The notes below the pieces were generated by a model. It had not been told where the DNA came from and did not search any database. It saw only the letters and a list, made by a program, of their open reading frames with translations. A DNA stretch of 53,799 nucleotides. Source: a virus (taxonomy: Duplodnaviria; Caudoviricetes). The stretch is taken from IMG/VR virus record IMGVR_UViG_3300033067_001170, positions 1 through 53,799 of that record. The stretch is one strand, 5' to 3'. A program made the translations under genes and the position numbers. Shown piece after piece: positions 1 through 53,799 of the stretch (positions within the stretch are counted from its first letter, which is position 1; every line of letters starts with the position of its first letter).

Positions 1-134
1 ATTGTCAACCGTATGTAATCTTTTGTGCACTCAATTACAGTTCCCGCATCGGGAAAACAGTTACAAGCATGTTTCCTCTATATAGACTTAACCATACTAA
101 AGTGATTCCTGCGACTCCTTTTAAATTGGATAAT

Positions 135-1562
135 TTATAAATTTGCTGAAAATTGTGATATTATTCCATTATCTTTTCCCCAAACAAACCCTTCACCTGC
201 TCTTATTTGCCCCACAAATCCCTTCTGGAAGTGCCAAGCATCATTAGGTGTCAATGATCTCATGAACCTAACAGTAGTGCCCTTAAACTCTTTAGTAGAC
301 AACCACTTCATTACTTTCTGGTGATGAACATGACCCAAATGCCATTCTCGGTATTTAGTATCTGACCACATTTGAGGAACTTCACTCGCCATAAGTAATG
401 GAAGATCGTCTATCTTTTCATCTTTTCCATGAGTAAATCCTATCAGATTTTTACCATACTGATAATACTTTCTACTTGTAGGTCTGTTATCAACATTAAC
501 ATTAGGATGACTATGATACCAACATTCTAAAGCATCACCCAAGTAGAATGTTCTTTCAAAATCATGATTACCTGGAATAACTATAATATCTACAGGAGCA
601 ATTTGAGTTAACATATCTACTGCACTTATTATAAGTTGTCTACCTCTCTTAAATGTTTTTTGCCATCTTGTATCTTCACTTTGCGGAGTACCATTAGATG
701 TCACATTCAATCTACTATCAACGTTAAAAAAATCATTTCCTACAGGTAAAAGAATTTTTTCAATACCATAAGGATTAGCATAAGATAGTAATTGAGACAC
801 ACAATTCAAATAGATATCTCTTGCTATATGAATATCAAAATTTTCCCCAGTTTCATCTTCCCAAGAATGTTTACCGAAATGTAAATCAAATATATTAACT
901 TGGAATAATGCTTTATCTTTGTCAATTTGTTTATATTTTATTTTAGGATAAACTATACTGTGTTTTTTTATTTCGTCTAAAAGTTCTTCCCTAAGATTAG
1001 TTGTTTCAATCTTTTGTTTGTTTCTAACCATTACAACTTTTACTTGCCACAATTCCTGTCTAACAAATTCATTTTTTCGTATAGCATGCCCACTCATAAG
1101 TTGTTGCCTACCTATAGACTTTCCCTTATCATCAACAACATCATCTACTATCCATTTAAGGTCTTGATCTCTATATTTAGATGCAACTTCCCATTTATTA
1201 CATTCCCATCTTTCAACTTTCCAAATATCAGTATCGATACCTAACACATCTATAAGTTGCTTTTCGGTTTTTATTTGTTCCCCACTATACTTCTTAGAAT
1301 ATTCGTATTTTTCTCCACCTTCCGTATATTTATGATTTTCTGTATTATTACTATTTGCAGATTCGGAAGATTTATTAAACTCTCTACTTTCTCCATTCTT
1401 AAATTTTTTACGTTCTTTTAATACAGCATCCCTAACACTTTTTCGTTTCCAAGAACCATATGCTCTAGGATATTCTTTCATCAAAATATCTGCTAATTCT
1501 CCATTTCCTTTATCTGGATATTTAAGTAATAATTCATATATTAATTCTGAGTTGCTTTTCAT
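135..1562 (-). CDS. Calcineurin-like metallophosphoesterase (phage)
   Basis: DLHFG, GNDFFNVD, PGNHD, THG and GHVHH motifs. Confidence 0.8.
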   Translation of the reverse strand: MKSNSELIYELLLKYPDKGNGELADILMKEYPRAYGSWKRKSVRDAVLKERKKFKNGESREFNKSSESANSNNTENHKYTEGGEKYEYSKKYSGEQIKTEKQLIDVLGIDTDIWKVERWECNKWEVASKYRDQDLKWIVDDVVDDKGKSIGRQQLMSGHAIRKNEFVRQELWQVKVVMVRNKQKIETTNLREELLDEIKKHSIVYPKIKYKQIDKDKALFQVNIFDLHFGKHSWEDETGENFDIHIARDIYLNCVSQLLSYANPYGIEKILLPVGNDFFNVDSRLNVTSNGTPQSEDTRWQKTFKRGRQLIISAVDMLTQIAPVDIIVIPGNHDFERTFYLGDALECWYHSHPNVNVDNRPTSRKYYQYGKNLIGFTHGKDEKIDDLPLLMASEVPQMWSDTKYREWHLGHVHHQKVMKWLSTKEFKGTTVRFMRSLTPNDAWHFQKGFVGQIRAGEGFVWGKDNGIISQFSANL

Positions 1563-1572
1563 CTAAGTTTCC

Positions 1573-2406
1573 TTATTGTTGAGAAATACGTTGTTGGAAG
1601 TTCCAATTTTCTATAAATATAAAATCTCCTGGGTCTTTAGTTAAACCTATCCGTTCAAACGGAGAATTTTCATAAAAAGATTCTATTAAAATTGTTGGGA
1701 TTTCACACAGCAGACTTAAAGTTTTAACCCAAGTATCTACTGAATAAACTGTTGTTGCTTTACAAATTATACCAAATAATTTGTCTAAAGGTTCATCACA
1801 TAATATCTTTATGTTTCTTTCTGATAAATCATTATGGACAAATGTGATTCCATAAAAACTTTCTAACTCTTTACTAGTAGAGATTAGATATTTTACAGAT
1901 TCTTTATCTTCATCTATCAACTTTAATAATAGATCAGGTTTAATATACTTGTGTTTCCAATCAGTATCAGAACTCCCACCAGTAGGAGCAAACACAGAAT
2001 ATTTTTTATTTGTATTATTAATTGACCAATTTAATGTCCATACAGGAAGTGTTTCTATACCATACTTAGCAAACACGTCACAATTATTCCACTCAGAAAC
2101 ATATTGTAAATTGTCTGGTATATGTGCTTTGGAAAGAAATTTTTCATCATTTAGTATTTGAGAAAAATATAAATGAGAATTATCTATTGTAGATTCTAAA
2201 TAGTTCGGAAGAACTATAGATTTTTCTATCTTTGGAAATAGTTTAACTAATTCTTTTACAACATTTGGATTGTTTGCCCAAAATATCAATCCAAGTTTAT
2301 TATACTTATCATAATTACCATCGGACATTAACAACAAAAAATCACCTATACCCCCTATCCCAAATAAGAAAGGAAGTTTTAGTTTTTCACCAATATTTTT
2401 AAACAT
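1573..2406 (-). CDS. Glycosyltransferase family 9-like (heptosyltransferase-like, GT-B)
   Basis: GGIGDFLL at N-terminus; SVDTWVKTLSLLCEIPT resembles the GT9 DSG..H.A....P motif. Confidence 0.55.
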   Translation of the reverse strand: MFKNIGEKLKLPFLFGIGGIGDFLLLMSDGNYDKYNKLGLIFWANNPNVVKELVKLFPKIEKSIVLPNYLESTIDNSHLYFSQILNDEKFLSKAHIPDNLQYVSEWNNCDVFAKYGIETLPVWTLNWSINNTNKKYSVFAPTGGSSDTDWKHKYIKPDLLLKLIDEDKESVKYLISTSKELESFYGITFVHNDLSERNIKILCDEPLDKLFGIICKATTVYSVDTWVKTLSLLCEIPTILIESFYENSPFERIGLTKDPGDFIFIENWNFQQRISQQ

Positions 2407-2752
2407 ATTTACCTTTAAGTTTACAAATAACTTTAAATTCTAATATTTTATTATGTGGAGTACAATGCCCATATCTATTAAAATTATCCTTTAGAAAAAT
2501 AAATATTAAACTTCGTTTGAAATTTTCATATGCATAATCCCCATCAATATAAGTATTATAATTATCACTTCCCAAATACGTATCTTTGTAATACAAATCT
2601 CTAAAAAAATCGTATTGTCTATAACACTCATGCCTAAAATTTAAATTACCAATATCTAATTTAAACTCTTTACAAAACTTTATAATATTAGAATTATCAT
2701 TAAGAGTTATATGCCCACCATCATCACTATCTATTATACTATATTCGTTCAT
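2399..2752 (-). CDS. Hypothetical protein with C-terminal CKLK motif
   Basis: ORF in a tightly packed operon; ends KVICKLKGKYV. Confidence 0.7.
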   Translation of the reverse strand: MNEYSIIDSDDGGHITLNDNSNIIKFCKEFKLDIGNLNFRHECYRQYDFFRDLYYKDTYLGSDNYNTYIDGDYAYENFKRSLIFIFLKDNFNRYGHCTPHNKILEFKVICKLKGKYV

Positions 2753-2964
2753 CCCAATAAAAGTTTATCTTTACCCACATTAGAAGCATGTTCTAACTTA
2801 CCCAAAACCGCCTGCAGGTTTTCTATTGCTTCGTCTTCTGTTGTTCCTTCGGCTCTACCACCATGAACATTGATCTCCGCAATAATTATATTTTCTTTTC
2901 CTTTTTTTCTTAACATTATAGAATATGGTTTATTCTTATAAGTTACTAACTTCAATCCTGGCAA
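2749..2964 (-). CDS. HicB-like antitoxin domain protein (stand-alone)
   Basis: GGRAEGTTEDEAIENLQAVL matches the HicB G.T.EEA..N pattern. Confidence 0.55.
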   Translation of the reverse strand: MPGLKLVTYKNKPYSIMLRKKGKENIIIAEINVHGGRAEGTTEDEAIENLQAVLGKLEHASNVGKDKLLLG

Positions 2965-2965
2965 T

Positions 2966-3172
2966 TTATTCTTCTCCTGTTTTATATATTGGCATTATTT
3001 TACTACCTGTCCATCCTTCACCCTTCAATCTAACTGATGGTGCTTTAGTTGGAAACAGTTTAGTAATATTGTCTGAACCACAGAACGGACATTTCTGAGA
3101 TTCAGACGAAGATAAAACTAATTTCTCGTAACTTTTTTTACAAGACTTACACTCAAAATCAAATGTTGGCAT
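2966..3172 (-). CDS. FmdB-family zinc-ribbon protein
   Basis: MPTFDFECKSC...CPFCGS...LKGEGW. Confidence 0.85.
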   Translation of the reverse strand: MPTFDFECKSCKKSYEKLVLSSSESQKCPFCGSDNITKLFPTKAPSVRLKGEGWTGSKIMPIYKTGEE

Positions 3173-3528
3173 TATTCTATTGTAACTCCATCTTTAACCT
3201 GAGTAAAATATTGCTTCCAAAATTCATGTCTAGCATCTTTATCTAAAGACCATACTATATTGTTATTTGGATTCTTGAACATCTTTTTAATAGCTTCTTT
3301 CCTACCCTTGATCTTGGAATACTTGTCATTAGGGTGACAAAATGCTGTCTGTTCACATAACACTTTCTTTTCAGAAAATTTATCAAATATGTACATAACG
3401 GCAGTAGTTTTTCCACTTTCATCAACCACTATTTTTCTAGGATGTATCATTTTACTACTGTACTCCAAAACAGGTGGAGTGTGAATAAAGTTTAAATAAT
3501 AAACTTCATTGTCGATTACGAACTTCAT
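3172..3528 (-). CDS. Hypothetical phage protein
   Basis: AFCHPNDKYSKIKGRKEA, a motif type common in phage proteins; overlapping stop/start junction. Confidence 0.7.
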   Translation of the reverse strand: MKFVIDNEVYYLNFIHTPPVLEYSSKMIHPRKIVVDESGKTTAVMYIFDKFSEKKVLCEQTAFCHPNDKYSKIKGRKEAIKKMFKNPNNNIVWSLDKDARHEFWKQYFTQVKDGVTIE

Positions 3529-3558
3529 AATCAGTTCCTTTCATATTATTGTAAATAA

Positions 3559-4341
3559 TTAGTTATTGTTTAAATATTCTTCTGTAAATGTTTTAAATCT
3601 TTGTTTCAAAATAACCATATACTTATAGTTTTTACTAGTTGAAAATTCATTTATTTTTTTAAGTGAATTATAAAATATTATTTTATTATCTATAAATGAT
3701 AACCCATGATTTGTTTCACAAATCAAAATAAACGAATTTAAAAATTGTACCCAACTTTTAGTACTCTTTTCATTTATTGCAGATATCAATTCCACTTCTT
3801 CTCTTAATTTTTCTAAAAATCTATTTAGCAATTCCTTCGATAAATTATCATCATCAATAACGTAGGAATGTTTAATGCTGTTTAACACTGTATTATCTTT
3901 AGTTCTAGATTCATCACCATCACCATAAGTATCATTCAAATCCATATCTATAGAAATATGTTTTGCAATTTTATCTGAATACTTTCGTATCTTCTGAATT
4001 AAATATCTTCTAACGGATGTTCCTATATACGCATAAGATTTTTGTCTGGTAACATCATACTTAGGCAACACCGTCTCTATTATATGAACCATACATTGTT
4101 GTTTTATATCTTCTATACCATCATGTTCGAACTTATGCAACTTATATCTATAAACTATACTTTCTATTAGTTTACTTATAGGTTTGTATAAATTCTTCTC
4201 AAATATTATACTTTTCTTAATATAATCTTTTTCTTGGATATAATCAACTATATATTGATCAACAGAATCATCCCAATAATTCTTTTTGGTTTCCGTTTTA
4301 GGAGCATCTATATCATTAGTTGTTTTCAAAAATATCTCCAA
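3559..4341 (-). CDS. Phage sigma factor-like protein (T4 gp55-like late sigma)
   Basis: Sigma region 2-like EDIKQQCMVHIIETVLPKYD...KSYAYIGTSVRRYLIQ. Confidence 0.65.
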   Translation of the reverse strand: MEIFLKTTNDIDAPKTETKKNYWDDSVDQYIVDYIQEKDYIKKSIIFEKNLYKPISKLIESIVYRYKLHKFEHDGIEDIKQQCMVHIIETVLPKYDVTRQKSYAYIGTSVRRYLIQKIRKYSDKIAKHISIDMDLNDTYGDGDESRTKDNTVLNSIKHSYVIDDDNLSKELLNRFLEKLREEVELISAINEKSTKSWVQFLNSFILICETNHGLSFIDNKIIFYNSLKKINEFSTSKNYKYMVILKQRFKTFTEEYLNNN

Positions 4342-4765
4342 CTGTTTTATTATATTGTTCTATATGTATAGCAAACTCCTTATCGAAATTTAGAGTTTCC
4401 TTTATAAAATGCTGTATAACTGGGTCATCCCCAAAATATCTATGCTTCATTATATTATCAATCCCTGTACTCTTGTAAATCGAATATAATGAAATAAGTT
4501 TCTTCATGCTCTCCGATGAAAATTCATAATATGAATTGAGAGCTTGTGCTCTTACAGCTAACTCCATACCTTCTTCTGTCATCTCAGCAATCTGTGTGGA
4601 TAGTTCTTCTATCTTTTTATACTTATCTTCCAATACCGCATCTTTAGTTTCTTTACTAATATGAAGTTTAGTTATATAAGCAATTAATCCTAAAAAAACT
4701 ATACCCATCATAAGTATAGATACCACATATCCCGATATTAAATATACATCAACTGTATTTCCCAT
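4316..4765 (-). CDS. Membrane-anchored coiled-coil hypothetical protein
   Basis: N-terminal hydrophobic helix followed by coiled coil; DDP motif; GGAG SD. Confidence 0.7.
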   Translation of the reverse strand: MGNTVDVYLISGYVVSILMMGIVFLGLIAYITKLHISKETKDAVLEDKYKKIEELSTQIAEMTEEGMELAVRAQALNSYYEFSSESMKKLISLYSIYKSTGIDNIMKHRYFGDDPVIQHFIKETLNFDKEFAIHIEQYNKTVGDIFENN

Positions 4766-4776
4766 TACTTTCTCCG

Positions 4777-5682
4777 TTATTCTTCTTCTGGTTCATTAAA
4801 AAAATCTATAGGCACATTAAAAAATGTAGAATATGATAACTTATATTTTCTATAAGCTAATAACAAATTATTAACTGAACCATACCCAATATTTTTTTTA
4901 GATGCCACATCACCAAACATTCTTTGTCCACCATAATTTTTCATACCCTGTCTTGTTCCCATCGGGTATTTTTTATATGGTTTCAATTCTAAATTAGCTG
5001 ATGCTTTTCCCAATTTCATTGCTACTGTTTGTGGAGATAATCGTCTAACATCCCCCATCTTCATACCTAATGCTTTACTAACAGCATACGGTTTTAATAT
5101 TCCATAATAAAAATAATACATATCAACATTAGGATATTTTATTGCAAATGTCATTATTTTTCTTAGTTCAGGTAAAGACAAATATCTTAAATTAAATCCT
5201 TCCACCAAATTATGAACTCTATCATAAAACATAGCAAAAACCTGCGGATTAGGGTCATGCTTAAAATTTCCATACAACATATTTACAAGTAGTGGGAATT
5301 TTATTTTTTGCCCTGTCTCTAAAGATTTTATATATCCAGCATCCACATTTTGTTGTTTAGGTAATTCATCTTTTTCGTAATATATATCCACCACAGCATT
5401 TTTCAATATCATTGGTAATCTATCATAGTTATCAGGATTTTTCATGTAATCTGAGATTACCGTTTGTCTATTTTTTATACCACGTAATTCTTTATTAGTT
5501 TTAACTTCAGGACGCTTAAGAAAATTATCGATAACTTCATTATAATTCAATTCAATTGGAGCGCCATGCACACTCCTTGTTGGCAAACCTAATAACTTCA
5601 AAACATTCTGCTGAAATCCGTTGTACACAAAGGAACTATTTTCCACGTTTTGAACATCCCACATTATTTTTTCTATTGCCAT
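4777..5682 (-). CDS. Putative DNA end protector-like protein (T4 gp2-like)
   Basis: EGFNLRYLS resembles the gp2 GLNLHYL motif; YRKY near C-terminus. Confidence 0.45.
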   Translation of the reverse strand: MAIEKIMWDVQNVENSSFVYNGFQQNVLKLLGLPTRSVHGAPIELNYNEVIDNFLKRPEVKTNKELRGIKNRQTVISDYMKNPDNYDRLPMILKNAVVDIYYEKDELPKQQNVDAGYIKSLETGQKIKFPLLVNMLYGNFKHDPNPQVFAMFYDRVHNLVEGFNLRYLSLPELRKIMTFAIKYPNVDMYYFYYGILKPYAVSKALGMKMGDVRRLSPQTVAMKLGKASANLELKPYKKYPMGTRQGMKNYGGQRMFGDVASKKNIGYGSVNNLLLAYRKYKLSYSTFFNVPIDFFNEPEEE

Positions 5683-5844
5683 TTATATCTTTTTCAATTT
5701 GCAAACTATTTTAAAATTTTTTGTTTTTCTAATGAAAATATTTCTACCATTTTCATCTTTTTTATGAACACATAAGTATTTAACTGGCATAAAAGTAACA
5801 GCATCATATATTACTGGAAACAATGTATAAAATTCATTTTTCAT
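5683..5844 (-). CDS. Small hypothetical protein (53 aa, absent from ORF track) with C-terminal CKLK motif
   Basis: Manual translation MKNEFYTLFP...NFKIVCKLKKI*; stop directly abuts the next ATG. Confidence 0.65.
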   Translation of the reverse strand: MKNEFYTLFPVIYDAVTFMPVKYLCVHKKDENGRNIFIRKTKNFKIVCKLKKI

Positions 5845-5848
5845 ATTG

Positions 5849-5920
5849 TACTATTAACTGGACTCGAACCAATATCTTTAGTTTCGTAGACTAATGTGCT
5901 ATCCGTTGCACCATAATAGC
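5849..5920 (-). tRNA. tRNA-Arg(ACG)
   Basis: Acceptor GCTATTA/TAATAGT, anticodon arm TTAGT-CTACGAA-ACTAA, T loop TTCGAGT; no encoded CCA. Confidence 0.9.
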
Positions 5921-5924
5921 ATAG

Positions 5925-5996
5925 TACTGTCGGTAGGATTCGAACCCACATAAAACACCTTAGAAGGGTGTTGCACATCCATTATACCACGACAGC
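5925..5996 (-). tRNA. tRNA-Arg(TCT)
   Basis: Acceptor GCTGTCG/CGACAGT, anticodon arm ACACC-CTTCTAA-GGTGT, T loop TTCGAAT. Confidence 0.9.
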
Positions 5997-6410
5997 ATTT
6001 TCAACCATAAGATAATCTTTTGCCCATTTTATATTTTTGAATTGATTATTTTTAGGAGTCTCAATTCTCAATGAAATACTCTTTTCATGTTCCATAGGAT
6101 TTATATAATAACAAGTATCTGTATCTGGTGAATAAATACACATAATATCAATATCCGTTTTATTTATTCGTATAGAGTGATTTCCATACTTGTCACTCCA
6201 ATTACTTTTGAAATCTACTATTAAAATACCATGCTTAGATTTTCTATATTTAACAGATACTCGTAAAAATTTTCCATCCCTATATGCAACCAAATCAAAT
6301 GGTAAATGTTCTGAATTAGAGAAAAAAACATAATACCCCTTAGACACTAAATCTGCAAATGCTTTAGCAACTCCCAAATCACCCTTCTCTTTAGTATGGT
6401 GTGTTTTCAT
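5982..6410 (-). CDS. PD-(D/E)XK homing endonuclease (I-Ssp6803I-like, PDDEXK_5 type)
   Basis: TKEKGDLG...PFDLVA...RVSVKY...DIDIMCIYSP pattern; last codons overlap tRNA-Arg(TCT). Confidence 0.8.
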   Translation of the reverse strand: MKTHHTKEKGDLGVAKAFADLVSKGYYVFFSNSEHLPFDLVAYRDGKFLRVSVKYRKSKHGILIVDFKSNWSDKYGNHSIRINKTDIDIMCIYSPDTDTCYYINPMEHEKSISLRIETPKNNQFKNIKWAKDYLMVENAVVV

Positions 6411-6411
6411 A

Positions 6412-6705
6412 TTAGTCCACTCTTTGCAATCTTACTATACTTTGTATTGCTAACTCCATCTTCCGTCTTGCAGATTCGTTAGCACTATGTATTTTTATTT
6501 TAGGTGCTTTAAACATTTTATTAAAATATACTTCTTCTTCAATCCACAACAATACATCATATCCTGTTTTCTCATAACCCAAATCATGATCTAACGATAA
6601 TTCAGTTACTTTACCTGTTTTTAACAGGTCTAATGTTTCACAAACAGTTCTTGTTAGTGTCCATCCTATAGGTGATTCTCTCAAATCGTCAAGATATACT
6701 TTCAT
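6412..6705 (-). CDS. Cyclic-phosphate processing receiver-like domain protein
   Basis: YLDDLR..P.GW, SLDHDLG, TGYDVLLWIEE and IHSAN motifs. Confidence 0.8.
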   Translation of the reverse strand: MKVYLDDLRESPIGWTLTRTVCETLDLLKTGKVTELSLDHDLGYEKTGYDVLLWIEEEVYFNKMFKAPKIKIHSANESARRKMELAIQSIVRLQRVD

Positions 6706-6958
6706 TTGATTTTACTGGGTTTAATATGTGTTGCGTTAATTTTCTACAAATAATAGATACTATTTCTTTAGATGCTGATAGTGTTCCCACAACATCATCT
6801 AATTCTTGAATATAGTTAGGATTCCACCTAACTACCATAGATTTAATTGGTTCTAATGTTTCACTATTAAAAACCGTACCTTGATTGTCTACAATTTCTA
6901 TATTATTTTCTATACGTTCTATTATATCATTTTTAGTTTGTTCTAAATGTTCTTGCAT
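6689..6958 (-). CDS. Hypothetical protein resembling a short gp23 capsid segment
   Basis: RWNPNYIQELDDVVGTLSASKEIVSII pattern. Confidence 0.6.
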   Translation of the reverse strand: MQEHLEQTKNDIIERIENNIEIVDNQGTVFNSETLEPIKSMVVRWNPNYIQELDDVVGTLSASKEIVSIICRKLTQHILNPVKSNESIS

Positions 6959-7388
6959 TAATATTTCTCATATTATTTAATTGTTTATTTAATTTGTAAT
7001 CTAAATGCCATTTAACTCTCTTAATTTGATTATTTTTAGTAGGATTAACTCTTAACGTTCCCACACTTTCAGACACATCATCCACAGAAATCAAATATAT
7101 ATTGTTAGTACCACAGCAATATACCGCAAAATAGTCTATTTGTCCTTTATAAGATTTTCTATTTCCTCCTCTATGATAACTAGAACTTGATGTTGAAAAT
7201 TCAATACTTCCATCTTTCAGTATTCCTGTTTTAGATTGTATCTTATATAAAACATTATCAACATCTATAATAAAATCATATCGCTGATTATCACCAAAAG
7301 GAATAGATACTGAAACATCATTATTAATAAATTCTGATATTATAGATATCTCGGTTTTTTCTCCAACCATTTTACTATTTTGTTTCAT
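6933..7388 (-). CDS. PD-(D/E)XK homing endonuclease (I-Ssp6803I-like); start revised to 7388
   Basis: SKMVGEKTE...PFGDNQRYDFIID...KIQSKT...IDYFAVYC; the track's upstream extension is tRNA-Asn sequence. Confidence 0.85.
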   Translation of the reverse strand: MKQNSKMVGEKTEISIISEFINNDVSVSIPFGDNQRYDFIIDVDNVLYKIQSKTGILKDGSIEFSTSSSSYHRGGNRKSYKGQIDYFAVYCCGTNNIYLISVDDVSESVGTLRVNPTKNNQIKRVKWHLDYKLNKQLNNMRNINARTFRTN

Positions 7389-7390
7389 AG

Positions 7391-7462
7391 CTCCGTAAGC
7401 AGGACTCGAACCTGCAACTTCCACTTTAACAGAGTGGCACTCTACCATTGAGTTATTACGGA
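7391..7462 (-). tRNA. tRNA-Asn(GTT)
   Basis: Acceptor TCCGTAA/TTACGGA, G73, anticodon arm CCACT-CTGTTAA-AGTGG. Confidence 0.92.
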
Positions 7463-7475
7463 ATATATTATATAC

Positions 7476-7504
7476 AATATATGAAAATTATTACCCAAAG
7501 TCAA
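7476..7504 (-). promoter_or_regulatory. Sigma70-type promoter
   Basis: TTGACT-17-TATATT just upstream of tRNA-Asn. Confidence 0.75.
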
Positions 7505-7836
7505 CCATTACCAATATAATCCATTACTGATTTTTCTTCGGGAACTATACACATAATATCGTCTGCGTAAATAGATATTAGAATAATATCAATATACGCT
7601 CCCGATGCTTTTGCTTTGTAAACTATCTGATCGCATCTGTCCTTTTCAAATACAACTCTATCCCCAACCTTTAATCCGTGTTTAACAGATTCTTCTTCGT
7701 TTATTATATACACTCTACCAAAAGCAGTATTATCTGATTTTTCTCTCAATCCTAAATCATATACAATTCCAGATACTGTACGTTTAACTGATTCATTCTC
7801 TAATTTCAAAAACACTCGTCCATTTATAGGTCTCAT
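7501..7836 (-). CDS. groES: GroES-like co-chaperonin
   Basis: MRPINGRVFLK...TVSGIV...LKVGDRVVF...DDIMCIV. Confidence 0.75.
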   Translation of the reverse strand: MRPINGRVFLKLENESVKRTVSGIVYDLGLREKSDNTAFGRVYIINEEESVKHGLKVGDRVVFEKDRCDQIVYKAKASGAYIDIILISIYADDIMCIVPEEKSVMDYIGNG

Positions 7837-9449
7837 AAAAACTTCTCCAAAGAACTTTTAGGTTTATTAAATTTTTTAGTATAGTGTTCCAATCTCTTTA
7901 CTCCTATTTTGTAGTAATCTTCACTAAGCTCACACCCATAAATATTATCAATTTTATATCCTGCTTTAACAAACCCTATAATTTCAGAAAATACACCACA
8001 AAAAGGAACATAAACTTTCTGATCGCATTCTTCTGGTAATTTAAATAAAGAAGAAATTCTATTTATAAGTTCTATAGGTTTTAATGTAGGATGATTATTT
8101 GGAGATGGTGAAGTAGTAAATCTCTCTTCAACATCTTTCATTTCTTTACTAGACTTATCACTCTTACCATTAAACAATCTTTCTTTCTTTTCTAAATCTT
8201 CTAACCCTTCATTTCTTTCTTTTGAAGATACTTTGGAATTATAAAATAATAAATCTAATTCATCTTCTTCATATTTAATTTGCTGTAATACTTTAGATGC
8301 TCCACCAACATCACCATACGCAAAAAATTCATTAGTATGAACTCCATCTCCATAGGTATTATTACTACCACCAAATCCTTGCTCAACTCCAGCATTAACA
8401 CTTCCACCTTTAACATTTCCGTGCTGTTTATCTAAAATAGCACAAGGACACTCAGGATTGGTATGTATTATCTTTTTATGAGCATCATTATAGTTACTAG
8501 GAGAATTTGGTTTAATATTATTTATAAACCCTTCAGCAATATATTCATTATCTTTATATTCAAATGGTTTTTTATCTACACCTTCTTCTATAACTTTATC
8601 ACACGTGCACTCTATAAACATTTGAGATGGATACCTACCATTTACATTTGTTTCTGTATTGTCTCCATATATCTTTTCATCGGTATATTGGTTGCTCTTA
8701 AATATTCTTTTAGCACTTCCTGTAGGATTCTTTTCGCCAACCACTTTAATTCTATTACCATTAATATCTAATATACTTGGAGATATTTCATTATCAGTTT
8801 CAGACTCTATAACATCATCCAATATAGATTTATTTTTAATAGGTTTTCTAAATACTAATACAGTTTCTAACACTTGTTTTAAAGGAGAAACTGAGTATTT
8901 GTATCCGTCATATTTTTTTGCCAAATCATGATTAGCTTCGGTAACAGGAACTTCACCCAACATAGAATTATCATTAAATCCATTATTAGGACTTAATGGT
9001 GAACTTATTTTATTTCTTCTCTTAGCATATGGGTCAGAAGATACTACATTTCTCTCCAAACCAAATCTTTTATCAATCCCTTTACTAACATCCGTTGCCT
9101 TTGGAAAATTGCTAATATAATACCAATATAAACTTTGCTGAACTTCAAAACCGTTCTTAACAGCATAATAAGTAAATGGTGCGAGTTGGCGGTCCATACC
9201 GAACATCAATAAATAACCACCATACTTTAACGTTCTAAACGATTCACTAAAGAATAAATCTAAATCAGTTTCATCTAACCCATTCCACTTATTCATAAAA
9301 TCAGATTTCTTCTTGATCTTATACTTGCCATCAGTATCTATATACCACACCGATGATAAATTATACGGTGGGTCACAAAATATAGTATTAAAAAACTTAT
9401 CTTCGTAACTCTTTATATCTATAAAAACATTATCGTTCTTTAAATTCAA
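7833..9449 (-). CDS. DNA methyltransferase (N6-A/N4-C, beta class) with large insertion
   Basis: DPPY catalytic motif, HPTLKP, VPFCG SAM-binding variant; TTG start after GAGG. Confidence 0.85.
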   Translation of the reverse strand: MNLKNDNVFIDIKSYEDKFFNTIFCDPPYNLSSVWYIDTDGKYKIKKKSDFMNKWNGLDETDLDLFFSESFRTLKYGGYLLMFGMDRQLAPFTYYAVKNGFEVQQSLYWYYISNFPKATDVSKGIDKRFGLERNVVSSDPYAKRRNKISSPLSPNNGFNDNSMLGEVPVTEANHDLAKKYDGYKYSVSPLKQVLETVLVFRKPIKNKSILDDVIESETDNEISPSILDINGNRIKVVGEKNPTGSAKRIFKSNQYTDEKIYGDNTETNVNGRYPSQMFIECTCDKVIEEGVDKKPFEYKDNEYIAEGFINNIKPNSPSNYNDAHKKIIHTNPECPCAILDKQHGNVKGGSVNAGVEQGFGGSNNTYGDGVHTNEFFAYGDVGGASKVLQQIKYEEDELDLLFYNSKVSSKERNEGLEDLEKKERLFNGKSDKSSKEMKDVEERFTTSPSPNNHPTLKPIELINRISSLFKLPEECDQKVYVPFCGVFSEIIGFVKAGYKIDNIYGCELSEDYYKIGVKRLEHYTKKFNKPKSSLEKFL

Positions 9450-9458
9450 AATAACCTC

Positions 9459-10193
9459 TTATGGTTTAATAGTAATAACTTCTAATGGTTTAGGAATCAA
9501 CGAATCTGGATTTATTCTATTCAAATATTCAGACACATCATCTAAATCTGAAACTACATAAGTTATATTTCGTTGTGCTTTCACTCTCAACAACAACGGT
9601 TTAAATTTATTTTTATAATCATCATCATTTGCAAGGATAGTGCACCCTAAACTACTATTAGCAAATCCACCACTATCATGAATATTTATACCAAACTTTC
9701 CTGTCTGAACTTCTATCACTTCACCATCTTTATGAGTTCTTGCGACCAACACCACACCATCATCCTGTCTCAATGCTGTTCTGCCTGGAATTTGTCTATG
9801 ATTTCCTACTCTATATGCAGGATAGACACCTTTAACCAAATGAGCAATATCAACCTTTTTAGATTTTGGGTCCATAGTAACAGGAAATCTCCACAATCTA
9901 ACTTGGTTACTTGATGTGTTTTCCCATATAATTAAATTATCATTGTTAGTAAGATCATCATTGAAAGATATTTCATGATTGTATCTTATCCCTAAAACAT
10001 TTATAGTATCTGGTGCTGTTGTAAACACTGGGTCTCCATACACCCTTGCCCAATTTTTAGGTCTACCATTTGCAAAAGCATCTTTATCTACAAAGTATTC
10101 TGATTTATATTTTTCAACTAAATGCTCCCACAACGACCTAAATACGCTAGGGGTGTAATACATTCCATCAAATATTAAAGTATCTTCATTCAT
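9459..10193 (-). CDS. Putative L,D-transpeptidase-like cell wall enzyme
   Basis: GINIHD...SSLGC resembles the YkuD H-x-S-x-GC catalytic motif. Confidence 0.5.
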   Translation of the reverse strand: MNEDTLIFDGMYYTPSVFRSLWEHLVEKYKSEYFVDKDAFANGRPKNWARVYGDPVFTTAPDTINVLGIRYNHEISFNDDLTNNDNLIIWENTSSNQVRLWRFPVTMDPKSKKVDIAHLVKGVYPAYRVGNHRQIPGRTALRQDDGVVLVARTHKDGEVIEVQTGKFGINIHDSGGFANSSLGCTILANDDDYKNKFKPLLLRVKAQRNITYVVSDLDDVSEYLNRINPDSLIPKPLEVITIKP

Positions 10194-10242
10194 TTTATAT
10201 TTCCTATTTTTATATAAATATATACAAATTTAATTATACGCA

Positions 10243-12096
10243 CTATATCTCGCAAGAATTTCCCGCACAAGCCACCTGATCTTTTAAATCTGTATTATCA
10301 TCATCTTCTATGACTTTAGACAAGTCAACTTCATGTAAAGTCTTTAACATATCATAGTATTTAGATTTTGATATACTCTGAAATGGTGCTTGAACATAAC
10401 TATGATCATCATACGGTAAAAATGAAAGAGCTGTATAACTTTGTTTATTAGACCATAACCAAGTACCCACTTCCTTCCATTCATCATCCTTTATAGTTAT
10501 AGTTGCCGAAACATTATTATAATTAGAACCTTTTCTATGTCCTGGTCTTATCCACTCCATATTAAATTTAAGTACTCTCTCTAATAAACTTATAGCAGTT
10601 TCATCTTTTCTAATTATAGCACTTGCAGGTGCTTTCATAGGAACAGAAATAATACTTTGAATCTTAGGTTTAAAGAAATCGTCTTCTATTAATTCTGGAT
10701 GATTATTTGCTAAGTATGTATATATAGCTTCATTTTTTCCAACTCTAATTGTTCTAATAAAATAATCATCGTGCCATGAATGTATTCCTGATGATGTTCC
10801 CAAAACTAAACTACTAGTACCTTCAGGTTTAATAACTGTATTTCTAGCGGCTACATTTATTCCTATTAGTTTTGCCACTCGTTCATTTTCAGATTTTATA
10901 ACTTCTACTGCTTTTTCTAAATTTAAATTATTAACCTTTCCAGAAGATATACCTGTCATAGATACTCCAATAAGTGCTTCTTTTTCCGTAACTTTTTTCC
11001 ACATATCTCTAAGATAATGAAAATTAGTATATCCTGCTTGTAATGTAGCAATAAATGAAGCAGACTTACATCTATCTTCTAAATCTTCCTGAGATTTAAC
11101 TGTATCAGCATTTATGGTAACAAGATTACAAAATTGCCCATTGAGTAATGATACTTCCGCACAAGGATTAAGACCATATTCGACATCATCAGTAAACATA
11201 AATCCAGGTTCACCAGATTTACTCTCTTCAATCTTTTTCCACAATTGAAAGAATTCATCTTTCTTTATTCTATTTCTCAATATTACTGCCGTATTGTTTG
11301 CTCTTGCATATTCAGGATTGGTTTCATACCATTTTCCAAATTTACAAGTTAACATAGCATCATCATCAAAACTAAATAACGCAATTAAAGCGGCTCTTCT
11401 TATTCCACCAGATAAAACAGCATCAGCAATGTGACAATTTATACCGTGAACTTCTAATGTAGTTAATTTATCCCCACTATTTTTTCTGTCTAATATTTTT
11501 TCTATCTGATATAAACAATCTTTAAGTGGTTCTGGACCAGGTGCTTTACCACCAGATGTTATAAGTTTTGAACCTTTAGGTCTAATGTCTCTAAAATCAA
11601 ATACAGGTTTTGGTCCACCAACTAAATAAGATTTAATTAATATTTTTACAGCATCACTCCACCCTTCAACACTATCACCAATTAAATATCTTCTATTCTT
11701 AGTAGGTTTTTTTATTTCAGGCAATTGTTCTACATGATGAAATTGGACAGAATATCCTACACCAACACCAGAAAGCAATAAGAACATAACTTCACTAAAT
11801 GCTCTCCAATCATTCATATGTAAAAATGAACAATTATAAAGTCTAACTGGATTTATATCGATAGGTTTACCAGCAAATTGAAGTGATCGCATCGATGGTA
11901 ATATTTTTTTAGTTAATACATAATCTTCATATACTTTAGTTATCTCTGCAGATAATTCAGGATATTTAAGTAAATGCATATCTCTATTTCTATAAACAAT
12001 CTCTTTCCACAATTCTCTACGTTTAAAAGATTCAATGTATCGGGCATATTTCATGTGTATGGTTATGTTGGACAGGATTTCAGAATACAATTCCAT
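10243..12096 (-). CDS. nrdJ: Class II (B12-dependent) ribonucleoside-triphosphate reductase
   Basis: LPSMRSL, YNCSF, GGIRRAA, NPCAE, IKPEGTSS and C-terminal CAGNSCEI. Confidence 0.92.
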   Translation of the reverse strand: MELYSEILSNITIHMKYARYIESFKRRELWKEIVYRNRDMHLLKYPELSAEITKVYEDYVLTKKILPSMRSLQFAGKPIDINPVRLYNCSFLHMNDWRAFSEVMFLLLSGVGVGYSVQFHHVEQLPEIKKPTKNRRYLIGDSVEGWSDAVKILIKSYLVGGPKPVFDFRDIRPKGSKLITSGGKAPGPEPLKDCLYQIEKILDRKNSGDKLTTLEVHGINCHIADAVLSGGIRRAALIALFSFDDDAMLTCKFGKWYETNPEYARANNTAVILRNRIKKDEFFQLWKKIEESKSGEPGFMFTDDVEYGLNPCAEVSLLNGQFCNLVTINADTVKSQEDLEDRCKSASFIATLQAGYTNFHYLRDMWKKVTEKEALIGVSMTGISSGKVNNLNLEKAVEVIKSENERVAKLIGINVAARNTVIKPEGTSSLVLGTSSGIHSWHDDYFIRTIRVGKNEAIYTYLANNHPELIEDDFFKPKIQSIISVPMKAPASAIIRKDETAISLLERVLKFNMEWIRPGHRKGSNYNNVSATITIKDDEWKEVGTWLWSNKQSYTALSFLPYDDHSYVQAPFQSISKSKYYDMLKTLHEVDLSKVIEDDDNTDLKDQVACAGNSCEI

Positions 12097-12126
12097 TAAT
12101 AGTTCTCCAAAAAGTTAAGTTAATAA

Positions 12127-12582
12127 TTACACTAGTTCTTCGATTTTAGATTTAGGTATGCCATACATTCTCAAAAGATTTGCTTTGTTTTCAGTTGTAA
12201 GTAGTCTATAATATTCTATAGCTTCGTCAGAAGAAATAAATTTGAAATACTCTTTCAATAAATCTAAAACCCACGCAGGGGGAGTATCTAACTTTTCTTT
12301 CTTAGGAAATTTAATCCAAAAACTTTTAGCATCATACTTAGGTATAATGTGTATCAATAACTTATAATAATGTTCTTTGGACATTCTATTTAAAAAAACA
12401 TACTTGTCAATATAACTAATAGCATATGTCAAATCATTATGTAACCCTAAAAATTTTTGTAAAAGAAATATATTAAATTCCTTATATTCTGCGGGAGTAA
12501 GGGTACTTAAATAATTTGGGTCTTGAACTTGAGTTATGGCTCTAATGTGGTCAAAAATATTTAACGATTTTTCTCCACTCAT
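12127..12582 (-). CDS. Clamp loader small subunit (T4 gp62-like)
   Basis: IFDHIRAIT...FNIFLLQKFL...LKEYF..S.DEA.EY pattern. Confidence 0.7.
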   Translation of the reverse strand: MSGEKSLNIFDHIRAITQVQDPNYLSTLTPAEYKEFNIFLLQKFLGLHNDLTYAISYIDKYVFLNRMSKEHYYKLLIHIIPKYDAKSFWIKFPKKEKLDTPPAWVLDLLKEYFKFISSDEAIEYYRLLTTENKANLLRMYGIPKSKIEELV

Positions 12583-12643
12583 AATAATACCTTTTTAATA
12601 AATATAATTAATAATATTTTTTTTAGCTATAATATTATATAAA

Positions 12644-13627
12644 CTAAACATTATTTTTAAAAAAATCTTTTATTGCTGTTTTAATATCTTTTAAATCCGT
12701 ATTAAGCACAAAAGAATCAAAATCTTCATAATTTTGCTTAAATTTAGACATAAACTCCCCTAACTCTTTTCCTTCCAAATGAGTGATCTGACTAACAATA
12801 TCCCCATTAAACTTTTGGCGGATTTCATACAACAAATCATCCCTATAAGATAATTCACTTAATTTATCTGTAAACTCAGAACCAAAAAAATTAATTGCCA
12901 TAGAATAATAAACATCTTTTGGTGTTTCAACAATAGATGAACCGTCCATTTCCTTAATATATTCTAAAAATTTTCTATAACTATCTCTTTTTCTATTTCT
13001 AAGTCTATTAGTATGATCTAAGTTTTCATATTGAAAAATAGTGGGAGTAAAATACTTAGATGAAACTACAAAATTAAAAACTTCTTCGAGAGTTTCAAAA
13101 CCCATCGAATATAATTCGTAATCAAATCCTAAAAAATTAAAAATCTTACGAACATCCATACTAACAATTACATCCTGAGCGTAAAATCCATATCTAGATA
13201 CATAAGAATAAAATAATCCCTGACTACCATACCTAAATCCCATGTGTCTAGCAATTCTACCCATAAGATTCCCAAGATCATTATAAGCATAATATGTTCT
13301 AGTTGTTTCCCACTCAGAACTCTTGACCTTAATAATATCAATCTGAACATCTTTATACACTAAACTATAAACATACCCATTTTTAATTATATCAGTTTCA
13401 AATTCACCATAAATTACTAACCCAATATCTTTATTAGGATATTTATAATCCTTAACAAGAATATCCATATCACCAAATGTTTCTTTAGTATCATAAGATT
13501 TAACTAATTCTACAGTACCAAACAATCTTGATAACTTAGGAAATAATTCTGAATAGATTTTCTCATATTCATTTTTAGATACTCTGCGGGTTTCAATACC
13601 TTTTTGTAGGAATGCTCTTCCACCCAT
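12644..13627 (-). CDS. Nucleotidyltransferase (pol beta superfamily), phage family
   Basis: MGGRAF...KETFGDMDILV...QIDII. Confidence 0.65.
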   Translation of the reverse strand: MGGRAFLQKGIETRRVSKNEYEKIYSELFPKLSRLFGTVELVKSYDTKETFGDMDILVKDYKYPNKDIGLVIYGEFETDIIKNGYVYSLVYKDVQIDIIKVKSSEWETTRTYYAYNDLGNLMGRIARHMGFRYGSQGLFYSYVSRYGFYAQDVIVSMDVRKIFNFLGFDYELYSMGFETLEEVFNFVVSSKYFTPTIFQYENLDHTNRLRNRKRDSYRKFLEYIKEMDGSSIVETPKDVYYSMAINFFGSEFTDKLSELSYRDDLLYEIRQKFNGDIVSQITHLEGKELGEFMSKFKQNYEDFDSFVLNTDLKDIKTAIKDFFKNNV

Positions 13628-13630
13628 AAC

Positions 13631-14401
13631 TTAAACCTTTTTCTTTCTCTTAATTTTACACACTATGCCTATATTCAAATCTGCACAAATTTTATGTACA
13701 TCGTAATATTTATTATATGAATGAAACACATTTGTACAAACATTATTCATATTTGCAACCAACATATCTAATACATTTTTACCATATGTAAATCCTTTAG
13801 TGGTGTATTTATGTATCCTAGTAAGTGTTGATAGTGTTCCTTCTAAATTTATAATATTTATAGTTTTACGTTTCAAATCTTTAAAAAAATCTTTGTGAAA
13901 GAATAAATTCTTTCCATCTATACCTACAGCAGATACTGTAAAGTCGAATGAGTTTACTATATTCTTACAAGATGCTAAAGGTTTAAAAAATATAAATTGA
14001 GTTTTACACCCAAATACACTATAATTATCATAAGTAACAACATCCATATCCCTAATTCCATATTCACCATCATCCACATGAAAATGACCTATTCCTCTAT
14101 TTTCATCATACGAATATGCACCATACCCATTTCTTCTAGAATTAATCCATGATATAGCATCATCTATATCTTTTCGAGTCTCAAAAAATATATCTATATC
14201 TACTTCTTTATTTAAACCCATTCCCCTGAAATAATCTCTAAGAGTTCCACCAGCAATAACAAACTTAAATGGAAAATGTTTATAGAACTTTAAATATCTG
14301 TAAATTACCAATTTCCTTTTAAAGTATAGTGGTAATATTGGGCTCAAATAAGATAATCCAACTAATATAACTTCTTTAACTGAATACTTAAACATACTCA
14401 T
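13631..14401 (-). CDS. tRNA nucleotidyltransferase/poly(A) polymerase head-domain-like protein
   Basis: IAGGTLRD...DIDIFF...FDFTVSA class II NTase motifs; ends IVCKIKRKKKV. Confidence 0.7.
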   Translation of the reverse strand: MSMFKYSVKEVILVGLSYLSPILPLYFKRKLVIYRYLKFYKHFPFKFVIAGGTLRDYFRGMGLNKEVDIDIFFETRKDIDDAISWINSRRNGYGAYSYDENRGIGHFHVDDGEYGIRDMDVVTYDNYSVFGCKTQFIFFKPLASCKNIVNSFDFTVSAVGIDGKNLFFHKDFFKDLKRKTINIINLEGTLSTLTRIHKYTTKGFTYGKNVLDMLVANMNNVCTNVFHSYNKYYDVHKICADLNIGIVCKIKRKKKV

Positions 14402-14431
14402 TACGTACTCATTACGTACTCATTACGTACT
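14395..14431. repeat. 11-bp tandem repeat x3 (TACTCATTACG) across a gene junction
   Basis: Seen directly; each unit contains TAATG on the minus strand. Confidence 0.9.
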
Positions 14432-14667
14432 TTATGTTTCTTTCTATATGCATTTACTAAATCTACAGCAGATTGTCTATATGCTTCTACTTTTATTTTC
14501 TTTCTAAACGTAATATTACGTCTAACTATTATAGTTTTAAGTTTTTTAACTATAAATCTAGTTCCAAACTGAGTTGCCTGTTTATTATTAACAAACGTAT
14601 AAGTTCCATCACTATTAGTTCCCCACAGATAGAACCTTTCTCCTTTATGTATTATTTCATTTTTCAT
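14401..14667 (-). CDS. Hypothetical protein
   Basis: ORF directly downstream of a promoter. Confidence 0.7.
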   Translation of the reverse strand: MKNEIIHKGERFYLWGTNSDGTYTFVNNKQATQFGTRFIVKKLKTIIVRRNITFRKKIKVEAYRQSAVDLVNAYRKKHKVRNEYVMST

Positions 14668-14672
14668 ATTTC

Positions 14673-14701
14673 AATATAAACAAATTTTACCTAAAAATCA
14701 A
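14673..14701 (-). promoter_or_regulatory. Sigma70-type promoter
   Basis: TTGATT-17-TATATT. Confidence 0.6.
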
Positions 14702-14934
14702 GACAAATCTCCAAAATTACTCACAATCTTTTTAGATTTTTTGTGGACTAATCTTATACTATATCCCACTACTATTTGATAGTTAACTTTACCACTACTC
14801 ACCATCTCATACAACTCGAAAGGATTTAATTCTAACGCATACAACATACCACCTTTAGTATATTGTTTTCTGTGGAAAAGTTTTCCCTTATACGAATACG
14901 TTTCAGGATAACCATCAAAATAATATTTTCTCAT
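14698..14934 (-). CDS. Hypothetical protein
   Basis: TAATG coupling to upstream MTase. Confidence 0.65.
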   Translation of the reverse strand: MRKYYFDGYPETYSYKGKLFHRKQYTKGGMLYALELNPFELYEMVSSGKVNYQIVVGYSIRLVHKKSKKIVSNFGDLS

Positions 14935-15695
14935 TACATAAAGTTTTTTAAGGTATCAATAGATGATAATCGTTGTGTGGCAACAGCACGATAAGTTGGA
15001 GATATTTCTATACCCAAATACTGTCTATCTAATAATTTACAAGCAACCGCAGTTGTTCCTGAACCCATAAAAGGGTCCATAACAAGTTCATCTTTATACG
15101 TAAATAACTTTATAGCATTTGTAGGAATATCTAAACTAAAGTTTGCTTCGGTAAGTTTTTGTGTTTGAGGTTTATAATCCCAAACTCCCTGAACTAAATT
15201 AATAAACTCATTTTTATTATCCACAGAAAAGTCATGCTCACCCTGTTTATCTTTTTTCCATCTATCTTTATAATAAACAATAACACATTCTTTAGAATTA
15301 AAAAAATATGGTGCTGATGGTGATAACCAACTTCCCCACGCAGTATTCTTTTTTCTGTGTGGAACATCTTCATGCAAATCTATGTGACCAAAAAACTTAA
15401 ATCCAATTTTAAGCATTAATGTATGATAGTCTGCCATAATGAAAATCACATTACCGTTAGAATTTATAGTGTACGGAAGATTAATACAATATCTAGCATC
15501 AGGTTTTCCTATCCTATATAATTCTCTAAGATACTTCTCAGTAAAATCCCAATACTCATTCATAGGAATCAAATCATTCCAATCCGAATAAGGTATTCCC
15601 ACATTGTATGGTGGACTATAACAAAAAAAATCCACAAACTCGGAAGGAAGTTGTGGAGTAATAACATTTACATCACCCAATAGTATTTTATTCAT
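14934..15695 (-). CDS. DNA methyltransferase (N4-C/N6-A)
   Basis: SPPY and DPFMGSGTT motifs. Confidence 0.9.
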   Translation of the reverse strand: MNKILLGDVNVITPQLPSEFVDFFCYSPPYNVGIPYSDWNDLIPMNEYWDFTEKYLRELYRIGKPDARYCINLPYTINSNGNVIFIMADYHTLMLKIGFKFFGHIDLHEDVPHRKKNTAWGSWLSPSAPYFFNSKECVIVYYKDRWKKDKQGEHDFSVDNKNEFINLVQGVWDYKPQTQKLTEANFSLDIPTNAIKLFTYKDELVMDPFMGSGTTAVACKLLDRQYLGIEISPTYRAVATQRLSSIDTLKNFM

Positions 15696-15696
15696 C

Positions 15697-15924
15697 TTAA
15701 AATTCCCACTTAATTTTATTCATTCCAACTGTAAATCCTAAATGCTCCAAGTAATCATTTATAGAAAACTTTTTCAATCTATAACGAATATCGTCATCAA
15801 GCACAACATAATTATATCCAGACATACCTCTAGTTTTAATTCTATTCATAATATATTTAAATTCTTCAGTTTGTTCTATAGCTAATTTAGTAATATTACT
15901 AATAGATTCTACATTTTCTCGCAT
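15697..15924 (-). CDS. Hypothetical protein
   Basis: Coupled ORF. Confidence 0.65.
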   Translation of the reverse strand: MRENVESISNITKLAIEQTEEFKYIMNRIKTRGMSGYNYVVLDDDIRYRLKKFSINDYLEHLGFTVGMNKIKWEF

Positions 15925-16859
15925 TACAGTTTTCCCCCACTATTTGATCTCATTATCTTAATTAAACAGGACATAAAATTTAACTGTTTATCTAACGAAG
16001 TAGAACTTCTAAATAAATGCTCTTCTATGTTCAACAAAATATCTATTATGTATGCTTTATTCAATGCATATATTTCAACCTTATCGAACAAATATCTATA
16101 CATCTCCAAATAATCTACATTATATAATTTAGAAAGTAATGCTCTCAACTTATTAACAGATTCTATGTTTGGTGTTTTAAGTAATTCAACTATAACTTCA
16201 CGATATCTTTCTTGCAATGCATGTTCTTTACTTAAAACTAACACCTTATTTACAGTATATCTCTGTAAGTTTCCTATAGTTGATCTTAAATCAGGAAAAG
16301 ATGCTTTAATGACTGACATCAAATCCTTTTCTTCATACTTAACTTGCTCTTTAGTCAAAATCTCTTTACATTTAGCAACTACAGCTTCAATACTCTGAGG
16401 TCTAAATTCAAATTTCTGTAATCTTGATAATATGGGTTCATACATAGTATCAATATGATTTGTAGTTAAAATAAATCTGGTAGATTTATAATACTGCTCA
16501 AGAATCATCTTAAATGCTTTAGCGGCGTCTCCTGTTATATTCTCTGCCTCTTCTAGTACTACAATTTTCCACTTGTAAAATGATTTTCTACTTGCAAAAT
16601 TAGTAACCTTATCTCGCATAGTATCAATACCACGATCACTAGATGCATTGATTACTATAGATTCGCAATCTAAAGAATTAAGTAAAATTGATACTGCAGA
16701 TGTTTTACCTGTACCTGCTCTACCATAAAAAAGGAGATTTGGTATCTCTCCTTTTTCAAGTAGTTCTACAAGTTTAGATTTAATATCATCATGACCTACC
16801 AATTCATCAAAACTTTTAGGTCTATACTCTTCTACCCATACTCCTAACGCAGATGACAT
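15924..16859 (-). CDS. Clamp loader large subunit (T4 gp44/RFC-like AAA+)
   Basis: WVEEYRP, GRAGTGKTS, INASSDRGID, SRL sensor motif. Confidence 0.92.
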   Translation of the reverse strand: MSSALGVWVEEYRPKSFDELVGHDDIKSKLVELLEKGEIPNLLFYGRAGTGKTSAVSILLNSLDCESIVINASSDRGIDTMRDKVTNFASRKSFYKWKIVVLEEAENITGDAAKAFKMILEQYYKSTRFILTTNHIDTMYEPILSRLQKFEFRPQSIEAVVAKCKEILTKEQVKYEEKDLMSVIKASFPDLRSTIGNLQRYTVNKVLVLSKEHALQERYREVIVELLKTPNIESVNKLRALLSKLYNVDYLEMYRYLFDKVEIYALNKAYIIDILLNIEEHLFRSSTSLDKQLNFMSCLIKIMRSNSGGKL

Positions 16860-16869
16860 CTATATCTCC

Positions 16870-17778
16870 TTATTTAATTGTACTTTGTTCAGAATCAGCT
16901 CCCATAAAATATCTACAAGTATAATTTTCATCGGTAGCTTCCACAACCAACACACCAGCAATAGACATTTTCATAGTAACTTTATCCATACCCTTAACGG
17001 CAGATATTACCTGTTTAAGATACTTAATGAAAAATGCCATCTTACCATCAAACTGTTTTACTGTTCCCAAATCCGAAATATCAATATTAACCTTGTTAGA
17101 TTTAGATGCATCATCACCAATAACTAATTTAGGTTTATTTCGTTTGAATGTGAAATAGAAATTCTTTTCAGATGTTGGAAAAGCACTAATAGACTTTAAG
17201 ATTTTGTCCATAATATCTCTGGTCAAAGTTAAATCTATATCATATTCTTGGAAATGTTTTTCGGGAGAAGGTGCTTTAAAATTCTTACCATTTATAACTC
17301 CAGAATCCGCTAACGAAATTTCAACATCCACTTCATTTTGGGAAAGATTAAATGTAGAATCTGTTATATCCAAAGTTGCTTCACCTGTAAACAATCCAAG
17401 TAAATTAAGCATTTGAGATGTATCAAATATACCAAATTCTAATTTCTTATTAAACAATTTTCGTCTAGATGAAACTACAGCATATATAGATTTAAATTCA
17501 TCTGCACCAACAATAGTTAGTTTATCATCACTTGTGTAAAGAGCTTTATTGATCAATCCACCTAAATAATACTTTTCGATATTACTTACCAATAAAGGAA
17601 CATTTAATTTAGTGGAATCTAACACATCATCAGATTGTGTGGATTTATCCGCATCACGTTCATCATCAATATTTACAGCATCATTTACTATATCATTTAC
17701 AGCATCATCCACATTATCTGGTGGTGTAAGTAATTCTTCAAGTTCTTCATCACTTATGCTACTACCGTTTTCTAACAT
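16870..17778 (-). CDS. Sliding clamp (T4 gp45-like) with acidic N-terminal extension
   Basis: FGIFDTSQMLNLL motif; adjacent to clamp loader and PolB. Confidence 0.7.
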   Translation of the reverse strand: MLENGSSISDEELEELLTPPDNVDDAVNDIVNDAVNIDDERDADKSTQSDDVLDSTKLNVPLLVSNIEKYYLGGLINKALYTSDDKLTIVGADEFKSIYAVVSSRRKLFNKKLEFGIFDTSQMLNLLGLFTGEATLDITDSTFNLSQNEVDVEISLADSGVINGKNFKAPSPEKHFQEYDIDLTLTRDIMDKILKSISAFPTSEKNFYFTFKRNKPKLVIGDDASKSNKVNIDISDLGTVKQFDGKMAFFIKYLKQVISAVKGMDKVTMKMSIAGVLVVEATDENYTCRYFMGADSEQSTIK

Positions 17779-17825
17779 AACTTCTCCTTTTATTTTAATT
17801 TTATTCTGTTTAAGTTTTACGTTTT

Positions 17826-17854
17826 AATATACTAAATATTAATATCAAAGTCAA
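17826..17854 (-). promoter_or_regulatory. Sigma70-type promoter
   Basis: TTGACT-17-TATATT. Confidence 0.75.
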
Positions 17855-17860
17855 GATACT

Positions 17861-18139
17861 TTATATTTTTCTGGAAATTACAGATACATTAAATTCCAAC
17901 CCTGTAGATTGTTTCAAAGTATCGGCAACATTATCTATAACTTGTTTAGAGATTATCTCACCCCTAACACTTTCTTGTGGCACTTCTATCTGAGCTACCA
18001 ATTTAGGTTTAGAAAATAAAGCATCAGGCAAATTAATTTGTAATTGCATAGCTACCGAATTAGATGGAACTGTTGGTGATTTTTTAGTTACTTTAATTGA
18101 ACCGTTTTTACCAACAACTATCCAAGCACTAGTTCTCAT
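17861..18139 (-). CDS. Hypothetical protein
   Basis: ORF with AGGAG SD. Confidence 0.7.
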   Translation of the reverse strand: MRTSAWIVVGKNGSIKVTKKSPTVPSNSVAMQLQINLPDALFSKPKLVAQIEVPQESVRGEIISKQVIDNVADTLKQSTGLEFNVSVISRKI

Positions 18140-18148
18140 ATATACTCC

Positions 18149-20758
18149 TTAGAAAAAATTAGATAACATATTTTTGTTCAAATATAATGTTCCCCAACCC
18201 AATATAGTCCAAAAATCTTGTAACTTATTAAATAGAACACTCTCAAATATGGAGTTTTTATCTATATACTTAGACACAAAATGTTCCAACTCTTTAGGTA
18301 TAACATCATTTTTAAATCCTATAGTATCAAAATTAAATTCATTTTTCTTAAGATGAACAAATTTTAATTTATCACCAGATGTCATTTCCCGATAAGTATC
18401 CTTCAAATTATATTTAGTTAAAAATGCATTATAATTTATAGCAGATTTCACATTTATAGGTGCTCCTTTTTTGTATAATGATTTTTCATCATAATACTTT
18501 TCTATATCTTTAACACCTTTAGGTATAGCAACATCTATAATAGAAAACTCTTCCAACTTACCCTTAAATTCCTTTATAACATTCTTTATTTCTTCTTCTT
18601 CTTTGAATTCTAAAATATCTACAAGCACAGTTTTCAGTACTGTCTTAAATGCATTAGGAAAATCACTCTTAATAGTATCCAATCCCTTAACTTTCATTTT
18701 AGGAGATAAGTTATCTATATGTACTCCCATATCATTTTCAACAAATGTATTAGAATTAATCCACAATTTAAGATCAGTTAAAGTTTCTATGTTTTTTTGT
18801 GGCAATTTAAATCCTGATGCTACGGTTTTCCCATCTTTTAATTTAACAAATCCTTCATCATCTAAAATATATAGTGCGTATTTTTTCTTCTTGGACCATA
18901 ATGCAGAATAACATATTGCTTCCTGATTAAACACTAAATAATTTTCTTTAGAATTTAATAATTCTTCCGAAAATCTTTCCAACTCAAAATTTAATGCCTT
19001 AGTCATAACATTAGCAACAACTCTAGTCAAATATAACATATTATTATTTGATATTCCTTCAGGAGCTAAAGACATGGCAGAAACATAAATTGAATCTGTA
19101 TCTCCATAAATTATATAATCATCTTGTTTTTTAGCACCTAATATAGAATAAAACTTATTAACATTACGTTCAGAAAATTTTAATATTTCTTGTCCTGTAG
19201 ATGTAACTGAAAGTGCATTATCTCTATCATAAAATCTAAAAGAAGAAAGTCCTAATACCCCATAGACAGAGTTCAACAATATTTTAGTAACATACTGTTT
19301 AATATCATATTGTTTTTCATCTTCTTTATTTCCTTCATCCTTAGCTTTCTTTTTCAACTTTTTATATGCAACTCTCTCATTAAACCATCTCTCAATTATC
19401 GCAGGGATAAATCCTTGCTTATCTGATCTATACAACACATCCGATGATGATCTTCGTATATTATGTTTAATAAGAAATTCATTGAACTTATCACTAGTTG
19501 TTTCTTTAATACTTCCACTAATTAATTCTAAAGTAACATCTCCATTTATAGGGTTAGTTCTAATAATTTTACCGAACTTAGTTTCAGGAGAAATATTAAG
19601 AGTTCTTATAATAGACGGATATAGTGATGTTAGATCGCAAGAATATAACCATTTATATCTTCCTGGTATTGGTTCTTTAACATATGCACCTGGAAATCTG
19701 CTCTTCTCGTTCTCAGGTTTATTTAATGCAACCAAATTATGTTCCTTAAAGAATACTAAAAATGCACCTTCAATAATTTTACTTTGCTGAAATACATTAT
19801 CATAAGATATACAACCCTTATGACACATACCTATGGCAATTTCTATATAATGTAATTTTTCTTCCAACTCAACAATAAGTTCAATGTCCGTTAAGTTGTA
19901 TTCTATAAATTTATTTATATCCTTTTCGTACAGATCATCCAAACTACCATCATATTTAACTTTGCCCTTACCCAACTCTTCATTGGATATAAATTCCAAG
20001 TTATACATAGGTTTATCATTTATACTATATTTCTTATATAAAATAATATAATCTAAATGAGATATCCCTGCTATCTTAAATCCATTATATATTTCATTTT
20101 TTAATGAAAAGTTTATAACTTGTTCTTTTACTATTCCTATTGGAGATAATTTATTTGCAAACTCTTCCGAGAATACTCGTCTAAGTCTTCTATACAAATA
20201 AGGTAAATCAAATTGAAATGAATACCACCCAGAAATAACAGTAGGTTTTGCAACCAATGTAAAATATGCCATAAACTTTGCAAGTAAATCTTTTTCAGTA
20301 GCACACACCACATACTTAACTTGTTCACTTTTTTCAAGTGTAAATTTATTATGTTCATCTAACACAAACACTACACGTTTCTTATCATTCAACATCACAG
20401 TTGCTATAGCAGTTATCTTTTTATTTGCAGTATCCTGATTAGCAAACCCACCAACAGATGAAACTTCAATATCCAATATCATTATTCTATTTTTGGCAAC
20501 TCTATCTTCAGCATGATATTTGTCAACTAAAACCCTAGTCTCAGGACTAATATCTACTTCATACGCATCTTTATCTGACTTCAAATTTTCAGATAATTCT
20601 ACTTTCTTTACAGGAGTTCCAAATATAGTTTTAAATTCTGTTTGTTCTGATGTTTTATACCAACAATACGGTTTGTATTTATTTGTTATAATTCCTTCTT
20701 CATCATCAAAGATATGAATGTCATTCCTACTATAATCATAATATGCATTATAATACAT
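18149..20758 (-). CDS. DNA polymerase family B (T4 gp43-like)
   Basis: DIEV exonuclease motif, DLTSLYPSII, KILLNSVYG, YGDTDS, KKKY. Confidence 0.95.
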   Translation of the reverse strand: MYYNAYYDYSRNDIHIFDDEEGIITNKYKPYCWYKTSEQTEFKTIFGTPVKKVELSENLKSDKDAYEVDISPETRVLVDKYHAEDRVAKNRIMILDIEVSSVGGFANQDTANKKITAIATVMLNDKKRVVFVLDEHNKFTLEKSEQVKYVVCATEKDLLAKFMAYFTLVAKPTVISGWYSFQFDLPYLYRRLRRVFSEEFANKLSPIGIVKEQVINFSLKNEIYNGFKIAGISHLDYIILYKKYSINDKPMYNLEFISNEELGKGKVKYDGSLDDLYEKDINKFIEYNLTDIELIVELEEKLHYIEIAIGMCHKGCISYDNVFQQSKIIEGAFLVFFKEHNLVALNKPENEKSRFPGAYVKEPIPGRYKWLYSCDLTSLYPSIIRTLNISPETKFGKIIRTNPINGDVTLELISGSIKETTSDKFNEFLIKHNIRRSSSDVLYRSDKQGFIPAIIERWFNERVAYKKLKKKAKDEGNKEDEKQYDIKQYVTKILLNSVYGVLGLSSFRFYDRDNALSVTSTGQEILKFSERNVNKFYSILGAKKQDDYIIYGDTDSIYVSAMSLAPEGISNNNMLYLTRVVANVMTKALNFELERFSEELLNSKENYLVFNQEAICYSALWSKKKKYALYILDDEGFVKLKDGKTVASGFKLPQKNIETLTDLKLWINSNTFVENDMGVHIDNLSPKMKVKGLDTIKSDFPNAFKTVLKTVLVDILEFKEEEEIKNVIKEFKGKLEEFSIIDVAIPKGVKDIEKYYDEKSLYKKGAPINVKSAINYNAFLTKYNLKDTYREMTSGDKLKFVHLKKNEFNFDTIGFKNDVIPKELEHFVSKYIDKNSIFESVLFNKLQDFWTILGWGTLYLNKNMLSNFF

Positions 20759-21299
20759 TTTTACTTTCTTTATAATTTTTATATAAATCTACATATCTAT
20801 CCTTTAAGATAAATAAATAATGATCTACTATTTTCTCTTCACCAGTTTTAGTGCTATAACTTTTCCAAGTACAAGAATGCGTATCAAACAATTCTACTAA
20901 TCTTGATACCACTGTAGTTCCTTTGGTCTTATATTTATACGTCAACCAAGATTCCCAATAAGAATCATAATAATCTACTTCCACATCAGGAACTACAGCA
21001 ATAAATAACTGTTTACCAAATATAATAAAAGAAAATCCTGGATTCCACTCAAACCTATAATCATCATATTTAGTTTTCCAACCTAAAGTATTATAAGTAA
21101 ATCCAAAATATTTTATATATTTAGGTTCAAGATATCCTTCTTTAGTTTTAGATTTTACCCATTTTCTAGGAAAAAAATATGGATGTCCATAAGCAATATC
21201 ACCAAAATACCATTTTAGTTTTAATCCTTTAAACGGAGAATCTAAAACTTCTAGAAATCCCAATTTATATTTGACACTTGATATAAAATTTTTAAACAT
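20748..21299 (-). CDS. Hypothetical protein (aromatic-rich)
   Basis: Coupled ORF. Confidence 0.7.
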   Translation of the reverse strand: MFKNFISSVKYKLGFLEVLDSPFKGLKLKWYFGDIAYGHPYFFPRKWVKSKTKEGYLEPKYIKYFGFTYNTLGWKTKYDDYRFEWNPGFSFIIFGKQLFIAVVPDVEVDYYDSYWESWLTYKYKTKGTTVVSRLVELFDTHSCTWKSYSTKTGEEKIVDHYLFILKDRYVDLYKNYKESKNVL

Positions 21300-21556
21300 T
21301 AGTTCTTTCGTTTCAATTTACAAGTAACTCTTTTAGCTAACTCCCACTTACATCTAAAATCACTTAAAAACATATTTGCGGATTCCCATTTAGCAACACT
21401 AATATCACGTGTAAATGTCCAAAGTATTCTCCCATTAGATAAACTATCTATCTTATAAACAACTGAACCTGATGCTTCACATGGTTTAACAACTCTACCT
21501 AAACGCATCTGCATACATGCCCAATCCCAAGAACCTACAAAGTTAGAATCTATCAT
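21299..21556 (-). CDS. Hypothetical protein with C-terminal CKLK motif
   Basis: GSWDWACMQM; ends RVTCKLKRKN. Confidence 0.7.
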   Translation of the reverse strand: MIDSNFVGSWDWACMQMRLGRVVKPCEASGSVVYKIDSLSNGRILWTFTRDISVAKWESANMFLSDFRCKWELAKRVTCKLKRKN

Positions 21557-21559
21557 AAA

Positions 21560-21805
21560 CTATTCGGTAATACTTTTTTCTCCGAGCATTTTATCACCAA
21601 AATTATCTTTCAACTCGTTCCATATTCTCAATGCTTGCAATTTACAAATTTCTATATCGTCACTATAAACTTTAACTGTAGGTTTAACCATTCCTTTAGC
21701 ATCTACAGATATTTCAACTGAACTATTTCCTTCGGTTGATGTTATTACTTCTTGTTGGAGTAATGCATTGTGTTCATTTCTAACTTCTTTAACTATGCTT
21801 CTCAT
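21560..21805 (-). CDS. Hypothetical protein
   Basis: Coupled ORF. Confidence 0.7.
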   Translation of the reverse strand: MRSIVKEVRNEHNALLQQEVITSTEGNSSVEISVDAKGMVKPTVKVYSDDIEICKLQALRIWNELKDNFGDKMLGEKSITE

Positions 21806-22257
21806 TATTTATCTCCTTCTACTTTTTTAATTTTTGAATTTCTTTCCAACACTTCTATTCTAATTTGTTCTAAAACTTCTTTAGAATAATATCTACCATC
21901 TAATAATTTTTTATCCAAATACCCAAGTTCAATCAAATATTCAGTTTCAACTATAGCAATCAAATTCCAAACAGCGGCTATTAAATGATCTTCATCAGTA
22001 TCACCAAGTCTATATTTATTAATATGTCTTCGGGCACTATCAATATAACGTTTAACAGGCATACCCAATCTAAAATTATTATCACCATATTTAACCGCAC
22101 CTGCTTCATAATGTTTAGCAAGTCTTTCTTCAGCAATAGGTGGTATTAAATCGAATCTACCTTTACCAGTTTGTGTGTCTCTAACAGCACCAGAGTCAAA
22201 CCCCTGTCTAGCTCCACTATCTTTTACTACAAATTCTACACTATTCTTTTCATTCAT
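21805..22257 (-). CDS. dATP/dGTP diphosphohydrolase domain protein (DUF5664-like)
   Basis: SGAVRD...KGRFDLIP...GAVKYGDNN...EDHLIAAVWN. Confidence 0.85.
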   Translation of the reverse strand: MNEKNSVEFVVKDSGARQGFDSGAVRDTQTGKGRFDLIPPIAEERLAKHYEAGAVKYGDNNFRLGMPVKRYIDSARRHINKYRLGDTDEDHLIAAVWNLIAIVETEYLIELGYLDKKLLDGRYYSKEVLEQIRIEVLERNSKIKKVEGDK

Positions 22258-22265
22258 ATTTTCCT

Positions 22266-22886
22266 CTACTCTTTTAATTTTAATTTAATGTCAGTTACAA
22301 ATTCTCCGAGTGTGTGTACTCGTTTTATTCCTAATTTAAAATCTTCTAATCCCCTATTATGAAGAGCATCATACACATAAACATTACAATTAGGATTGTA
22401 TAATTTTACAGATTCACAATTTTCTTTTCTATCATCTATAAAATATTTAATATTCAACATTTTTATGAAGTGTTCTTTTTCGGTAGTTACTATTACTTGC
22501 GGATTATTCCAACCATTAATATTTAACCATAATTGAGATTGTTGTGCAACAGATTTACCTGGAACTTTTGCTCTCGCAGTAATAAAATACACATCCAAAT
22601 TAGTATAATGATTTAATGTTAAAAAATTTTCCCATTCAGATTCATCGACCAAAGGAAGAAGTTCCCAAAAACCAGTCTCATTATTACACACATGTTCCCA
22701 AGCTTTCATATATTGTTCTCTTGTTAGTTCAGGATACCACATATCCCACTCCCAATGACTAACTTTAGATTCTTTGGTAACTAATGGTAAATGATCACCA
22801 TATAATTTTCTTAACACAGTAGAAAATTTATACGAGAAGTTGGCAACAACTCCATCAAGATCAACACCAATTTTTATATAATTCAT
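22266..22886 (-). CDS. 5'(3')-deoxyribonucleotidase (HAD, NT5C-like)
   Basis: DLDGVVANF, FITAR, FIDD. Confidence 0.85.
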   Translation of the reverse strand: MNYIKIGVDLDGVVANFSYKFSTVLRKLYGDHLPLVTKESKVSHWEWDMWYPELTREQYMKAWEHVCNNETGFWELLPLVDESEWENFLTLNHYTNLDVYFITARAKVPGKSVAQQSQLWLNINGWNNPQVIVTTEKEHFIKMLNIKYFIDDRKENCESVKLYNPNCNVYVYDALHNRGLEDFKLGIKRVHTLGEFVTDIKLKLKE

Positions 22887-22990
22887 AGTTTATCCAATAT
22901 ATTAGTAAATGTAGCTAATGCCCATATAGCTATTGCAAAAGCAATTGCTTGTAATACACAACCAAGTCCTTCATACAATTCGTGTTTCAT
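22883..22990 (-). CDS. Small membrane peptide (35 aa, absent from ORF track)
   Basis: MKHELYEGLGCVLQAIAFAIAIWALATFTNILDKL*; ATGA overlaps at both ends. Confidence 0.55.
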   Translation of the reverse strand: MKHELYEGLGCVLQAIAFAIAIWALATFTNILDKL

Positions 22991-23253
22991 TTATTATTCC
23001 TATATTTAATTGCTAATATCAACCAAACAATATTACCAACAACCATAAGTATTCCTGCAATAAAACTAAGCCATTGATCTAATGAGGGATAATAATATAA
23101 ATTCCATACTCCCCAACCACAATAAAATATCCATATTTTCCAATACACTCCCTTTATTGCCTTATCAATATGCAACTTATATGCATTAGCAATAGTAAAG
23201 TACGCACCAATCATTTCAAACGAACCGTTTATAATATCATTTAATTGAAACAT
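22987..23253 (-). CDS. PQ-loop/SemiSWEET-like small membrane protein
   Basis: Three hydrophobic helices; KGV.W...WG.WNLYYYP pattern. Confidence 0.55.
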   Translation of the reverse strand: MFQLNDIINGSFEMIGAYFTIANAYKLHIDKAIKGVYWKIWIFYCGWGVWNLYYYPSLDQWLSFIAGILMVVGNIVWLILAIKYRNNK

Positions 23254-23542
23254 TTTTTATTTTCCTTTTTGTTCGGATTTGTTCATAATTTTTAATTTTA
23301 ATATTAATTTTTCTGAGTATTAACTTTTCAGTTATTTTTAATTTAGTATTAGTATCTACACAATCAAATCCTTCATCAAATATAGTTTTACCATTACTAA
23401 TGTATAAATAAACTTCTGTATAATTTTTTCGAGTTCTTTTTATTGGAACATCTAACACAAACCACTCTGTTCCTTCACCATATTTAGAAGCAACAAATTT
23501 ATTTATATAATAATCAATATCACACTCATACAATGTTGGCAT
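23237..23542 (-). CDS. Hypothetical protein
   Basis: ORF in operon. Confidence 0.6.
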   Translation of the reverse strand: MPTLYECDIDYYINKFVASKYGEGTEWFVLDVPIKRTRKNYTEVYLYISNGKTIFDEGFDCVDTNTKLKITEKLILRKINIKIKNYEQIRTKRKIKNVSIK

Positions 23543-23543
23543 T

Positions 23544-24317
23544 TTAGAATTTATAAAAAATCAGATTGTAAATTTTTTTAATGTCTTTATTGAATTCTGC
23601 TTCGTAATCTCTATCAGAAAATGTTATTATGTTTTTAAAAAACAGTTCAATTCGACCATCATATTTCTTTGATAGTAAGTTAATAAAATTTTTATTCGAA
23701 AGCAAGTACTTTTCAGAAAAATTTCTATTAGTATTGGCATCTAATATAAAAATATAAAATTGTCTTAAATTGAGTCTTAGGAATTTTCTACCAATATACC
23801 ACAATGCAATAGATTCATCTAAATACTGAATGTTGTGGTGTCCTGTAGTTAAATAAGTCATTATTTCATCCGAACCTTCTATAAAATCGGTATAGTACGG
23901 ATTCATATATAATTGATCTATACAATGATATTGGACTACATGAACTAACTCATGGTAAATATCACTAAAAGGTATTACATACCTAAAATTATCATTATAC
24001 TCTATTAAATCTTCGTGTATTTCTGGAAACTTAGTTTTACTATATCTGAATAGTTTAGACTTATAATCATATTTATTAGCATTAAATAATACATTATTAG
24101 TATCTTCATCATACCAAGCTAACGGATAATCAGATACTTCTTCACCATAATAGTCTTCTAACGTATCTTCCTTATGTGTAAATATAACACTCGGAGTATC
24201 AATAGAAACATACGGATTCAAAAATAATAAAAGTCGTTCAAAAAAATTCTTTAATGTAGTATCTGTAAAATCTGATGTTTTATCTAGGTATAAAAAATTA
24301 CCATAGATTTTTCTCAC
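23544..24317 (-). CDS. HExxH-motif (zincin-like) hypothetical protein
   Basis: YHELVHVVQ followed by a downstream E (FIEG). Confidence 0.55.
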   Translation of the reverse strand: MRKIYGNFLYLDKTSDFTDTTLKNFFERLLLFLNPYVSIDTPSVIFTHKEDTLEDYYGEEVSDYPLAWYDEDTNNVLFNANKYDYKSKLFRYSKTKFPEIHEDLIEYNDNFRYVIPFSDIYHELVHVVQYHCIDQLYMNPYYTDFIEGSDEIMTYLTTGHHNIQYLDESIALWYIGRKFLRLNLRQFYIFILDANTNRNFSEKYLLSNKNFINLLSKKYDGRIELFFKNIITFSDRDYEAEFNKDIKKIYNLIFYKF

Positions 24318-24739
24318 CTGTTGTCTCCACTACCACCCAATACTCCACGATCTTTTCTACTAAAAAGTTTATCTAAATTTTGTTGAGCTACTCCACCCAT
24401 ATCTAATTCTAATAACTTTGCAAACTCAGATTGATACCACATAGTATCTCCCAATTCTTTAGATATTTCATCAACTTTACTTGGAGTAATGTCTCCAACA
24501 TCATCCCTGATGATCTTTTTCATCTTACCTAATAGTTCTCCAACTTCTCCTGAAAGACCAAATAAAGTATATGCTATATGTAGCATATTAAATACTGAAT
24601 TTATGTCTTCTTTAAGAATTGGATTTTCTGATAATACTTTATGATGTGTTTCATTGAATCTTTTTTGCCATCCGTCATAGATAGCTAGTGTGTGTGCTTT
24701 TTCTTGATATTCTGAAAATGTTAATTCTTTATTATCCAT
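24314..24739 (-). CDS. MazG-like NTP pyrophosphohydrolase; likely start 24739
   Basis: GLSGEVGE...KELGDTMWY...NLDKLFSR...GSGDNR; start follows AAAGG. Confidence 0.88.
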   Translation of the reverse strand: MDNKELTFSEYQEKAHTLAIYDGWQKRFNETHHKVLSENPILKEDINSVFNMLHIAYTLFGLSGEVGELLGKMKKIIRDDVGDITPSKVDEISKELGDTMWYQSEFAKLLELDMGGVAQQNLDKLFSRKDRGVLGGSGDNR

Positions 24740-24910
24740 AAGTACCTTTCTATTTATAGTGATTGGTTTCCACGAAAAAAATTTTTGCCCCCTATTATGC
24801 AAATAATTAACTAACTAATTAACTAATTAATTAATCTAGTTAATATTAGGCATTAGATAGTTAATTATTGGTTTAAATATTATAAGATAAAATTGAATAC
24901 TGGCGTATTC

Positions 24911-24939
24911 AATATAACTAAAAACTTCGTTTTTGTCAA
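24911..24939 (-). promoter_or_regulatory. Sigma70-type promoter
   Basis: TTGACA-17-TATATT. Confidence 0.75.
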
Positions 24940-25088
24940 GAGGGTTTTGCAAATATTTTTTATTTTTTTTCATATTTGTGATATAAAACACATAAAATTA
25001 GTTAATTTCAGTAATTTTTACTGCTATAACACCCTTTCAGGTATAATGTTGTTAAAATTCTATAAGTTATACCCAAAGAGGTATAAAA

Positions 25089-25189
25089 TTACCGTTATAA
25101 CAGTAATTTATTGTTAATTTAATTAAAATTTAAGATATATACTCAAAATAAACAAATTTTACCGTTATAACAGTAATTTATTGTTAATT
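25089..25189. repeat. 31-bp direct repeat x2 with internal imperfect palindrome
   Basis: TTACCGTTATAACAGTAATTTATTGTTAATT at 25089-25119 and 25159-25189. Confidence 0.9.
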
Positions 25190-28008
25190 CTACTAACAAT
25201 ATCCTTAAATACACTATTATTAGATATAGTATCAGAATCTTTATTATCAACTATCTTATCAATATTATTTTTCTTAGTTTGTATCAATTCAAAAATATCT
25301 TCTTCAATGGTATCCTGAGTAATAAAATATAAAACATTAACAGAAGCATGTTGTCCAATTCTATGTGCTCTATCTTCTGCTTGTGAATGATCAGATGGAG
25401 TCCATAATAAATCTGTAAATATTACAGTATCAGCTTTTGTTAATGTAATTCCTACACCACCAGCAAGAGTTTGTCCTACAAATATTCTAACATCAGGATT
25501 ATTCTGAAAATCATCAACTGCTTTTTGTCTTTGTTCTATAGATACAGAACCAGTTAATTTAACGGCAGTTTTTTTAAATTTAGAAACTATCTTAGATATA
25601 ACGTCAACATATTGTGAAAATATAATTATTTTTCTATTTTCATCTTCTTCCAATAAATCCTGCACCATTTCAAATATCATAGGTAATTTACTGTTAGCAC
25701 AAACTTGTTTTAATAAATTAAGTTTAACCAAATGTTCAGCATATTCTACATTTCTAGTTATAATATTTGCAGTAATGATATCATATTTTTTCTTATTTTC
25801 AGATAAAACATAATCAATATAATTATCAAAAGCATCATCATACACTTTTTTATCATCTGCAGATAATTCAGTATATATTTTAGTAATAATTTTAGGTGGT
25901 AAATCTAAACAGTCATCTTTTAATCTTCTAATCATATAAGGTTTTAGTTCTTTATGTAACTCTTCCTGATTAGAAGAACCGTTAAAATCCCAACCATAAG
26001 TAGTTTGAGTTCCTGCACAATATTTAAGTCCGAAATTAAAAAACCCATTATAAGTTATAGGGTGTTTAATGGCAACTAACAAATTAAATAAATCTTTAGT
26101 TTTAGATTTAACTGGAGTTCCCGATATGGGAACTACAAATCTTACATTACTTGTTAGGTATATTACTACTTTAGTTCGTTTAGAATCATTTTTAATATAT
26201 TGTGCTTCATCTATCAACATACAATCAAATTTTATTTTTGATAAAAATGAATCTTCTTTTATTTCCAAAGTTGTTTTATTTTTTAATGCTTCGTGTTCTT
26301 TAAATTCAAAATGTTTAATTAACATATCATAATTTATAATATAATATTTTGTAAACATATTATGTGTATCTTTTGGTAATACACTTACTTTTGCAGATGG
26401 ATTTACAGTTTTAATCTCTCGTTGCCAATTTATCTTTAATGATGCAGGACAAATTATAAGTATCTTTTCAAAGTTTTGAATCTCTGAATATACTATCGCA
26501 GTTTTAGTATTATGTGTTAAATTAAATCCATCTGTAATAAACAATTCGTCTTTTGAATTTGTAGATATACATATAGCATTATCTTTTTTATAATATTCTA
26601 TATTTTTTATTGCTTTGTATGGTATATATTTAACTTTACGTTTACGTGTAATTAGTTTTCTTTTTAATGTGAACGGTAGTATATCGTCAGGCAATTTTAT
26701 AGTTAGTATATAAAATAATAATCCGTTTTTTATTATACCTTTATATGTATATTTCGGAATTTTTGTTGAAATTGTGACAGTTCCACCCAAAGAATTAATT
26801 AAAAATATAATATCATCTTTTAACTTTTCTGATGTTGTTCCATACTGTAGATTGTGATCTCGTTTTAATGACCACCCATCAGTATCCATAAGTCCTTGTA
26901 ATAATTTAATTCTATCTTGGATATTTGATAGTTTGTATTCTATAGGTATAAATTTAGAATCTGATAATTTATTATATAATCCTAATTTTTTTATTTCTCT
27001 GTTAAATATATTTATATTATTTTTATTTTTATTTTTATTTATGAGCAAATAATCGTATTTAGATGTTTTAATTTTAGACAACGTTATTTCGTTTGGGCAA
27101 AGTTTTTTTATATGTTCAATTATATCAATGTCTGCGGATGAAAATTCTATATACTTTTTGTGGAAATGCCCATCACCCAACAAACATCCCATAATATATG
27201 GGTCTATAACAAATTTATAATTGTTGTTAAAATTTTGTATAGGTTTTATTATAGGAATATACCATTTATTATTTCCATTTTTATATTGTAATGGGGATTC
27301 TCTTAATTCATTAGTGGTTTTAGTTCTATATGGGGAATTTCTGTATCTATGATTAGTTGATTGCACATTCCATAAATGTTCATCACAACAAATAACATTA
27401 GAATTATCTGAAAACGTTATTTTATATAATTCTTTAATTCCTTGCGGAAACACTCCTACAACTTTAGACACTAAACCATCAGAATTTATAATATCATCAT
27501 TTATTTGCAAATCTTTTATATGTACCCACCCATTAGGAGTTAATACTTTAGAATATTCCCATAATGCTTTTCCTGTACCCATATCATTTGCAAGAATAAT
27601 AGAATCAGACTTAGACATAGTTTTAACATCTTCAATTTGATGTTCATATAATCCGTGATATTCTTTTATTCTATCAAAATATTTTTTTAATCGTTCTTGA
27701 CTTTCTTGTTCTTTTTTCTTAAGTTCATCATAGTATGATTTATTTTTAGCTTTAAGAAAGTTTATAAATTTTATTGTTTGATCTTCTGGAAAGAAAGTTA
27801 ATATTTCAGTATATGAATCTAAATCATCTTTTAATGGTCTAAATTCTCCTAATCGGTAGGAAATTTCCCATTCTTTACTTTCAGGTATCCATTTAAATCC
27901 GTGAGATTCTTTCTTAGATTTAAATAATGCTACCAGTTTAGCATCGTATGGTGAAGCAAAATAAACGGATATGTTTACTTTCTTCATTTTATATCTTATA
28001 CTGCTCAT
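25165..28008 (-). CDS. SNF2/SMARCAL1-like helicase containing an intein
   Basis: DMGTGK^T Walker A, DEAQ, SGTP, QAEDRAHRIGQ. Confidence 0.92.
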   Translation of the reverse strand: MSSIRYKMKKVNISVYFASPYDAKLVALFKSKKESHGFKWIPESKEWEISYRLGEFRPLKDDLDSYTEILTFFPEDQTIKFINFLKAKNKSYYDELKKKEQESQERLKKYFDRIKEYHGLYEHQIEDVKTMSKSDSIILANDMGTGKALWEYSKVLTPNGWVHIKDLQINDDIINSDGLVSKVVGVFPQGIKELYKITFSDNSNVICCDEHLWNVQSTNHRYRNSPYRTKTTNELRESPLQYKNGNNKWYIPIIKPIQNFNNNYKFVIDPYIMGCLLGDGHFHKKYIEFSSADIDIIEHIKKLCPNEITLSKIKTSKYDYLLINKNKNKNNINIFNREIKKLGLYNKLSDSKFIPIEYKLSNIQDRIKLLQGLMDTDGWSLKRDHNLQYGTTSEKLKDDIIFLINSLGGTVTISTKIPKYTYKGIIKNGLLFYILTIKLPDDILPFTLKRKLITRKRKVKYIPYKAIKNIEYYKKDNAICISTNSKDELFITDGFNLTHNTKTAIVYSEIQNFEKILIICPASLKINWQREIKTVNPSAKVSVLPKDTHNMFTKYYIINYDMLIKHFEFKEHEALKNKTTLEIKEDSFLSKIKFDCMLIDEAQYIKNDSKRTKVVIYLTSNVRFVVPISGTPVKSKTKDLFNLLVAIKHPITYNGFFNFGLKYCAGTQTTYGWDFNGSSNQEELHKELKPYMIRRLKDDCLDLPPKIITKIYTELSADDKKVYDDAFDNYIDYVLSENKKKYDIITANIITRNVEYAEHLVKLNLLKQVCANSKLPMIFEMVQDLLEEDENRKIIIFSQYVDVISKIVSKFKKTAVKLTGSVSIEQRQKAVDDFQNNPDVRIFVGQTLAGGVGITLTKADTVIFTDLLWTPSDHSQAEDRAHRIGQHASVNVLYFITQDTIEEDIFELIQTKKNNIDKIVDNKDSDTISNNSVFKDIVSRINNKLLL
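26509..27567 (-). mobile_element. Class 3 intein with LAGLIDADG homing endonuclease (353 aa)
   Basis: Starts at Ala (GK/ALWEYS) and ends THN/T; HLW in block B, Cys in block F; CLLGDG and GLMDTDG motifs. Confidence 0.88.
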
Positions 28009-28028
28009 ATATTATTAACTTTTATTTA

Positions 28029-28057
28029 AATATACCTAAATAAAATATATTTGTCAA
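28029..28057 (-). promoter_or_regulatory. Sigma70-type promoter (leftward, divergent pair)
   Basis: TTGACA-17-TATATT on minus strand. Confidence 0.8.
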
Positions 28058-28061
28058 CAAC

Positions 28062-28090
28062 TTGACATTATTATAGAAAAATATTATATT
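28062..28090 (+). promoter_or_regulatory. Sigma70-type promoter (rightward, divergent pair)
   Basis: TTGACA-17-TATATT. Confidence 0.8.
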
Positions 28091-28111
28091 TATATAAGTA
28101 ATTAAAATTAT

Positions 28112-28183
28112 GTCGGGTTCATCTAACGGCTAGGATAGGTGGCTTTCGCCCACCCAATAGGAGTTCGAGTCTCCTACTCGACA
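28112..28183 (+). tRNA. tRNA-Glu(TTC)
   Basis: GTCGGGT/ACTCGAC acceptor; GGTGG-CTTTCGC-CCACC. Confidence 0.9.
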
Positions 28184-28191
28184 CTAAATAT

Positions 28192-28265
28192 CGGGATGTA
28201 GCTCAGCGGTTTAGAGTGCTCCGTTTGGGGCGGAGAAGTCGTGAGTTCGAATCTCACCATCCCGA
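28192..28265 (+). tRNA. tRNA-Pro(TGG)
   Basis: CGGGATG/CATCCCG acceptor; CTCCG-TTTGGGG-CGGAG. Confidence 0.93.
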
Positions 28266-28292
28266 CACTTTTACTAATAGGTTAAATTAATT

Positions 28293-28799
28293 ATGAGTAT
28301 ATCTAATAATGCTTTAATACACATGTTTATTAGTGGATATTATATTGATTTTGTAGGGCATATATACAGTCCAAATAATATACAATTAAAATCATATAAA
28401 AATGGAAAACGAAAACTTAAATATTATACTGTTCCGTATAGATATAATGGTAGACCATGCACAATTAATGTTCATAGATTTATAGGATTATTTAAATTTG
28501 GGAATAAAATTTTTAATAGTGAGTTACAAATAAGACATTTAGATGGAAACAGTTTAAATAATAGTTGGTATAATATAGGTATAGGTACACGATCTCAAAA
28601 TATGATGGATGTTCATGAAAGTATTAGAGTGTGGAGAGCTAAAAGAGCAACATTAAAAACAATAAAATATGATCATGATGATGTTAAAAAATATTATTTA
28701 GAATATGGATATAAAAATACACTAAAACAGTTTAATATATCATCTAAAGGAACATTACATTATATTATAAATAAAAAATCATATAGAAAAGTAAATTAA
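28293..28799 (+). CDS. HNH homing endonuclease (free-standing)
   Basis: VHRFI...IRHLDGNSLNNSWYNI...SQN. Confidence 0.85.
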   Translation: MSISNNALIHMFISGYYIDFVGHIYSPNNIQLKSYKNGKRKLKYYTVPYRYNGRPCTINVHRFIGLFKFGNKIFNSELQIRHLDGNSLNNSWYNIGIGTRSQNMMDVHESIRVWRAKRATLKTIKYDHDDVKKYYLEYGYKNTLKQFNISSKGTLHYIINKKSYRKVN

Positions 28800-28805
28800 A
28801 TTTAT

Positions 28806-28946
28806 GGTTAAAGTAGGTAAAAGCAAACTCGTATAGTTGCTTGGGTTTGTAATAATATCCAAAAATAGAAAACGTCACTACGGCAGTAGTAACAGTCGTG
28901 GAAGGAACAACCTAAAAATTTTATTGAATGATTATTCAGTCAATAA
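28806..28946 (+). ncRNA. Candidate structured ncRNA (unassigned)
   Basis: Non-coding gap with several hairpins (AAGCAA/TTGCTT, CTACGGC/GTCGTGG, TTATTGA/TCAATAA). Confidence 0.3.
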
Positions 28947-28994
28947 GTTAAATATTTTAAGTTAATGAATGAGTTATACTTCAAGGAATAATAA

Positions 28995-29222
28995 ATGTGT
29001 GCAATAGTAGTAATTGGAAATAACCATAGTGCTTTGGGTGATAAACTTCTTGTTACAGTATTAACTGAAAATTATTCAGGTTATATAAGAGACTGTGCAG
29101 ACGATATGATTCTTGAACGAAAATTAAAAGTAAGTGATTATAATATTGTTGCTCAAGAAATTAGGAAAGAAACGTTGAAACAATCTCAACATTGGAAACA
29201 TAAAAATAAACCTAAGTATTGA
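28995..29222 (+). CDS. Hypothetical protein
   Basis: ORF with AAGGA SD. Confidence 0.6.
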   Translation: MCAIVVIGNNHSALGDKLLVTVLTENYSGYIRDCADDMILERKLKVSDYNIVAQEIRKETLKQSQHWKHKNKPKY

Positions 29223-29247
29223 CAAATAGTATTTAATTTAGTATATT
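29219..29247 (+). promoter_or_regulatory. Sigma70-type promoter
   Basis: TTGACA-17-TATATT before tRNA-Met. Confidence 0.8.
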
Positions 29248-29270
29248 TATAAATGATTAAAAATTTTAAT

Positions 29271-29343
29271 GGCGGGATAGAGCAGTTGGTAGCTCGTAAG
29301 CCTCATAAGCTTGAGGTCGCAGGTTCAAGTCCTGCTCCCGCTA
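29271..29343 (+). tRNA. tRNA-Met(CAT), initiator-like D arm
   Basis: GGCGGGA/TCCCGCT acceptor; TAAGC-CTCATAA-GCTTG. Confidence 0.9.
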
Positions 29344-29356
29344 CAAATGTTCATTG

Positions 29357-29604
29357 AAACTATGTGCTGAATACAAACAGTAATTAATCAAATACGGTAA
29401 AACTCCGTCTAACGTGCATATGTGACAGGTTTGGTAATTACAGAATTGCTAAGAATTCGTTGTTTGGGTAAGATGTTGAGTGTTGAAACAAACAGCTTTT
29501 TACTCCTTGAAAAATTTTGCTGTGACAATTATATAACTAATTTATCTATGCTAAATTAGGGTAGAGTAAAACATTCCATACTTAGAAAAATGGACACATA
29601 GTTT
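29357..29604 (+). ncRNA. Candidate large structured ncRNA (unassigned)
   Basis: 10-bp closing stem AAACTATGTG/CACATAGTTT enclosing several internal stems; no ORF in the track. Confidence 0.5.
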
Positions 29605-29618
29605 TTGGGTTTTAAATT

Positions 29619-30002
29619 GGGCTAGAATTTGGCTTCGATTGGTACAACGGAAAGAAATAGTGCAAGTGAGTAAGTTATGACTCTGACAATACAAAGAAAA
29701 TAAGTGCAGAAGAATTATCTTCATTTACTTTCGAGAACGCATTAGCTTTTGTTGGTGCTGACTCGGAAGTAGTATTTGCTTAGTAATAAGTAAACACCAT
29801 CAGGGTTATCATCTGATGTATAGAACAAGGTAACACTTACTAATAAACACCATAAAGTAGTAAGTCGATAATGGTTGACTTTTCAAAGTTCAAAATGAAT
29901 GGAGAGTTTTTTGTTATGTATTTCTTAAAAAAATATAACTAAACTTGTAACGAACTGTGCTGAAAGTATATCAAGACCTGGGTTCGACTCCCAGCTGGTC
30001 CA
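29619..30002 (+). ncRNA. ssrA: tmRNA
   Basis: GGGCTAG/CTGGTCC-A acceptor with G3.U70, TTCGA near 5' end, T arm CTGGG-TTCGACT-CCCAG; tag reading frame 29706-29783 after ATAAGT. Confidence 0.88.
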
Positions 30003-30030
30003 CTAAATAAAAATAATTATTGCAAAGTAG

Positions 30031-30059
30031 TTGACAATAATTAAAATATTTATTATATT
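30031..30059 (+). promoter_or_regulatory. Sigma70-type promoter of the leader/tRNA array
   Basis: TTGACA-17-TATATT. Confidence 0.82.
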
Positions 30060-30081
30060 TATATAAAAGAAAAATAAAACT

Positions 30082-30144
30082 ATGAAAAACACAACCCTTA
30101 CATATTGTCTTCTAACAGGTGCGGATTTAGGAACTAATATCTGA
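30082..30144 (+). CDS. Putative attenuator leader peptide MKNTTLTYCLLTGADLGTNI (20 aa)
   Basis: Short ORF between promoter and terminator; composition mirrors downstream tRNAs; overlaps alternative pairing segments. Confidence 0.7.
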   Translation: MKNTTLTYCLLTGADLGTNI

Positions 30145-30169
30145 AGGGTGTGTATTATAATTTTTAATA

Positions 30170-30205
30170 GAACCCTTTAGATCGTCTAAAGGGTTTTTTT
30201 GTTTT
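30170..30205 (+). terminator. Intrinsic terminator (attenuator 3:4 hairpin)
   Basis: AACCCTTTAGA-TCG-TCTAAAGGGTT followed by a T tract, ending 5 nt before tRNA-Asp. Confidence 0.85.
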
Positions 30206-30209
30206 AAAT

Positions 30210-30282
30210 GGGATAGAGGTGCAGTTGGTAGCACGTTGCCCTGTCACGGCAAAGGTTGTGGGTTCGACTCCCATGTATCCCG
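30210..30282 (+). tRNA. tRNA-Asp(GTC)
   Basis: TTGCC-CTGTCAC-GGCAA; G73; G7:G66 mismatch and A at position 8. Confidence 0.85.
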
Positions 30283-30285
30283 CTT

Positions 30286-30358
30286 GGGTCATTGGTGTAA
30301 TTGGGAGCACAATAGACTTGCACTCTATTAGTATCGGTTCGAATCCGATATGTATCCA
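30286..30358 (+). tRNA. tRNA-Ala(TGC)
   Basis: ATAGA-CTTGCAC-TCTAT; G3.U70; one extra bulged base in acceptor stem. Confidence 0.8.
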
Positions 30359-30362
30359 CATA

Positions 30363-30408
30363 ACAACCTTAAAAGGTTGTAAATAGAAATACAACCTTAA
30401 AAGGTTGT
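30363..30408. repeat. Two copies of near-perfect palindrome ACAACCTTAAAAGGTTGT
   Basis: At 30363-30380 and 30391-30408. Confidence 0.9.
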
Positions 30409-30485
30409 GTGAGTTAATATAACAATAGGACAACGTAATGTTGCTAATAACTTAGTTAAAAAATATTATTAATGTCCTATTAATC

Positions 30486-30558
30486 GTAGTCTTGGTGTTC
30501 AACGGTAGCACGCTCGGCTGTAACCCGACAGGTGGTGGTTCAAATCCATCAGACTACA
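30486..30558 (+). tRNA. tRNA-Tyr(GTA), short variable loop
   Basis: GTAGTCT/AGACTAC acceptor, A73; TCGG-CTGTAAC-CCGA. Confidence 0.82.
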
Positions 30559-30564
30559 CAAAAT

Positions 30565-30644
30565 GCTCTCTTGATGGAATTGGTAGACATGTAACACTTA
30601 GAATGTTATGCTTAGGCGTGAAAGTTCGAGTCTTTCAGAGAGTA
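30565..30644 (+). tRNA. tRNA-Leu(TAG)
   Basis: TAACA-CTTAGAA-TGTTA; variable arm present. Confidence 0.9.
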
Positions 30645-30680
30645 CAATATCATGGACACTTTGTCCATGTATATGTCCAT

Positions 30681-30762
30681 GTTCCTGTGCTGGAACTGGT
30701 AGACAGAACGGACTTAAAATCCGTTGCCTTCGGGCATAAGGGTTCGACTCCCTTCAGGAACA
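30681..30762 (+). tRNA. tRNA-Leu(TAA)
   Basis: ACGGA-CTTAAAA-TCCGT; variable arm TGCCTTCGGGCA. Confidence 0.92.
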
Positions 30763-30768
30763 CAACTT

Positions 30769-30842
30769 GTTCAGATGATGCAATTGGTAGACATGAAAAG
30801 CTCAAACCTTTTCTTTTAAGAGTTCGAGTCTCTTTCTGAACA
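30769..30842 (+). tRNA. tRNA-Leu(CAA), short variable loop
   Basis: GTTCAGA/TCTGAAC acceptor; AAAAG-CTCAAAC-CTTTT. Confidence 0.82.
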
Positions 30843-30846
30843 CTTA

Positions 30847-30875
30847 TTGACTTTTAATTTATAATTGTTTATATT
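30847..30875 (+). promoter_or_regulatory. Sigma70-type promoter
   Basis: TTGACT-17-TATATT. Confidence 0.75.
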
Positions 30876-30897
30876 TAAATAAACATAAAGGATTTAT

Positions 30898-31170
30898 ATG
30901 GCAATAGTAATTTTATTAGTATTATTTGTTATTTGTTTATTAGCATTAACATATGCTTATCAATTATTTGAAGAAGTGGAAAGACTTCAAATAGAGAATA
31001 ATAATTTAAGAGTTAAATTGGGTAAACTTCCGATACCAATTTACAAAGTTAAATTTGAAGATAAGTTTAAGATGTTTATGCAAAAGTCTGTAATTATAGT
31101 TTCCACAAATTTGATAGTTTATCTTAAAGAAATGAAAAAACATTATGAAAGAATGTTGGCAAGAATCTGA
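30898..31170 (+). CDS. Membrane-anchored hypothetical protein
   Basis: N-terminal TM helix; AAGGA SD. Confidence 0.7.
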   Translation: MAIVILLVLFVICLLALTYAYQLFEEVERLQIENNNLRVKLGKLPIPIYKVKFEDKFKMFMQKSVIIVSTNLIVYLKEMKKHYERMLARI

Positions 31171-31345
31171 TAAAGGATTTACAGTATATGTGACTGTGGG
31201 TAAATGGAGTAAACCTAAACTTCATTATGTTCCTAGTAGGCGTTCTGTTAGATTATGTTTGGGATTTATTGCTGTATCTATAGGATTTTTTGATATTGAA
31301 ACTTTTATTGGAAATAGACATAGATATATAATTCATAAAAAATAA
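31145..31345 (+). CDS. Hypothetical protein
   Basis: ORF overlapping previous gene. Confidence 0.55.
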   Translation: MKECWQESDKGFTVYVTVGKWSKPKLHYVPSRRSVRLCLGFIAVSIGFFDIETFIGNRHRYIIHKK

Positions 31346-31348
31346 TAC

Positions 31349-31424
31349 GTAGGTGTGGTGTTTAACGGATTAAGCATGCGTGGCTTCCACCCATGAGGTA
31401 GGGGTTCGAATCCCCTCACCTACT
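31349..31424 (+). tRNA. tRNA-Gly(TCC)
   Basis: GTAGGTG/CACCTAC acceptor, U73; CGTGG-CTTCCAC-CCATG. Confidence 0.9.
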
Positions 31425-31429
31425 CAAAT

Positions 31430-31502
31430 GTTGGGATGTCTGAGCGGTTTTAGGAATAGGTCTGCAAAACCTACTACAAGGGTTCGAATCCCTTTCTCAA
31501 CT
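31430..31502 (+). tRNA. tRNA-Cys(GCA)
   Basis: GTTGGGA/TCTCAAC acceptor, U73; TAGGT-CTGCAAA-ACCTA. Confidence 0.9.
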
Positions 31503-31525
31503 CAAATTAAAATAAAGGAGAAGTT

Positions 31526-31795
31526 ATGCCTGTACGAGTAGTTATGGAAAATAAAGATGATGCTAAGTATATATTAGAAGCATTATTATTCGCTGGGTGT
31601 GTTGATGTTAGTTCTAATTGGAGTGAAAAGGATAGTAAAAAAATTTTAGATTTGGCTAAACGTATGAAAACACAAATAGATGAAAAATCTGCAGATGAAG
31701 TAAAATTATCTAAAATTAAATTGGAAAAACCACCATACGATAATACAGACAATGCTAAGTTAGTTAAAGAAATATTAAAAAGGAAAAAGAAATAA
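31526..31795 (+). CDS. Hypothetical protein
   Basis: AAGGAG SD. Confidence 0.75.
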   Translation: MPVRVVMENKDDAKYILEALLFAGCVDVSSNWSEKDSKKILDLAKRMKTQIDEKSADEVKLSKIKLEKPPYDNTDNAKLVKEILKRKKK

Positions 31796-32232
31796 TGGAA
31801 TTTTTATTGTTAGTTATATATTACATATTTGTTTGTGTAGTATCAGGTATATCAGGTTCGGGTGAAGGGTTAAGAATTTTAAGTGTTACTAATAATTCTA
31901 TAGTGTGGCATAATCAACAATGGATAGAACGAATAGGATTATTCTTATCAGGTGCATTTGCATTGTTATGGTCTGTTTTTAATTCTATAACTATTGATGC
32001 AAATACTATTATAACCTTTAACGTTATAAATATGCTTATATCATTTGTGGTATTATCTGCAACATCTGGAATATTGTTTTTTACTTGGTATGACGGAATT
32101 ATAAATAAGAAATTAAATTATAGTTTTTTTAGAGTATCATTTACAAGTAAAGCAGTTACTGAAGGGTTTGCTCATTGGTATGTTAAAATACCTTTAATAA
32201 TTATATTGTTAGTGTTAAGTTTTTTGTTATAA
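31795..32232 (+). CDS. Multi-pass membrane protein
   Basis: About four hydrophobic helices. Confidence 0.7.
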   Translation: MEFLLLVIYYIFVCVVSGISGSGEGLRILSVTNNSIVWHNQQWIERIGLFLSGAFALLWSVFNSITIDANTIITFNVINMLISFVVLSATSGILFFTWYDGIINKKLNYSFFRVSFTSKAVTEGFAHWYVKIPLIIILLVLSFLL

Positions 32233-32239
32233 TTAAAAT

Positions 32240-32312
32240 GCTAGTGTAACTCAATTGGTAGAGTAGCTGATTTGTAATCAGCCTGTTGGAGGTTCGAGTC
32301 CTCTCATTAGCT
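32240..32312 (+). tRNA. tRNA-Thr(TGT)
   Basis: GCTAGTG/CATTAGC acceptor; GCTGA-TTTGTAA-TCAGC. Confidence 0.92.
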
Positions 32313-32345
32313 CAAAATATTTTATCAAGTAAATTATAGGATTTT

Positions 32346-32696
32346 ATGGAAATAACATTTTTGACTGTTAGTGCTGTATTATTTTCTACTATATTATCAG
32401 ATATAGTGTGGGCATATTATTTTATAAAAGTAGCACAAAAGAAACCGCATCAAGCCGCTTTTTTTGCAATTTTAATAGCATTAAATTCTTCATTCATTAC
32501 AATTTCCTATATAGGAAATATGTACTTTTTAATACCTGTAATTATCGGTTCATATATTGGAACTTATATTGCTGTGAAAAGACATATTAAATATGATAAA
32601 TCAGATGAAGCAATAAAATTATTACAATATGAAATAGAACAATTAGAAACGAGACTTTCAGATATGGAAATTAATTTTAAAAGTAAATATGAGTAA
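32346..32696 (+). CDS. Small membrane protein
   Basis: Three TM helices, GSYIGTY motif. Confidence 0.7.
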   Translation: MEITFLTVSAVLFSTILSDIVWAYYFIKVAQKKPHQAAFFAILIALNSSFITISYIGNMYFLIPVIIGSYIGTYIAVKRHIKYDKSDEAIKLLQYEIEQLETRLSDMEINFKSKYE

Positions 32697-32705
32697 TATA
32701 AAACC

Positions 32706-32734
32706 TTGACATTTATGTAAAAAATTAGTATATT
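32706..32734 (+). promoter_or_regulatory. Sigma70-type promoter
   Basis: TTGACA-17-TATATT before the RNA ligase operon. Confidence 0.8.
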
Positions 32735-32755
32735 GAAATAAAAAATAAATAAGTT

Positions 32756-33871
32756 ATGTTACCATTTAGAATAGAACATTTACAATATCATATAAAACAA
32801 AAGTACGTTTCGGTGCAAAAGCACCCAGAAGCAGAGTTGTATATCTATAACTATACTCAAACAGCACAATTTGATAACATTTGGAATGATGTTACAATGA
32901 ATTGTAGAGGTTTGATCTTAGATAAAGATTACAATATTGTTGCAAGACCATTTAAGAAGTTTTTCAACTATTCTGAACTGCAAGAAAATGCAAATAAAGG
33001 AACTGTTCCTAAAGGTGAATCCCCAATTCTTTTTGATAAGATGGATGGTTCTTTAGGTATAATTTATCCTTTAAATGATAAATTTTATGTTGCCACAAGA
33101 GGTAGTTTTATTTCTGAGCAAGCTATGGTTGCTACAGATATGTTACACAACAAATATGGTTGGAAAGATGTGGGTAATGTTGTTAAAGGTTTAATATACA
33201 ACAAAACAATTTTGTTGGAGATAATTTATCCAGAGAATAAAATAGTTGTAAATTATGGTGACGAATCTAAATTAGTTCAGTTAGCAATAATAGATAATAA
33301 AACTGGAGATTACTATGGAAATCATTTTTTTGGATTTCCTATAGTTCAAAATTATCCTGAATATTCTAATATTCCATTTGATGAATTATCTAAAATGAAC
33401 TTGGAAAATAAAGAAGGATTTGTAGTATTTTATCCTAAATCTAACTTTAGAATGAAAGTTAAATTTGAAGAATATGTTAGACTGCATAGAATAGTTACTA
33501 ATGTTTCCACAAGAACTATATGGGAATATTTAAGAGATGGAAAGTCTATTGATGAAATGATCAATAATGTTCCTGATGAATTTTATGCTTGGGTTAAAAC
33601 TAAAGTATCAGAATTAACTTTACATTTTGCTGATGTTGTTAGAGATTGTCACGATGCATATAAAGATATATTTTCAAGTGTATCTAATATAGTAGATGCT
33701 GTTGAAAGAAAGAAAGCTTTCGCATTAAAGGTTCAGTCTTTATTGGATAAGAAATGTTGGTCGGTTTTATTTAGAATGTATGATAAACGTGATTGTAAAG
33801 ATTTGGTGTGGAAAATAGTAGAACCTAAATTTGAAAGACCGTTCAAGCAAGTAACGGAAGATAGCAATTGA
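32756..33871 (+). CDS. RNA ligase 1 (T4 Rnl1-like)
   Basis: CRGLIL...ARPFKKFFN, KMDGSLG, ATRGSF, EGFVV, KVKFEEY. Confidence 0.9.
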   Translation: MLPFRIEHLQYHIKQKYVSVQKHPEAELYIYNYTQTAQFDNIWNDVTMNCRGLILDKDYNIVARPFKKFFNYSELQENANKGTVPKGESPILFDKMDGSLGIIYPLNDKFYVATRGSFISEQAMVATDMLHNKYGWKDVGNVVKGLIYNKTILLEIIYPENKIVVNYGDESKLVQLAIIDNKTGDYYGNHFFGFPIVQNYPEYSNIPFDELSKMNLENKEGFVVFYPKSNFRMKVKFEEYVRLHRIVTNVSTRTIWEYLRDGKSIDEMINNVPDEFYAWVKTKVSELTLHFADVVRDCHDAYKDIFSSVSNIVDAVERKKAFALKVQSLLDKKCWSVLFRMYDKRDCKDLVWKIVEPKFERPFKQVTEDSN

Positions 33872-33892
33872 AATAGTTTTTAAATTAATATT

Positions 33893-34246
33893 ATGATAAA
33901 GTTTTTTTTATCTGATATGCCTAATAGGGCATCTCATACAACACAAGAAAGTTGTGGATTTTCATTATATAAAGGAATTTTAATTCAATGGGATGAAGAC
34001 ACCGATGATAGAATTATTAGAGTTATTGATGAACTTCCAAAAAATGTGTTAGATCGTATTTTAGTTATACAAGAACACGAAGGTTCTATCAATTTTGTAT
34101 GGAAAAATTATATTCCGTATGGATATGATGAAATGTGTAGTATTAATGTTCCAGATGGTGATATTTGGTCTATTGGCGAATCTAAAGTTTTACAAGATAA
34201 TATAAAAACAGTTTCTTGTAAATTAAAAATTAAATCTAAACTATAA
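33893..34246 (+). CDS. Hypothetical protein with C-terminal CKLK motif
   Basis: Ends TVSCKLKIKSKL. Confidence 0.7.
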   Translation: MIKFFLSDMPNRASHTTQESCGFSLYKGILIQWDEDTDDRIIRVIDELPKNVLDRILVIQEHEGSINFVWKNYIPYGYDEMCSINVPDGDIWSIGESKVLQDNIKTVSCKLKIKSKL

Positions 34247-34258
34247 AAAGATACCACA

Positions 34259-34942
34259 ATGCCGTTTCTAACAGATAAATATCCACGCACAATGCATTTT
34301 CATTTTTCGCCAGGAGCAAAGAATGATGATAGGATTGCTACCAGTTTAGATGAAATGAGATTACTATCTAAAGACTTGGTGTATACTGAGAAACTTGATG
34401 GTGAGAATACATGCATTAAACAAGATGGAATATATGCTAGAACACATTCAGTTGTTAATAGGAATGAGTGGGCACACTATTTATGGAGTAAGTGGGCAAC
34501 TATTAAGAATGAACTGCATGGGTTGGAAATATTCGGGGAGAATATGTATGCAGTTCATTCTATTGAATATCAAAGATTGCCTGATTATTTTTTTGTATTT
34601 GCAATAAGAGATGGGGATTTGTGGTATGAGTGGGATGAAGTTAAGTGGTTCGCAAACTATTTTAATTTTAGTGTAGTACCAGAATTTCCTGTAGAAATGA
34701 TAATGGGCAATTTGAATGTTCAGGTTCATAAAATGTTGCCTATACGGGAAGTTATAGGATTGCTTATGACTATGCCTAACTTTGGAAATAGTATTGAGGG
34801 TGTTGTTGTTAGGAATAGGGAAAGTTTTACCACCGATGAATTTGATTATAATGTATTAAAGTATGTTAGAAAAGATCACGTTCAAACTGATGAACATTGG
34901 ACTAAACATTGGAAAAAGGCAAAATTGATTAATGGGTGTTAA
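34259..34942 (+). CDS. RNA ligase family protein (second ligase)
   Basis: KYPRT.H, TEKLDGENT, GENMYAVHSIEY, EGVVVR, KYVR. Confidence 0.85.
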   Translation: MPFLTDKYPRTMHFHFSPGAKNDDRIATSLDEMRLLSKDLVYTEKLDGENTCIKQDGIYARTHSVVNRNEWAHYLWSKWATIKNELHGLEIFGENMYAVHSIEYQRLPDYFFVFAIRDGDLWYEWDEVKWFANYFNFSVVPEFPVEMIMGNLNVQVHKMLPIREVIGLLMTMPNFGNSIEGVVVRNRESFTTDEFDYNVLKYVRKDHVQTDEHWTKHWKKAKLINGC

Positions 34943-35210
34943 GGGTAAGAGATTGAGAGTACAATTAATGTTAAATAATGGTGATATTGTTGATTTAGGA
35001 TATCATAAGTATCACAGTATATATATGTATCTATATTATGATGTAGATAATATAGAAGTTGCTTATGATCATAAAAAACGAAAATACACATTCAAAGCTA
35101 ATCGTAAAATATGGTCTAAATATAATTTGAAATATTTAAATTATAGTAAATATAAAATCAAAAAAATACTTACAGAAATTAAGTGTTGTAAAATAAAAAG
35201 GAAGTTATGA
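34932..35210 (+). CDS. Hypothetical protein with C-terminal CKIK motif
   Basis: Ends EIKCCKIKRKL. Confidence 0.65.
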   Translation: MGVKGKRLRVQLMLNNGDIVDLGYHKYHSIYMYLYYDVDNIEVAYDHKKRKYTFKANRKIWSKYNLKYLNYSKYKIKKILTEIKCCKIKRKL

Positions 35211-36124
35211 CAAATCTATATGTACTTTACGGTTGTCCTAGAAGTGGCAAGTCTACTTGGGCAAAGAAAATGAGAGATGAAAATCCTAATAAAATAGTTA
35301 GGGTAAATAAAGATGATCTCAGAGCAATGCTACACGCACCAGGACACAATAATGGTCAGGAAAAACTAACAGTATCCATCAGAGATAAGATAATTGAAAA
35401 ATCTCTTAGAGATGGTAAAGATGTTATTGTTGATGATACTAATTTTCCTTTCGGTGGACAACACTATAAAAGATGTTGTGAAATAGCACAATTAGTTGGA
35501 GATGTTACTGTTATTGAAAAATTCTTCGATGCTAATCTGCCTGATTTGTTGAGAAGAAATAAAGAATCATTGGATGGTAAACCTGTTCCTGAAGATGTAA
35601 TCTATAATATGTTTAATAAACATGTTAAAGGAAAACAGTACACATTTACTAGTGTATATTTTCCACCGTTAGAAAAGGTTAAGTACAATCCAGATTTACC
35701 AGAATGTGTTATTTTCGATATTGATGGCACACTTGCTCATATGCAAGGTAGAAGTGCTTATGATTGGAAACGAGTTGGTGAAGATGCTGTAGATTTTAAT
35801 GTAAGAAGAATATATGATTATCTATGTGTAAGTCAATTTGATAATCAAGGTCCAGATGAAATAATAATATTTTCTGGAAGAGATGGTTCTTGTTTAGTAG
35901 AAACTATACAATGGTTAACTGATAATAAAATAGTTTACGATAAAATATTTTTAAGACCTGAAGGTAATATGGAAAAAGATTCTATAATTAAGAAAAGAAT
36001 GTATGAAGAAAACATCAAAGGCAAGTATAATGTTGTTGCGGTTTTTGATGACAGACAACAGGTGGTAGATATGTGGAGAGCTATGGGTATTACTGTGTGT
36101 CAAGTTGCCAACGGAGATTTCTAA
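35207..36124 (+). CDS. pseT: Polynucleotide 5'-kinase/3'-phosphatase (T4 Pnkp)
   Basis: GCPRSGKST P-loop, DDLR, HAD DIDGTLA, SGR, FDDR. Confidence 0.92.
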   Translation: MTNLYVLYGCPRSGKSTWAKKMRDENPNKIVRVNKDDLRAMLHAPGHNNGQEKLTVSIRDKIIEKSLRDGKDVIVDDTNFPFGGQHYKRCCEIAQLVGDVTVIEKFFDANLPDLLRRNKESLDGKPVPEDVIYNMFNKHVKGKQYTFTSVYFPPLEKVKYNPDLPECVIFDIDGTLAHMQGRSAYDWKRVGEDAVDFNVRRIYDYLCVSQFDNQGPDEIIIFSGRDGSCLVETIQWLTDNKIVYDKIFLRPEGNMEKDSIIKKRMYEENIKGKYNVVAVFDDRQQVVDMWRAMGITVCQVANGDF

Positions 36125-36558
36125 TGCTAATAGAAATACCTGATGATATGTTTGAACAATTATCAAACATAGGAAAAGAAATAGCAACCCAAGATAATAG
36201 ATGTACGGCAAGACCGTACATTTATCAAATACAAAAAGATGTTAGAACTTACGGATTTGATAGTGACTATGCTGATGAATTTATGTATGTTAATAAAGAA
36301 GATTTTGAAGATGCTGTTGACCCAAATGATACATTACCAGAAGATTTTGATGAAGATAAATATTATAAAGCATATTATAAAGATACTGTAGAATATGTGA
36401 ATTTCTTTTTTACTGAAAAAGCTTGTAGACTGCACATAGAAGAAAATCAACATCATTACAAAAAACCAACAAGAGATTTTATTGCTGGTGCTTGGAGAAA
36501 TCCAGAGATGGATATTGTTGTTAAAATGCTAATGTTATTAGGACAGATTAAAAAATGA
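36124..36558 (+). CDS. Conserved phage hypothetical protein; start revised to 36124
   Basis: TQDNRCTARP...FFTEKAC...RNPEM; TAATG coupling to Pnkp. Confidence 0.7.
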   Translation: MLIEIPDDMFEQLSNIGKEIATQDNRCTARPYIYQIQKDVRTYGFDSDYADEFMYVNKEDFEDAVDPNDTLPEDFDEDKYYKAYYKDTVEYVNFFFTEKACRLHIEENQHHYKKPTRDFIAGAWRNPEMDIVVKMLMLLGQIKK

Positions 36559-36785
36559 TTTCAGCAATATCTGAAGAAGTCGAAAAGAATTTTAACGGAT
36601 GTTTTAAAATAATTACTGAAGATAATGTGTATAATGGACCCGTATTTTTAGATTCTGTTGTAAGAGAAGATGATGGTTATTATATTTACAATCAAATATA
36701 TAGTCCTAGTTTACAAGATGTAGATTTTAGAAAAGAAAAAATATTGCGTTGGTATAGAATAATATTTAAATTGGTTAAAAAATGA
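36555..36785 (+). CDS. Hypothetical protein
   Basis: ATGA overlaps. Confidence 0.65.
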   Translation: MISAISEEVEKNFNGCFKIITEDNVYNGPVFLDSVVREDDGYYIYNQIYSPSLQDVDFRKEKILRWYRIIFKLVKK

Positions 36786-37156
36786 GTTGGACTTGCAAAT
36801 TGTGTGGCAATAAATCATTTGATGATAAAAATCCTGTATCTTGTTCGGGGAATGGCAATGCTCTTGGATGTGATGGTGGAAATTGGGAATTGGATGTGTC
36901 TAATAATAAAGTGCCATTAAAAGTAACTGAATTAGATATGACAACCGCAAAACGAAAGTATATCGATCTTGAGCCCATAATAGAAGTTGGTAAATGTCCT
37001 AAATGTAATAGTGATAAAATTTTTAAGCATTATAATGATACTATTCACAATGTTGAAATACATTGTGGTGATTGTAAATATGTACTTAGGGGTATATTTT
37101 TTGAACTTGTAGTAGAAAGATGGAATAAACTTAAAAGAAAGACTATTAAAAAATAA
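36782..37156 (+). CDS. Zinc-ribbon protein with Lar-like C-terminal half
   Basis: CKLC, CPKC...CGDC...ERWN pattern. Confidence 0.55.
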   Translation: MSWTCKLCGNKSFDDKNPVSCSGNGNALGCDGGNWELDVSNNKVPLKVTELDMTTAKRKYIDLEPIIEVGKCPKCNSDKIFKHYNDTIHNVEIHCGDCKYVLRGIFFELVVERWNKLKRKTIKK

Positions 37157-37157
37157 T

Positions 37158-38297
37158 ATGTTATTATATAATTTTCATGGTCAAGTGATAGACCTTTCCA
37201 CATTTTTAATATTATCTTCATTTAATGGTGAAGATTTGTTATTAAATGAATATAAAAATTATCACACATACAACGATATAAAAAATTATATTAATGGGGA
37301 CCCATATTATAGTAATTTAACATCTAAATTTGAAGTGATCTCAGACTTTTTAAATTCTCCATTTTTTAAAATATATAGTAAAGTAACAGACTTAAATGTA
37401 TTCAAAGTATTGTTTAATGAAATAGTGGAATCATCTACATACATATCTGCATATAAATCATCCGAAGAAATACGAAAATCAATTGATAGTAAGAGTATTA
37501 AATCTTTCTTATCATATAATAAAACTTTTAGGGATTCTTCATCCGATATAATGTACAAAAAATATATATTAAACACCGAAGAATATTTTAATTTTAGAGA
37601 AAATTATTCTACGTTTAGAATATCTAACAGTTTTTTAAACATATCTAATCAGGAATTTTACAATAGAATTTATACGCAAAAAGCAAATAAAAAGTTATTG
37701 GAATTTGACGTTAAAGCATCTGACTGGTTGTGGATATTATATATGAATTATCTTATGACTAATAATGAAAGTGTGGCATCTAAAGTAGCAATATATGGTG
37801 TGTATGAAGTTATAGACTTACAAAATAAAACTCATAAAGAAGAAAAAGTATCCATATTGGCATCTATGTATTCTCTCCATAAAGACTCTATATTTAATGA
37901 GATGCAAGAAGAGATCATATCTAAATTGGATATTGGGAAATTTGTATCGTACATACTATCTGCAAATAGTGTAACACTTCCGAATGGTTTTAATAGAACA
38001 GCAAAATATAATATAGCATTGTATGGTCAAACACTAACATCCATTTTTGTAATGAGATTCATATTTAATGAGTTTAAAAAATATATGGATGAAGTTGGCG
38101 GACAAATAATTTTTACAAAACATGATAGTATTATTTTTGAAGTTGATGATAATTTTGAGTTTAAGAAAAATTTTAAACCAACAATAGTAGGTGAGTGTAT
38201 AAATTTCTGCGGAAAAGATTATGTGTTTGGGGAACGAGAAGAAAAAATATTACAAATTTTTCTCGAAAATAACTACAGGATAAAAGAAATAAATTAA
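37158..38297 (+). CDS. Highly divergent family A DNA polymerase-like protein
   Basis: LLEFDVKAS (motif A-like), EEKVSILASMYS (B-like), TKHDSIIFE (motif C-like). Confidence 0.55.
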   Translation: MLLYNFHGQVIDLSTFLILSSFNGEDLLLNEYKNYHTYNDIKNYINGDPYYSNLTSKFEVISDFLNSPFFKIYSKVTDLNVFKVLFNEIVESSTYISAYKSSEEIRKSIDSKSIKSFLSYNKTFRDSSSDIMYKKYILNTEEYFNFRENYSTFRISNSFLNISNQEFYNRIYTQKANKKLLEFDVKASDWLWILYMNYLMTNNESVASKVAIYGVYEVIDLQNKTHKEEKVSILASMYSLHKDSIFNEMQEEIISKLDIGKFVSYILSANSVTLPNGFNRTAKYNIALYGQTLTSIFVMRFIFNEFKKYMDEVGGQIIFTKHDSIIFEVDDNFEFKKNFKPTIVGECINFCGKDYVFGEREEKILQIFLENNYRIKEIN

Positions 38298-38347
38298 ACC
38301 TGTATATTTATAGAAAAACAGTTAAATTCTCACAACAAAGGAAATAT

Positions 38348-38794
38348 ATGGAAGAACCAAAAAGAAAATTGATGGCGTCCTTTACTCTCAAATCCAAAAT
38401 AAAAGAATTTCTATCATATCTTCATGAACATGATATAGCAGATAAGGCTTTTGTATTATCTAATAATAAGCATCACAAAATTTTATTAGTAACTTACAAT
38501 ATAAAAAATGATATGAATATGAATAATTTAAAAGAAATAGGAGTACTTAATACATTATCAATTCAACGAAATAAGGATACTGATACTTTATATTCAATTA
38601 ATGCATTGAATTATATATTGGAAGAAGAATCTATGAAAACCGAAATACCCAGACAAAATATAGTAATAGATTGGAATAAATATTCCAATTGTTTTATTAC
38701 TACATCAGATAACAAAGTAAATATAATTAAAACTAAATTATTAAAAATGGTCAGATTCACTCCTAATTTTGACATAAATAAAGTGAGGATATAA
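38348..38794 (+). CDS. Conserved large-phage hypothetical protein
   Basis: VTYNI...QRNKDTDTLYSINALN...IDWNKY. Confidence 0.7.
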   Translation: MEEPKRKLMASFTLKSKIKEFLSYLHEHDIADKAFVLSNNKHHKILLVTYNIKNDMNMNNLKEIGVLNTLSIQRNKDTDTLYSINALNYILEEESMKTEIPRQNIVIDWNKYSNCFITTSDNKVNIIKTKLLKMVRFTPNFDINKVRI

Positions 38795-39453
38795 TGAAAC
38801 TAAAGTACCTTTCGGTAGACGTAGAAACAACAGGATTAGATACAAAAAACGATCAATTAGTGGAAGTAGCCGCTATTCTTGATGATTTTTCAAATCTTAA
38901 ACCTGTAGAAAAATTGCCAAGATTCCATTGTTATATTAAACGTGATAATTTTAGTGGTAATCCTTACGCACTAAGTCTTCACGCAGATAAATTCAAAAAA
39001 ATATCTGAAGGTGGTGATGATGTTTTAGATGCTGGTGATTTTGTAATGGCATTTAAAAATTGGATAATAGATAATAATGGATATTATGATAAATCTATGT
39101 TTGCTGTTGATGTTGACTTAATTGAAGAACTACCTATGAGTGCAACTCTACAAAAATATAGATATGATATAGTTAAAGTTGTTGGTGCTGGTAAAAATTT
39201 CGGTTCATTTGATCGAGCATTTTTAGAAAATAGTAGTTGGGGATTTAAAGATCATATAAAATTTGCTCACAGATGTATTGATGTTGGTGATATGTATTTG
39301 TCTGTAGATGATGTAGTTCCACCATCATTAGATGAATGTGCTGAACGAGCTGGTCTTGATGAAAGATGTAGAGTTAATCATAATGCTATGAATGAAGCAG
39401 AAATGGTAGTTAAATTAATCAGAATAAATTTATTGGGAAAATTCACAGTATGA
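38794..39453 (+). CDS. DEDDh 3'-5' exonuclease
   Basis: VDVETTGLD, KNFGSFD, HNAMNEA. Confidence 0.85.
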   Translation: MKLKYLSVDVETTGLDTKNDQLVEVAAILDDFSNLKPVEKLPRFHCYIKRDNFSGNPYALSLHADKFKKISEGGDDVLDAGDFVMAFKNWIIDNNGYYDKSMFAVDVDLIEELPMSATLQKYRYDIVKVVGAGKNFGSFDRAFLENSSWGFKDHIKFAHRCIDVGDMYLSVDDVVPPSLDECAERAGLDERCRVNHNAMNEAEMVVKLIRINLLGKFTV

Positions 39454-40883
39454 TAGATTATAAAGAATTATTACAAACTGATAGTGCTCTTATACTAAGT
39501 AAAATATTAAATAATGTTATACATGGGAATAATTTAGAAGTATTAAAATTATTCCCATCAGATTTTGCAGATACTTGTATTACTTCTCCACCGTACTACG
39601 GTTTAAGAAATTATGAAACTAAAAATGTAATATGGGATATCACAAATTGTGATACCAAGTGTGAACATAATTGGGAATACTATAAAACAAGAGGTATTTC
39701 TGGTGGCACTAATACTGATAAATTAAAAACAAAAGGTCAAGATAATTACCAAATAGTTAATCCTACAGAAAATGCATTTTGTACTAAGTGTGGAGCTTGG
39801 TGGGGAGAATTAGGACAAGAACCTACTGTAGAGTTGTTTGTAAAACATTTGGCAGATATATTTGATGAAGTTAAAAGAGTTCTTAAACCTACAGGTTCAT
39901 TTTTTCTAAACATTAGTGATTCGTATATGGGTGGTGGAAAACCTAAACAAAAGAATATTAGAAATAAATCTTTAATGGGTGTTCCTGAAAAAATAATGAT
40001 AGAATTAATCAACAGAGGTTGGATACTTAGAAATAAAGTAATATGGCAAAAACCTAACCCTGTTCCAGAGTCTATGGTAGATAGATTTACAAGAAGTTGG
40101 GAATATATATACTTCTTTACAAAAAATGAAGATTATTATTTTGAACAGCAATTAGAAAAAGCATTGTATGAAGACAACAGACCATCAGGAATGGAAAGAA
40201 ATGGTGAGCAATATCGAAGAAAAGTTAACAGGACTTTAACTCAAAAAGAAAAAACAATAACTAAAAATGTAGCGGCTTCATCATTTGTAGGACATAGTGG
40301 CGGGTTTGATGAAAATGGAAATTTTATGGGAATTCCTGGTCTTAGAAATGTTAGAGATATATGGAATATAAAAACTCAACCATTTGTATCTGCAAGATAT
40401 GGAGATTTTGACTCTGATCATTTTGCTTCATATCCAGAAGAACTTGTTAAAGTTCCAATTAGTTCTACTACTCCTAAACAGATATGTTCTAACTGTGGTA
40501 ATTATAGATTAAAAGGATATACTAAAATAGGGGAATCATCATATGAAAATATGATAGGTGTAGACACATCTAAGTTTCGTAGTGAGCAGGGAATTAAGCA
40601 GAATATGAGAGCAGATAGGGAATGTTATGAGAGACCTGTAATAGAAACTTATACTGAGTGTGGTTGTGATAATCCAACATACACCGAGTCGGGTATAGTT
40701 ATTGACCCGTTTCACGGAACAGGAACAACATCCATAGAAGCATTAAGACAGGGAGTTAACTATATAGGTATAGAACTAAACAAACAATATGTTGATATAT
40801 CCGAAGCACGAATAGATACATTCAAAAAAACAGAAGAAATGATTAAAAAAAGAATGAGTAATTCTTTAGGAAAATTTTTATGA
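39450..40883 (+). CDS. DNA methyltransferase (N4-C/N6-A) with Cys-rich inserts
   Basis: TSPPYYGLR, HFASYP, DPFHGTGTT. Confidence 0.9.
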   Translation: MIDYKELLQTDSALILSKILNNVIHGNNLEVLKLFPSDFADTCITSPPYYGLRNYETKNVIWDITNCDTKCEHNWEYYKTRGISGGTNTDKLKTKGQDNYQIVNPTENAFCTKCGAWWGELGQEPTVELFVKHLADIFDEVKRVLKPTGSFFLNISDSYMGGGKPKQKNIRNKSLMGVPEKIMIELINRGWILRNKVIWQKPNPVPESMVDRFTRSWEYIYFFTKNEDYYFEQQLEKALYEDNRPSGMERNGEQYRRKVNRTLTQKEKTITKNVAASSFVGHSGGFDENGNFMGIPGLRNVRDIWNIKTQPFVSARYGDFDSDHFASYPEELVKVPISSTTPKQICSNCGNYRLKGYTKIGESSYENMIGVDTSKFRSEQGIKQNMRADRECYERPVIETYTECGCDNPTYTESGIVIDPFHGTGTTSIEALRQGVNYIGIELNKQYVDISEARIDTFKKTEEMIKKRMSNSLGKFL

Positions 40884-41179
40884 TTAAAGTTGTAACTGTT
40901 GAAAAAATTTATAATGGACATATCTCACTTAGGGATTACATTGTAGATACCGCAATTAAAAATAATGATAGTATATTGGTTAAGTGTAAAGGTGAAGAGA
41001 AGTTATTAACACCAAAAGAACTATCAGAAAATAAAATAATATTAACGGATAAAACATTGCGTAGCAAATTTAAACATTCTAATACCTATAAATTGTATGA
41101 TTATGAGTGGAAACCCAAAAAACAAGTAGAACATAATTCAACATTTGAATTTACCAGATCGTTAGATAAGTTTTTCTAA
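40880..41179 (+). CDS. Hypothetical protein with C-terminal SLDKFF
   Basis: Coupled ORF. Confidence 0.7.
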   Translation: MIKVVTVEKIYNGHISLRDYIVDTAIKNNDSILVKCKGEEKLLTPKELSENKIILTDKTLRSKFKHSNTYKLYDYEWKPKKQVEHNSTFEFTRSLDKFF

Positions 41180-41283
41180 TGGACAAATTTACTAAATTTT
41201 TTTGTTGGGTTTTAATATCAGTAGTCTTGACTTTCAGTATTTTATTTATTATATTACTAAACGTAGCATTAAACACAAAATAA
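41179..41283 (+). CDS. Small membrane peptide (34 aa, absent from ORF track)
   Basis: MDKFTKFFCWVLISVVLTFSILFIILLNVALNTK*; TAATG coupling. Confidence 0.45.
   Translation: MDKFTKFFCWVLISVVLTFSILFIILLNVALNTK
41227..41255 (+). promoter_or_regulatory. Sigma70-type promoter
   Basis: TTGACT-17-TATATT. Confidence 0.65.
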
Positions 41284-41292
41284 GGACATCAT

Positions 41293-42744
41293 ATGGATAA
41301 TAACATTCCAAATCCAAATTATATTAAAAATGTAGAAAAATTAAAATTTACAACTCCATTAGGTAAAGCAACTAAAGTTGGTGTGTATGTTATGATGAAT
41401 TCTGAATTTACCAACTACTTTTTACCTAAAGCAATAGAAAACATAATAGAATGTATAGAATATACACATAAAAATACAGGACTATATATAACCCAAGTAA
41501 ATTTTGTAGTGTCTACTAAAGATACTGATAGATTTTTTGCACTAAAATCTGCAAATATTTCTAAATTATCTACTAAAGATACCACATTCAAAGTTTTGTA
41601 TAAAGAAGAAACTACAATATCAGATATATTCAATACTATAAAAGGTAGTGTGGCAGATTTAGATTATGTTGCATTTTATAGTGCAAATACTTTGTGGGTT
41701 AAAAACCATATACAAAAATCTATAGATGCTATTTTATTGGAAAAAAGAGATTGGTCTGTATCATTTACAGAATTGAGAAGTGATATAACAGGTAAAAAAT
41801 CTGAAATTCTAAATTATAAAGAACCTAATTTAGTTAATCATTTGGTTGATGATATTTTAATTGGTGAGATAGTTGTAAAGGCAGAAAAATTAAAGTTAGT
41901 TGATTTTGGAAGAGGTAAAGTCACCGAAGGAAAGGCAGAATATTTCTATCCTGGTTATGCATTGAAAACTGCGTTAAAGGAATATTCCATTTGTAATAAA
42001 ACAACAGTAAGACATCACATGACATTTTTAAATGAAGAACAGTTAGAATATGTTCTTGAAGATTATAAATTTGATGTTTCTACTATCCCTGATGAAGATA
42101 AAACTAAATTAATATTTACTGTAATAGTAAATCTAACTAATATACAAAATCAAGCAAAAATGTTAGACGTTTTAAATTGTATTGGGGCACAACAATTTCC
42201 GTTAGAAAATGTAGAATTTTTACTGATAACTAATTATAATTCTATGTCATTGTATATTTCTCAACCAGAAATACAACAAAAATTTCCTAATCATAAAATT
42301 ATATTTGTCGCTAATAATCTTCAAGATGAATATGGTGGATTGAAAAGTGTGGTGTATGCTACAGGACTTCAAAATGCTAGAGGAGAAATAATAACATATT
42401 TAGATGCATCTGAAGGATTTTTATATTCGTCTGCATATTTATCTGAGTTATATTTACTTTACAAAGAAGCTGGTGATGATGTTAAATGGGCACTATCAAA
42501 TTATTTCAATGTGATAAATTATATTCCTAAACATTCTAATATAAAAGTATTGAATAGAAATCAAGCATATTTTTCTTTGTTCTCACATAAGAAAGATTTA
42601 CCTATACAATACCCAACTATAAAAGCTATAGATAAATATTTTGCAAATACAGATTTAAGTCTGATTAACATTATAAATTATTATAGTAATCAGAACATAA
42701 AGGGAACTATAAATCCTAAAGCAACAGTACACAAATTAAACTAA
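41293..42744 (+). CDS. Glycosyltransferase family 2-like protein (two degenerate GT-A domains)
   Basis: GLQNARGEIITYLDA and DYVAFYSA..LW..NHI segments. Confidence 0.5.
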   Translation: MDNNIPNPNYIKNVEKLKFTTPLGKATKVGVYVMMNSEFTNYFLPKAIENIIECIEYTHKNTGLYITQVNFVVSTKDTDRFFALKSANISKLSTKDTTFKVLYKEETTISDIFNTIKGSVADLDYVAFYSANTLWVKNHIQKSIDAILLEKRDWSVSFTELRSDITGKKSEILNYKEPNLVNHLVDDILIGEIVVKAEKLKLVDFGRGKVTEGKAEYFYPGYALKTALKEYSICNKTTVRHHMTFLNEEQLEYVLEDYKFDVSTIPDEDKTKLIFTVIVNLTNIQNQAKMLDVLNCIGAQQFPLENVEFLLITNYNSMSLYISQPEIQQKFPNHKIIFVANNLQDEYGGLKSVVYATGLQNARGEIITYLDASEGFLYSSAYLSELYLLYKEAGDDVKWALSNYFNVINYIPKHSNIKVLNRNQAYFSLFSHKKDLPIQYPTIKAIDKYFANTDLSLINIINYYSNQNIKGTINPKATVHKLN

Positions 42745-42754
42745 GGAACACAAT

Positions 42755-44650
42755 ATGCCACAAAAATTATTTTTAATAGATAATAAATTTTTCAATAAAA
42801 TACCAGATACTGAAATGTTAATAGATAGTTTAATTACATCTATAGGAAACATAGAATCATCCGAGATACTTAAAAATTCAGAAATGGTATATCTAAACAA
42901 TTCAAATGTTGTTTGGGATGAAAAGTATAAGAGTAAGAATATAAGGATAATTCAAACACTATCTGATATAAATTTATATGAATACGAATCTGTTATTTAT
43001 ATTAATTCTCCGTTTTTCAGTATAGCAAATGTGTTGTCTGATATATTATCAAACGAGCACTATCAAAAAAATAGAATAGTATCTCAGGAAGTATACAATT
43101 TAAATCCTATAACATCCGCAACTACCGAAAGATTCTTATTTTCTAAAACTAAACCTATGCAATTGGGTAATGTTGCATCATTATCTATTTTCACATTTAA
43201 GTTGGAAAAAGACCCAGATGAAATAAAATTTGAATCTCAGGAACAATTAGTTAAATTTTTACACCGTAAAAGTCCTCAAGCTGTGTATGAATTTTCTAAT
43301 AACTTAGGAATATCCGCATTTCAATTTTTTGAAAAAGAATTAGATTATATTAATTTTTGTTTAGGTGAAAGAACATTTACTGATGGTTCTAATGGAATAT
43401 ATGCAGTATACTTTCCAGATGAATATAAAAATATAGATGATATTGTTGATATAGTTATGGATATGCAAAATAAAAATCCTAAAATGTTTATAGATTTACG
43501 AACAGGATTAGATATTTCCAGTACATTTAGTGAAGAAATTGTAGAAGTTGATGGTGAATTTCAAGTTCAAAATAACTTTAAAGGAGATAATACTAGACTT
43601 ATAACATCTAATTCTAAATTGCTACATTATGATTTTAACACTATAAATGGAGTATTAGATTTATCAGATAAACATTTCAAGCATATATTATTTGGTGGTC
43701 CAAAATATATGAAAGTGTATAACTCTGAATATAAATTTTTGTATCAAATATCTAAGGAAGATATATTATCAGCAAAAGTTATTGATGTTAAAAGAACTAT
43801 GGGCATGGGGGATGCCCTATTAACATTACCTATAATCAGAGAAATTAAAAAAATAAATCCTGATGTTAAAATTATATTCCATTCATTGTATGATTTCTCT
43901 AAATATTTAATAGACAAATCTATGATAGATTCCTTCGTAAAATTAGACAGTAGGGGAATATTTGCAGATTTAAATACCACATCAGATATAGTGTTAGATT
44001 TTGATCTAGCATATGAAAATCAAACTTTTGGTGGTAGATTTTTCGATTACTATCTCAATTTCTTTTCACTTGATACTTTTACAGAAATAGATACTAATCC
44101 TATATTAACTTATGGTGTTGATCAGGAACAAGAAAAAACTTGTGCTATAGTTGGTGAAGGTTCTGGTTGGGCAAGTAAAGAACCCAATATAGATTTAATT
44201 GAACGACTTGCATATACTATGAAAGAAAAGGGATATAAAGTATATGAGCCAGGAATAAATAGAATAACTAATTATGCGGATGAAACTAATCCTAATAATG
44301 ATTTAGATAAAGTATTTAAGATGGTTAAATTATCTAATTGTTATATAGGTACTGATTCAGGTGTTTCTCATATTGCTAATTTAATGGGTAAACCTTCATT
44401 TATTATTGGTGGTTCTGCAGACCCAAATAAAACACAATTTAATGTAAATATTATCTATCCTTTCGGTAGAACAGATTTATTATGCTATGGTTGTAGACAC
44501 TTTTCTAAAGGATTTAGAACATTAGAAAATGGAACTAACACATTCGTATCAGGTTGCCACAACGTAAATCAATTTCAATGCATGAAAGACTTGGATGTTA
44601 ATATGGCAATAGAAGATTTAGATAATTTTTTGATCAAATTCGACCTTTAA
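42755..44650 (+). CDS. Glycosyltransferase family 9 domain protein
   Basis: MGMGDALLTLPIIREIKKINPD and YIGTDSGVSHIANLMGKP. Confidence 0.8.
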   Translation: MPQKLFLIDNKFFNKIPDTEMLIDSLITSIGNIESSEILKNSEMVYLNNSNVVWDEKYKSKNIRIIQTLSDINLYEYESVIYINSPFFSIANVLSDILSNEHYQKNRIVSQEVYNLNPITSATTERFLFSKTKPMQLGNVASLSIFTFKLEKDPDEIKFESQEQLVKFLHRKSPQAVYEFSNNLGISAFQFFEKELDYINFCLGERTFTDGSNGIYAVYFPDEYKNIDDIVDIVMDMQNKNPKMFIDLRTGLDISSTFSEEIVEVDGEFQVQNNFKGDNTRLITSNSKLLHYDFNTINGVLDLSDKHFKHILFGGPKYMKVYNSEYKFLYQISKEDILSAKVIDVKRTMGMGDALLTLPIIREIKKINPDVKIIFHSLYDFSKYLIDKSMIDSFVKLDSRGIFADLNTTSDIVLDFDLAYENQTFGGRFFDYYLNFFSLDTFTEIDTNPILTYGVDQEQEKTCAIVGEGSGWASKEPNIDLIERLAYTMKEKGYKVYEPGINRITNYADETNPNNDLDKVFKMVKLSNCYIGTDSGVSHIANLMGKPSFIIGGSADPNKTQFNVNIIYPFGRTDLLCYGCRHFSKGFRTLENGTNTFVSGCHNVNQFQCMKDLDVNMAIEDLDNFLIKFDL

Positions 44651-44793
44651 AAGCAGTTAACATGGATTTTAAACTTTGTTATATTTATATCCAAAGTAAA
44701 AAATTCTTAGGTAATTTTTAAATAATAACGTGGTGCTGAATGTTTAATAAAACACATAAGTCACCTATCATAAACAACTAAATACAAGGAGAA

Positions 44794-45771
44794 ATGTCTA
44801 TGGCAAATCTAGTAGACAAAATCGACAAAGCTCAAGGCGGACAAAAGTTGTCCGTACACGTAATCCAACCAACCCAAGTGAAAGTTTCTGAATTTAATTT
44901 TAGAGCTCTTCCTTATAAACACCAAGACGGTAATGACCCATTTATTATTGTGTATACACATAATAACATAGGTAAAGATGGAAAACAATTTGCATTGTGT
45001 CCAGAAGCAACCGATGGTGGATTCTGTCCTTATTGTGAAGCAGGTAGAAAAATAAAAGACAAAATGGATAAAGAAGAATGGAAAAAAATTGCTAAGAAAT
45101 TTTACCCATCAAAAACCGTATACATTCCTGGTATAGCAAGATATACTAATTCATCAGAATTAGGATTCTTAAAAGTTTCGGAATATCAAAACTTCCAAAA
45201 AGAGATTGTAGGTATTCTAACATCTAAACAATTAAAAGAATTGTTTAATATTGCTCCTGATGTTAAGTATATAACTTTATGGGATATTAAAAATGGTGTA
45301 GATTTTGTGGTTAACAAAAACGAAAAGAGTGCTAGTAGTAAGTTTGAAACTTTCACTATTAAATCTGATCTAAAATTAACCCCAGCAATTAGAACTAATG
45401 CTGAAAAAGAAATACTTGTTAACTTCATAAAAGACACTCCAAATATTGTTGCAGAGATGCGAAAAGTTTGGGGATGTAGTGATAAGATTAACGAAGCATT
45501 CATATCACAGTATCCTAAATATGCTGTACAATTTAAGTTAGTATCTCCCGATACTGAAACTGCTAACACAACACCTAATGTTGATTTGCAGGTTGATGAC
45601 TCTATATTGCCACAGACTAATAATACTGCCCCTGCGGATAACAACGAAGACCTTGATGTGTTGATCAATGAACAAATCGAATCATCATCAACTTCAGAAT
45701 CTGGTTCATCTACAACTGCTTCTCCAGAGTTAGATGATGAATACAACAAAATAATGGCAGACTTACAATAA
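44794..45771 (+). CDS. Single-stranded DNA-binding protein (T4 gp32-like)
   Basis: FRALPY, H...CP..CPYCE zinc site, D...GVDF, acidic C-terminal tail. Confidence 0.85.
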   Translation: MSMANLVDKIDKAQGGQKLSVHVIQPTQVKVSEFNFRALPYKHQDGNDPFIIVYTHNNIGKDGKQFALCPEATDGGFCPYCEAGRKIKDKMDKEEWKKIAKKFYPSKTVYIPGIARYTNSSELGFLKVSEYQNFQKEIVGILTSKQLKELFNIAPDVKYITLWDIKNGVDFVVNKNEKSASSKFETFTIKSDLKLTPAIRTNAEKEILVNFIKDTPNIVAEMRKVWGCSDKINEAFISQYPKYAVQFKLVSPDTETANTTPNVDLQVDDSILPQTNNTAPADNNEDLDVLINEQIESSSTSESGSSTTASPELDDEYNKIMADLQ

Positions 45772-45782
45772 CATTCAATAAT

Positions 45783-45810
45783 AAAGGGCACTTACCTAAG
45801 TGCCTTTTAT
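45783..45810 (+). terminator. Probable intrinsic terminator
   Basis: AGGGCACTT-ACCT-AAGTGCCTT followed by a short T tract. Confidence 0.6.
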
Positions 45811-45830
45811 ACTATTCTAGGAGATAACAC

Positions 45831-47048
45831 ATGGCTAAAGATAAAAAAACAAAAATTTTGTCTGGAGATGATCTATATAATGAGTATCTGCAACAAAATA
45901 TGGAAATTTATAATGAGTTATTAAAAGAAGGAATAGACATAACTGAGGTATCTGATGTTGATATTAATAAAGTTGATAGTTTTATTTCTACAGGTTCTTT
46001 TTTATTAGATGCAAGCATAACTAATTCTTCCGTTGGTGCTGATGGGAAATTAAAGTTAGGTATAGCTGGTGGTAAGATAGCATATTTTTCTGGTGAGGAA
46101 TCAACAGGTAAATCCATAATGGCGGCTCATATATTAAAAAATGCCCAATCTCAAGGAGCTATTTGTGCATATATAGATGGTGAACAAGCAGTCAATAAAG
46201 AATTATTTAAAAATATTGGTGTTAGTTTTGATAAAAATAAATTGATATATTCTGAATGTAACGTTGTTGAGAAAAATTTTCAACTAATAGAAAAAATTGT
46301 TAGTACTATAGCATCATCTAAAATTCCAGAGCAATTAGGTCTTATAGTTTGGGATTCTATTGCATCAACAACAACAATAGATGAATTAGAATCTGAATAT
46401 GGTGATAAGAGTTATGGACATTTAGCAAAACAAATGTCTTTAGGATTTAGAAAAGTAATACGAATGATAAATAAACATAATGTTGCCATTGTGTTTACTA
46501 ATCAATTGCGTGAAAATCTTAAAATGAAAAATATGTATGATGACCCATTTATAGAACCTGGTGGTAAAGCAGTACATTTTTATTCTAGTCTATCGTTAAG
46601 ATTGCTTAAACCTACGAAGTCTGATAGAATTCTAAACTCTAAAGGTCAACAAATAGGTACTGCTGTTAAGATACGATTTAAGAAAAATAGATATGGTCCA
46701 CCACAAAACGATCTTCATTTTAACTTATACTATGGTAGAGGAATTGATGATGATGCTAATTTATATTATTGGTTAAAGGATAAAAAATTCTTAACATCTA
46801 GAGTTCCTAACAGCACAATAAAACTACCTGTGCAGGGATTTGAAGATTATAAGTTTGCAACTAGAGATTGGAAAAAACTTTTATCTGATAGTGATGGTGA
46901 AGTTAGAAATAGACTCAGACAATTTGCTGTAGATGAAATTCGTATAAATCTTAATGATGATAACTTTTATGATTCTGATGAAAATGATGGCGGGTTAGCA
47001 GAAGCAGAAAAAGAGTTAACGGATGAAATCACGAAAACTAGTAAGTAA
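45831..47048 (+). CDS. uvsX: RecA/UvsX recombinase
   Basis: ISTGSFLLD, GEESTGKS, WDSIA, FTNQLR, PGGKA..FYSS, KNRYGPP. Confidence 0.92.
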   Translation: MAKDKKTKILSGDDLYNEYLQQNMEIYNELLKEGIDITEVSDVDINKVDSFISTGSFLLDASITNSSVGADGKLKLGIAGGKIAYFSGEESTGKSIMAAHILKNAQSQGAICAYIDGEQAVNKELFKNIGVSFDKNKLIYSECNVVEKNFQLIEKIVSTIASSKIPEQLGLIVWDSIASTTTIDELESEYGDKSYGHLAKQMSLGFRKVIRMINKHNVAIVFTNQLRENLKMKNMYDDPFIEPGGKAVHFYSSLSLRLLKPTKSDRILNSKGQQIGTAVKIRFKKNRYGPPQNDLHFNLYYGRGIDDDANLYYWLKDKKFLTSRVPNSTIKLPVQGFEDYKFATRDWKKLLSDSDGEVRNRLRQFAVDEIRINLNDDNFYDSDENDGGLAEAEKELTDEITKTSK

Positions 47049-47286
47049 GTGGTCTGCTGTTACAGAAGAATTATTACATGATATAGAATATGAAAGTGTG
47101 TGTAGTAAAATTGCTGAACAAATTCAAAAAGAAATAGATGAAGAAATTTTAAGTACTTTATTTGATATTGCGAGAGTTACCATAAATGGCAAAAACTATA
47201 TATTAAATTCGTACAGAGGCATGGTAGATAATTCTGATAATTTAGAATATATAAATATAATATGTGAATTGAATAAAAAATTATGA
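47023..47286 (+). CDS. Small protein resembling a gp23 major capsid segment
   Basis: KSRKLVSKWS...IAEQIQKEIDEEILSTL. Confidence 0.6.
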   Translation: MKSRKLVSKWSAVTEELLHDIEYESVCSKIAEQIQKEIDEEILSTLFDIARVTINGKNYILNSYRGMVDNSDNLEYINIICELNKKL

Positions 47287-48050
47287 TACATAAATTACTA
47301 AAGGGCGACGTTTTTAATGAACTTGAAAAGTTGCCCGATAGTATTTTTGATCTGATAATTTGTGATGGTCCTTACGATGCTGTAAATTGTTCAAGTAAGT
47401 GGGATAGTGTAAAGTTTATTCATGAGTATAACTTAAAACTTATACATTTATTCTCCACCAAATTAAAACAAGGTGGTTCTTTATATATGTTTGGTAAGCA
47501 TAATGCTATTGATAATATAAATTATAGTAATTATCTGCAACTAAACAATAGAATAATATGGGTTATATCTTCAAGACTTAGACAAAGCAAATACAGATAT
47601 ACTAACAATTATGATGTTATATTCTTTTTTTCTAAAGGAGCACCTAAAACATTTAACTTAGATAGTATACGAGTTCCACAACAAACTAAATATATATCAT
47701 CTGTAGAATCATCTCCATCGGTTAAAGATGGTAAATTTAATAAAACTAAATATAATCCTGATGGTAAAAATCCAGGAGATGTTTGGTCAGATATAAAAGC
47801 ATTAACATATAGAAGTAATGAGTTATTGTCTAAAGAATTACACACAATCCAAAAACCAGAAAAACTTATAGAACGACTTATGTTAGCCAGTTCAAATGTT
47901 GGTGATGTTGTATTAGATGCATTTTCTGGTACAGGAACTACATCTGCCGTTGCAAAAAAATTAAAAAGACATTCAGTAGCTATTGAAAATGATGATAAAA
48001 TGTATTATATTATACAAGATAGGCTGAAAAATTATGACAACTCTAATTAA
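47283..48050 (+). CDS. DNA methyltransferase (N6-A/N4-C)
   Basis: DGPY (DPPY variant), HTIQKP, DAFSGTGTT. Confidence 0.85.
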   Translation: MIHKLLKGDVFNELEKLPDSIFDLIICDGPYDAVNCSSKWDSVKFIHEYNLKLIHLFSTKLKQGGSLYMFGKHNAIDNINYSNYLQLNNRIIWVISSRLRQSKYRYTNNYDVIFFFSKGAPKTFNLDSIRVPQQTKYISSVESSPSVKDGKFNKTKYNPDGKNPGDVWSDIKALTYRSNELLSKELHTIQKPEKLIERLMLASSNVGDVVLDAFSGTGTTSAVAKKLKRHSVAIENDDKMYYIIQDRLKNYDNSN

Positions 48051-48336
48051 CATTAAACAAAATAAAAAATATGATATTTATATAGGAAGACCTTCTAAGT
48101 GGGGTAATCCATACAGTCATAAAATAGGAACAAGAGCAAAGTTTTTAGTTTCAAGTGTTGACGAAGCAGTTGAGAAGTATGAAGAATATGCTAGAAATAA
48201 TCCTGAGATAATGAATTCTTTAGATGAATTAGATGGTAAGATTTTAGGGTGTTGGTGTTGTCCAAGTAAATGTCATGGTGATATTTTAATAAAACTTATA
48301 AATGAAAAAAATAACACTCTTAAAAAATTCCAATAA
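48034..48336 (+). CDS. DUF4326-family protein
   Basis: YDIYIGRPSKWGNPY...L.GK.LGCWC.P..CHGD. Confidence 0.88.
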   Translation: MTTLINIKQNKKYDIYIGRPSKWGNPYSHKIGTRAKFLVSSVDEAVEKYEEYARNNPEIMNSLDELDGKILGCWCCPSKCHGDILIKLINEKNNTLKKFQ

Positions 48337-48601
48337 GACTGAAGATAAATTACTTTATGTTATGTTAAAATATAATATAAGTAATAGTACATCTAGTAGT
48401 ATTCATAGATTTGTTATGGATACAGGGTGGGTATCCTTTGGATATAGAAAAAAGATAGAACAAGATGATGTGTTAAATTATCCGTATACTTGGATACAAT
48501 ATGCATTACAAAGATTGAGAAAAAGAAAAATAGTTCAATGTTATGGACAACGATGGTACATAAATAAAGAAATATTCACATGTAAATTGAAAAAAATATG
48601 A
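48302..48601 (+). CDS. Hypothetical protein with C-terminal CKLK motif
   Basis: Ends IFTCKLKKI. Confidence 0.65.
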   Translation: MKKITLLKNSNKTEDKLLYVMLKYNISNSTSSSIHRFVMDTGWVSFGYRKKIEQDDVLNYPYTWIQYALQRLRKRKIVQCYGQRWYINKEIFTCKLKKI

Positions 48602-48762
48602 CAGAAGATGAAAAAATACAAATTATTGATGAAATAGGTTCTATAACATCTAATTCTATAATAATAAATATGTGTGAGTTTAAAGAAATAATACCAGTAA
48701 AATATAAACATAGACCGTTAGGAAAAGTAGCATGCAAACTCAAGAAGAAAAATATAAAATAG
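48598..48762 (+). CDS. Small hypothetical protein (54 aa, absent from ORF track) with C-terminal CKLK motif
   Basis: MTEDEKIQIIDE...PLGKVACKLKKKNIK*; ATGA overlap with previous gene. Confidence 0.6.
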   Translation: MTEDEKIQIIDEIGSITSNSIIINMCEFKEIIPVKYKHRPLGKVACKLKKKNIK

Positions 48763-49718
48763 TAATAATTGATGGAACTAATTTTTTTATTAGGTATTTC
48801 TCAGCAGATACTAAAAGTTTAGATGATTTTGGAATGCCGTGTGGCGGATTTGCTGGAGTATTGAAAGGATTACGTACTATTTTAAGAGAATTAAACCCAC
48901 ATGAAGTTATAATGGTGTTTGATGGTAAGGATAATAGTAAAAGAAAGCAAAAAGTTGATGAACAATACAAGCAAGGTAAGAAATATAGCTTTATAGAAGT
49001 ACTTCCGCAAGAAAATAGAACACTATTCAATAAACAGATGGCAAAATTACTTATTGTGTTGAAATATTTACCTATAAAAGTATTTGCTGTCGATAATGTT
49101 GAAGCTGATGATGTTATGGGATACATTATTCACATCATTAATAAACGAAAAGATAATACTGAAATAAATATAGTATCTGCGGATGGAGATTTTCAACAAT
49201 TACTGTCTGAAAATGTTAAAATATACGATACAAAGAAAAAAGAATATGTTACCGAACAAACTTTTGAAGAATTAAATGGATTTAAGGCACAAAATTTTCA
49301 TATATTTAAAACATTCGCAGGGGAATCTAAGCAAAGAGATAATATTCCTAGAATATTTAATAAGAAAAAGATAATGGGATATTTTGAAGACATTTTAAAT
49401 AGATCAGATGTAGTACATTTACCAGAATTAATAGATTTTATAACTGATAATGATATTCCTGTTGATATTGATCGAGTAAAAAAGAATTTTGAGTTGGTCA
49501 ATTTACATGAACCTAATATATCTACCACTACAAAGATAGAAATATCAGAAGTAGTTAATAATTATAAATCAAAATCTTACGGACTATTGAACGTAAAGAC
49601 ACAAATAAAAGTTTTTGGTATAGAAGGATTAGTTTATTCTGATTTTATAGATTATTTGAATAGATATAAATTAAAAAATAATAAACTATCAAATTTTATG
49701 CTTAATGGAGACAATTAA
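48732..49718 (+). CDS. 5'-3' exonuclease / T4 RNase H-like flap endonuclease
   Basis: IIDGTN, VFDG, EADD, SADGDF, DNIP. Confidence 0.9.
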   Translation: MQTQEEKYKIVIIDGTNFFIRYFSADTKSLDDFGMPCGGFAGVLKGLRTILRELNPHEVIMVFDGKDNSKRKQKVDEQYKQGKKYSFIEVLPQENRTLFNKQMAKLLIVLKYLPIKVFAVDNVEADDVMGYIIHIINKRKDNTEINIVSADGDFQQLLSENVKIYDTKKKEYVTEQTFEELNGFKAQNFHIFKTFAGESKQRDNIPRIFNKKKIMGYFEDILNRSDVVHLPELIDFITDNDIPVDIDRVKKNFELVNLHEPNISTTTKIEISEVVNNYKSKSYGLLNVKTQIKVFGIEGLVYSDFIDYLNRYKLKNNKLSNFMLNGDN

Positions 49719-51145
49719 TGCAGATACAAAAGTCACTATCAGATAAAATTTCTTTAAGTGATATTTCGGCTCCGAGTAATGAGACATTTTCAGATAGGTA
49801 TGGTGAGAATTTTCAAACTAATTTACTTAAATCATGTGTATTAGACAATCAATTTTGGTCTAAAGTATTTTTACAACTAAATGAAAATTTATTTTCTAGA
49901 TTTCATGGGTATGTGTTTAATGAATTTGCTAATTATTTCACTAAGTATAATCATTTACCACCTAAAGATGCTGTAATATCTAAATTAAATGGTGATAAGT
50001 ATGATGAAGAGAATAAAAAATTTATAATAGATATTGTAGATGATGTATATTCATTTTCTGAAAAGACAAATCAATTAGATTATTATAAAGATGCTACTAA
50101 AGAATTTATTAGAGATAGAAATGTTAGAGAAGCATTCATAAAATGTGTAGACCTTTACAAAAAGGGAGATTATAAATCTATACCTGATGTTATTGCTGAA
50201 GCAGTTAAAGAAGTTGAATTCGATCAAAAGTTAGGATTAAATTTTTTAGAAGCAGGAGAACTGTTATCTCAAAGTTTAAAACTTGAAATGATTCCAACAC
50301 CATTTGAAGCTATCAATAATGTATTGAAGGGTGGGTTGGCAAGAAAAGAATTAGGATTAATTTTGGGTGGTACATCCGCAGGTAAATCTTGGATGTTGCA
50401 AGCTATTGGTGCTCATGCTCTTTTACAAGGTTATAATGTTTTATATTATACTTTAGAAATGTCTGATGTTTCAGTTGCCAGAAGATTTGCAAGTATAATT
50501 CAACAAAAAAGTCCAGATGATGTTACCGAACAAGACATACTTAAAATAAAAGATACGTTAAAATCTAAAGGTGTCACTAGTAGATTGTTTATTACAGAAT
50601 ATCCTACTAAATCTTGTTCAGTATCAGATTTAAAACTTAATATGAGTGCATTGTATAATTATTATTCATTTAAACCTGATCTAATTCTTATAGATTATGC
50701 TGATCTAATGAAATCCAGAACATCATATTCAGAAAAGAGACATGAATTAACAAGTATATATGAAGATTTACGAGGATTGGGTGGAGAAGCAAATGCGGGA
50801 GTTTGGACAGTATCTCAGGTTAATAGAACTGGTTACGGTAAGAAAATAATTACTGTAGAAAACATTGCTGAAGATTTTAACAAGTCTACTATTTGTGATT
50901 TTATTATGTCCGTAGGTAGAGATATTGCTAATAGAATAGGTGGTCATGCTCAAGCATTTATAGCCAAGAACAGACGAGGTAAAGATGCATTGAAATTCAA
51001 TATGGATATGAGATTTGATGAAGGTATAATAACTATGGATGTAGACCCTACAGAAGTAAATGATGTTGAAGAGTATAGAGAAAATAGACCTGATATTAGA
51101 GACGATAGAATTTTAGAAAATCTTATCGGAGATTTAGATGTATAA
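49718..51145 (+). CDS. Replicative DNA helicase (DnaB/T4 gp41-like)
   Basis: GGTSAGKS, YYTLEM, IDYADL, SQVNR, KNR. Confidence 0.92.
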   Translation: MQIQKSLSDKISLSDISAPSNETFSDRYGENFQTNLLKSCVLDNQFWSKVFLQLNENLFSRFHGYVFNEFANYFTKYNHLPPKDAVISKLNGDKYDEENKKFIIDIVDDVYSFSEKTNQLDYYKDATKEFIRDRNVREAFIKCVDLYKKGDYKSIPDVIAEAVKEVEFDQKLGLNFLEAGELLSQSLKLEMIPTPFEAINNVLKGGLARKELGLILGGTSAGKSWMLQAIGAHALLQGYNVLYYTLEMSDVSVARRFASIIQQKSPDDVTEQDILKIKDTLKSKGVTSRLFITEYPTKSCSVSDLKLNMSALYNYYSFKPDLILIDYADLMKSRTSYSEKRHELTSIYEDLRGLGGEANAGVWTVSQVNRTGYGKKIITVENIAEDFNKSTICDFIMSVGRDIANRIGGHAQAFIAKNRRGKDALKFNMDMRFDEGIITMDVDPTEVNDVEEYRENRPDIRDDRILENLIGDLDV

Positions 51146-51560
51146 TATGAAACCTAAAACATATGTTAAATATAAAAATGGAGATTATGGTGAGTACAAT
51201 GTTGGAAAGTCATATCCATTAGAGAATCCAGGAATTACATTAACTCATGATGATTTAAGATGTGTGGGTATAGGTGAAGATATAATATATGGTCAATGTT
51301 TTATAATAAATAGAGATAAGTATAAAAACCCAGATAACTTTAATATTGTAGAAGTATACAAGTTTACTATTGTGCAATGTATAAAAGTAGTACACAAATT
51401 ATCAGGTAAAATTATATATAAAGATTATGATGAAAGTCTTGAAGGTAGTATTACTAAATCTAAAAAAATAATGGATATGATTGATAAAACTAAAGATGTT
51501 ATATTTTCGGAAGGATTACCAAATTCAATTTATAGAAATTACATATTAGCATACGAATAA
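51138..51560 (+). CDS. Hypothetical protein
   Basis: ORF in operon. Confidence 0.65.
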   Translation: MYNMKPKTYVKYKNGDYGEYNVGKSYPLENPGITLTHDDLRCVGIGEDIIYGQCFIINRDKYKNPDNFNIVEVYKFTIVQCIKVVHKLSGKIIYKDYDESLEGSITKSKKIMDMIDKTKDVIFSEGLPNSIYRNYILAYE

Positions 51561-51577
51561 AAAATTAAGAGGATAAA

Positions 51578-52462
51578 ATGAAAAAATATATTTATATGGA
51601 TTGTGAATCTAAAAATGACCCATCACTTATGGGTTGGAAAAATTTTAAGATGCATGACATGTCCGTTGGTGTTATAGGTGTTCCTAAAATAAATACTAAA
51701 CCGTTAGATGAAAACGCTCAAATGGTATCTCACCTATTTCCACAAAATTCAGATTTAGAATATCTACCATATTATGATGCTAAATTAATGTTTGGTGCTA
51801 TTAAAAAGTTTGTAGATAATGGATTTACTGTTGTCGGATATAATACTAAATTGTATGATAATAATTTGATTGCTCATTTGTGTGGTGAGATGGATGCTAG
51901 ACAATATTTAGATGTTGCCATTGGTGGGAATAAAGGAGATACTAAATGGAAAGATGTTGAAGATGGGTATTTAGATTTTTTGATCAATAAACAAGTTGGT
52001 GCTTGGGAAATAGCTAAAGCAGTAAAAGATTATAAACAGAATAAAATGGATAATCATCTTTTAGGTGAATCTGATGAATTGAAATATACTAGTGATATTA
52101 AACAGTTTTTAGATGAAAATTCATTTGATATTATGAATGAAATGGCAAATATTACAGGGGCAAAGTGGGTTTCTCCATTTGATTTGGTTTGCAGTCTAAC
52201 TTTAGGGTATGGAAAGTCGGATGATGGTGCAAAAGTGCCCGAAATGTATGCTAATGGTGAATTAGACAAGATTACAAAGTATTGTATCCATGATGTTAGA
52301 TTATCGTGGTTACTACATACCTTCCTAATGAAGTATAAATACGTGCTGATGCCACAATTTAAGGATATCCCTAATCTTACCCTTCATCAGGTAATTAAAG
52401 TGCCATTTGACGGTTCTGTGAAGAAATTTAATGGTGAATTTATACACTTTTCAGAAATATAG
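51578..52462 (+). CDS. RNase H-fold (DEDD/YprB-like) exonuclease
   Basis: MDCES, VGYNTKLYD, YCIHDV. Confidence 0.75.
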   Translation: MKKYIYMDCESKNDPSLMGWKNFKMHDMSVGVIGVPKINTKPLDENAQMVSHLFPQNSDLEYLPYYDAKLMFGAIKKFVDNGFTVVGYNTKLYDNNLIAHLCGEMDARQYLDVAIGGNKGDTKWKDVEDGYLDFLINKQVGAWEIAKAVKDYKQNKMDNHLLGESDELKYTSDIKQFLDENSFDIMNEMANITGAKWVSPFDLVCSLTLGYGKSDDGAKVPEMYANGELDKITKYCIHDVRLSWLLHTFLMKYKYVLMPQFKDIPNLTLHQVIKVPFDGSVKKFNGEFIHFSEI

Positions 52463-52491
52463 TTGACTTTTAATTGAAAAAATATTATATT
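52463..52491 (+). promoter_or_regulatory. Sigma70-type promoter
   Basis: TTGACT-17-TATATT. Confidence 0.75.
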
Positions 52492-52519
52492 TATATAAAA
52501 TGAATAATAAAAGTAATAT

Positions 52520-52918
52520 ATGATAAGTCCAGATGGGTCATTAATTTACATTGAAAATTTTAAAATGTTAAACTCATTTTTGAATAATTCGGAAGAGTTA
52601 GCAAAATATCGAACTAAATTGAGTGAAAATAAGTTTGCTGTGAATGGGATGCTGATTAATAAGGTGGGAGGATTTTGGTGTGTTAGTTTTTTAGCACCAG
52701 AAAGATTATCTCCTAAAACGTGGGTATTAGCTACAAAACCTGTAATACACGAATTTAAAGGATTATTTAGAGAAATATTAACAGATAAAAATATATTACT
52801 TCCATATTTCTTAAAATTTTCCAATAAAATTGATGATGGAATATTAATAAATTTAGAAGCAAAGAATTTCATAAATAAAATTTTTTCAGAAGCCAGTAAT
52901 TTCATAGAAGAAGCATAA
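52520..52918 (+). CDS. Hypothetical protein
   Basis: ORF after promoter. Confidence 0.65.
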   Translation: MISPDGSLIYIENFKMLNSFLNNSEELAKYRTKLSENKFAVNGMLINKVGGFWCVSFLAPERLSPKTWVLATKPVIHEFKGLFREILTDKNILLPYFLKFSNKIDDGILINLEAKNFINKIFSEASNFIEEA

Positions 52919-53004
52919 TGGTGAGAATTTCTTTACAAGTTACAAAAAGTTATGTGGTTATGTTTCACAATTTCTTTGTTAGTACTGGCTTTTCATTTTA
53001 AAAT

Positions 53005-53604
53005 ATGTATACTCATATAATATATAAATTAACATTTCCTAATAATAAAATTTATATTGGGCAAACTAGTTTAGATTTTAACATTAGATTAAATTGCCAC
53101 AAATCTAGTGCATATAATAGTAATTTAAATAGATATATACATAATGCAATTAAAAAATATGGTTGGGATAATATTGTAAAGGAAATTATATGTACAGTTT
53201 CATCTGAATTTTCAGATGATGCTGAAAAATATTTCATTAATAAATATAGTTGTAATGACATACGTTTTGGTTATAATTTAACTGGTGGGGGTAAACAAAA
53301 TTACAAAATGTCAGATAATTTAGTTAAAATCTCAAATATAACTAAAGTTAATACTAAAGAGACTAATAAAAAAATAAGTATTTCTATGCGTGGCAGAAAA
53401 CAATCTAACGAACATATTGAAAACGCCAGTAAAACAAGATATAAATCAATTAATATGTACGATAAATCTAATAACTTTATAAAAACTTTTGAATCTACTG
53501 TTCAAGCATCCGCAGAATTAAATATATTTACGCAAGCGATTTGTGGAGTTTTAAAAAATAGAAGAAAAACTACTAATGGGTATATTTTTTCATATACTAA
53601 GTAG
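53005..53604 (+). CDS. GIY-YIG homing endonuclease with NUMOD-type DNA-binding tail
   Basis: IIYK...YIGQT, R...H, E...I, GYNLT, KKIS..M.G, F.S...A C-terminal HTH. Confidence 0.88.
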   Translation: MYTHIIYKLTFPNNKIYIGQTSLDFNIRLNCHKSSAYNSNLNRYIHNAIKKYGWDNIVKEIICTVSSEFSDDAEKYFINKYSCNDIRFGYNLTGGGKQNYKMSDNLVKISNITKVNTKETNKKISISMRGRKQSNEHIENASKTRYKSINMYDKSNNFIKTFESTVQASAELNIFTQAICGVLKNRRKTTNGYIFSYTK

Positions 53605-53645
53605 AAATTTTTCTTTGTTATTGTCTGCTTCTATCGTTTTAAAAT

Positions 53646-53799
53646 GTGAATAATGATATTATAAAATATGAATATGTCAAAACTAAAATGGAAATACTCA
53701 GTATGGGATTCCGTATAGGTTTGGAACAAATTCCGTTTGAGGTGTGGGACAAATGTTATCATAATAAATATAATTACAACAAAAAAACTAAACAATATG
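53646..53799 (+). CDS. Partial hypothetical protein (runs off the window)
   Basis: GTG start, open to window end (VNNDIIKYEY...). Confidence 0.4.
   Translation, partial: MNNDIIKYEYVKTKMEILSMGFRIGLEQIPFEVWDKCYHNKYNYNKKTKQY

Follow-up and report, generated by a model that had tools for sequence, protein, structure and literature searches.

A shared Cys-Lys-[Leu/Ile]-Lys tail at the C-termini of eight otherwise unrelated proteins of an uncultured T4-like phage

Genes carrying the tail

The window analyzed here, i.e. the whole 53,799 bp (53.8 kb) stretch, is a contig of an uncultured phage and covers part of its genome. It has a GC content of 29% and corresponds to the part of a divergent T4-like phage genome that serves replication and RNA repair. 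A tmRNA gene is encoded on the contig by the phage itself, and Pfam and PHROG scans of the contig proteins detected no structural genes. A preliminary description of this DNA had proposed that about nine unrelated proteins share a C-terminal tail. The corresponding genes are accessory and are sited in the early/replication region, and the translations and coordinates of all nine ORFs were found to agree. The proteins range from 53 to 256 aa; none of the nine had a Pfam match above threshold, and seven had no PHROG match.

Four of the tagged genes are located on the minus strand. Gene 1 (2399..2752) encodes an orphan protein of 117 aa with no PHROG or Pfam match, and its tag, VICKLKGKYV (2402-2431), is overlapped by the next gene, which begins at 2406. 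Homologs of this protein, P0089 (78% identity) and P0005 (~95%), retain KVICKLKGK, and two other Cys residues (C43 and C97) are replaced. Gene 2 (5683..5844), which lies just downstream of two tRNA-Arg genes, encodes an orphan of 53 aa that has no family match, is the sole member of its 90% cluster and ends in IVCKLKKI (5686-5709). Gene 3 (13631..14401) encodes a nucleotidyltransferase-like protein of 256 aa with the tag IVCKIKRKKKV (13634-13666); phrog_4400 and phrog_1614 cover residues 34-221 only, and homologs at 95, 88 and 71% identity retain IVCK[IL]K. A structure model of this protein had a mean pLDDT of 39, too low for use. Gene 4 (21299..21556), located two genes upstream of DNA polymerase, encodes a member (85 aa) of a widespread unnamed small family and ends in VTCKLKRKN (21302-21328).

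The other four are on the plus strand. Gene 5 (33893..34246), an orphan of 117 aa with the tag VSCKLKIKSKL (34211-34243), is flanked by the gene for RNA ligase 1 and by one resembling RNA ligase genes. It is a presence/absence cassette in relatives: of two contigs from run X1, one has this gene and the other joins 33871 to 34258, omitting exactly gene 5. Gene 6 (34932..35210), directly upstream of polynucleotide kinase, encodes an orphan of 92 aa with the tag KCCKIKRKL (35181-35207). Gene 7 (48302..48601, 99 aa) carries FTCKLKKI (48575-48598), and its homologs at 96, 80, 71 and 72% identity retain FTCKL[KR]K with differing ends. Gene 8 (48598..48762) encodes an orphan of 54 aa that ends in VACKLKKKNIK (48727-48759); its cluster members P0013 and P0014 (93% and 98%) retain [IV]ACKLKKKNIK, and the only other Cys (C26) is changed to Tyr in P0013. 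Thus, eight of the proposed cases were confirmed as C-K-[LI]-K ends. The ninth, an 87 aa protein (47023..47286, plus strand) that is the sole member of its cluster and has weak, sub-threshold family matches, is doubtful, as both core lysines are absent from its tail, IICELNKKL (47257-47283).

Frequency, position and coding level of the motif

The tails approximate the consensus [KR]-x-[VI]-x-C-K-[LI]-K-[KR]-K, after which come variable residues, 0-4 in number (once 6). Across the eight tags, the residue preceding Cys is I, V, V, T, S, C, T and A, and the last residue is V, I, V, N, L, L, I and K. The core ends 2-5 residues short of the C-terminus (9 in P0020, a homolog discussed below). CK[LI]K occurred nine times over the six frames of the 53,799 bp. 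Eight occurrences were the C-termini of the eight named ORFs, with 5-8 residues after Cys, and the remaining one (43464, plus strand) was in a non-coding frame, 4 codons past a stop. The six-frame scan of the contig found no internal CK[LI]K within any protein, and the looser pattern C[KR][LIVMF][KR] added no real ORF end.

In a set of 75 proteins (16,546 aa), the proteome composition predicted 0.33 occurrences of CK[LI]K overall and 0.013 in the last 12 residues, whereas eight were observed, all in tails (Poisson P = 2.6e-20). When the 12-residue tails were each shuffled 20,000 times, the mean was 0.28 and the maximum 4. The residue preceding K[LI]K was Cys in 8 of 15 C-terminal cases and in none of 32 internal ones. 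At the DNA level, the pattern TGYAAAHTNAAR had 9 matches against 2.59 expected, and none of 100 shuffles reached 9. The shared tail is therefore genuine and far above chance, and the enrichment at C-termini over internal positions, which had been put forward as a check, is borne out on this contig; an AT-rich background, which had been raised as an alternative, does not account for it.

Lysine makes up 16.7% of all last-12 residues versus 10.1% overall, and the A/G-rich ribosome-binding region of the gene that follows accounts in part for the basic residues beyond the core. Lysine tails without Cys also occur on this contig, e.g. NKLKRKTIKK at gene 36782-37156, which makes plain basic tails part of the background.

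Variation within the tags follows the codons. Information is concentrated at codon positions 1 and 2, and third positions vary; the Leu/Ile codon of the core varies freely (CTT, TTG, ATT, TTA, ATA and CTC), and position -2 is V, I or F, encoded by GTT, ATA, GTA and TTC. The reading frame is the same in all eight gene-end copies. In the two alternative frames the DNA motif would often supply the stop of the upstream gene, yet no gene ends in this way. The codon-periodic variation, the single frame and the retention of the core in relatives down to 54% identity show, as had been suggested, that the constraint acts on the protein. We consider it very improbable that TGYAAA-NTN-AAR instead acts on the downstream gene as a signal at the RNA or DNA level (e.g. 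as a translation enhancer, as a repressor site or as part of a promoter), with the peptide as a by-product. The genes are tightly packed and each tag does lie directly 5' of the next one; in six of the eight clear cases, 17-23 nt separate the Cys codon from the next ATG, and Shine-Dalgarno-like sequences overlap the purine-rich stretch after the core. However, variation is confined to wobble positions and to the first base of the Leu/Ile codon, and the motif was found in none of the intergenic leaders of the contig. In two families extra coding sequence was gained to carry the tag. Moreover, the motif is 18-27 nt from its own stop and 17-42 nt from the next ATG (up to 33 and 42 nt); the fixed spacing to a downstream start that the preliminary description had allowed for is therefore not seen, nor is independence of the upstream frame.

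Relatives with and without the tail

After removal of the last 12 residues, all-versus-all BLASTP of the tailless proteins gave a best E value of 0.055 (10-sequence database), in agreement with the earlier statement that the proteins are unrelated at the sequence level. Relatives at 54-98% identity were found in five protein families, and all 12 keep C-K-[LI]-[KR], with residues after the core that differ in number and kind. Most of these relatives are close (67-98% identity), so that retention of the core carries much weight only in P0020 (54%) and P0003 (71%). The comparison of homologs gave a different picture at larger distances. The tag was absent in all 17 distant homologs of gene 3 that were read (21-31% identity), which have ends of the ...GGWD type. 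A profile-free search with gene 4 found 69 other representatives of its family, and the tag was absent in 68 of them. The exception, P0020, ends in KRVVCKLKKKEVGKIL, keeps KRVxCKLK+K and has 12 residues after Cys. In the alignment, the tag of gene 4 begins immediately after the last conserved block of the family, and those small untagged relatives that were aligned stop a few residues past this block. As judged from these alignments, two domains that are otherwise widespread carry the tail as an add-on, which fits a portable signal.

It is extremely unlikely that the tails reflect chance or a paralogous family that diverged everywhere but at its end: although the proteins are small, fast-evolving orphans whose few family matches leave room for deep paralogy at the level of sequence, the Poisson probability given above argues against chance, and the nil similarity without tails, the size range and the placement of two tagged proteins in two different families whose other members are untagged argue against hidden common descent.

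The contigs of four read runs showed a ~95% relative, together with gene presence/absence. No relative with DNA context was found by megablast of 20 kb against GenBank phages, with the polymerase against IMG/VR, or with a 631-aa protein against metagenome contigs; alignments A2, A5 and A6 had no match in genome contigs and IMG/VR, and a search of the ESM Atlas with the gene 4 tail gave no usable match. Such a tag was absent in 152 control loci and in Pelagibacter phage HTVC008M. A scan of IMG/VR for CKLKKI followed by a stop yielded at least 116 loci; among those listed, only two had CKLKKI as the terminus of an ORF of 35 or more codons, no locus carried two tags and none was related. A similar scan for KRxxCK[LI]K+K gave nine stretches, every one in a non-coding frame. 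We found no account of such a tag in the literature on CKLK, conserved C-terminal motifs or short linear motifs in bacteriophages.

Possible roles of the tail

The tail may well be a lineage-specific, portable C-terminal docking motif (short linear motif) that is read by one common partner, and this is our preferred explanation. It is short, occurs on unrelated proteins, is conserved relative to its variable flanks, and has been gained or lost independently of the domain, as is typical of such motifs. At least eight mutually unrelated accessory proteins, whose genes lie between those for core replication and RNA repair, would have acquired the tail as a graft. The peptide would be extended or in a beta strand, with every other residue contributing to a small hydrophobic face (V/I, Cys, L/I) and those in between to a lysine face, and a single reader protein of the phage or host would bind it, bringing a changing set of accessory proteins to one place or under one control. 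The strand proposal is based on the alternating hydrophobic/basic pattern and on a low-confidence AlphaFold2 strand in the gene 7 protein (5 sequences, mean pLDDT 65), where residues 89-96 form the last strand of a beta-hairpin. In this protein, the core may therefore belong to its own hairpin rather than to a free peptide; a fold search with the model gave no match at E <= 0.001. Pfam and PHROG scans of the larger uncharacterized proteins revealed no peptide-binding protein, protease or thiol enzyme in the window as a candidate reader.

A precedent exists in T4-type phages, in which the polymerase gp43, gp33 and gp55 have C-terminal peptides that bind the sliding clamp and dock their carriers to this one hub. 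These peptides are hydrophobic/aromatic and have no Cys. The tags described here are similar in being short C-terminal peptides on otherwise unrelated proteins, and the type of phage and the gene region are also shared, but the tags have no aromatic pair and no hydrophobic/aromatic C-terminal motif. A second class of C-terminal peptides on the contig, L-x-[KN]-F-[FLM], is present on DNA polymerase, methyltransferases and nucleases. The polymerase, which ends in ...NMLSNFF, belongs to this second class, and thus the Cys-Lys tag is a separate signal; from the sequences, this phage seems to favor docking by way of C-terminal peptides. A complex prediction for the phage sliding clamp and tagged protein 8 had a score of 0.00 and speaks neither for nor against such a contact.

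It is rather unlikely that the tail is instead a degron that marks accessory early proteins for timed destruction or remodeling by a host AAA+ protease, either by direct recognition or via an adaptor; in the latter case the adaptor would bind the Cys-Lys core and the unfoldase would engage the basic, aliphatic end. The location of the tagged accessory genes in the early/replication region would suit this role, and the tmRNA carried by the phage indicates that C-terminal tagging and proteolysis matter in this system. In addition, the tails are reminiscent of RRKKAI, the basic end of phage Mu transposase MuA, which the review PMC8138137 lists as a C-terminal ClpX degron: in both, basic residues of a phage protein cluster close to the C-terminus and the last residue is usually aliphatic. 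Seven of the nine tails finish in V, I or L after at least two basic residues. However, the MuA-type element is the extreme C-terminus, with basic residues and the last one or two residues, whereas the conserved Cys-Lys-[Leu/Ile]-Lys lies 5-8 residues from the end (12 in P0020) and the terminal residues vary. Cys is also not known from either class of C-terminal ClpX signals, including those in the table of PMC8138137. The ssrA tag, whose sequence is given in the same source, is with its adaptor SspB a bipartite C-terminal tag, as mentioned in bioRxiv 10.1101/2024.12.16.628724; by analogy, an internal part of the tail could be read by an adaptor and its end by another machine. Unlike ssrA, which is added co-translationally by tmRNA, the tail is encoded in the genome on each gene and its sequence is unrelated.

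Somewhat more doubtful is an address label, i.e. a lysine-rich tail that would anchor proteins on phage DNA or RNA (e.g. tRNA under repair) or carry them into the capsid for co-injection. The tails have a net charge of +3 to +6 on bodies that span pI 4.5 to 9.9, and three tagged genes lie in or beside RNA repair, two between the RNA ligase genes and polynucleotide kinase and one being the nucleotidyltransferase. On the other hand, non-specific electrostatics needs no invariant Cys, fixed C-K-[LI]-K order or hydrophobic position -2, and the Cys-less lysine tails on the contig make plain basic tails background. The T4 capsid targeting sequence and encapsulin cargo-loading peptides are short shared peptides that sort unrelated proteins into HK97-fold shells. 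The tail resembles them as a short peptide common to unrelated proteins, but encapsulin peptides have other sequences and the T4 sequence is N-terminal and cleaved at L/I-x-E; our tag is C-terminal, and I-C-E is present only in the doubtful variant.

Less probable again is the idea that the invariant Cys, rendered reactive by the lysines on either side, links covalently or via metal (disulfide, thioester or shared zinc) to one phage hub protein. Swappable accessory proteins would then be tethered, for example packed in the head and co-injected, or jointly switched off by redox or proteolysis. If true, it would represent a novel cargo-tagging mechanism among tailed phages.

Several other possibilities were rejected. 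A zinc finger does not fit, as partner Cys/His residues are not conserved in relatives. The CaaX prenylation box needs Cys exactly fourth from the C-terminus, and here 5-8 residues follow it. The bacterial lipobox, [LVI][ASTVI][GAS]C, follows an N-terminal signal peptide, and the present motif is C-terminal in proteins of 53-256 aa. Frameshift or readthrough fusion to the next gene was discarded because the sequence shows no consistent slippery site.

Short docking and sorting peptides are well mapped in eukaryotes and poorly in phages, and most small early phage genes are orphans whose sequences give no hint of their function. A selected common tail would tie eight tagged proteins to one reader and could thus provide a context for all of them at once. 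If a docking motif is indeed involved, a reader that is a host hub or protease would point to a mechanism of takeover or timing, and one that is a phage structure to a cargo system. For recruiting proteins in infected cells, a portable tag of 8-11 residues that has one essential cysteine would also be of practical use. More generally, where homology is of no help, phage "dark matter" genes can be grouped by scanning for C-terminal motifs.

The Cys-Lys peptide as a protein-level feature

A six-frame scan of the contig detected nine occurrences of CK[LI]K. Eight of these correspond to the C-termini described earlier, where 5-8 residues follow the Cys, and the remaining one, at 43464, is in a non-coding frame; none was internal to a protein, and a scan of the contig with a looser pattern gave no further real case. 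The tagged genes are gene 1 (2399-2752, minus strand), gene 2 (5683-5844, minus), gene 3 (13631-14401, minus, nucleotidyltransferase-like), gene 4 (21299-21556, minus), gene 5 (33893-34246, plus), gene 6 (34932-35210, plus), gene 7 (48302-48601, plus) and gene 8 (48598-48762, plus). All nine ORFs in the preliminary description translate as given, and its estimate of about nine tagged proteins holds for these eight; the ninth (47023-47286, plus), which ends in IICELNKKL, is a doubtful case with neither lysine of the core. The proteins were also said to share no other similarity, and with the tails removed their best match against each other had an E value of 0.055. Only two of the nine ORFs matched a PHROG family (one weakly), and Pfam gave nothing above threshold for any of them.

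Chance expectation was calculated by composition for 75 proteins (16,546 aa), a set excluding three mechanical ORFs that overlap tRNA genes and are probably not genes (5841-5978, minus; 30492-30839, plus; 30164-30433, minus). CK[LI]K was expected 0.33 times in the whole set and 0.013 times in the last 12 residues, whereas all eight observed cases were in tails (Poisson P = 2.6e-20). When the tails were shuffled with their own composition kept (20,000 rounds), the mean was 0.28 and the maximum 4. Lys-[Leu/Ile]-Lys is frequent at C-termini, and the preceding residue was Cys in 8 of 15 terminal cases versus 0 of 32 internal ones. At the DNA level, the pattern TGYAAAHTNAAR had nine matches versus 2.59 expected, and none of 100 shuffles reached nine; the motif is thus above the AT-rich background that had been raised as a possible source. 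The tag is real and strongly non-random, and occurs on at least eight unrelated accessory proteins with an invariant Cys.

With the Cys codons of the eight sites lined up, the bases that never change are T, G, AAA, the central T of the Leu/Ile codon and AA. Each third codon position varied, the Leu/Ile codon (CTT, TTG, ATT, TTA, ATA, CTC) differed in its first base too, and position -2 is V, I or F, specified by four different codons. All eight gene-end copies share one reading frame. Were the motif read in either of the remaining frames, TGTAAA or TTGA would often supply a harmless stop for the upstream gene, yet no gene ends in this way. The Cys codon is 18-27 nt from its own stop. Its distance to the next ATG (the next start being ambiguous for gene 8) spreads over 17-42 nt, which argues against the fixed spacing of an initiation signal, and the motif is absent from intergenic leaders of the contig. 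Wobble variation, the single frame and the tighter spacing to the own stop all agree with the constraint at the protein level that was originally proposed. The Lys/Arg run after the core, however, is encoded where the next gene has its purine-rich ribosome-binding region, and Lys is raised in all C-termini (16.7% vs 10.1%); therefore, the basic character of the tails is partly a by-product.

Distribution among relatives and controls

The tag was followed in relatives using proteins from public assemblies only. Relatives of gene 3 (95%, 88% and 71% identity) end in IVCKIKRKKKV, IVCKIKRKTKV and IVCKLKHKA, and those of gene 7 (96%, 80%, 71% and 72%) have FTCKL[KR]K with the ends KKI, KKYDRR, RKI and KKLC. 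In relatives of gene 1 (78% and about 95%) KVICKLKGK is found and two other cysteines are replaced; in those of gene 8 (93% and 98%) the tag is present, and the sole other Cys is Tyr in one. Searched in full with HMMER, 1.84 billion representatives yielded 69 further members of the widespread small family that includes gene 4; 68 of them lack the tag, and the exception, P0020 (54% identity), has the tail KRVVCKLKKKEVGKIL. In a 26-sequence alignment of this family, the other 24 have few unrelated residues or none after the last conserved block. For the nucleotidyltransferase, a metagenome scan yielded 36 distant loci (21-31% identity), none with a C-terminal CK[LI]K, and all 17 C-termini examined carry a different tail, mostly ...GGWD. 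Untagged homologs in two families, together with tagged close relatives, point to a lineage-specific addition: the peptide was gained in this phage lineage by two independent domain families and has been kept since.

Outside the lineage, Pelagibacter phage HTVC008M, a complete AT-rich T4-like genome (147,284 bp, 33% G+C), gave four CK[LI]K matches when scanned in six frames, each of them in a non-coding frame. Among the IMG/VR matches listed, 116 loci (1.03 Mb) picked by DNA able to encode CKLKKI-stop contained four C-terminal CK[LI]K in ORFs of at least 35 codons; none of these loci had two tags or was related to the window. Nine stretches matched a longer tag pattern, none in a real ORF. Given this near-absence, the tag is specific to a rare lineage. 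No such tag was found in the literature searched.

Genomic setting

The contig (53,799 bp, G+C 25-31%) has genes directed leftward up to ~28 kb and rightward beyond, with Shine-Dalgarno-like purine runs upstream of starts. It encodes proteins of T4-type replication and nucleotide metabolism: family-B DNA polymerase, sliding clamp, clamp-loader subunits, DnaB-like helicase, primase/helicase-like protein, UvsX-like recombinase, gp32-like single-strand-binding protein, SbcD-like nuclease, ribonucleotide reductase and MazG-like enzymes. No structural genes were recognized within it. The polymerase best matches Microcystis phage Mel-JY01 (34.8% identity) and is ~29% identical to cyanophage and pelagiphage T4-like polymerases; these levels mark the contig as part of the genome of a divergent, uncultured T4-like phage. 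A large set of 14 tRNA genes (5848-7462 and 28112-32313) includes tRNA-Cys, and a pair of homing-endonuclease-like genes, HNH (28293-28799, plus) and GIY-YIG (53005-53604, plus), flanks the tRNA block and the contig right end. The tmRNA (29619-30005, plus; Rfam RF00023, 70.6 bits) is predicted by ARAGORN to specify an unusual tag peptide ending in ...SEVVFA. Four paralogous DNA-methyltransferase-like genes, all matching phrog_67, occur within this one 54-kb stretch (7833-9449, minus; 14934-15695, minus; 39450-40883, plus; 47283-48050, plus). The sliding-clamp homolog (16870-17778, minus) has 302 aa, and the PHROG clamp profile covers residues 89-297 only; the protein may thus have about 88 extra residues at its N-terminus, or its start may be mis-set. 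Its net charge of -17 puts it with the most acidic proteins encoded here, and no other known hub in the window is as acidic.

Tagged genes are single or paired and placed between core genes. In the leftward part, one location is upstream of the SbcD-like region, another follows two tRNA-Arg genes, a third adjoins the clamp-loader region and a fourth lies two genes before the polymerase; in the rightward part, they lie between the RNA-ligase genes and the kinase, and also ahead of the RNase H-like exonuclease. Two tagged orphans are interleaved in an RNA-repair operon (32756-36124, plus) encoding RNA ligase 1, a second RNA-ligase-like protein and polynucleotide kinase, and the tagged nucleotidyltransferase-like protein might also act on RNA ends. 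In a freshwater relative, roughly 95% identical (sequencing run X1), gene 5 is present in one contig, and another contig of this run joins 33871 to 34258, omitting exactly this gene. The gene at 36782-37156 (presence/absence segment 36774-37146), whose tail NKLKRKTIKK is a Cys-less look-alike, is omitted in runs X1 and X3. Because whole genes are present or absent in relatives, the tagged genes behave as accessory cassettes.

Possible functions of the tag

Hydrophobic and basic residues take turns along the core (V/I, x, Cys, Lys, Leu/Ile, Lys), the pattern expected of an amphipathic strand that has a small face of V-C-L and another of lysines. A usable model came from gene 7 alone (five sequences, mean pLDDT 65); in it, residues 89-96 belong to the final strand of a hairpin. 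The gene 4 peptide comes after the end of the family domain. Fixed residue order, invariant Cys, variable post-core residues and independent gain on unrelated domains are typical of short linear docking motifs read by one partner. On these grounds we favor, at about even odds, recruitment of the accessory proteins by the tag to one common reader, i.e., a partner that would bind it. No candidate for this reader was found, the larger uncharacterized proteins in the window having no telling domain. Shared terminal docking or sorting peptides are a known class, to which this tag would be a putative addition.

It is rather unlikely that the tag is a degron. The tails are similar to the basic MuA signal for ClpX, RRKKAI, as tabulated in PMC8138137, and the last residue is V, I or L in seven of nine; however, the conserved part here stops short of the extreme end. 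A nucleic-acid or virion address label, which the tail charge and the RNA-repair neighborhood fit, is less probable again, as plain electrostatics would not need a Cys. An RNA or DNA signal is very improbable in view of the codon-periodic variation, single frame, variable ATG spacing and absence from leaders. Chance or hidden paralogy is the most remote of all, given the Poisson and shuffling results and the tail-less comparison.

Another class of C-terminus, L-x-[KN]-F-[FLM], occurs seven times at C-termini and four times internally in the contig. Its carriers (18149-20758, minus; 7833-9449, minus; 14934-15695, minus; 39450-40883, plus; 40880-41179, plus; 48732-49718, plus; 42755-44650, plus) are the polymerase, two methyltransferases, the RNase H-like exonuclease and three further proteins, of which two lack annotation; examples are NMLSNFF (DNA polymerase), SLEKFL, SLGKFL, TLKNFM, SLDKFF and KLSNFM. 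The pattern resembles the sliding-clamp-binding tails of T4 and RB69. If it is truly clamp-binding, two of the four DNA-methyltransferase-like proteins would ride on the clamp. With two classes of C-terminal peptide on one contig, docking through peptides seems to be common in this phage, and the reader of the Cys-Lys tag would differ from that of L-x-[KN]-F-[FLM].

What the first reader, a model, noticed from the sequence alone, without database searches (positions are those of the whole stretch)
30031..30205. Leader-peptide attenuator that appears to sense tRNA availability and gate the phage tRNA array
Seen: a consensus promoter (30031-30059) is followed by a 20-codon ORF (30082-30144, MKNTTLTYCLLTGADLGTNI) and a strong intrinsic terminator (30170-30205) ending 5 nt before tRNA-Asp. 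The RNA has trp/his-type alternative pairings. Segment 1 ACACAACCCTT (30089-30099) pairs with segment 2 AAGGGTGTGT (30144-30153). Segment 2 extended, ATCTGAAGGGT (30139-30149, spanning the stop codon), pairs over 11 bp with segment 3 ACCCTTTAGAT (30172-30182) as an antiterminator. Segments 3:4 form the terminator. Leader residues 4-18 (TTLTYCLLTGADLGT) use only T, L, Y, C, G, A and D, and all seven occur. That is exactly the set served by the nine tRNAs downstream (Asp, Ala, Tyr, Leu x3, Gly, Cys, Thr). Several codons are exact cognates (ACA x3, CTA, TTA, GGA). Established: in amino-acid operon attenuators a ribosome stalled in the leader frees segment 2 to form the antiterminator, while a ribosome reaching the stop masks it. 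Inference: this is a multi-tRNA sensor that turns on replacement tRNAs when host tRNAs are uncharged or cut by anticodon nucleases. I know of no described attenuator controlling phage tRNA genes this way. Caveat: Gly, Cys and Thr also lie behind a second promoter at 30847.
Basis: partly seen in the sequence, partly recalled or inferred. Interest (0 to 1): 0.95.

Follow-up and report, generated by a model that had tools for sequence, protein, structure and literature searches.

The report
Attenuator-like leader before phage tRNA genes
A large uncultured phage places a promoter, a 20-codon reading frame and a switchable terminator directly in front of some of its tRNA genes, which looks like a translation-sensing valve on tRNA production, a control not so far described for tRNA genes.

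Summary
A consensus promoter, a 20-codon ORF and the strongest + strand terminator hairpin found in the window lie just upstream of tRNA-Asp. The 1:2, 2:3 and 3:4 pairings are real. The 2:3 antiterminator duplex (-15.9 kcal/mol) was matched by 1 of 2000 shuffles and 0 of 1069 real windows. A ribosome-mask model switches as an attenuator should.

The amino-acid match to the downstream tRNAs is unusual at residue level (15 of 19, P about 1.5e-4). It is weaker at codon level (10 of 19, P = 0.017). Both tests are post hoc.

There is new comparative support. An analogous leader ORF, antiterminator and terminator precede tRNA arrays in 20 other viral contigs (12 variants). The frame is kept and one antiterminator pair covaries. 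This second family is not detectably homologous to the window element.

I found no expression data. One natural variant changes Thr4 to Ile but keeps the RNA pair.

Verdict: probably a translation-coupled attenuator of tRNA transcription (about 0.5). The "exact seven-amino-acid sensor" reading is plausible but unproven (about 0.3). It is a new variant of a known kind.

The parts
30031..30059 (+). Sigma-70-type promoter, TTGACA-17-TATATT
   Evidence: 11 of 12 matches. One of six promoters of the same design in the window. Three others drive tRNAs directly (Glu, Met, and a TTGACT variant for Asn) and two drive protein genes.
30066..30081 (+). Inferred short A-rich 5' UTR without a Shine-Dalgarno sequence (the transcription start is inferred, not mapped)
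   Evidence: The distance from the -10 hexamer to the ATG is 22 nt. It is 20 and 21 nt for the SNF2 and RNA-ligase genes behind the same promoter type.
30082..30144 (+). 20-codon leader ORF, MKNTTLTYCLLTGADLGTNI, stop TGA at 30142-30144
   Evidence: Composition statistics.
30089..30099 (+). Segment 1 (ACACAACCCTT), 5' arm of the long hairpin 1:2
   Evidence: MFE pairing. C30092 pairs with G30150. The natural variant C>T keeps a G.U pair.
30139..30153 (+). Segment 2. It pairs with segment 1 (30144-30153) or, as ATCTGAAGGGT (30139-30149, spanning the stop codon), with segment 3.
30169..30182 (+). Segment 3, the terminator 5' arm and also the 3' arm of the antiterminator
   Evidence: The 11-bp 2:3 helix has -13.9 kcal/mol.
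30185..30205 (+). Segment 4 (terminator 3' arm) and T-tract T7-G-T4
   Evidence: The 11-bp stem has -13.7 kcal/mol.
30210..30357 (+). tRNA-Asp(GTC) and tRNA-Ala(TGC), the genes certainly behind the terminator
   Evidence: ARAGORN. Rfam 57.2 and 51.3 bits. No promoter-like site lies between 30060 and 30209 on the + strand.
30486..30843 (+). tRNA-Tyr(GTA), Leu(TAG), Leu(TAA), Leu(CAA). These may have their own weak promoter at 30441-30469.
31351..31503 (+). Atypical tRNA-Gly(UCC) and tRNA-Cys(GCA), behind promoter 30847-30875 and two small ORFs
   Evidence: Rfam 36.4 bits with anticodon loop CUUCCAC. ARAGORN misses it at default settings and calls Arg(gcg) when relaxed.
32240..32313 (+). tRNA-Thr(TGT), behind the promoter-like site 32206-32233

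Best explanation
This is a translation-coupled (leader-peptide type) transcription attenuator placed between an early-type promoter and phage tRNA genes.

Proposed mechanism (inferred):
- RNA polymerase starts near 30066 and a ribosome loads on the SD-less A-rich leader.
- If the ribosome runs quickly to the TGA, it covers segment 2 (30139-30153). Segments 3:4 then fold and transcription stops at the T-tract, 4 nt before tRNA-Asp.
- If the ribosome is slowed at codons 1-16, or arrives late, segment 2 is free to pair with segment 3 (11 bp). The terminator cannot form, and the polymerase reads into tRNA-Asp, tRNA-Ala and beyond.
- Poor decoding therefore raises phage tRNA output, and good decoding shuts it off. 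This is negative feedback.

The codons in the sensing zone encode mainly the amino acids served by the downstream tRNAs. The sensor may therefore be tuned to those tRNA species, but this is the least secure step.

Shown here: promoter, ORF, terminator, the alternative helices and their statistical excess, and a comparable conserved element in other phages.

Inferred: translation of the ORF, the ribosome-position logic in vivo, and tRNA specificity.
For: 1. Order of parts: promoter, then ORF, then terminator, then tRNA. No promoter-like site lies between 30060 and 30209, so any transcript of tRNA-Asp or Ala must pass the terminator.
2. Three other tRNA units in the window sit about 12-24 nt behind a promoter's -10 hexamer. 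Only this one has a 150-nt insert.
3. The 2:3 complementarity exceeds chance: -15.9 kcal/mol, 1 of 2000 shuffles and 0 of 1069 real windows. The nascent transcript ending at 30182-30190 prefers 2:3.
4. In the ribosome-mask model, A-site codons 1-15 give 9-11 pairs of 2:3, codon 16 gives 8, and codons 17-21 give 0. The stop codon lies inside segment 2.
5. The start context is identical to that of two real genes behind the same promoter class.
6. 15 of 19 residues belong to the seven amino acids of the nine downstream tRNAs: P = 1.5e-4 against a baseline of 0.357. At codon level P = 0.017 under strict wobble, 0.0014 if family-box U34 also reads U, and 1.5e-4 under four-way wobble.
7. Analogous elements exist in 20 viral contigs (12 distinct variants). 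Each has a 29-31-codon ORF, an 8-9 bp antiterminator ending 3-7 nt before the stop, a 10-bp terminator and the same T-tract. Where the contig continues, a tRNA or tRNA-like sequence follows, with arrays of up to 28 called tRNAs.
   - RNAalifold picks the antiterminator as consensus, with one compensatory pair (CG in 9, UA in 2).
   - The indel is in frame (6 nt), and start and stop are kept in the 11 intact variants.
   - Outside the search pattern, variable columns by codon position are 6/20, 7/20 and 12/21.
8. In relatives from other samples the leader is among the best-kept stretches. The X9 contig has 2 differences in 176 nt at 30024-30199, against 5-7% in the flanks. An X8 contig covering 30093-30284 is identical.
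9. Below threshold, the best non-tRNA Rfam matches are all attenuator-type leaders: trpB motif 34.9 bits, His_leader 32.6, PyrR 24.5, Thr_leader 20.2. All are under their gathering scores, so this shows resemblance of architecture only.
Against: - I have no evidence of transcription ends or of translation. No listed run is on record as RNA, and only contigs could be laid.
- The residue match was chosen after seeing the data. It needs tRNAs that lie behind further promoter-like sites and protein genes. With only the first cluster (Asp to Leu), 5 of 19 codons match, P = 0.39.
- The identity of tRNA-Gly is not secure.
- The X2 relative has 30092 C>T. This turns Thr4 (ACA) into Ile (ATA) yet keeps the pair with G30150 as G.U. 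That is what an RNA-only constraint would also allow.
- In the second family, leader codons are not enriched for array-decodable codons: P = 0.12-0.6 in 5 of 6 loci tested, and 0.0028 in one locus where only 19 tRNAs were called. Amino-acid diversity there is at most borderline: 17 types, P = 0.05; 15 types, P = 0.39.
- Part of that family's peptide conservation was imposed by my own search pattern.
- The window element is not detectably homologous to that family: nhmmer finds no hit at the leader at E up to 10. The support is therefore by analogy.
- Thermodynamically, 2:3 already beats 1:2 in the nascent RNA without any ribosome. The 'no translation' state is therefore uncertain.
Confidence: 0.5

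Rival explanations
1. This is an RNA-level switch or a stand-alone small RNA, and the ORF is incidental. The promoter makes a structured RNA of about 135 nt that ends at the terminator. That RNA could be a phage sRNA or a lambda 6S-like short transcript. Read-through into the tRNAs would be set by a protein or RNA factor, for example a phage antiterminator, an RNA-binding protein that stabilises 1:2 or 2:3, or a processive antitermination element. Ribosome position would play no part.
For: - Promoter, then a short structured RNA, then a strong terminator with a long U-tail is also the anatomy of sRNA genes and of lambda PR'-tR' (recalled knowledge).
- The RNA folds better than shuffles, z = -3.7.
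- A 20-codon open frame after an ATG is not rare at 29% GC. My estimate from the base composition is about 0.18.
- There is no Shine-Dalgarno sequence.
- The natural variant 30092 C>T changes the residue but keeps the base pair.
- Hairpins with similar arms (ACAACCTTAAAAGGTTGT, twice) lie 160-200 nt downstream. This hints at a phage-specific RNA motif.
Against: - The stop codon sits inside segment 2 and the ribosome-mask model gives a clean switch.
- The start context equals that of real genes.
- The residue bias toward the downstream tRNA set, P = 1.5e-4, has no explanation under this reading.
- In the analogous family the frame, the start, the stop and an in-frame indel are conserved.
- I did not search the window for an antiterminator protein, so none is identified.
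Confidence: 0.27
2. This is a constitutive, leaky terminator. The hairpin ends the upstream tRNA-Met and tmRNA unit and damps the strong promoter at 30031. The tRNA-Asp cluster would then receive a fixed low level of read-through. The 2:3 complementarity and the peptide composition would be coincidences.
For: - No terminator-like site lies between the tmRNA 3' end (30003-30005) and 30169.
- Terminator-like hairpins directly abutting tRNA genes occur elsewhere without any ORF, for example L148 between two tRNA-Ser genes. In all, 3 of 114 tRNAs in distant loci had such a hairpin.
- The same 25-nt terminator occurs in a bacterial genome as an ordinary intergenic terminator.
Against: - The 2:3 duplex was reached by 1 of 2000 shuffles and 0 of 1069 real windows.
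- The composition bias.
- Conservation of the whole 176-nt leader in relatives, above that of the flanks.
- The recurrent ORF, antiterminator and terminator design in a second family, with one covarying pair.
Confidence: 0.13
3. The ORF encodes a functional or arrest peptide whose sequence matters, as with TnaC, SecM or ErmCL-type nascent-chain control, or a small protein. Codon or tRNA identity would not be what is sensed.
For: In the second family several residues never change across the 11 intact variants: T5, H6, D23, I24 and R28 outside the search pattern, and FT.CSKWAEV inside it.
Against: - Other positions in that family change freely among unrelated residues: position 2 is R, I, K or T, and position 25 is C, A, R or S.
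- Much of the conserved block was imposed by the search pattern and overlaps an RNA hairpin.
- The window peptide shares no detectable similarity with that family.
- There is no PHROG family at E up to 1.
Confidence: 0.1

Closest known systems
Leader-peptide transcription attenuators of amino-acid operons (trp, his, thr, leu, pheA and pheST of Proteobacteria; Rfam His_leader RF00514, Thr_leader RF00506)
   Same: A promoter-proximal short ORF. Mutually exclusive helices 1:2, 2:3 and 3:4. An intrinsic terminator before the regulated genes. A stop codon placed so that a terminating ribosome masks segment 2.
   Different: - The regulated genes are tRNAs, not biosynthetic enzymes or a synthetase.
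- There is no run of one regulatory codon. Seven amino acids are mixed instead.
- The setting is a phage.
- Scores are below the Rfam gathering thresholds: 32.6 against 49, and 20.2 against 55. It is not a member of those families.
T-box riboswitches
   Same: A terminator/antiterminator switch that reports on tRNA status.
   Different: T-boxes bind uncharged tRNA directly through a specifier loop and a T-box bulge, and they are 200-300 nt long (recalled). No T-box match appeared at E up to 1. This leader is about 140 nt and contains an ORF.
Leader ORF plus terminator elements in front of tRNA arrays in 20 IMG/VR contigs (found here, loci L162, L165-L167, L169, L170, L172-L185)
   Same: An A-rich SD-less 5' UTR. 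A short ORF starting ATGA. The antiterminator segment lies in the last codons. A 10-11 bp terminator is followed by TTTTTTTGTTT, then a tRNA or tRNA-like sequence within a few nt in the intact copies.
   Different: - There is no significant sequence similarity to the window element (nhmmer).
- The ORF is 29-31 codons with 15-17 amino-acid types.
- The arrays hold up to 28 called tRNAs.
- The upstream motif TATCTTTG resembles the Bacteroidota -7 promoter box (recalled). The window instead uses TTGACA/TATATT.
Lambda PR'-tR' (6S RNA) with Q antitermination, and HK022 put RNA
   Same: A strong promoter followed after 130-200 nt by a strong terminator that must be overcome to express downstream genes.
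   Different: Those systems need a Q-binding element and pause site, or a put RNA fold (recalled). Neither was tested here. They do not involve an ORF whose stop overlaps the antiterminator.

Membership tests
Leader-peptide (ribosome-mediated) transcription attenuator, as a mechanistic class | A short ORF just downstream of the promoter, with a usable start | tested here: met
   The ORF is 30082-30144. Its ATG lies 22 nt after the -10 hexamer, in the same SD-less A-rich context as two real genes. Translation itself is not shown.
Leader-peptide (ribosome-mediated) transcription attenuator, as a mechanistic class | An intrinsic terminator between the leader and the regulated genes | tested here: met
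   An 11-13 bp stem plus T-tract at 30169-30205. tRNA-Asp starts at 30210.
Leader-peptide (ribosome-mediated) transcription attenuator, as a mechanistic class | Mutually exclusive antiterminator (2:3) and anti-antiterminator (1:2) pairings, beyond chance | tested here: met
   For 2:3, 1 of 2000 shuffles and 0 of 1069 real windows reach the observed energy. For 1:2, 38 of 1000 shuffles do.
Leader-peptide (ribosome-mediated) transcription attenuator, as a mechanistic class | The stop codon is placed so that a terminating ribosome masks segment 2, and regulatory codons are placed so that a stalled ribosome frees it | tested here: met
   Mask model: codons 1-16 allow 2:3 and codons 17 to stop abolish it. 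This is a model, not a measurement.
Leader-peptide (ribosome-mediated) transcription attenuator, as a mechanistic class | The leader is enriched in codons whose decoding reports on the regulated product | tested here: inconclusive
   Residue level: 15 of 19, P = 1.5e-4. Strict-wobble codon level: 10 of 19, P = 0.017. First cluster only: 5 of 19, P = 0.39. All tests are post hoc. The X2 variant has Ile at codon 4.
Leader-peptide (ribosome-mediated) transcription attenuator, as a mechanistic class | Read-through responds to charged-tRNA supply and needs leader translation | not testable with these tools
   No RNA holder was listed and only contigs could be laid.
Rfam His_leader RF00514 / Thr_leader RF00506 / trpB motif RF04312 | Score at or above the family gathering threshold | tested here: not met
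   32.6 against 49, 20.2 against 55, and 34.9 against 59 bits.
T-box riboswitch | A match to the T-box covariance model | tested here: not met
   No T-box match at E up to 1 in 27900-32800 or in 30060-31428.
tRNA-array leader family found here (L165 / L162 type) | Sequence homology to the family profile | tested here: not met
   nhmmer --max with an HMM of 11 members against the window gives no hit at the leader at E up to 10. MAFFT can align the two, but that is not evidence of homology.
tRNA-array leader family found here (L165 / L162 type) | Same architecture and position: ORF with the antiterminator segment at its 3' end, then a terminator with T-tract, directly 5' of the first tRNA | tested here: met

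The most novel reading that the evidence does not exclude
Large phages carry a class of ribosome-mediated attenuators that feed translation capacity back onto transcription of their own tRNA genes. The leader's codon repertoire would be tuned to the tRNA repertoire it gates: seven amino-acid types here, and 15-17 types in front of arrays of about 20 tRNAs. Replacement tRNAs would then be switched on when host tRNAs are scarce, uncharged or cleaved by anticodon nucleases.
Probability: 0.3. Interest if true: 0.9.

Novelty: new variant of a known kind. Interest (0 to 1): 0.74.

Why it matters
Phage tRNA genes are currently discussed as codon-usage helpers and as counter-measures to tRNA-cleaving defence systems. 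That view comes from the titles and abstracts listed. How their expression is controlled is largely unknown.

A ribosome-sensing valve in front of tRNA genes would be the first attenuator whose output is tRNA itself. It would close a direct feedback loop between decoding capacity and tRNA supply.

The second family found here covers 20 contigs. It gives a set of natural variants on which the idea can be tested at once with reporter constructs or coupled in vitro systems.

Five literature searches (listings only, plus passages of PMC2965389) returned no description of attenuation of tRNA genes. Subscription journals, including the older T4 and T5 tRNA papers, were not searchable.

Tried and rejected
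- Close relatives for covariation. blastn of 29600-30900 against GenBank phages found only tRNA pieces. RNA-ligase-based locus searches gave at most 44% (viral) and 47% (metagenome) protein identity. Exact patterns for tRNA-Asp and for the terminator found nothing in viral contigs. No sequence-level covariation test of the window leader itself was therefore possible.
- Expression. No RNA holder was listed. Runs X4-X7 are labelled RNA-Seq but are probably DNA. X4 barely covers the leader and only contigs were served. Nothing can be said about transcript ends.
- Terminator in a bacterial genome. The 25-mer matches Mesoflavibacter zeaxanthinifaciens. There it is an ordinary intergenic terminator, with no flank similarity and no tRNA. 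I rejected it as a host clue. About 60% of long ORFs in the window have SD-like motifs, which argues against a Bacteroidota host (the last step is recalled knowledge).
- Homology of the window leader to the second family. MAFFT aligns them but nhmmer finds nothing. I did not build a covariance model, because the two differ in where segment 2 lies.
- Codon-level and diversity tests in the second family were not significant.
- PHROGs has no family for the three peptides at E up to 1. blastn of the L165 leader against GenBank phages gave no match.
- crashed on script errors and were rerun.
- In one search my ORF coordinates for L078 were one base off. The masks are still valid within 1 nt, and the correct frame was used from then on.
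- Supplementary files of papers were not consulted (closed).
Full report
**What the window is.** It is an IMG/VR virus record of 53,799 bases, estimated 25% complete. GC content is about 29%, and transcription switches strand near 28000.

The + strand from 28100 to 32313 is a tRNA region. In order it holds:
- tRNA-Glu and tRNA-Pro;
- an HNH-endonuclease ORF;
- tRNA-Met;
- a tmRNA (29619-30005, Rfam 70.6 bits);
- the element under study;
- tRNA-Asp and tRNA-Ala;
- two identical hairpins;
- tRNA-Tyr and three tRNA-Leu;
- two small ORFs;
- an atypical tRNA-Gly and tRNA-Cys;
- two ORFs;
- tRNA-Thr;
- one ORF;
- a T4 Rnl1-type RNA ligase (Pfam RNA_lig_T4_1, E = 2e-18).

**The observation.**
- The promoter TTGACA-17-TATATT (30031-30059) scores 11 of 12. 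It belongs to a set of six promoters of the same design.
- Two of these, plus a TTGACT variant in front of tRNA-Asn, drive tRNAs that start about 12-24 nt after the -10 hexamer.
- Two others drive the SNF2 helicase and the RNA ligase through 20-21 nt A-rich leaders without a Shine-Dalgarno motif.
- The 20-codon ORF starts 22 nt after its -10 hexamer, in the same kind of context. The missing Shine-Dalgarno sequence is therefore no argument against translation. About 60% of long ORFs elsewhere in the window do have an SD-like motif.
- In a perfect-stem scan, the terminator hairpin was the only + strand hairpin of 8 bp or more followed by a T-run in the whole window. No promoter-like site lies between it and the ORF. 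Transcription of tRNA-Asp and tRNA-Ala must therefore read through it.

**RNA structure.**
- The full leader folds into a long hairpin (segments 1:2, enclosing most of the ORF) plus the terminator. The energy is -34.7 kcal/mol, z = -3.7, with 0 of 200 shuffles as good.
- When the transcript is cut at 30182-30190, before segment 4 is out, the minimum-energy fold switches to the 11-bp 2:3 helix (-20.0 kcal/mol). The 1:2 fold of the transcript ending at 30170 has -18.1.
- The 2:3 helix (-13.9) and the 11-bp terminator stem (-13.7) are equally stable.
- The best duplex between the upstream RNA and the terminator 5' arm is -15.9 kcal/mol. Only 1 of 2000 dinucleotide shuffles, and 0 of 1069 real 100-nt windows of the same phage, reach it.
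- Hairpin 1 alone is less remarkable: 38 of 1000 shuffles fold as well.
- I masked a 30-nt ribosome footprint at each codon. A-site codons 1-15 leave 9-11 pairs of 2:3, codon 16 leaves 8, and codons 17 to stop leave none. This is the geometry of a classical attenuator. It is a model only.

**Peptide composition.**
- Residues 4-18 use only T, L, Y, C, G, A and D.
- Among 404 small ORFs in six frames, the next-longest run in that set is 8.
- A less hand-picked statistic is 15 of the 19 residues after Met, against a baseline of 0.357 in the phage's long ORFs. This gives P = 1.5e-4.
- 200 of 77,520 possible seven-residue sets (0.26%) would score as well.
- At codon level the picture is weaker. Under standard wobble the nine downstream tRNAs read 10 of 19 leader codons (baseline 0.274, P = 0.017). 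If U34 of family boxes also reads U, they read 13 of 19 (P = 0.0014). Under four-way wobble they read 15 of 19 (P = 1.5e-4).
- With only the first cluster (Asp to Leu), the match is 5 of 19, P = 0.39.
- The set was chosen after seeing the data. It needs tRNAs that lie behind promoter-like sites at 30441, 30847 and 32206. It also needs a tRNA-Gly that ARAGORN misses or calls Arg(gcg) when relaxed. The Rfam alignment gives a canonical anticodon loop CUUCCAC.

**Natural variants.** Contigs of four public runs were laid on 29000-33000.
- A 5187-nt contig of X2 is colinear with the window. Its listed differences in the element are:
  - 30052 A>G, in the promoter spacer;
  - 30092 C>T;
  - 30183 C>A, in the terminator loop.
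- 30092 C>T turns codon 4 from ACA (Thr) into ATA (Ile). It keeps the pair with G30150 as G.U (pairing).
- Not all differences were printed, so the list may be incomplete.
- A 3123-nt contig of X9 has 2 differences in 176 nt over 30024-30199, against roughly 5-7% in the flanks. The 155 nt that hold tRNA-Asp and tRNA-Ala are reported there as 'same length, diverged'.
- An X8 contig covering 30093-30284 is identical to the window.
- The element is therefore under purifying selection. The single informative substitution fits an RNA constraint at least as well as a codon-identity constraint.

**A second family.**
- How it was found. Among 114 tRNAs in distant RNA-ligase-linked loci, 3 had a terminator-like hairpin within 60 nt upstream. 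One of them, L078, showed a 31-codon ORF inside a long hairpin (z = -4.1). A segment near the ORF's end pairs with the terminator 5' arm at -16.4 kcal/mol, matched by 1 of 2000 shuffles.
- How it was extended. A pattern made from the shared T-tract and tRNA start found relatives of this element in front of tRNA arrays. A degenerate pattern for ten residues of its peptide then found 20 contigs with 12 distinct variants.
- Architecture. In the 11 intact variants, seven have a called tRNA-Ala(TGC) or an uncalled tRNA-like sequence starting within about 10 nt of the T-tract. The other four have the same GGGC start there, but I did not check it to full length, and one contig ends there. Up to 28 called tRNAs follow. 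The twelfth variant (L174/L176) is degenerate: its C-terminus is changed and it has no T-tract.
- Helices. All 11 intact variants keep a 10-bp terminator (-13.7 to -17.1 kcal/mol). All keep an 8-9 bp or longer antiterminator (-15.6 to -17.7) that ends 3-7 nt before the stop codon.
- Covariation. RNAalifold takes the antiterminator as the consensus structure, with one compensatory pair (CG in 9, UA in 2). That change is a synonymous TCC/TCT Ser codon in the ORF.
- Coding signal. Start and stop are kept and the only indel is 6 nt, in frame. Variable columns by codon position are 6/30, 8/30 and 16/30. Outside the stretch fixed by my search pattern they are 6/20, 7/20 and 12/21. This points to translation, though not strongly.
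- Limits. Leader codons in this family are not enriched for codons read by the arrays, because the arrays already read 55-87% of the codons in those loci's long ORFs. Amino-acid diversity is at most borderline. The family has no PHROG family at E up to 1 and no match in GenBank phages. It is not detectably homologous to the window element.

**Reading.** Taken together, 'short translated ORF, antiterminator and terminator directly in front of phage tRNA genes' is a recurrent, selected design. The window carries a clear instance of it.
- The most likely mechanism is ribosome-mediated attenuation. A ribosome that reaches the stop in time blocks the antiterminator, so transcription ends. A delayed ribosome lets 2:3 form, so the tRNA genes are transcribed. 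I put this at about 0.5.
- Whether the leader is tuned to exactly the tRNA species behind it is open. The contrast between this phage (seven amino-acid types in the leader core, seven downstream) and the second family (15-17 types in front of arrays covering 18-20 types) goes in the predicted direction. It is only two lineages, and only the first is significant on its own.
- The link to anticodon nucleases is inference.
- The rivals are set out in their own sections: an RNA or factor-dependent switch or an sRNA, a leaky insulator, and a sequence-specific arrest peptide.

**Comparison with known systems.** It works like the trp, his and thr leader-peptide attenuators. It is not a member of those Rfam families, because all scores fall below the gathering thresholds. 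It is not a T-box, because no match appeared.

Five full-text searches found no report of attenuation of tRNA genes, in phages or cells. For some searches I saw listings with the start of each abstract. For one search I saw passages of PMC2965389. That paper surveys attenuators and has no occurrence of 'tRNA gene', 'tRNA operon' or 'phage' in its main text. Older T4 and T5 tRNA-cluster papers in subscription journals could not be searched, and supplements were closed.

I therefore rate it a new variant of a known kind.

Noticed in passing
window 29619-30005 (+): A phage-encoded tmRNA (Rfam 70.6 bits against a gathering score of 47). ARAGORN predicts an unusual tag ending ...SEVVFA. It sits 26 nt upstream of the leader's promoter. 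Contigs of the second family also carry a tmRNA (L176, L177).
   Followed up: partly
window 30363-30380 and 30391-30408 (+): Two identical 18-nt hairpins, ACAACCTTAAAAGGTTGT, between tRNA-Ala and tRNA-Tyr. Their arms resemble segments 1 and 2 of the leader (ACACAACCCTT / AAGGGTGTGT). They may be processing or protein-binding sites. Neither has a T-run on the + strand.
   Followed up: partly
window 25165-28008 (-): An SNF2-family helicase interrupted by an intein-like insert (a LAGLIDADG_3 match and a weak Hint match). It is transcribed divergently from the tRNA region, from the same promoter type.
   Followed up: partly
window 31145-31345 and 31526-31795 (+): Two small ORFs inside the tRNA region are presence/absence polymorphisms. 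31166-31344 is skipped in contigs of runs X2, X8 and X9, with TTA in its place. 31523-31793 is skipped in X2. X9 also has 92 extra letters between the tmRNA and the promoter (30006-30024).
   Followed up: no
window 32756-33871 (+): A T4 Rnl1-type RNA ligase lies directly after the tRNA region. This is the enzyme class that repairs nuclease-cut tRNAs in T4 (recalled). It has hundreds of relatives at 35-47% identity in large uncultured phages.
   Followed up: partly
loci L165-L167, L169, L170, L172-L185, L162 (for example L165:4444-4648): A conserved 29-31-codon ORF (consensus M.R.TH..SFT.CSKWAEV.DI.MSRG..) with antiterminator and terminator, in front of phage tRNA arrays in 20 IMG/VR contigs. 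The conserved upstream TATCTTTG resembles the Bacteroidota -7 promoter box (recalled). In several contigs the first tRNA after it (anticodon loop with TGC) is not called by ARAGORN.
   Followed up: yes
L180 (oriented as) about 11559: ARAGORN calls a tRNA with anticodon CTA ('Pyl'), that is, a possible amber-suppressor tRNA. It lies at the end of a 28-tRNA array. This hints at TAG recoding in that phage.
   Followed up: no
L163:3046-3070 (Mesoflavibacter zeaxanthinifaciens scaffold): The window's terminator hairpin matches here at all 24 specified bases of the 25-nt search pattern (one loop base was left free), as an ordinary intergenic terminator in a marine flavobacterium. The flanks are unrelated and no tRNA is nearby. 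It is probably coincidence between AT-rich terminators.
   Followed up: yes
window 30651-30691 (+): The hairpin CATGGACACTTTGTCCATG, followed by a further copy of TGTCCATG, lies between tRNA-Leu(TAG) and tRNA-Leu(TAA).
   Followed up: no
L148 about 3600-3635: A strong hairpin with a T10 run sits 6 nt before the second of two tRNA-Ser genes, with no ORF. Terminator-like hairpins abutting tRNA 5' ends therefore also occur without a leader.
   Followed up: no
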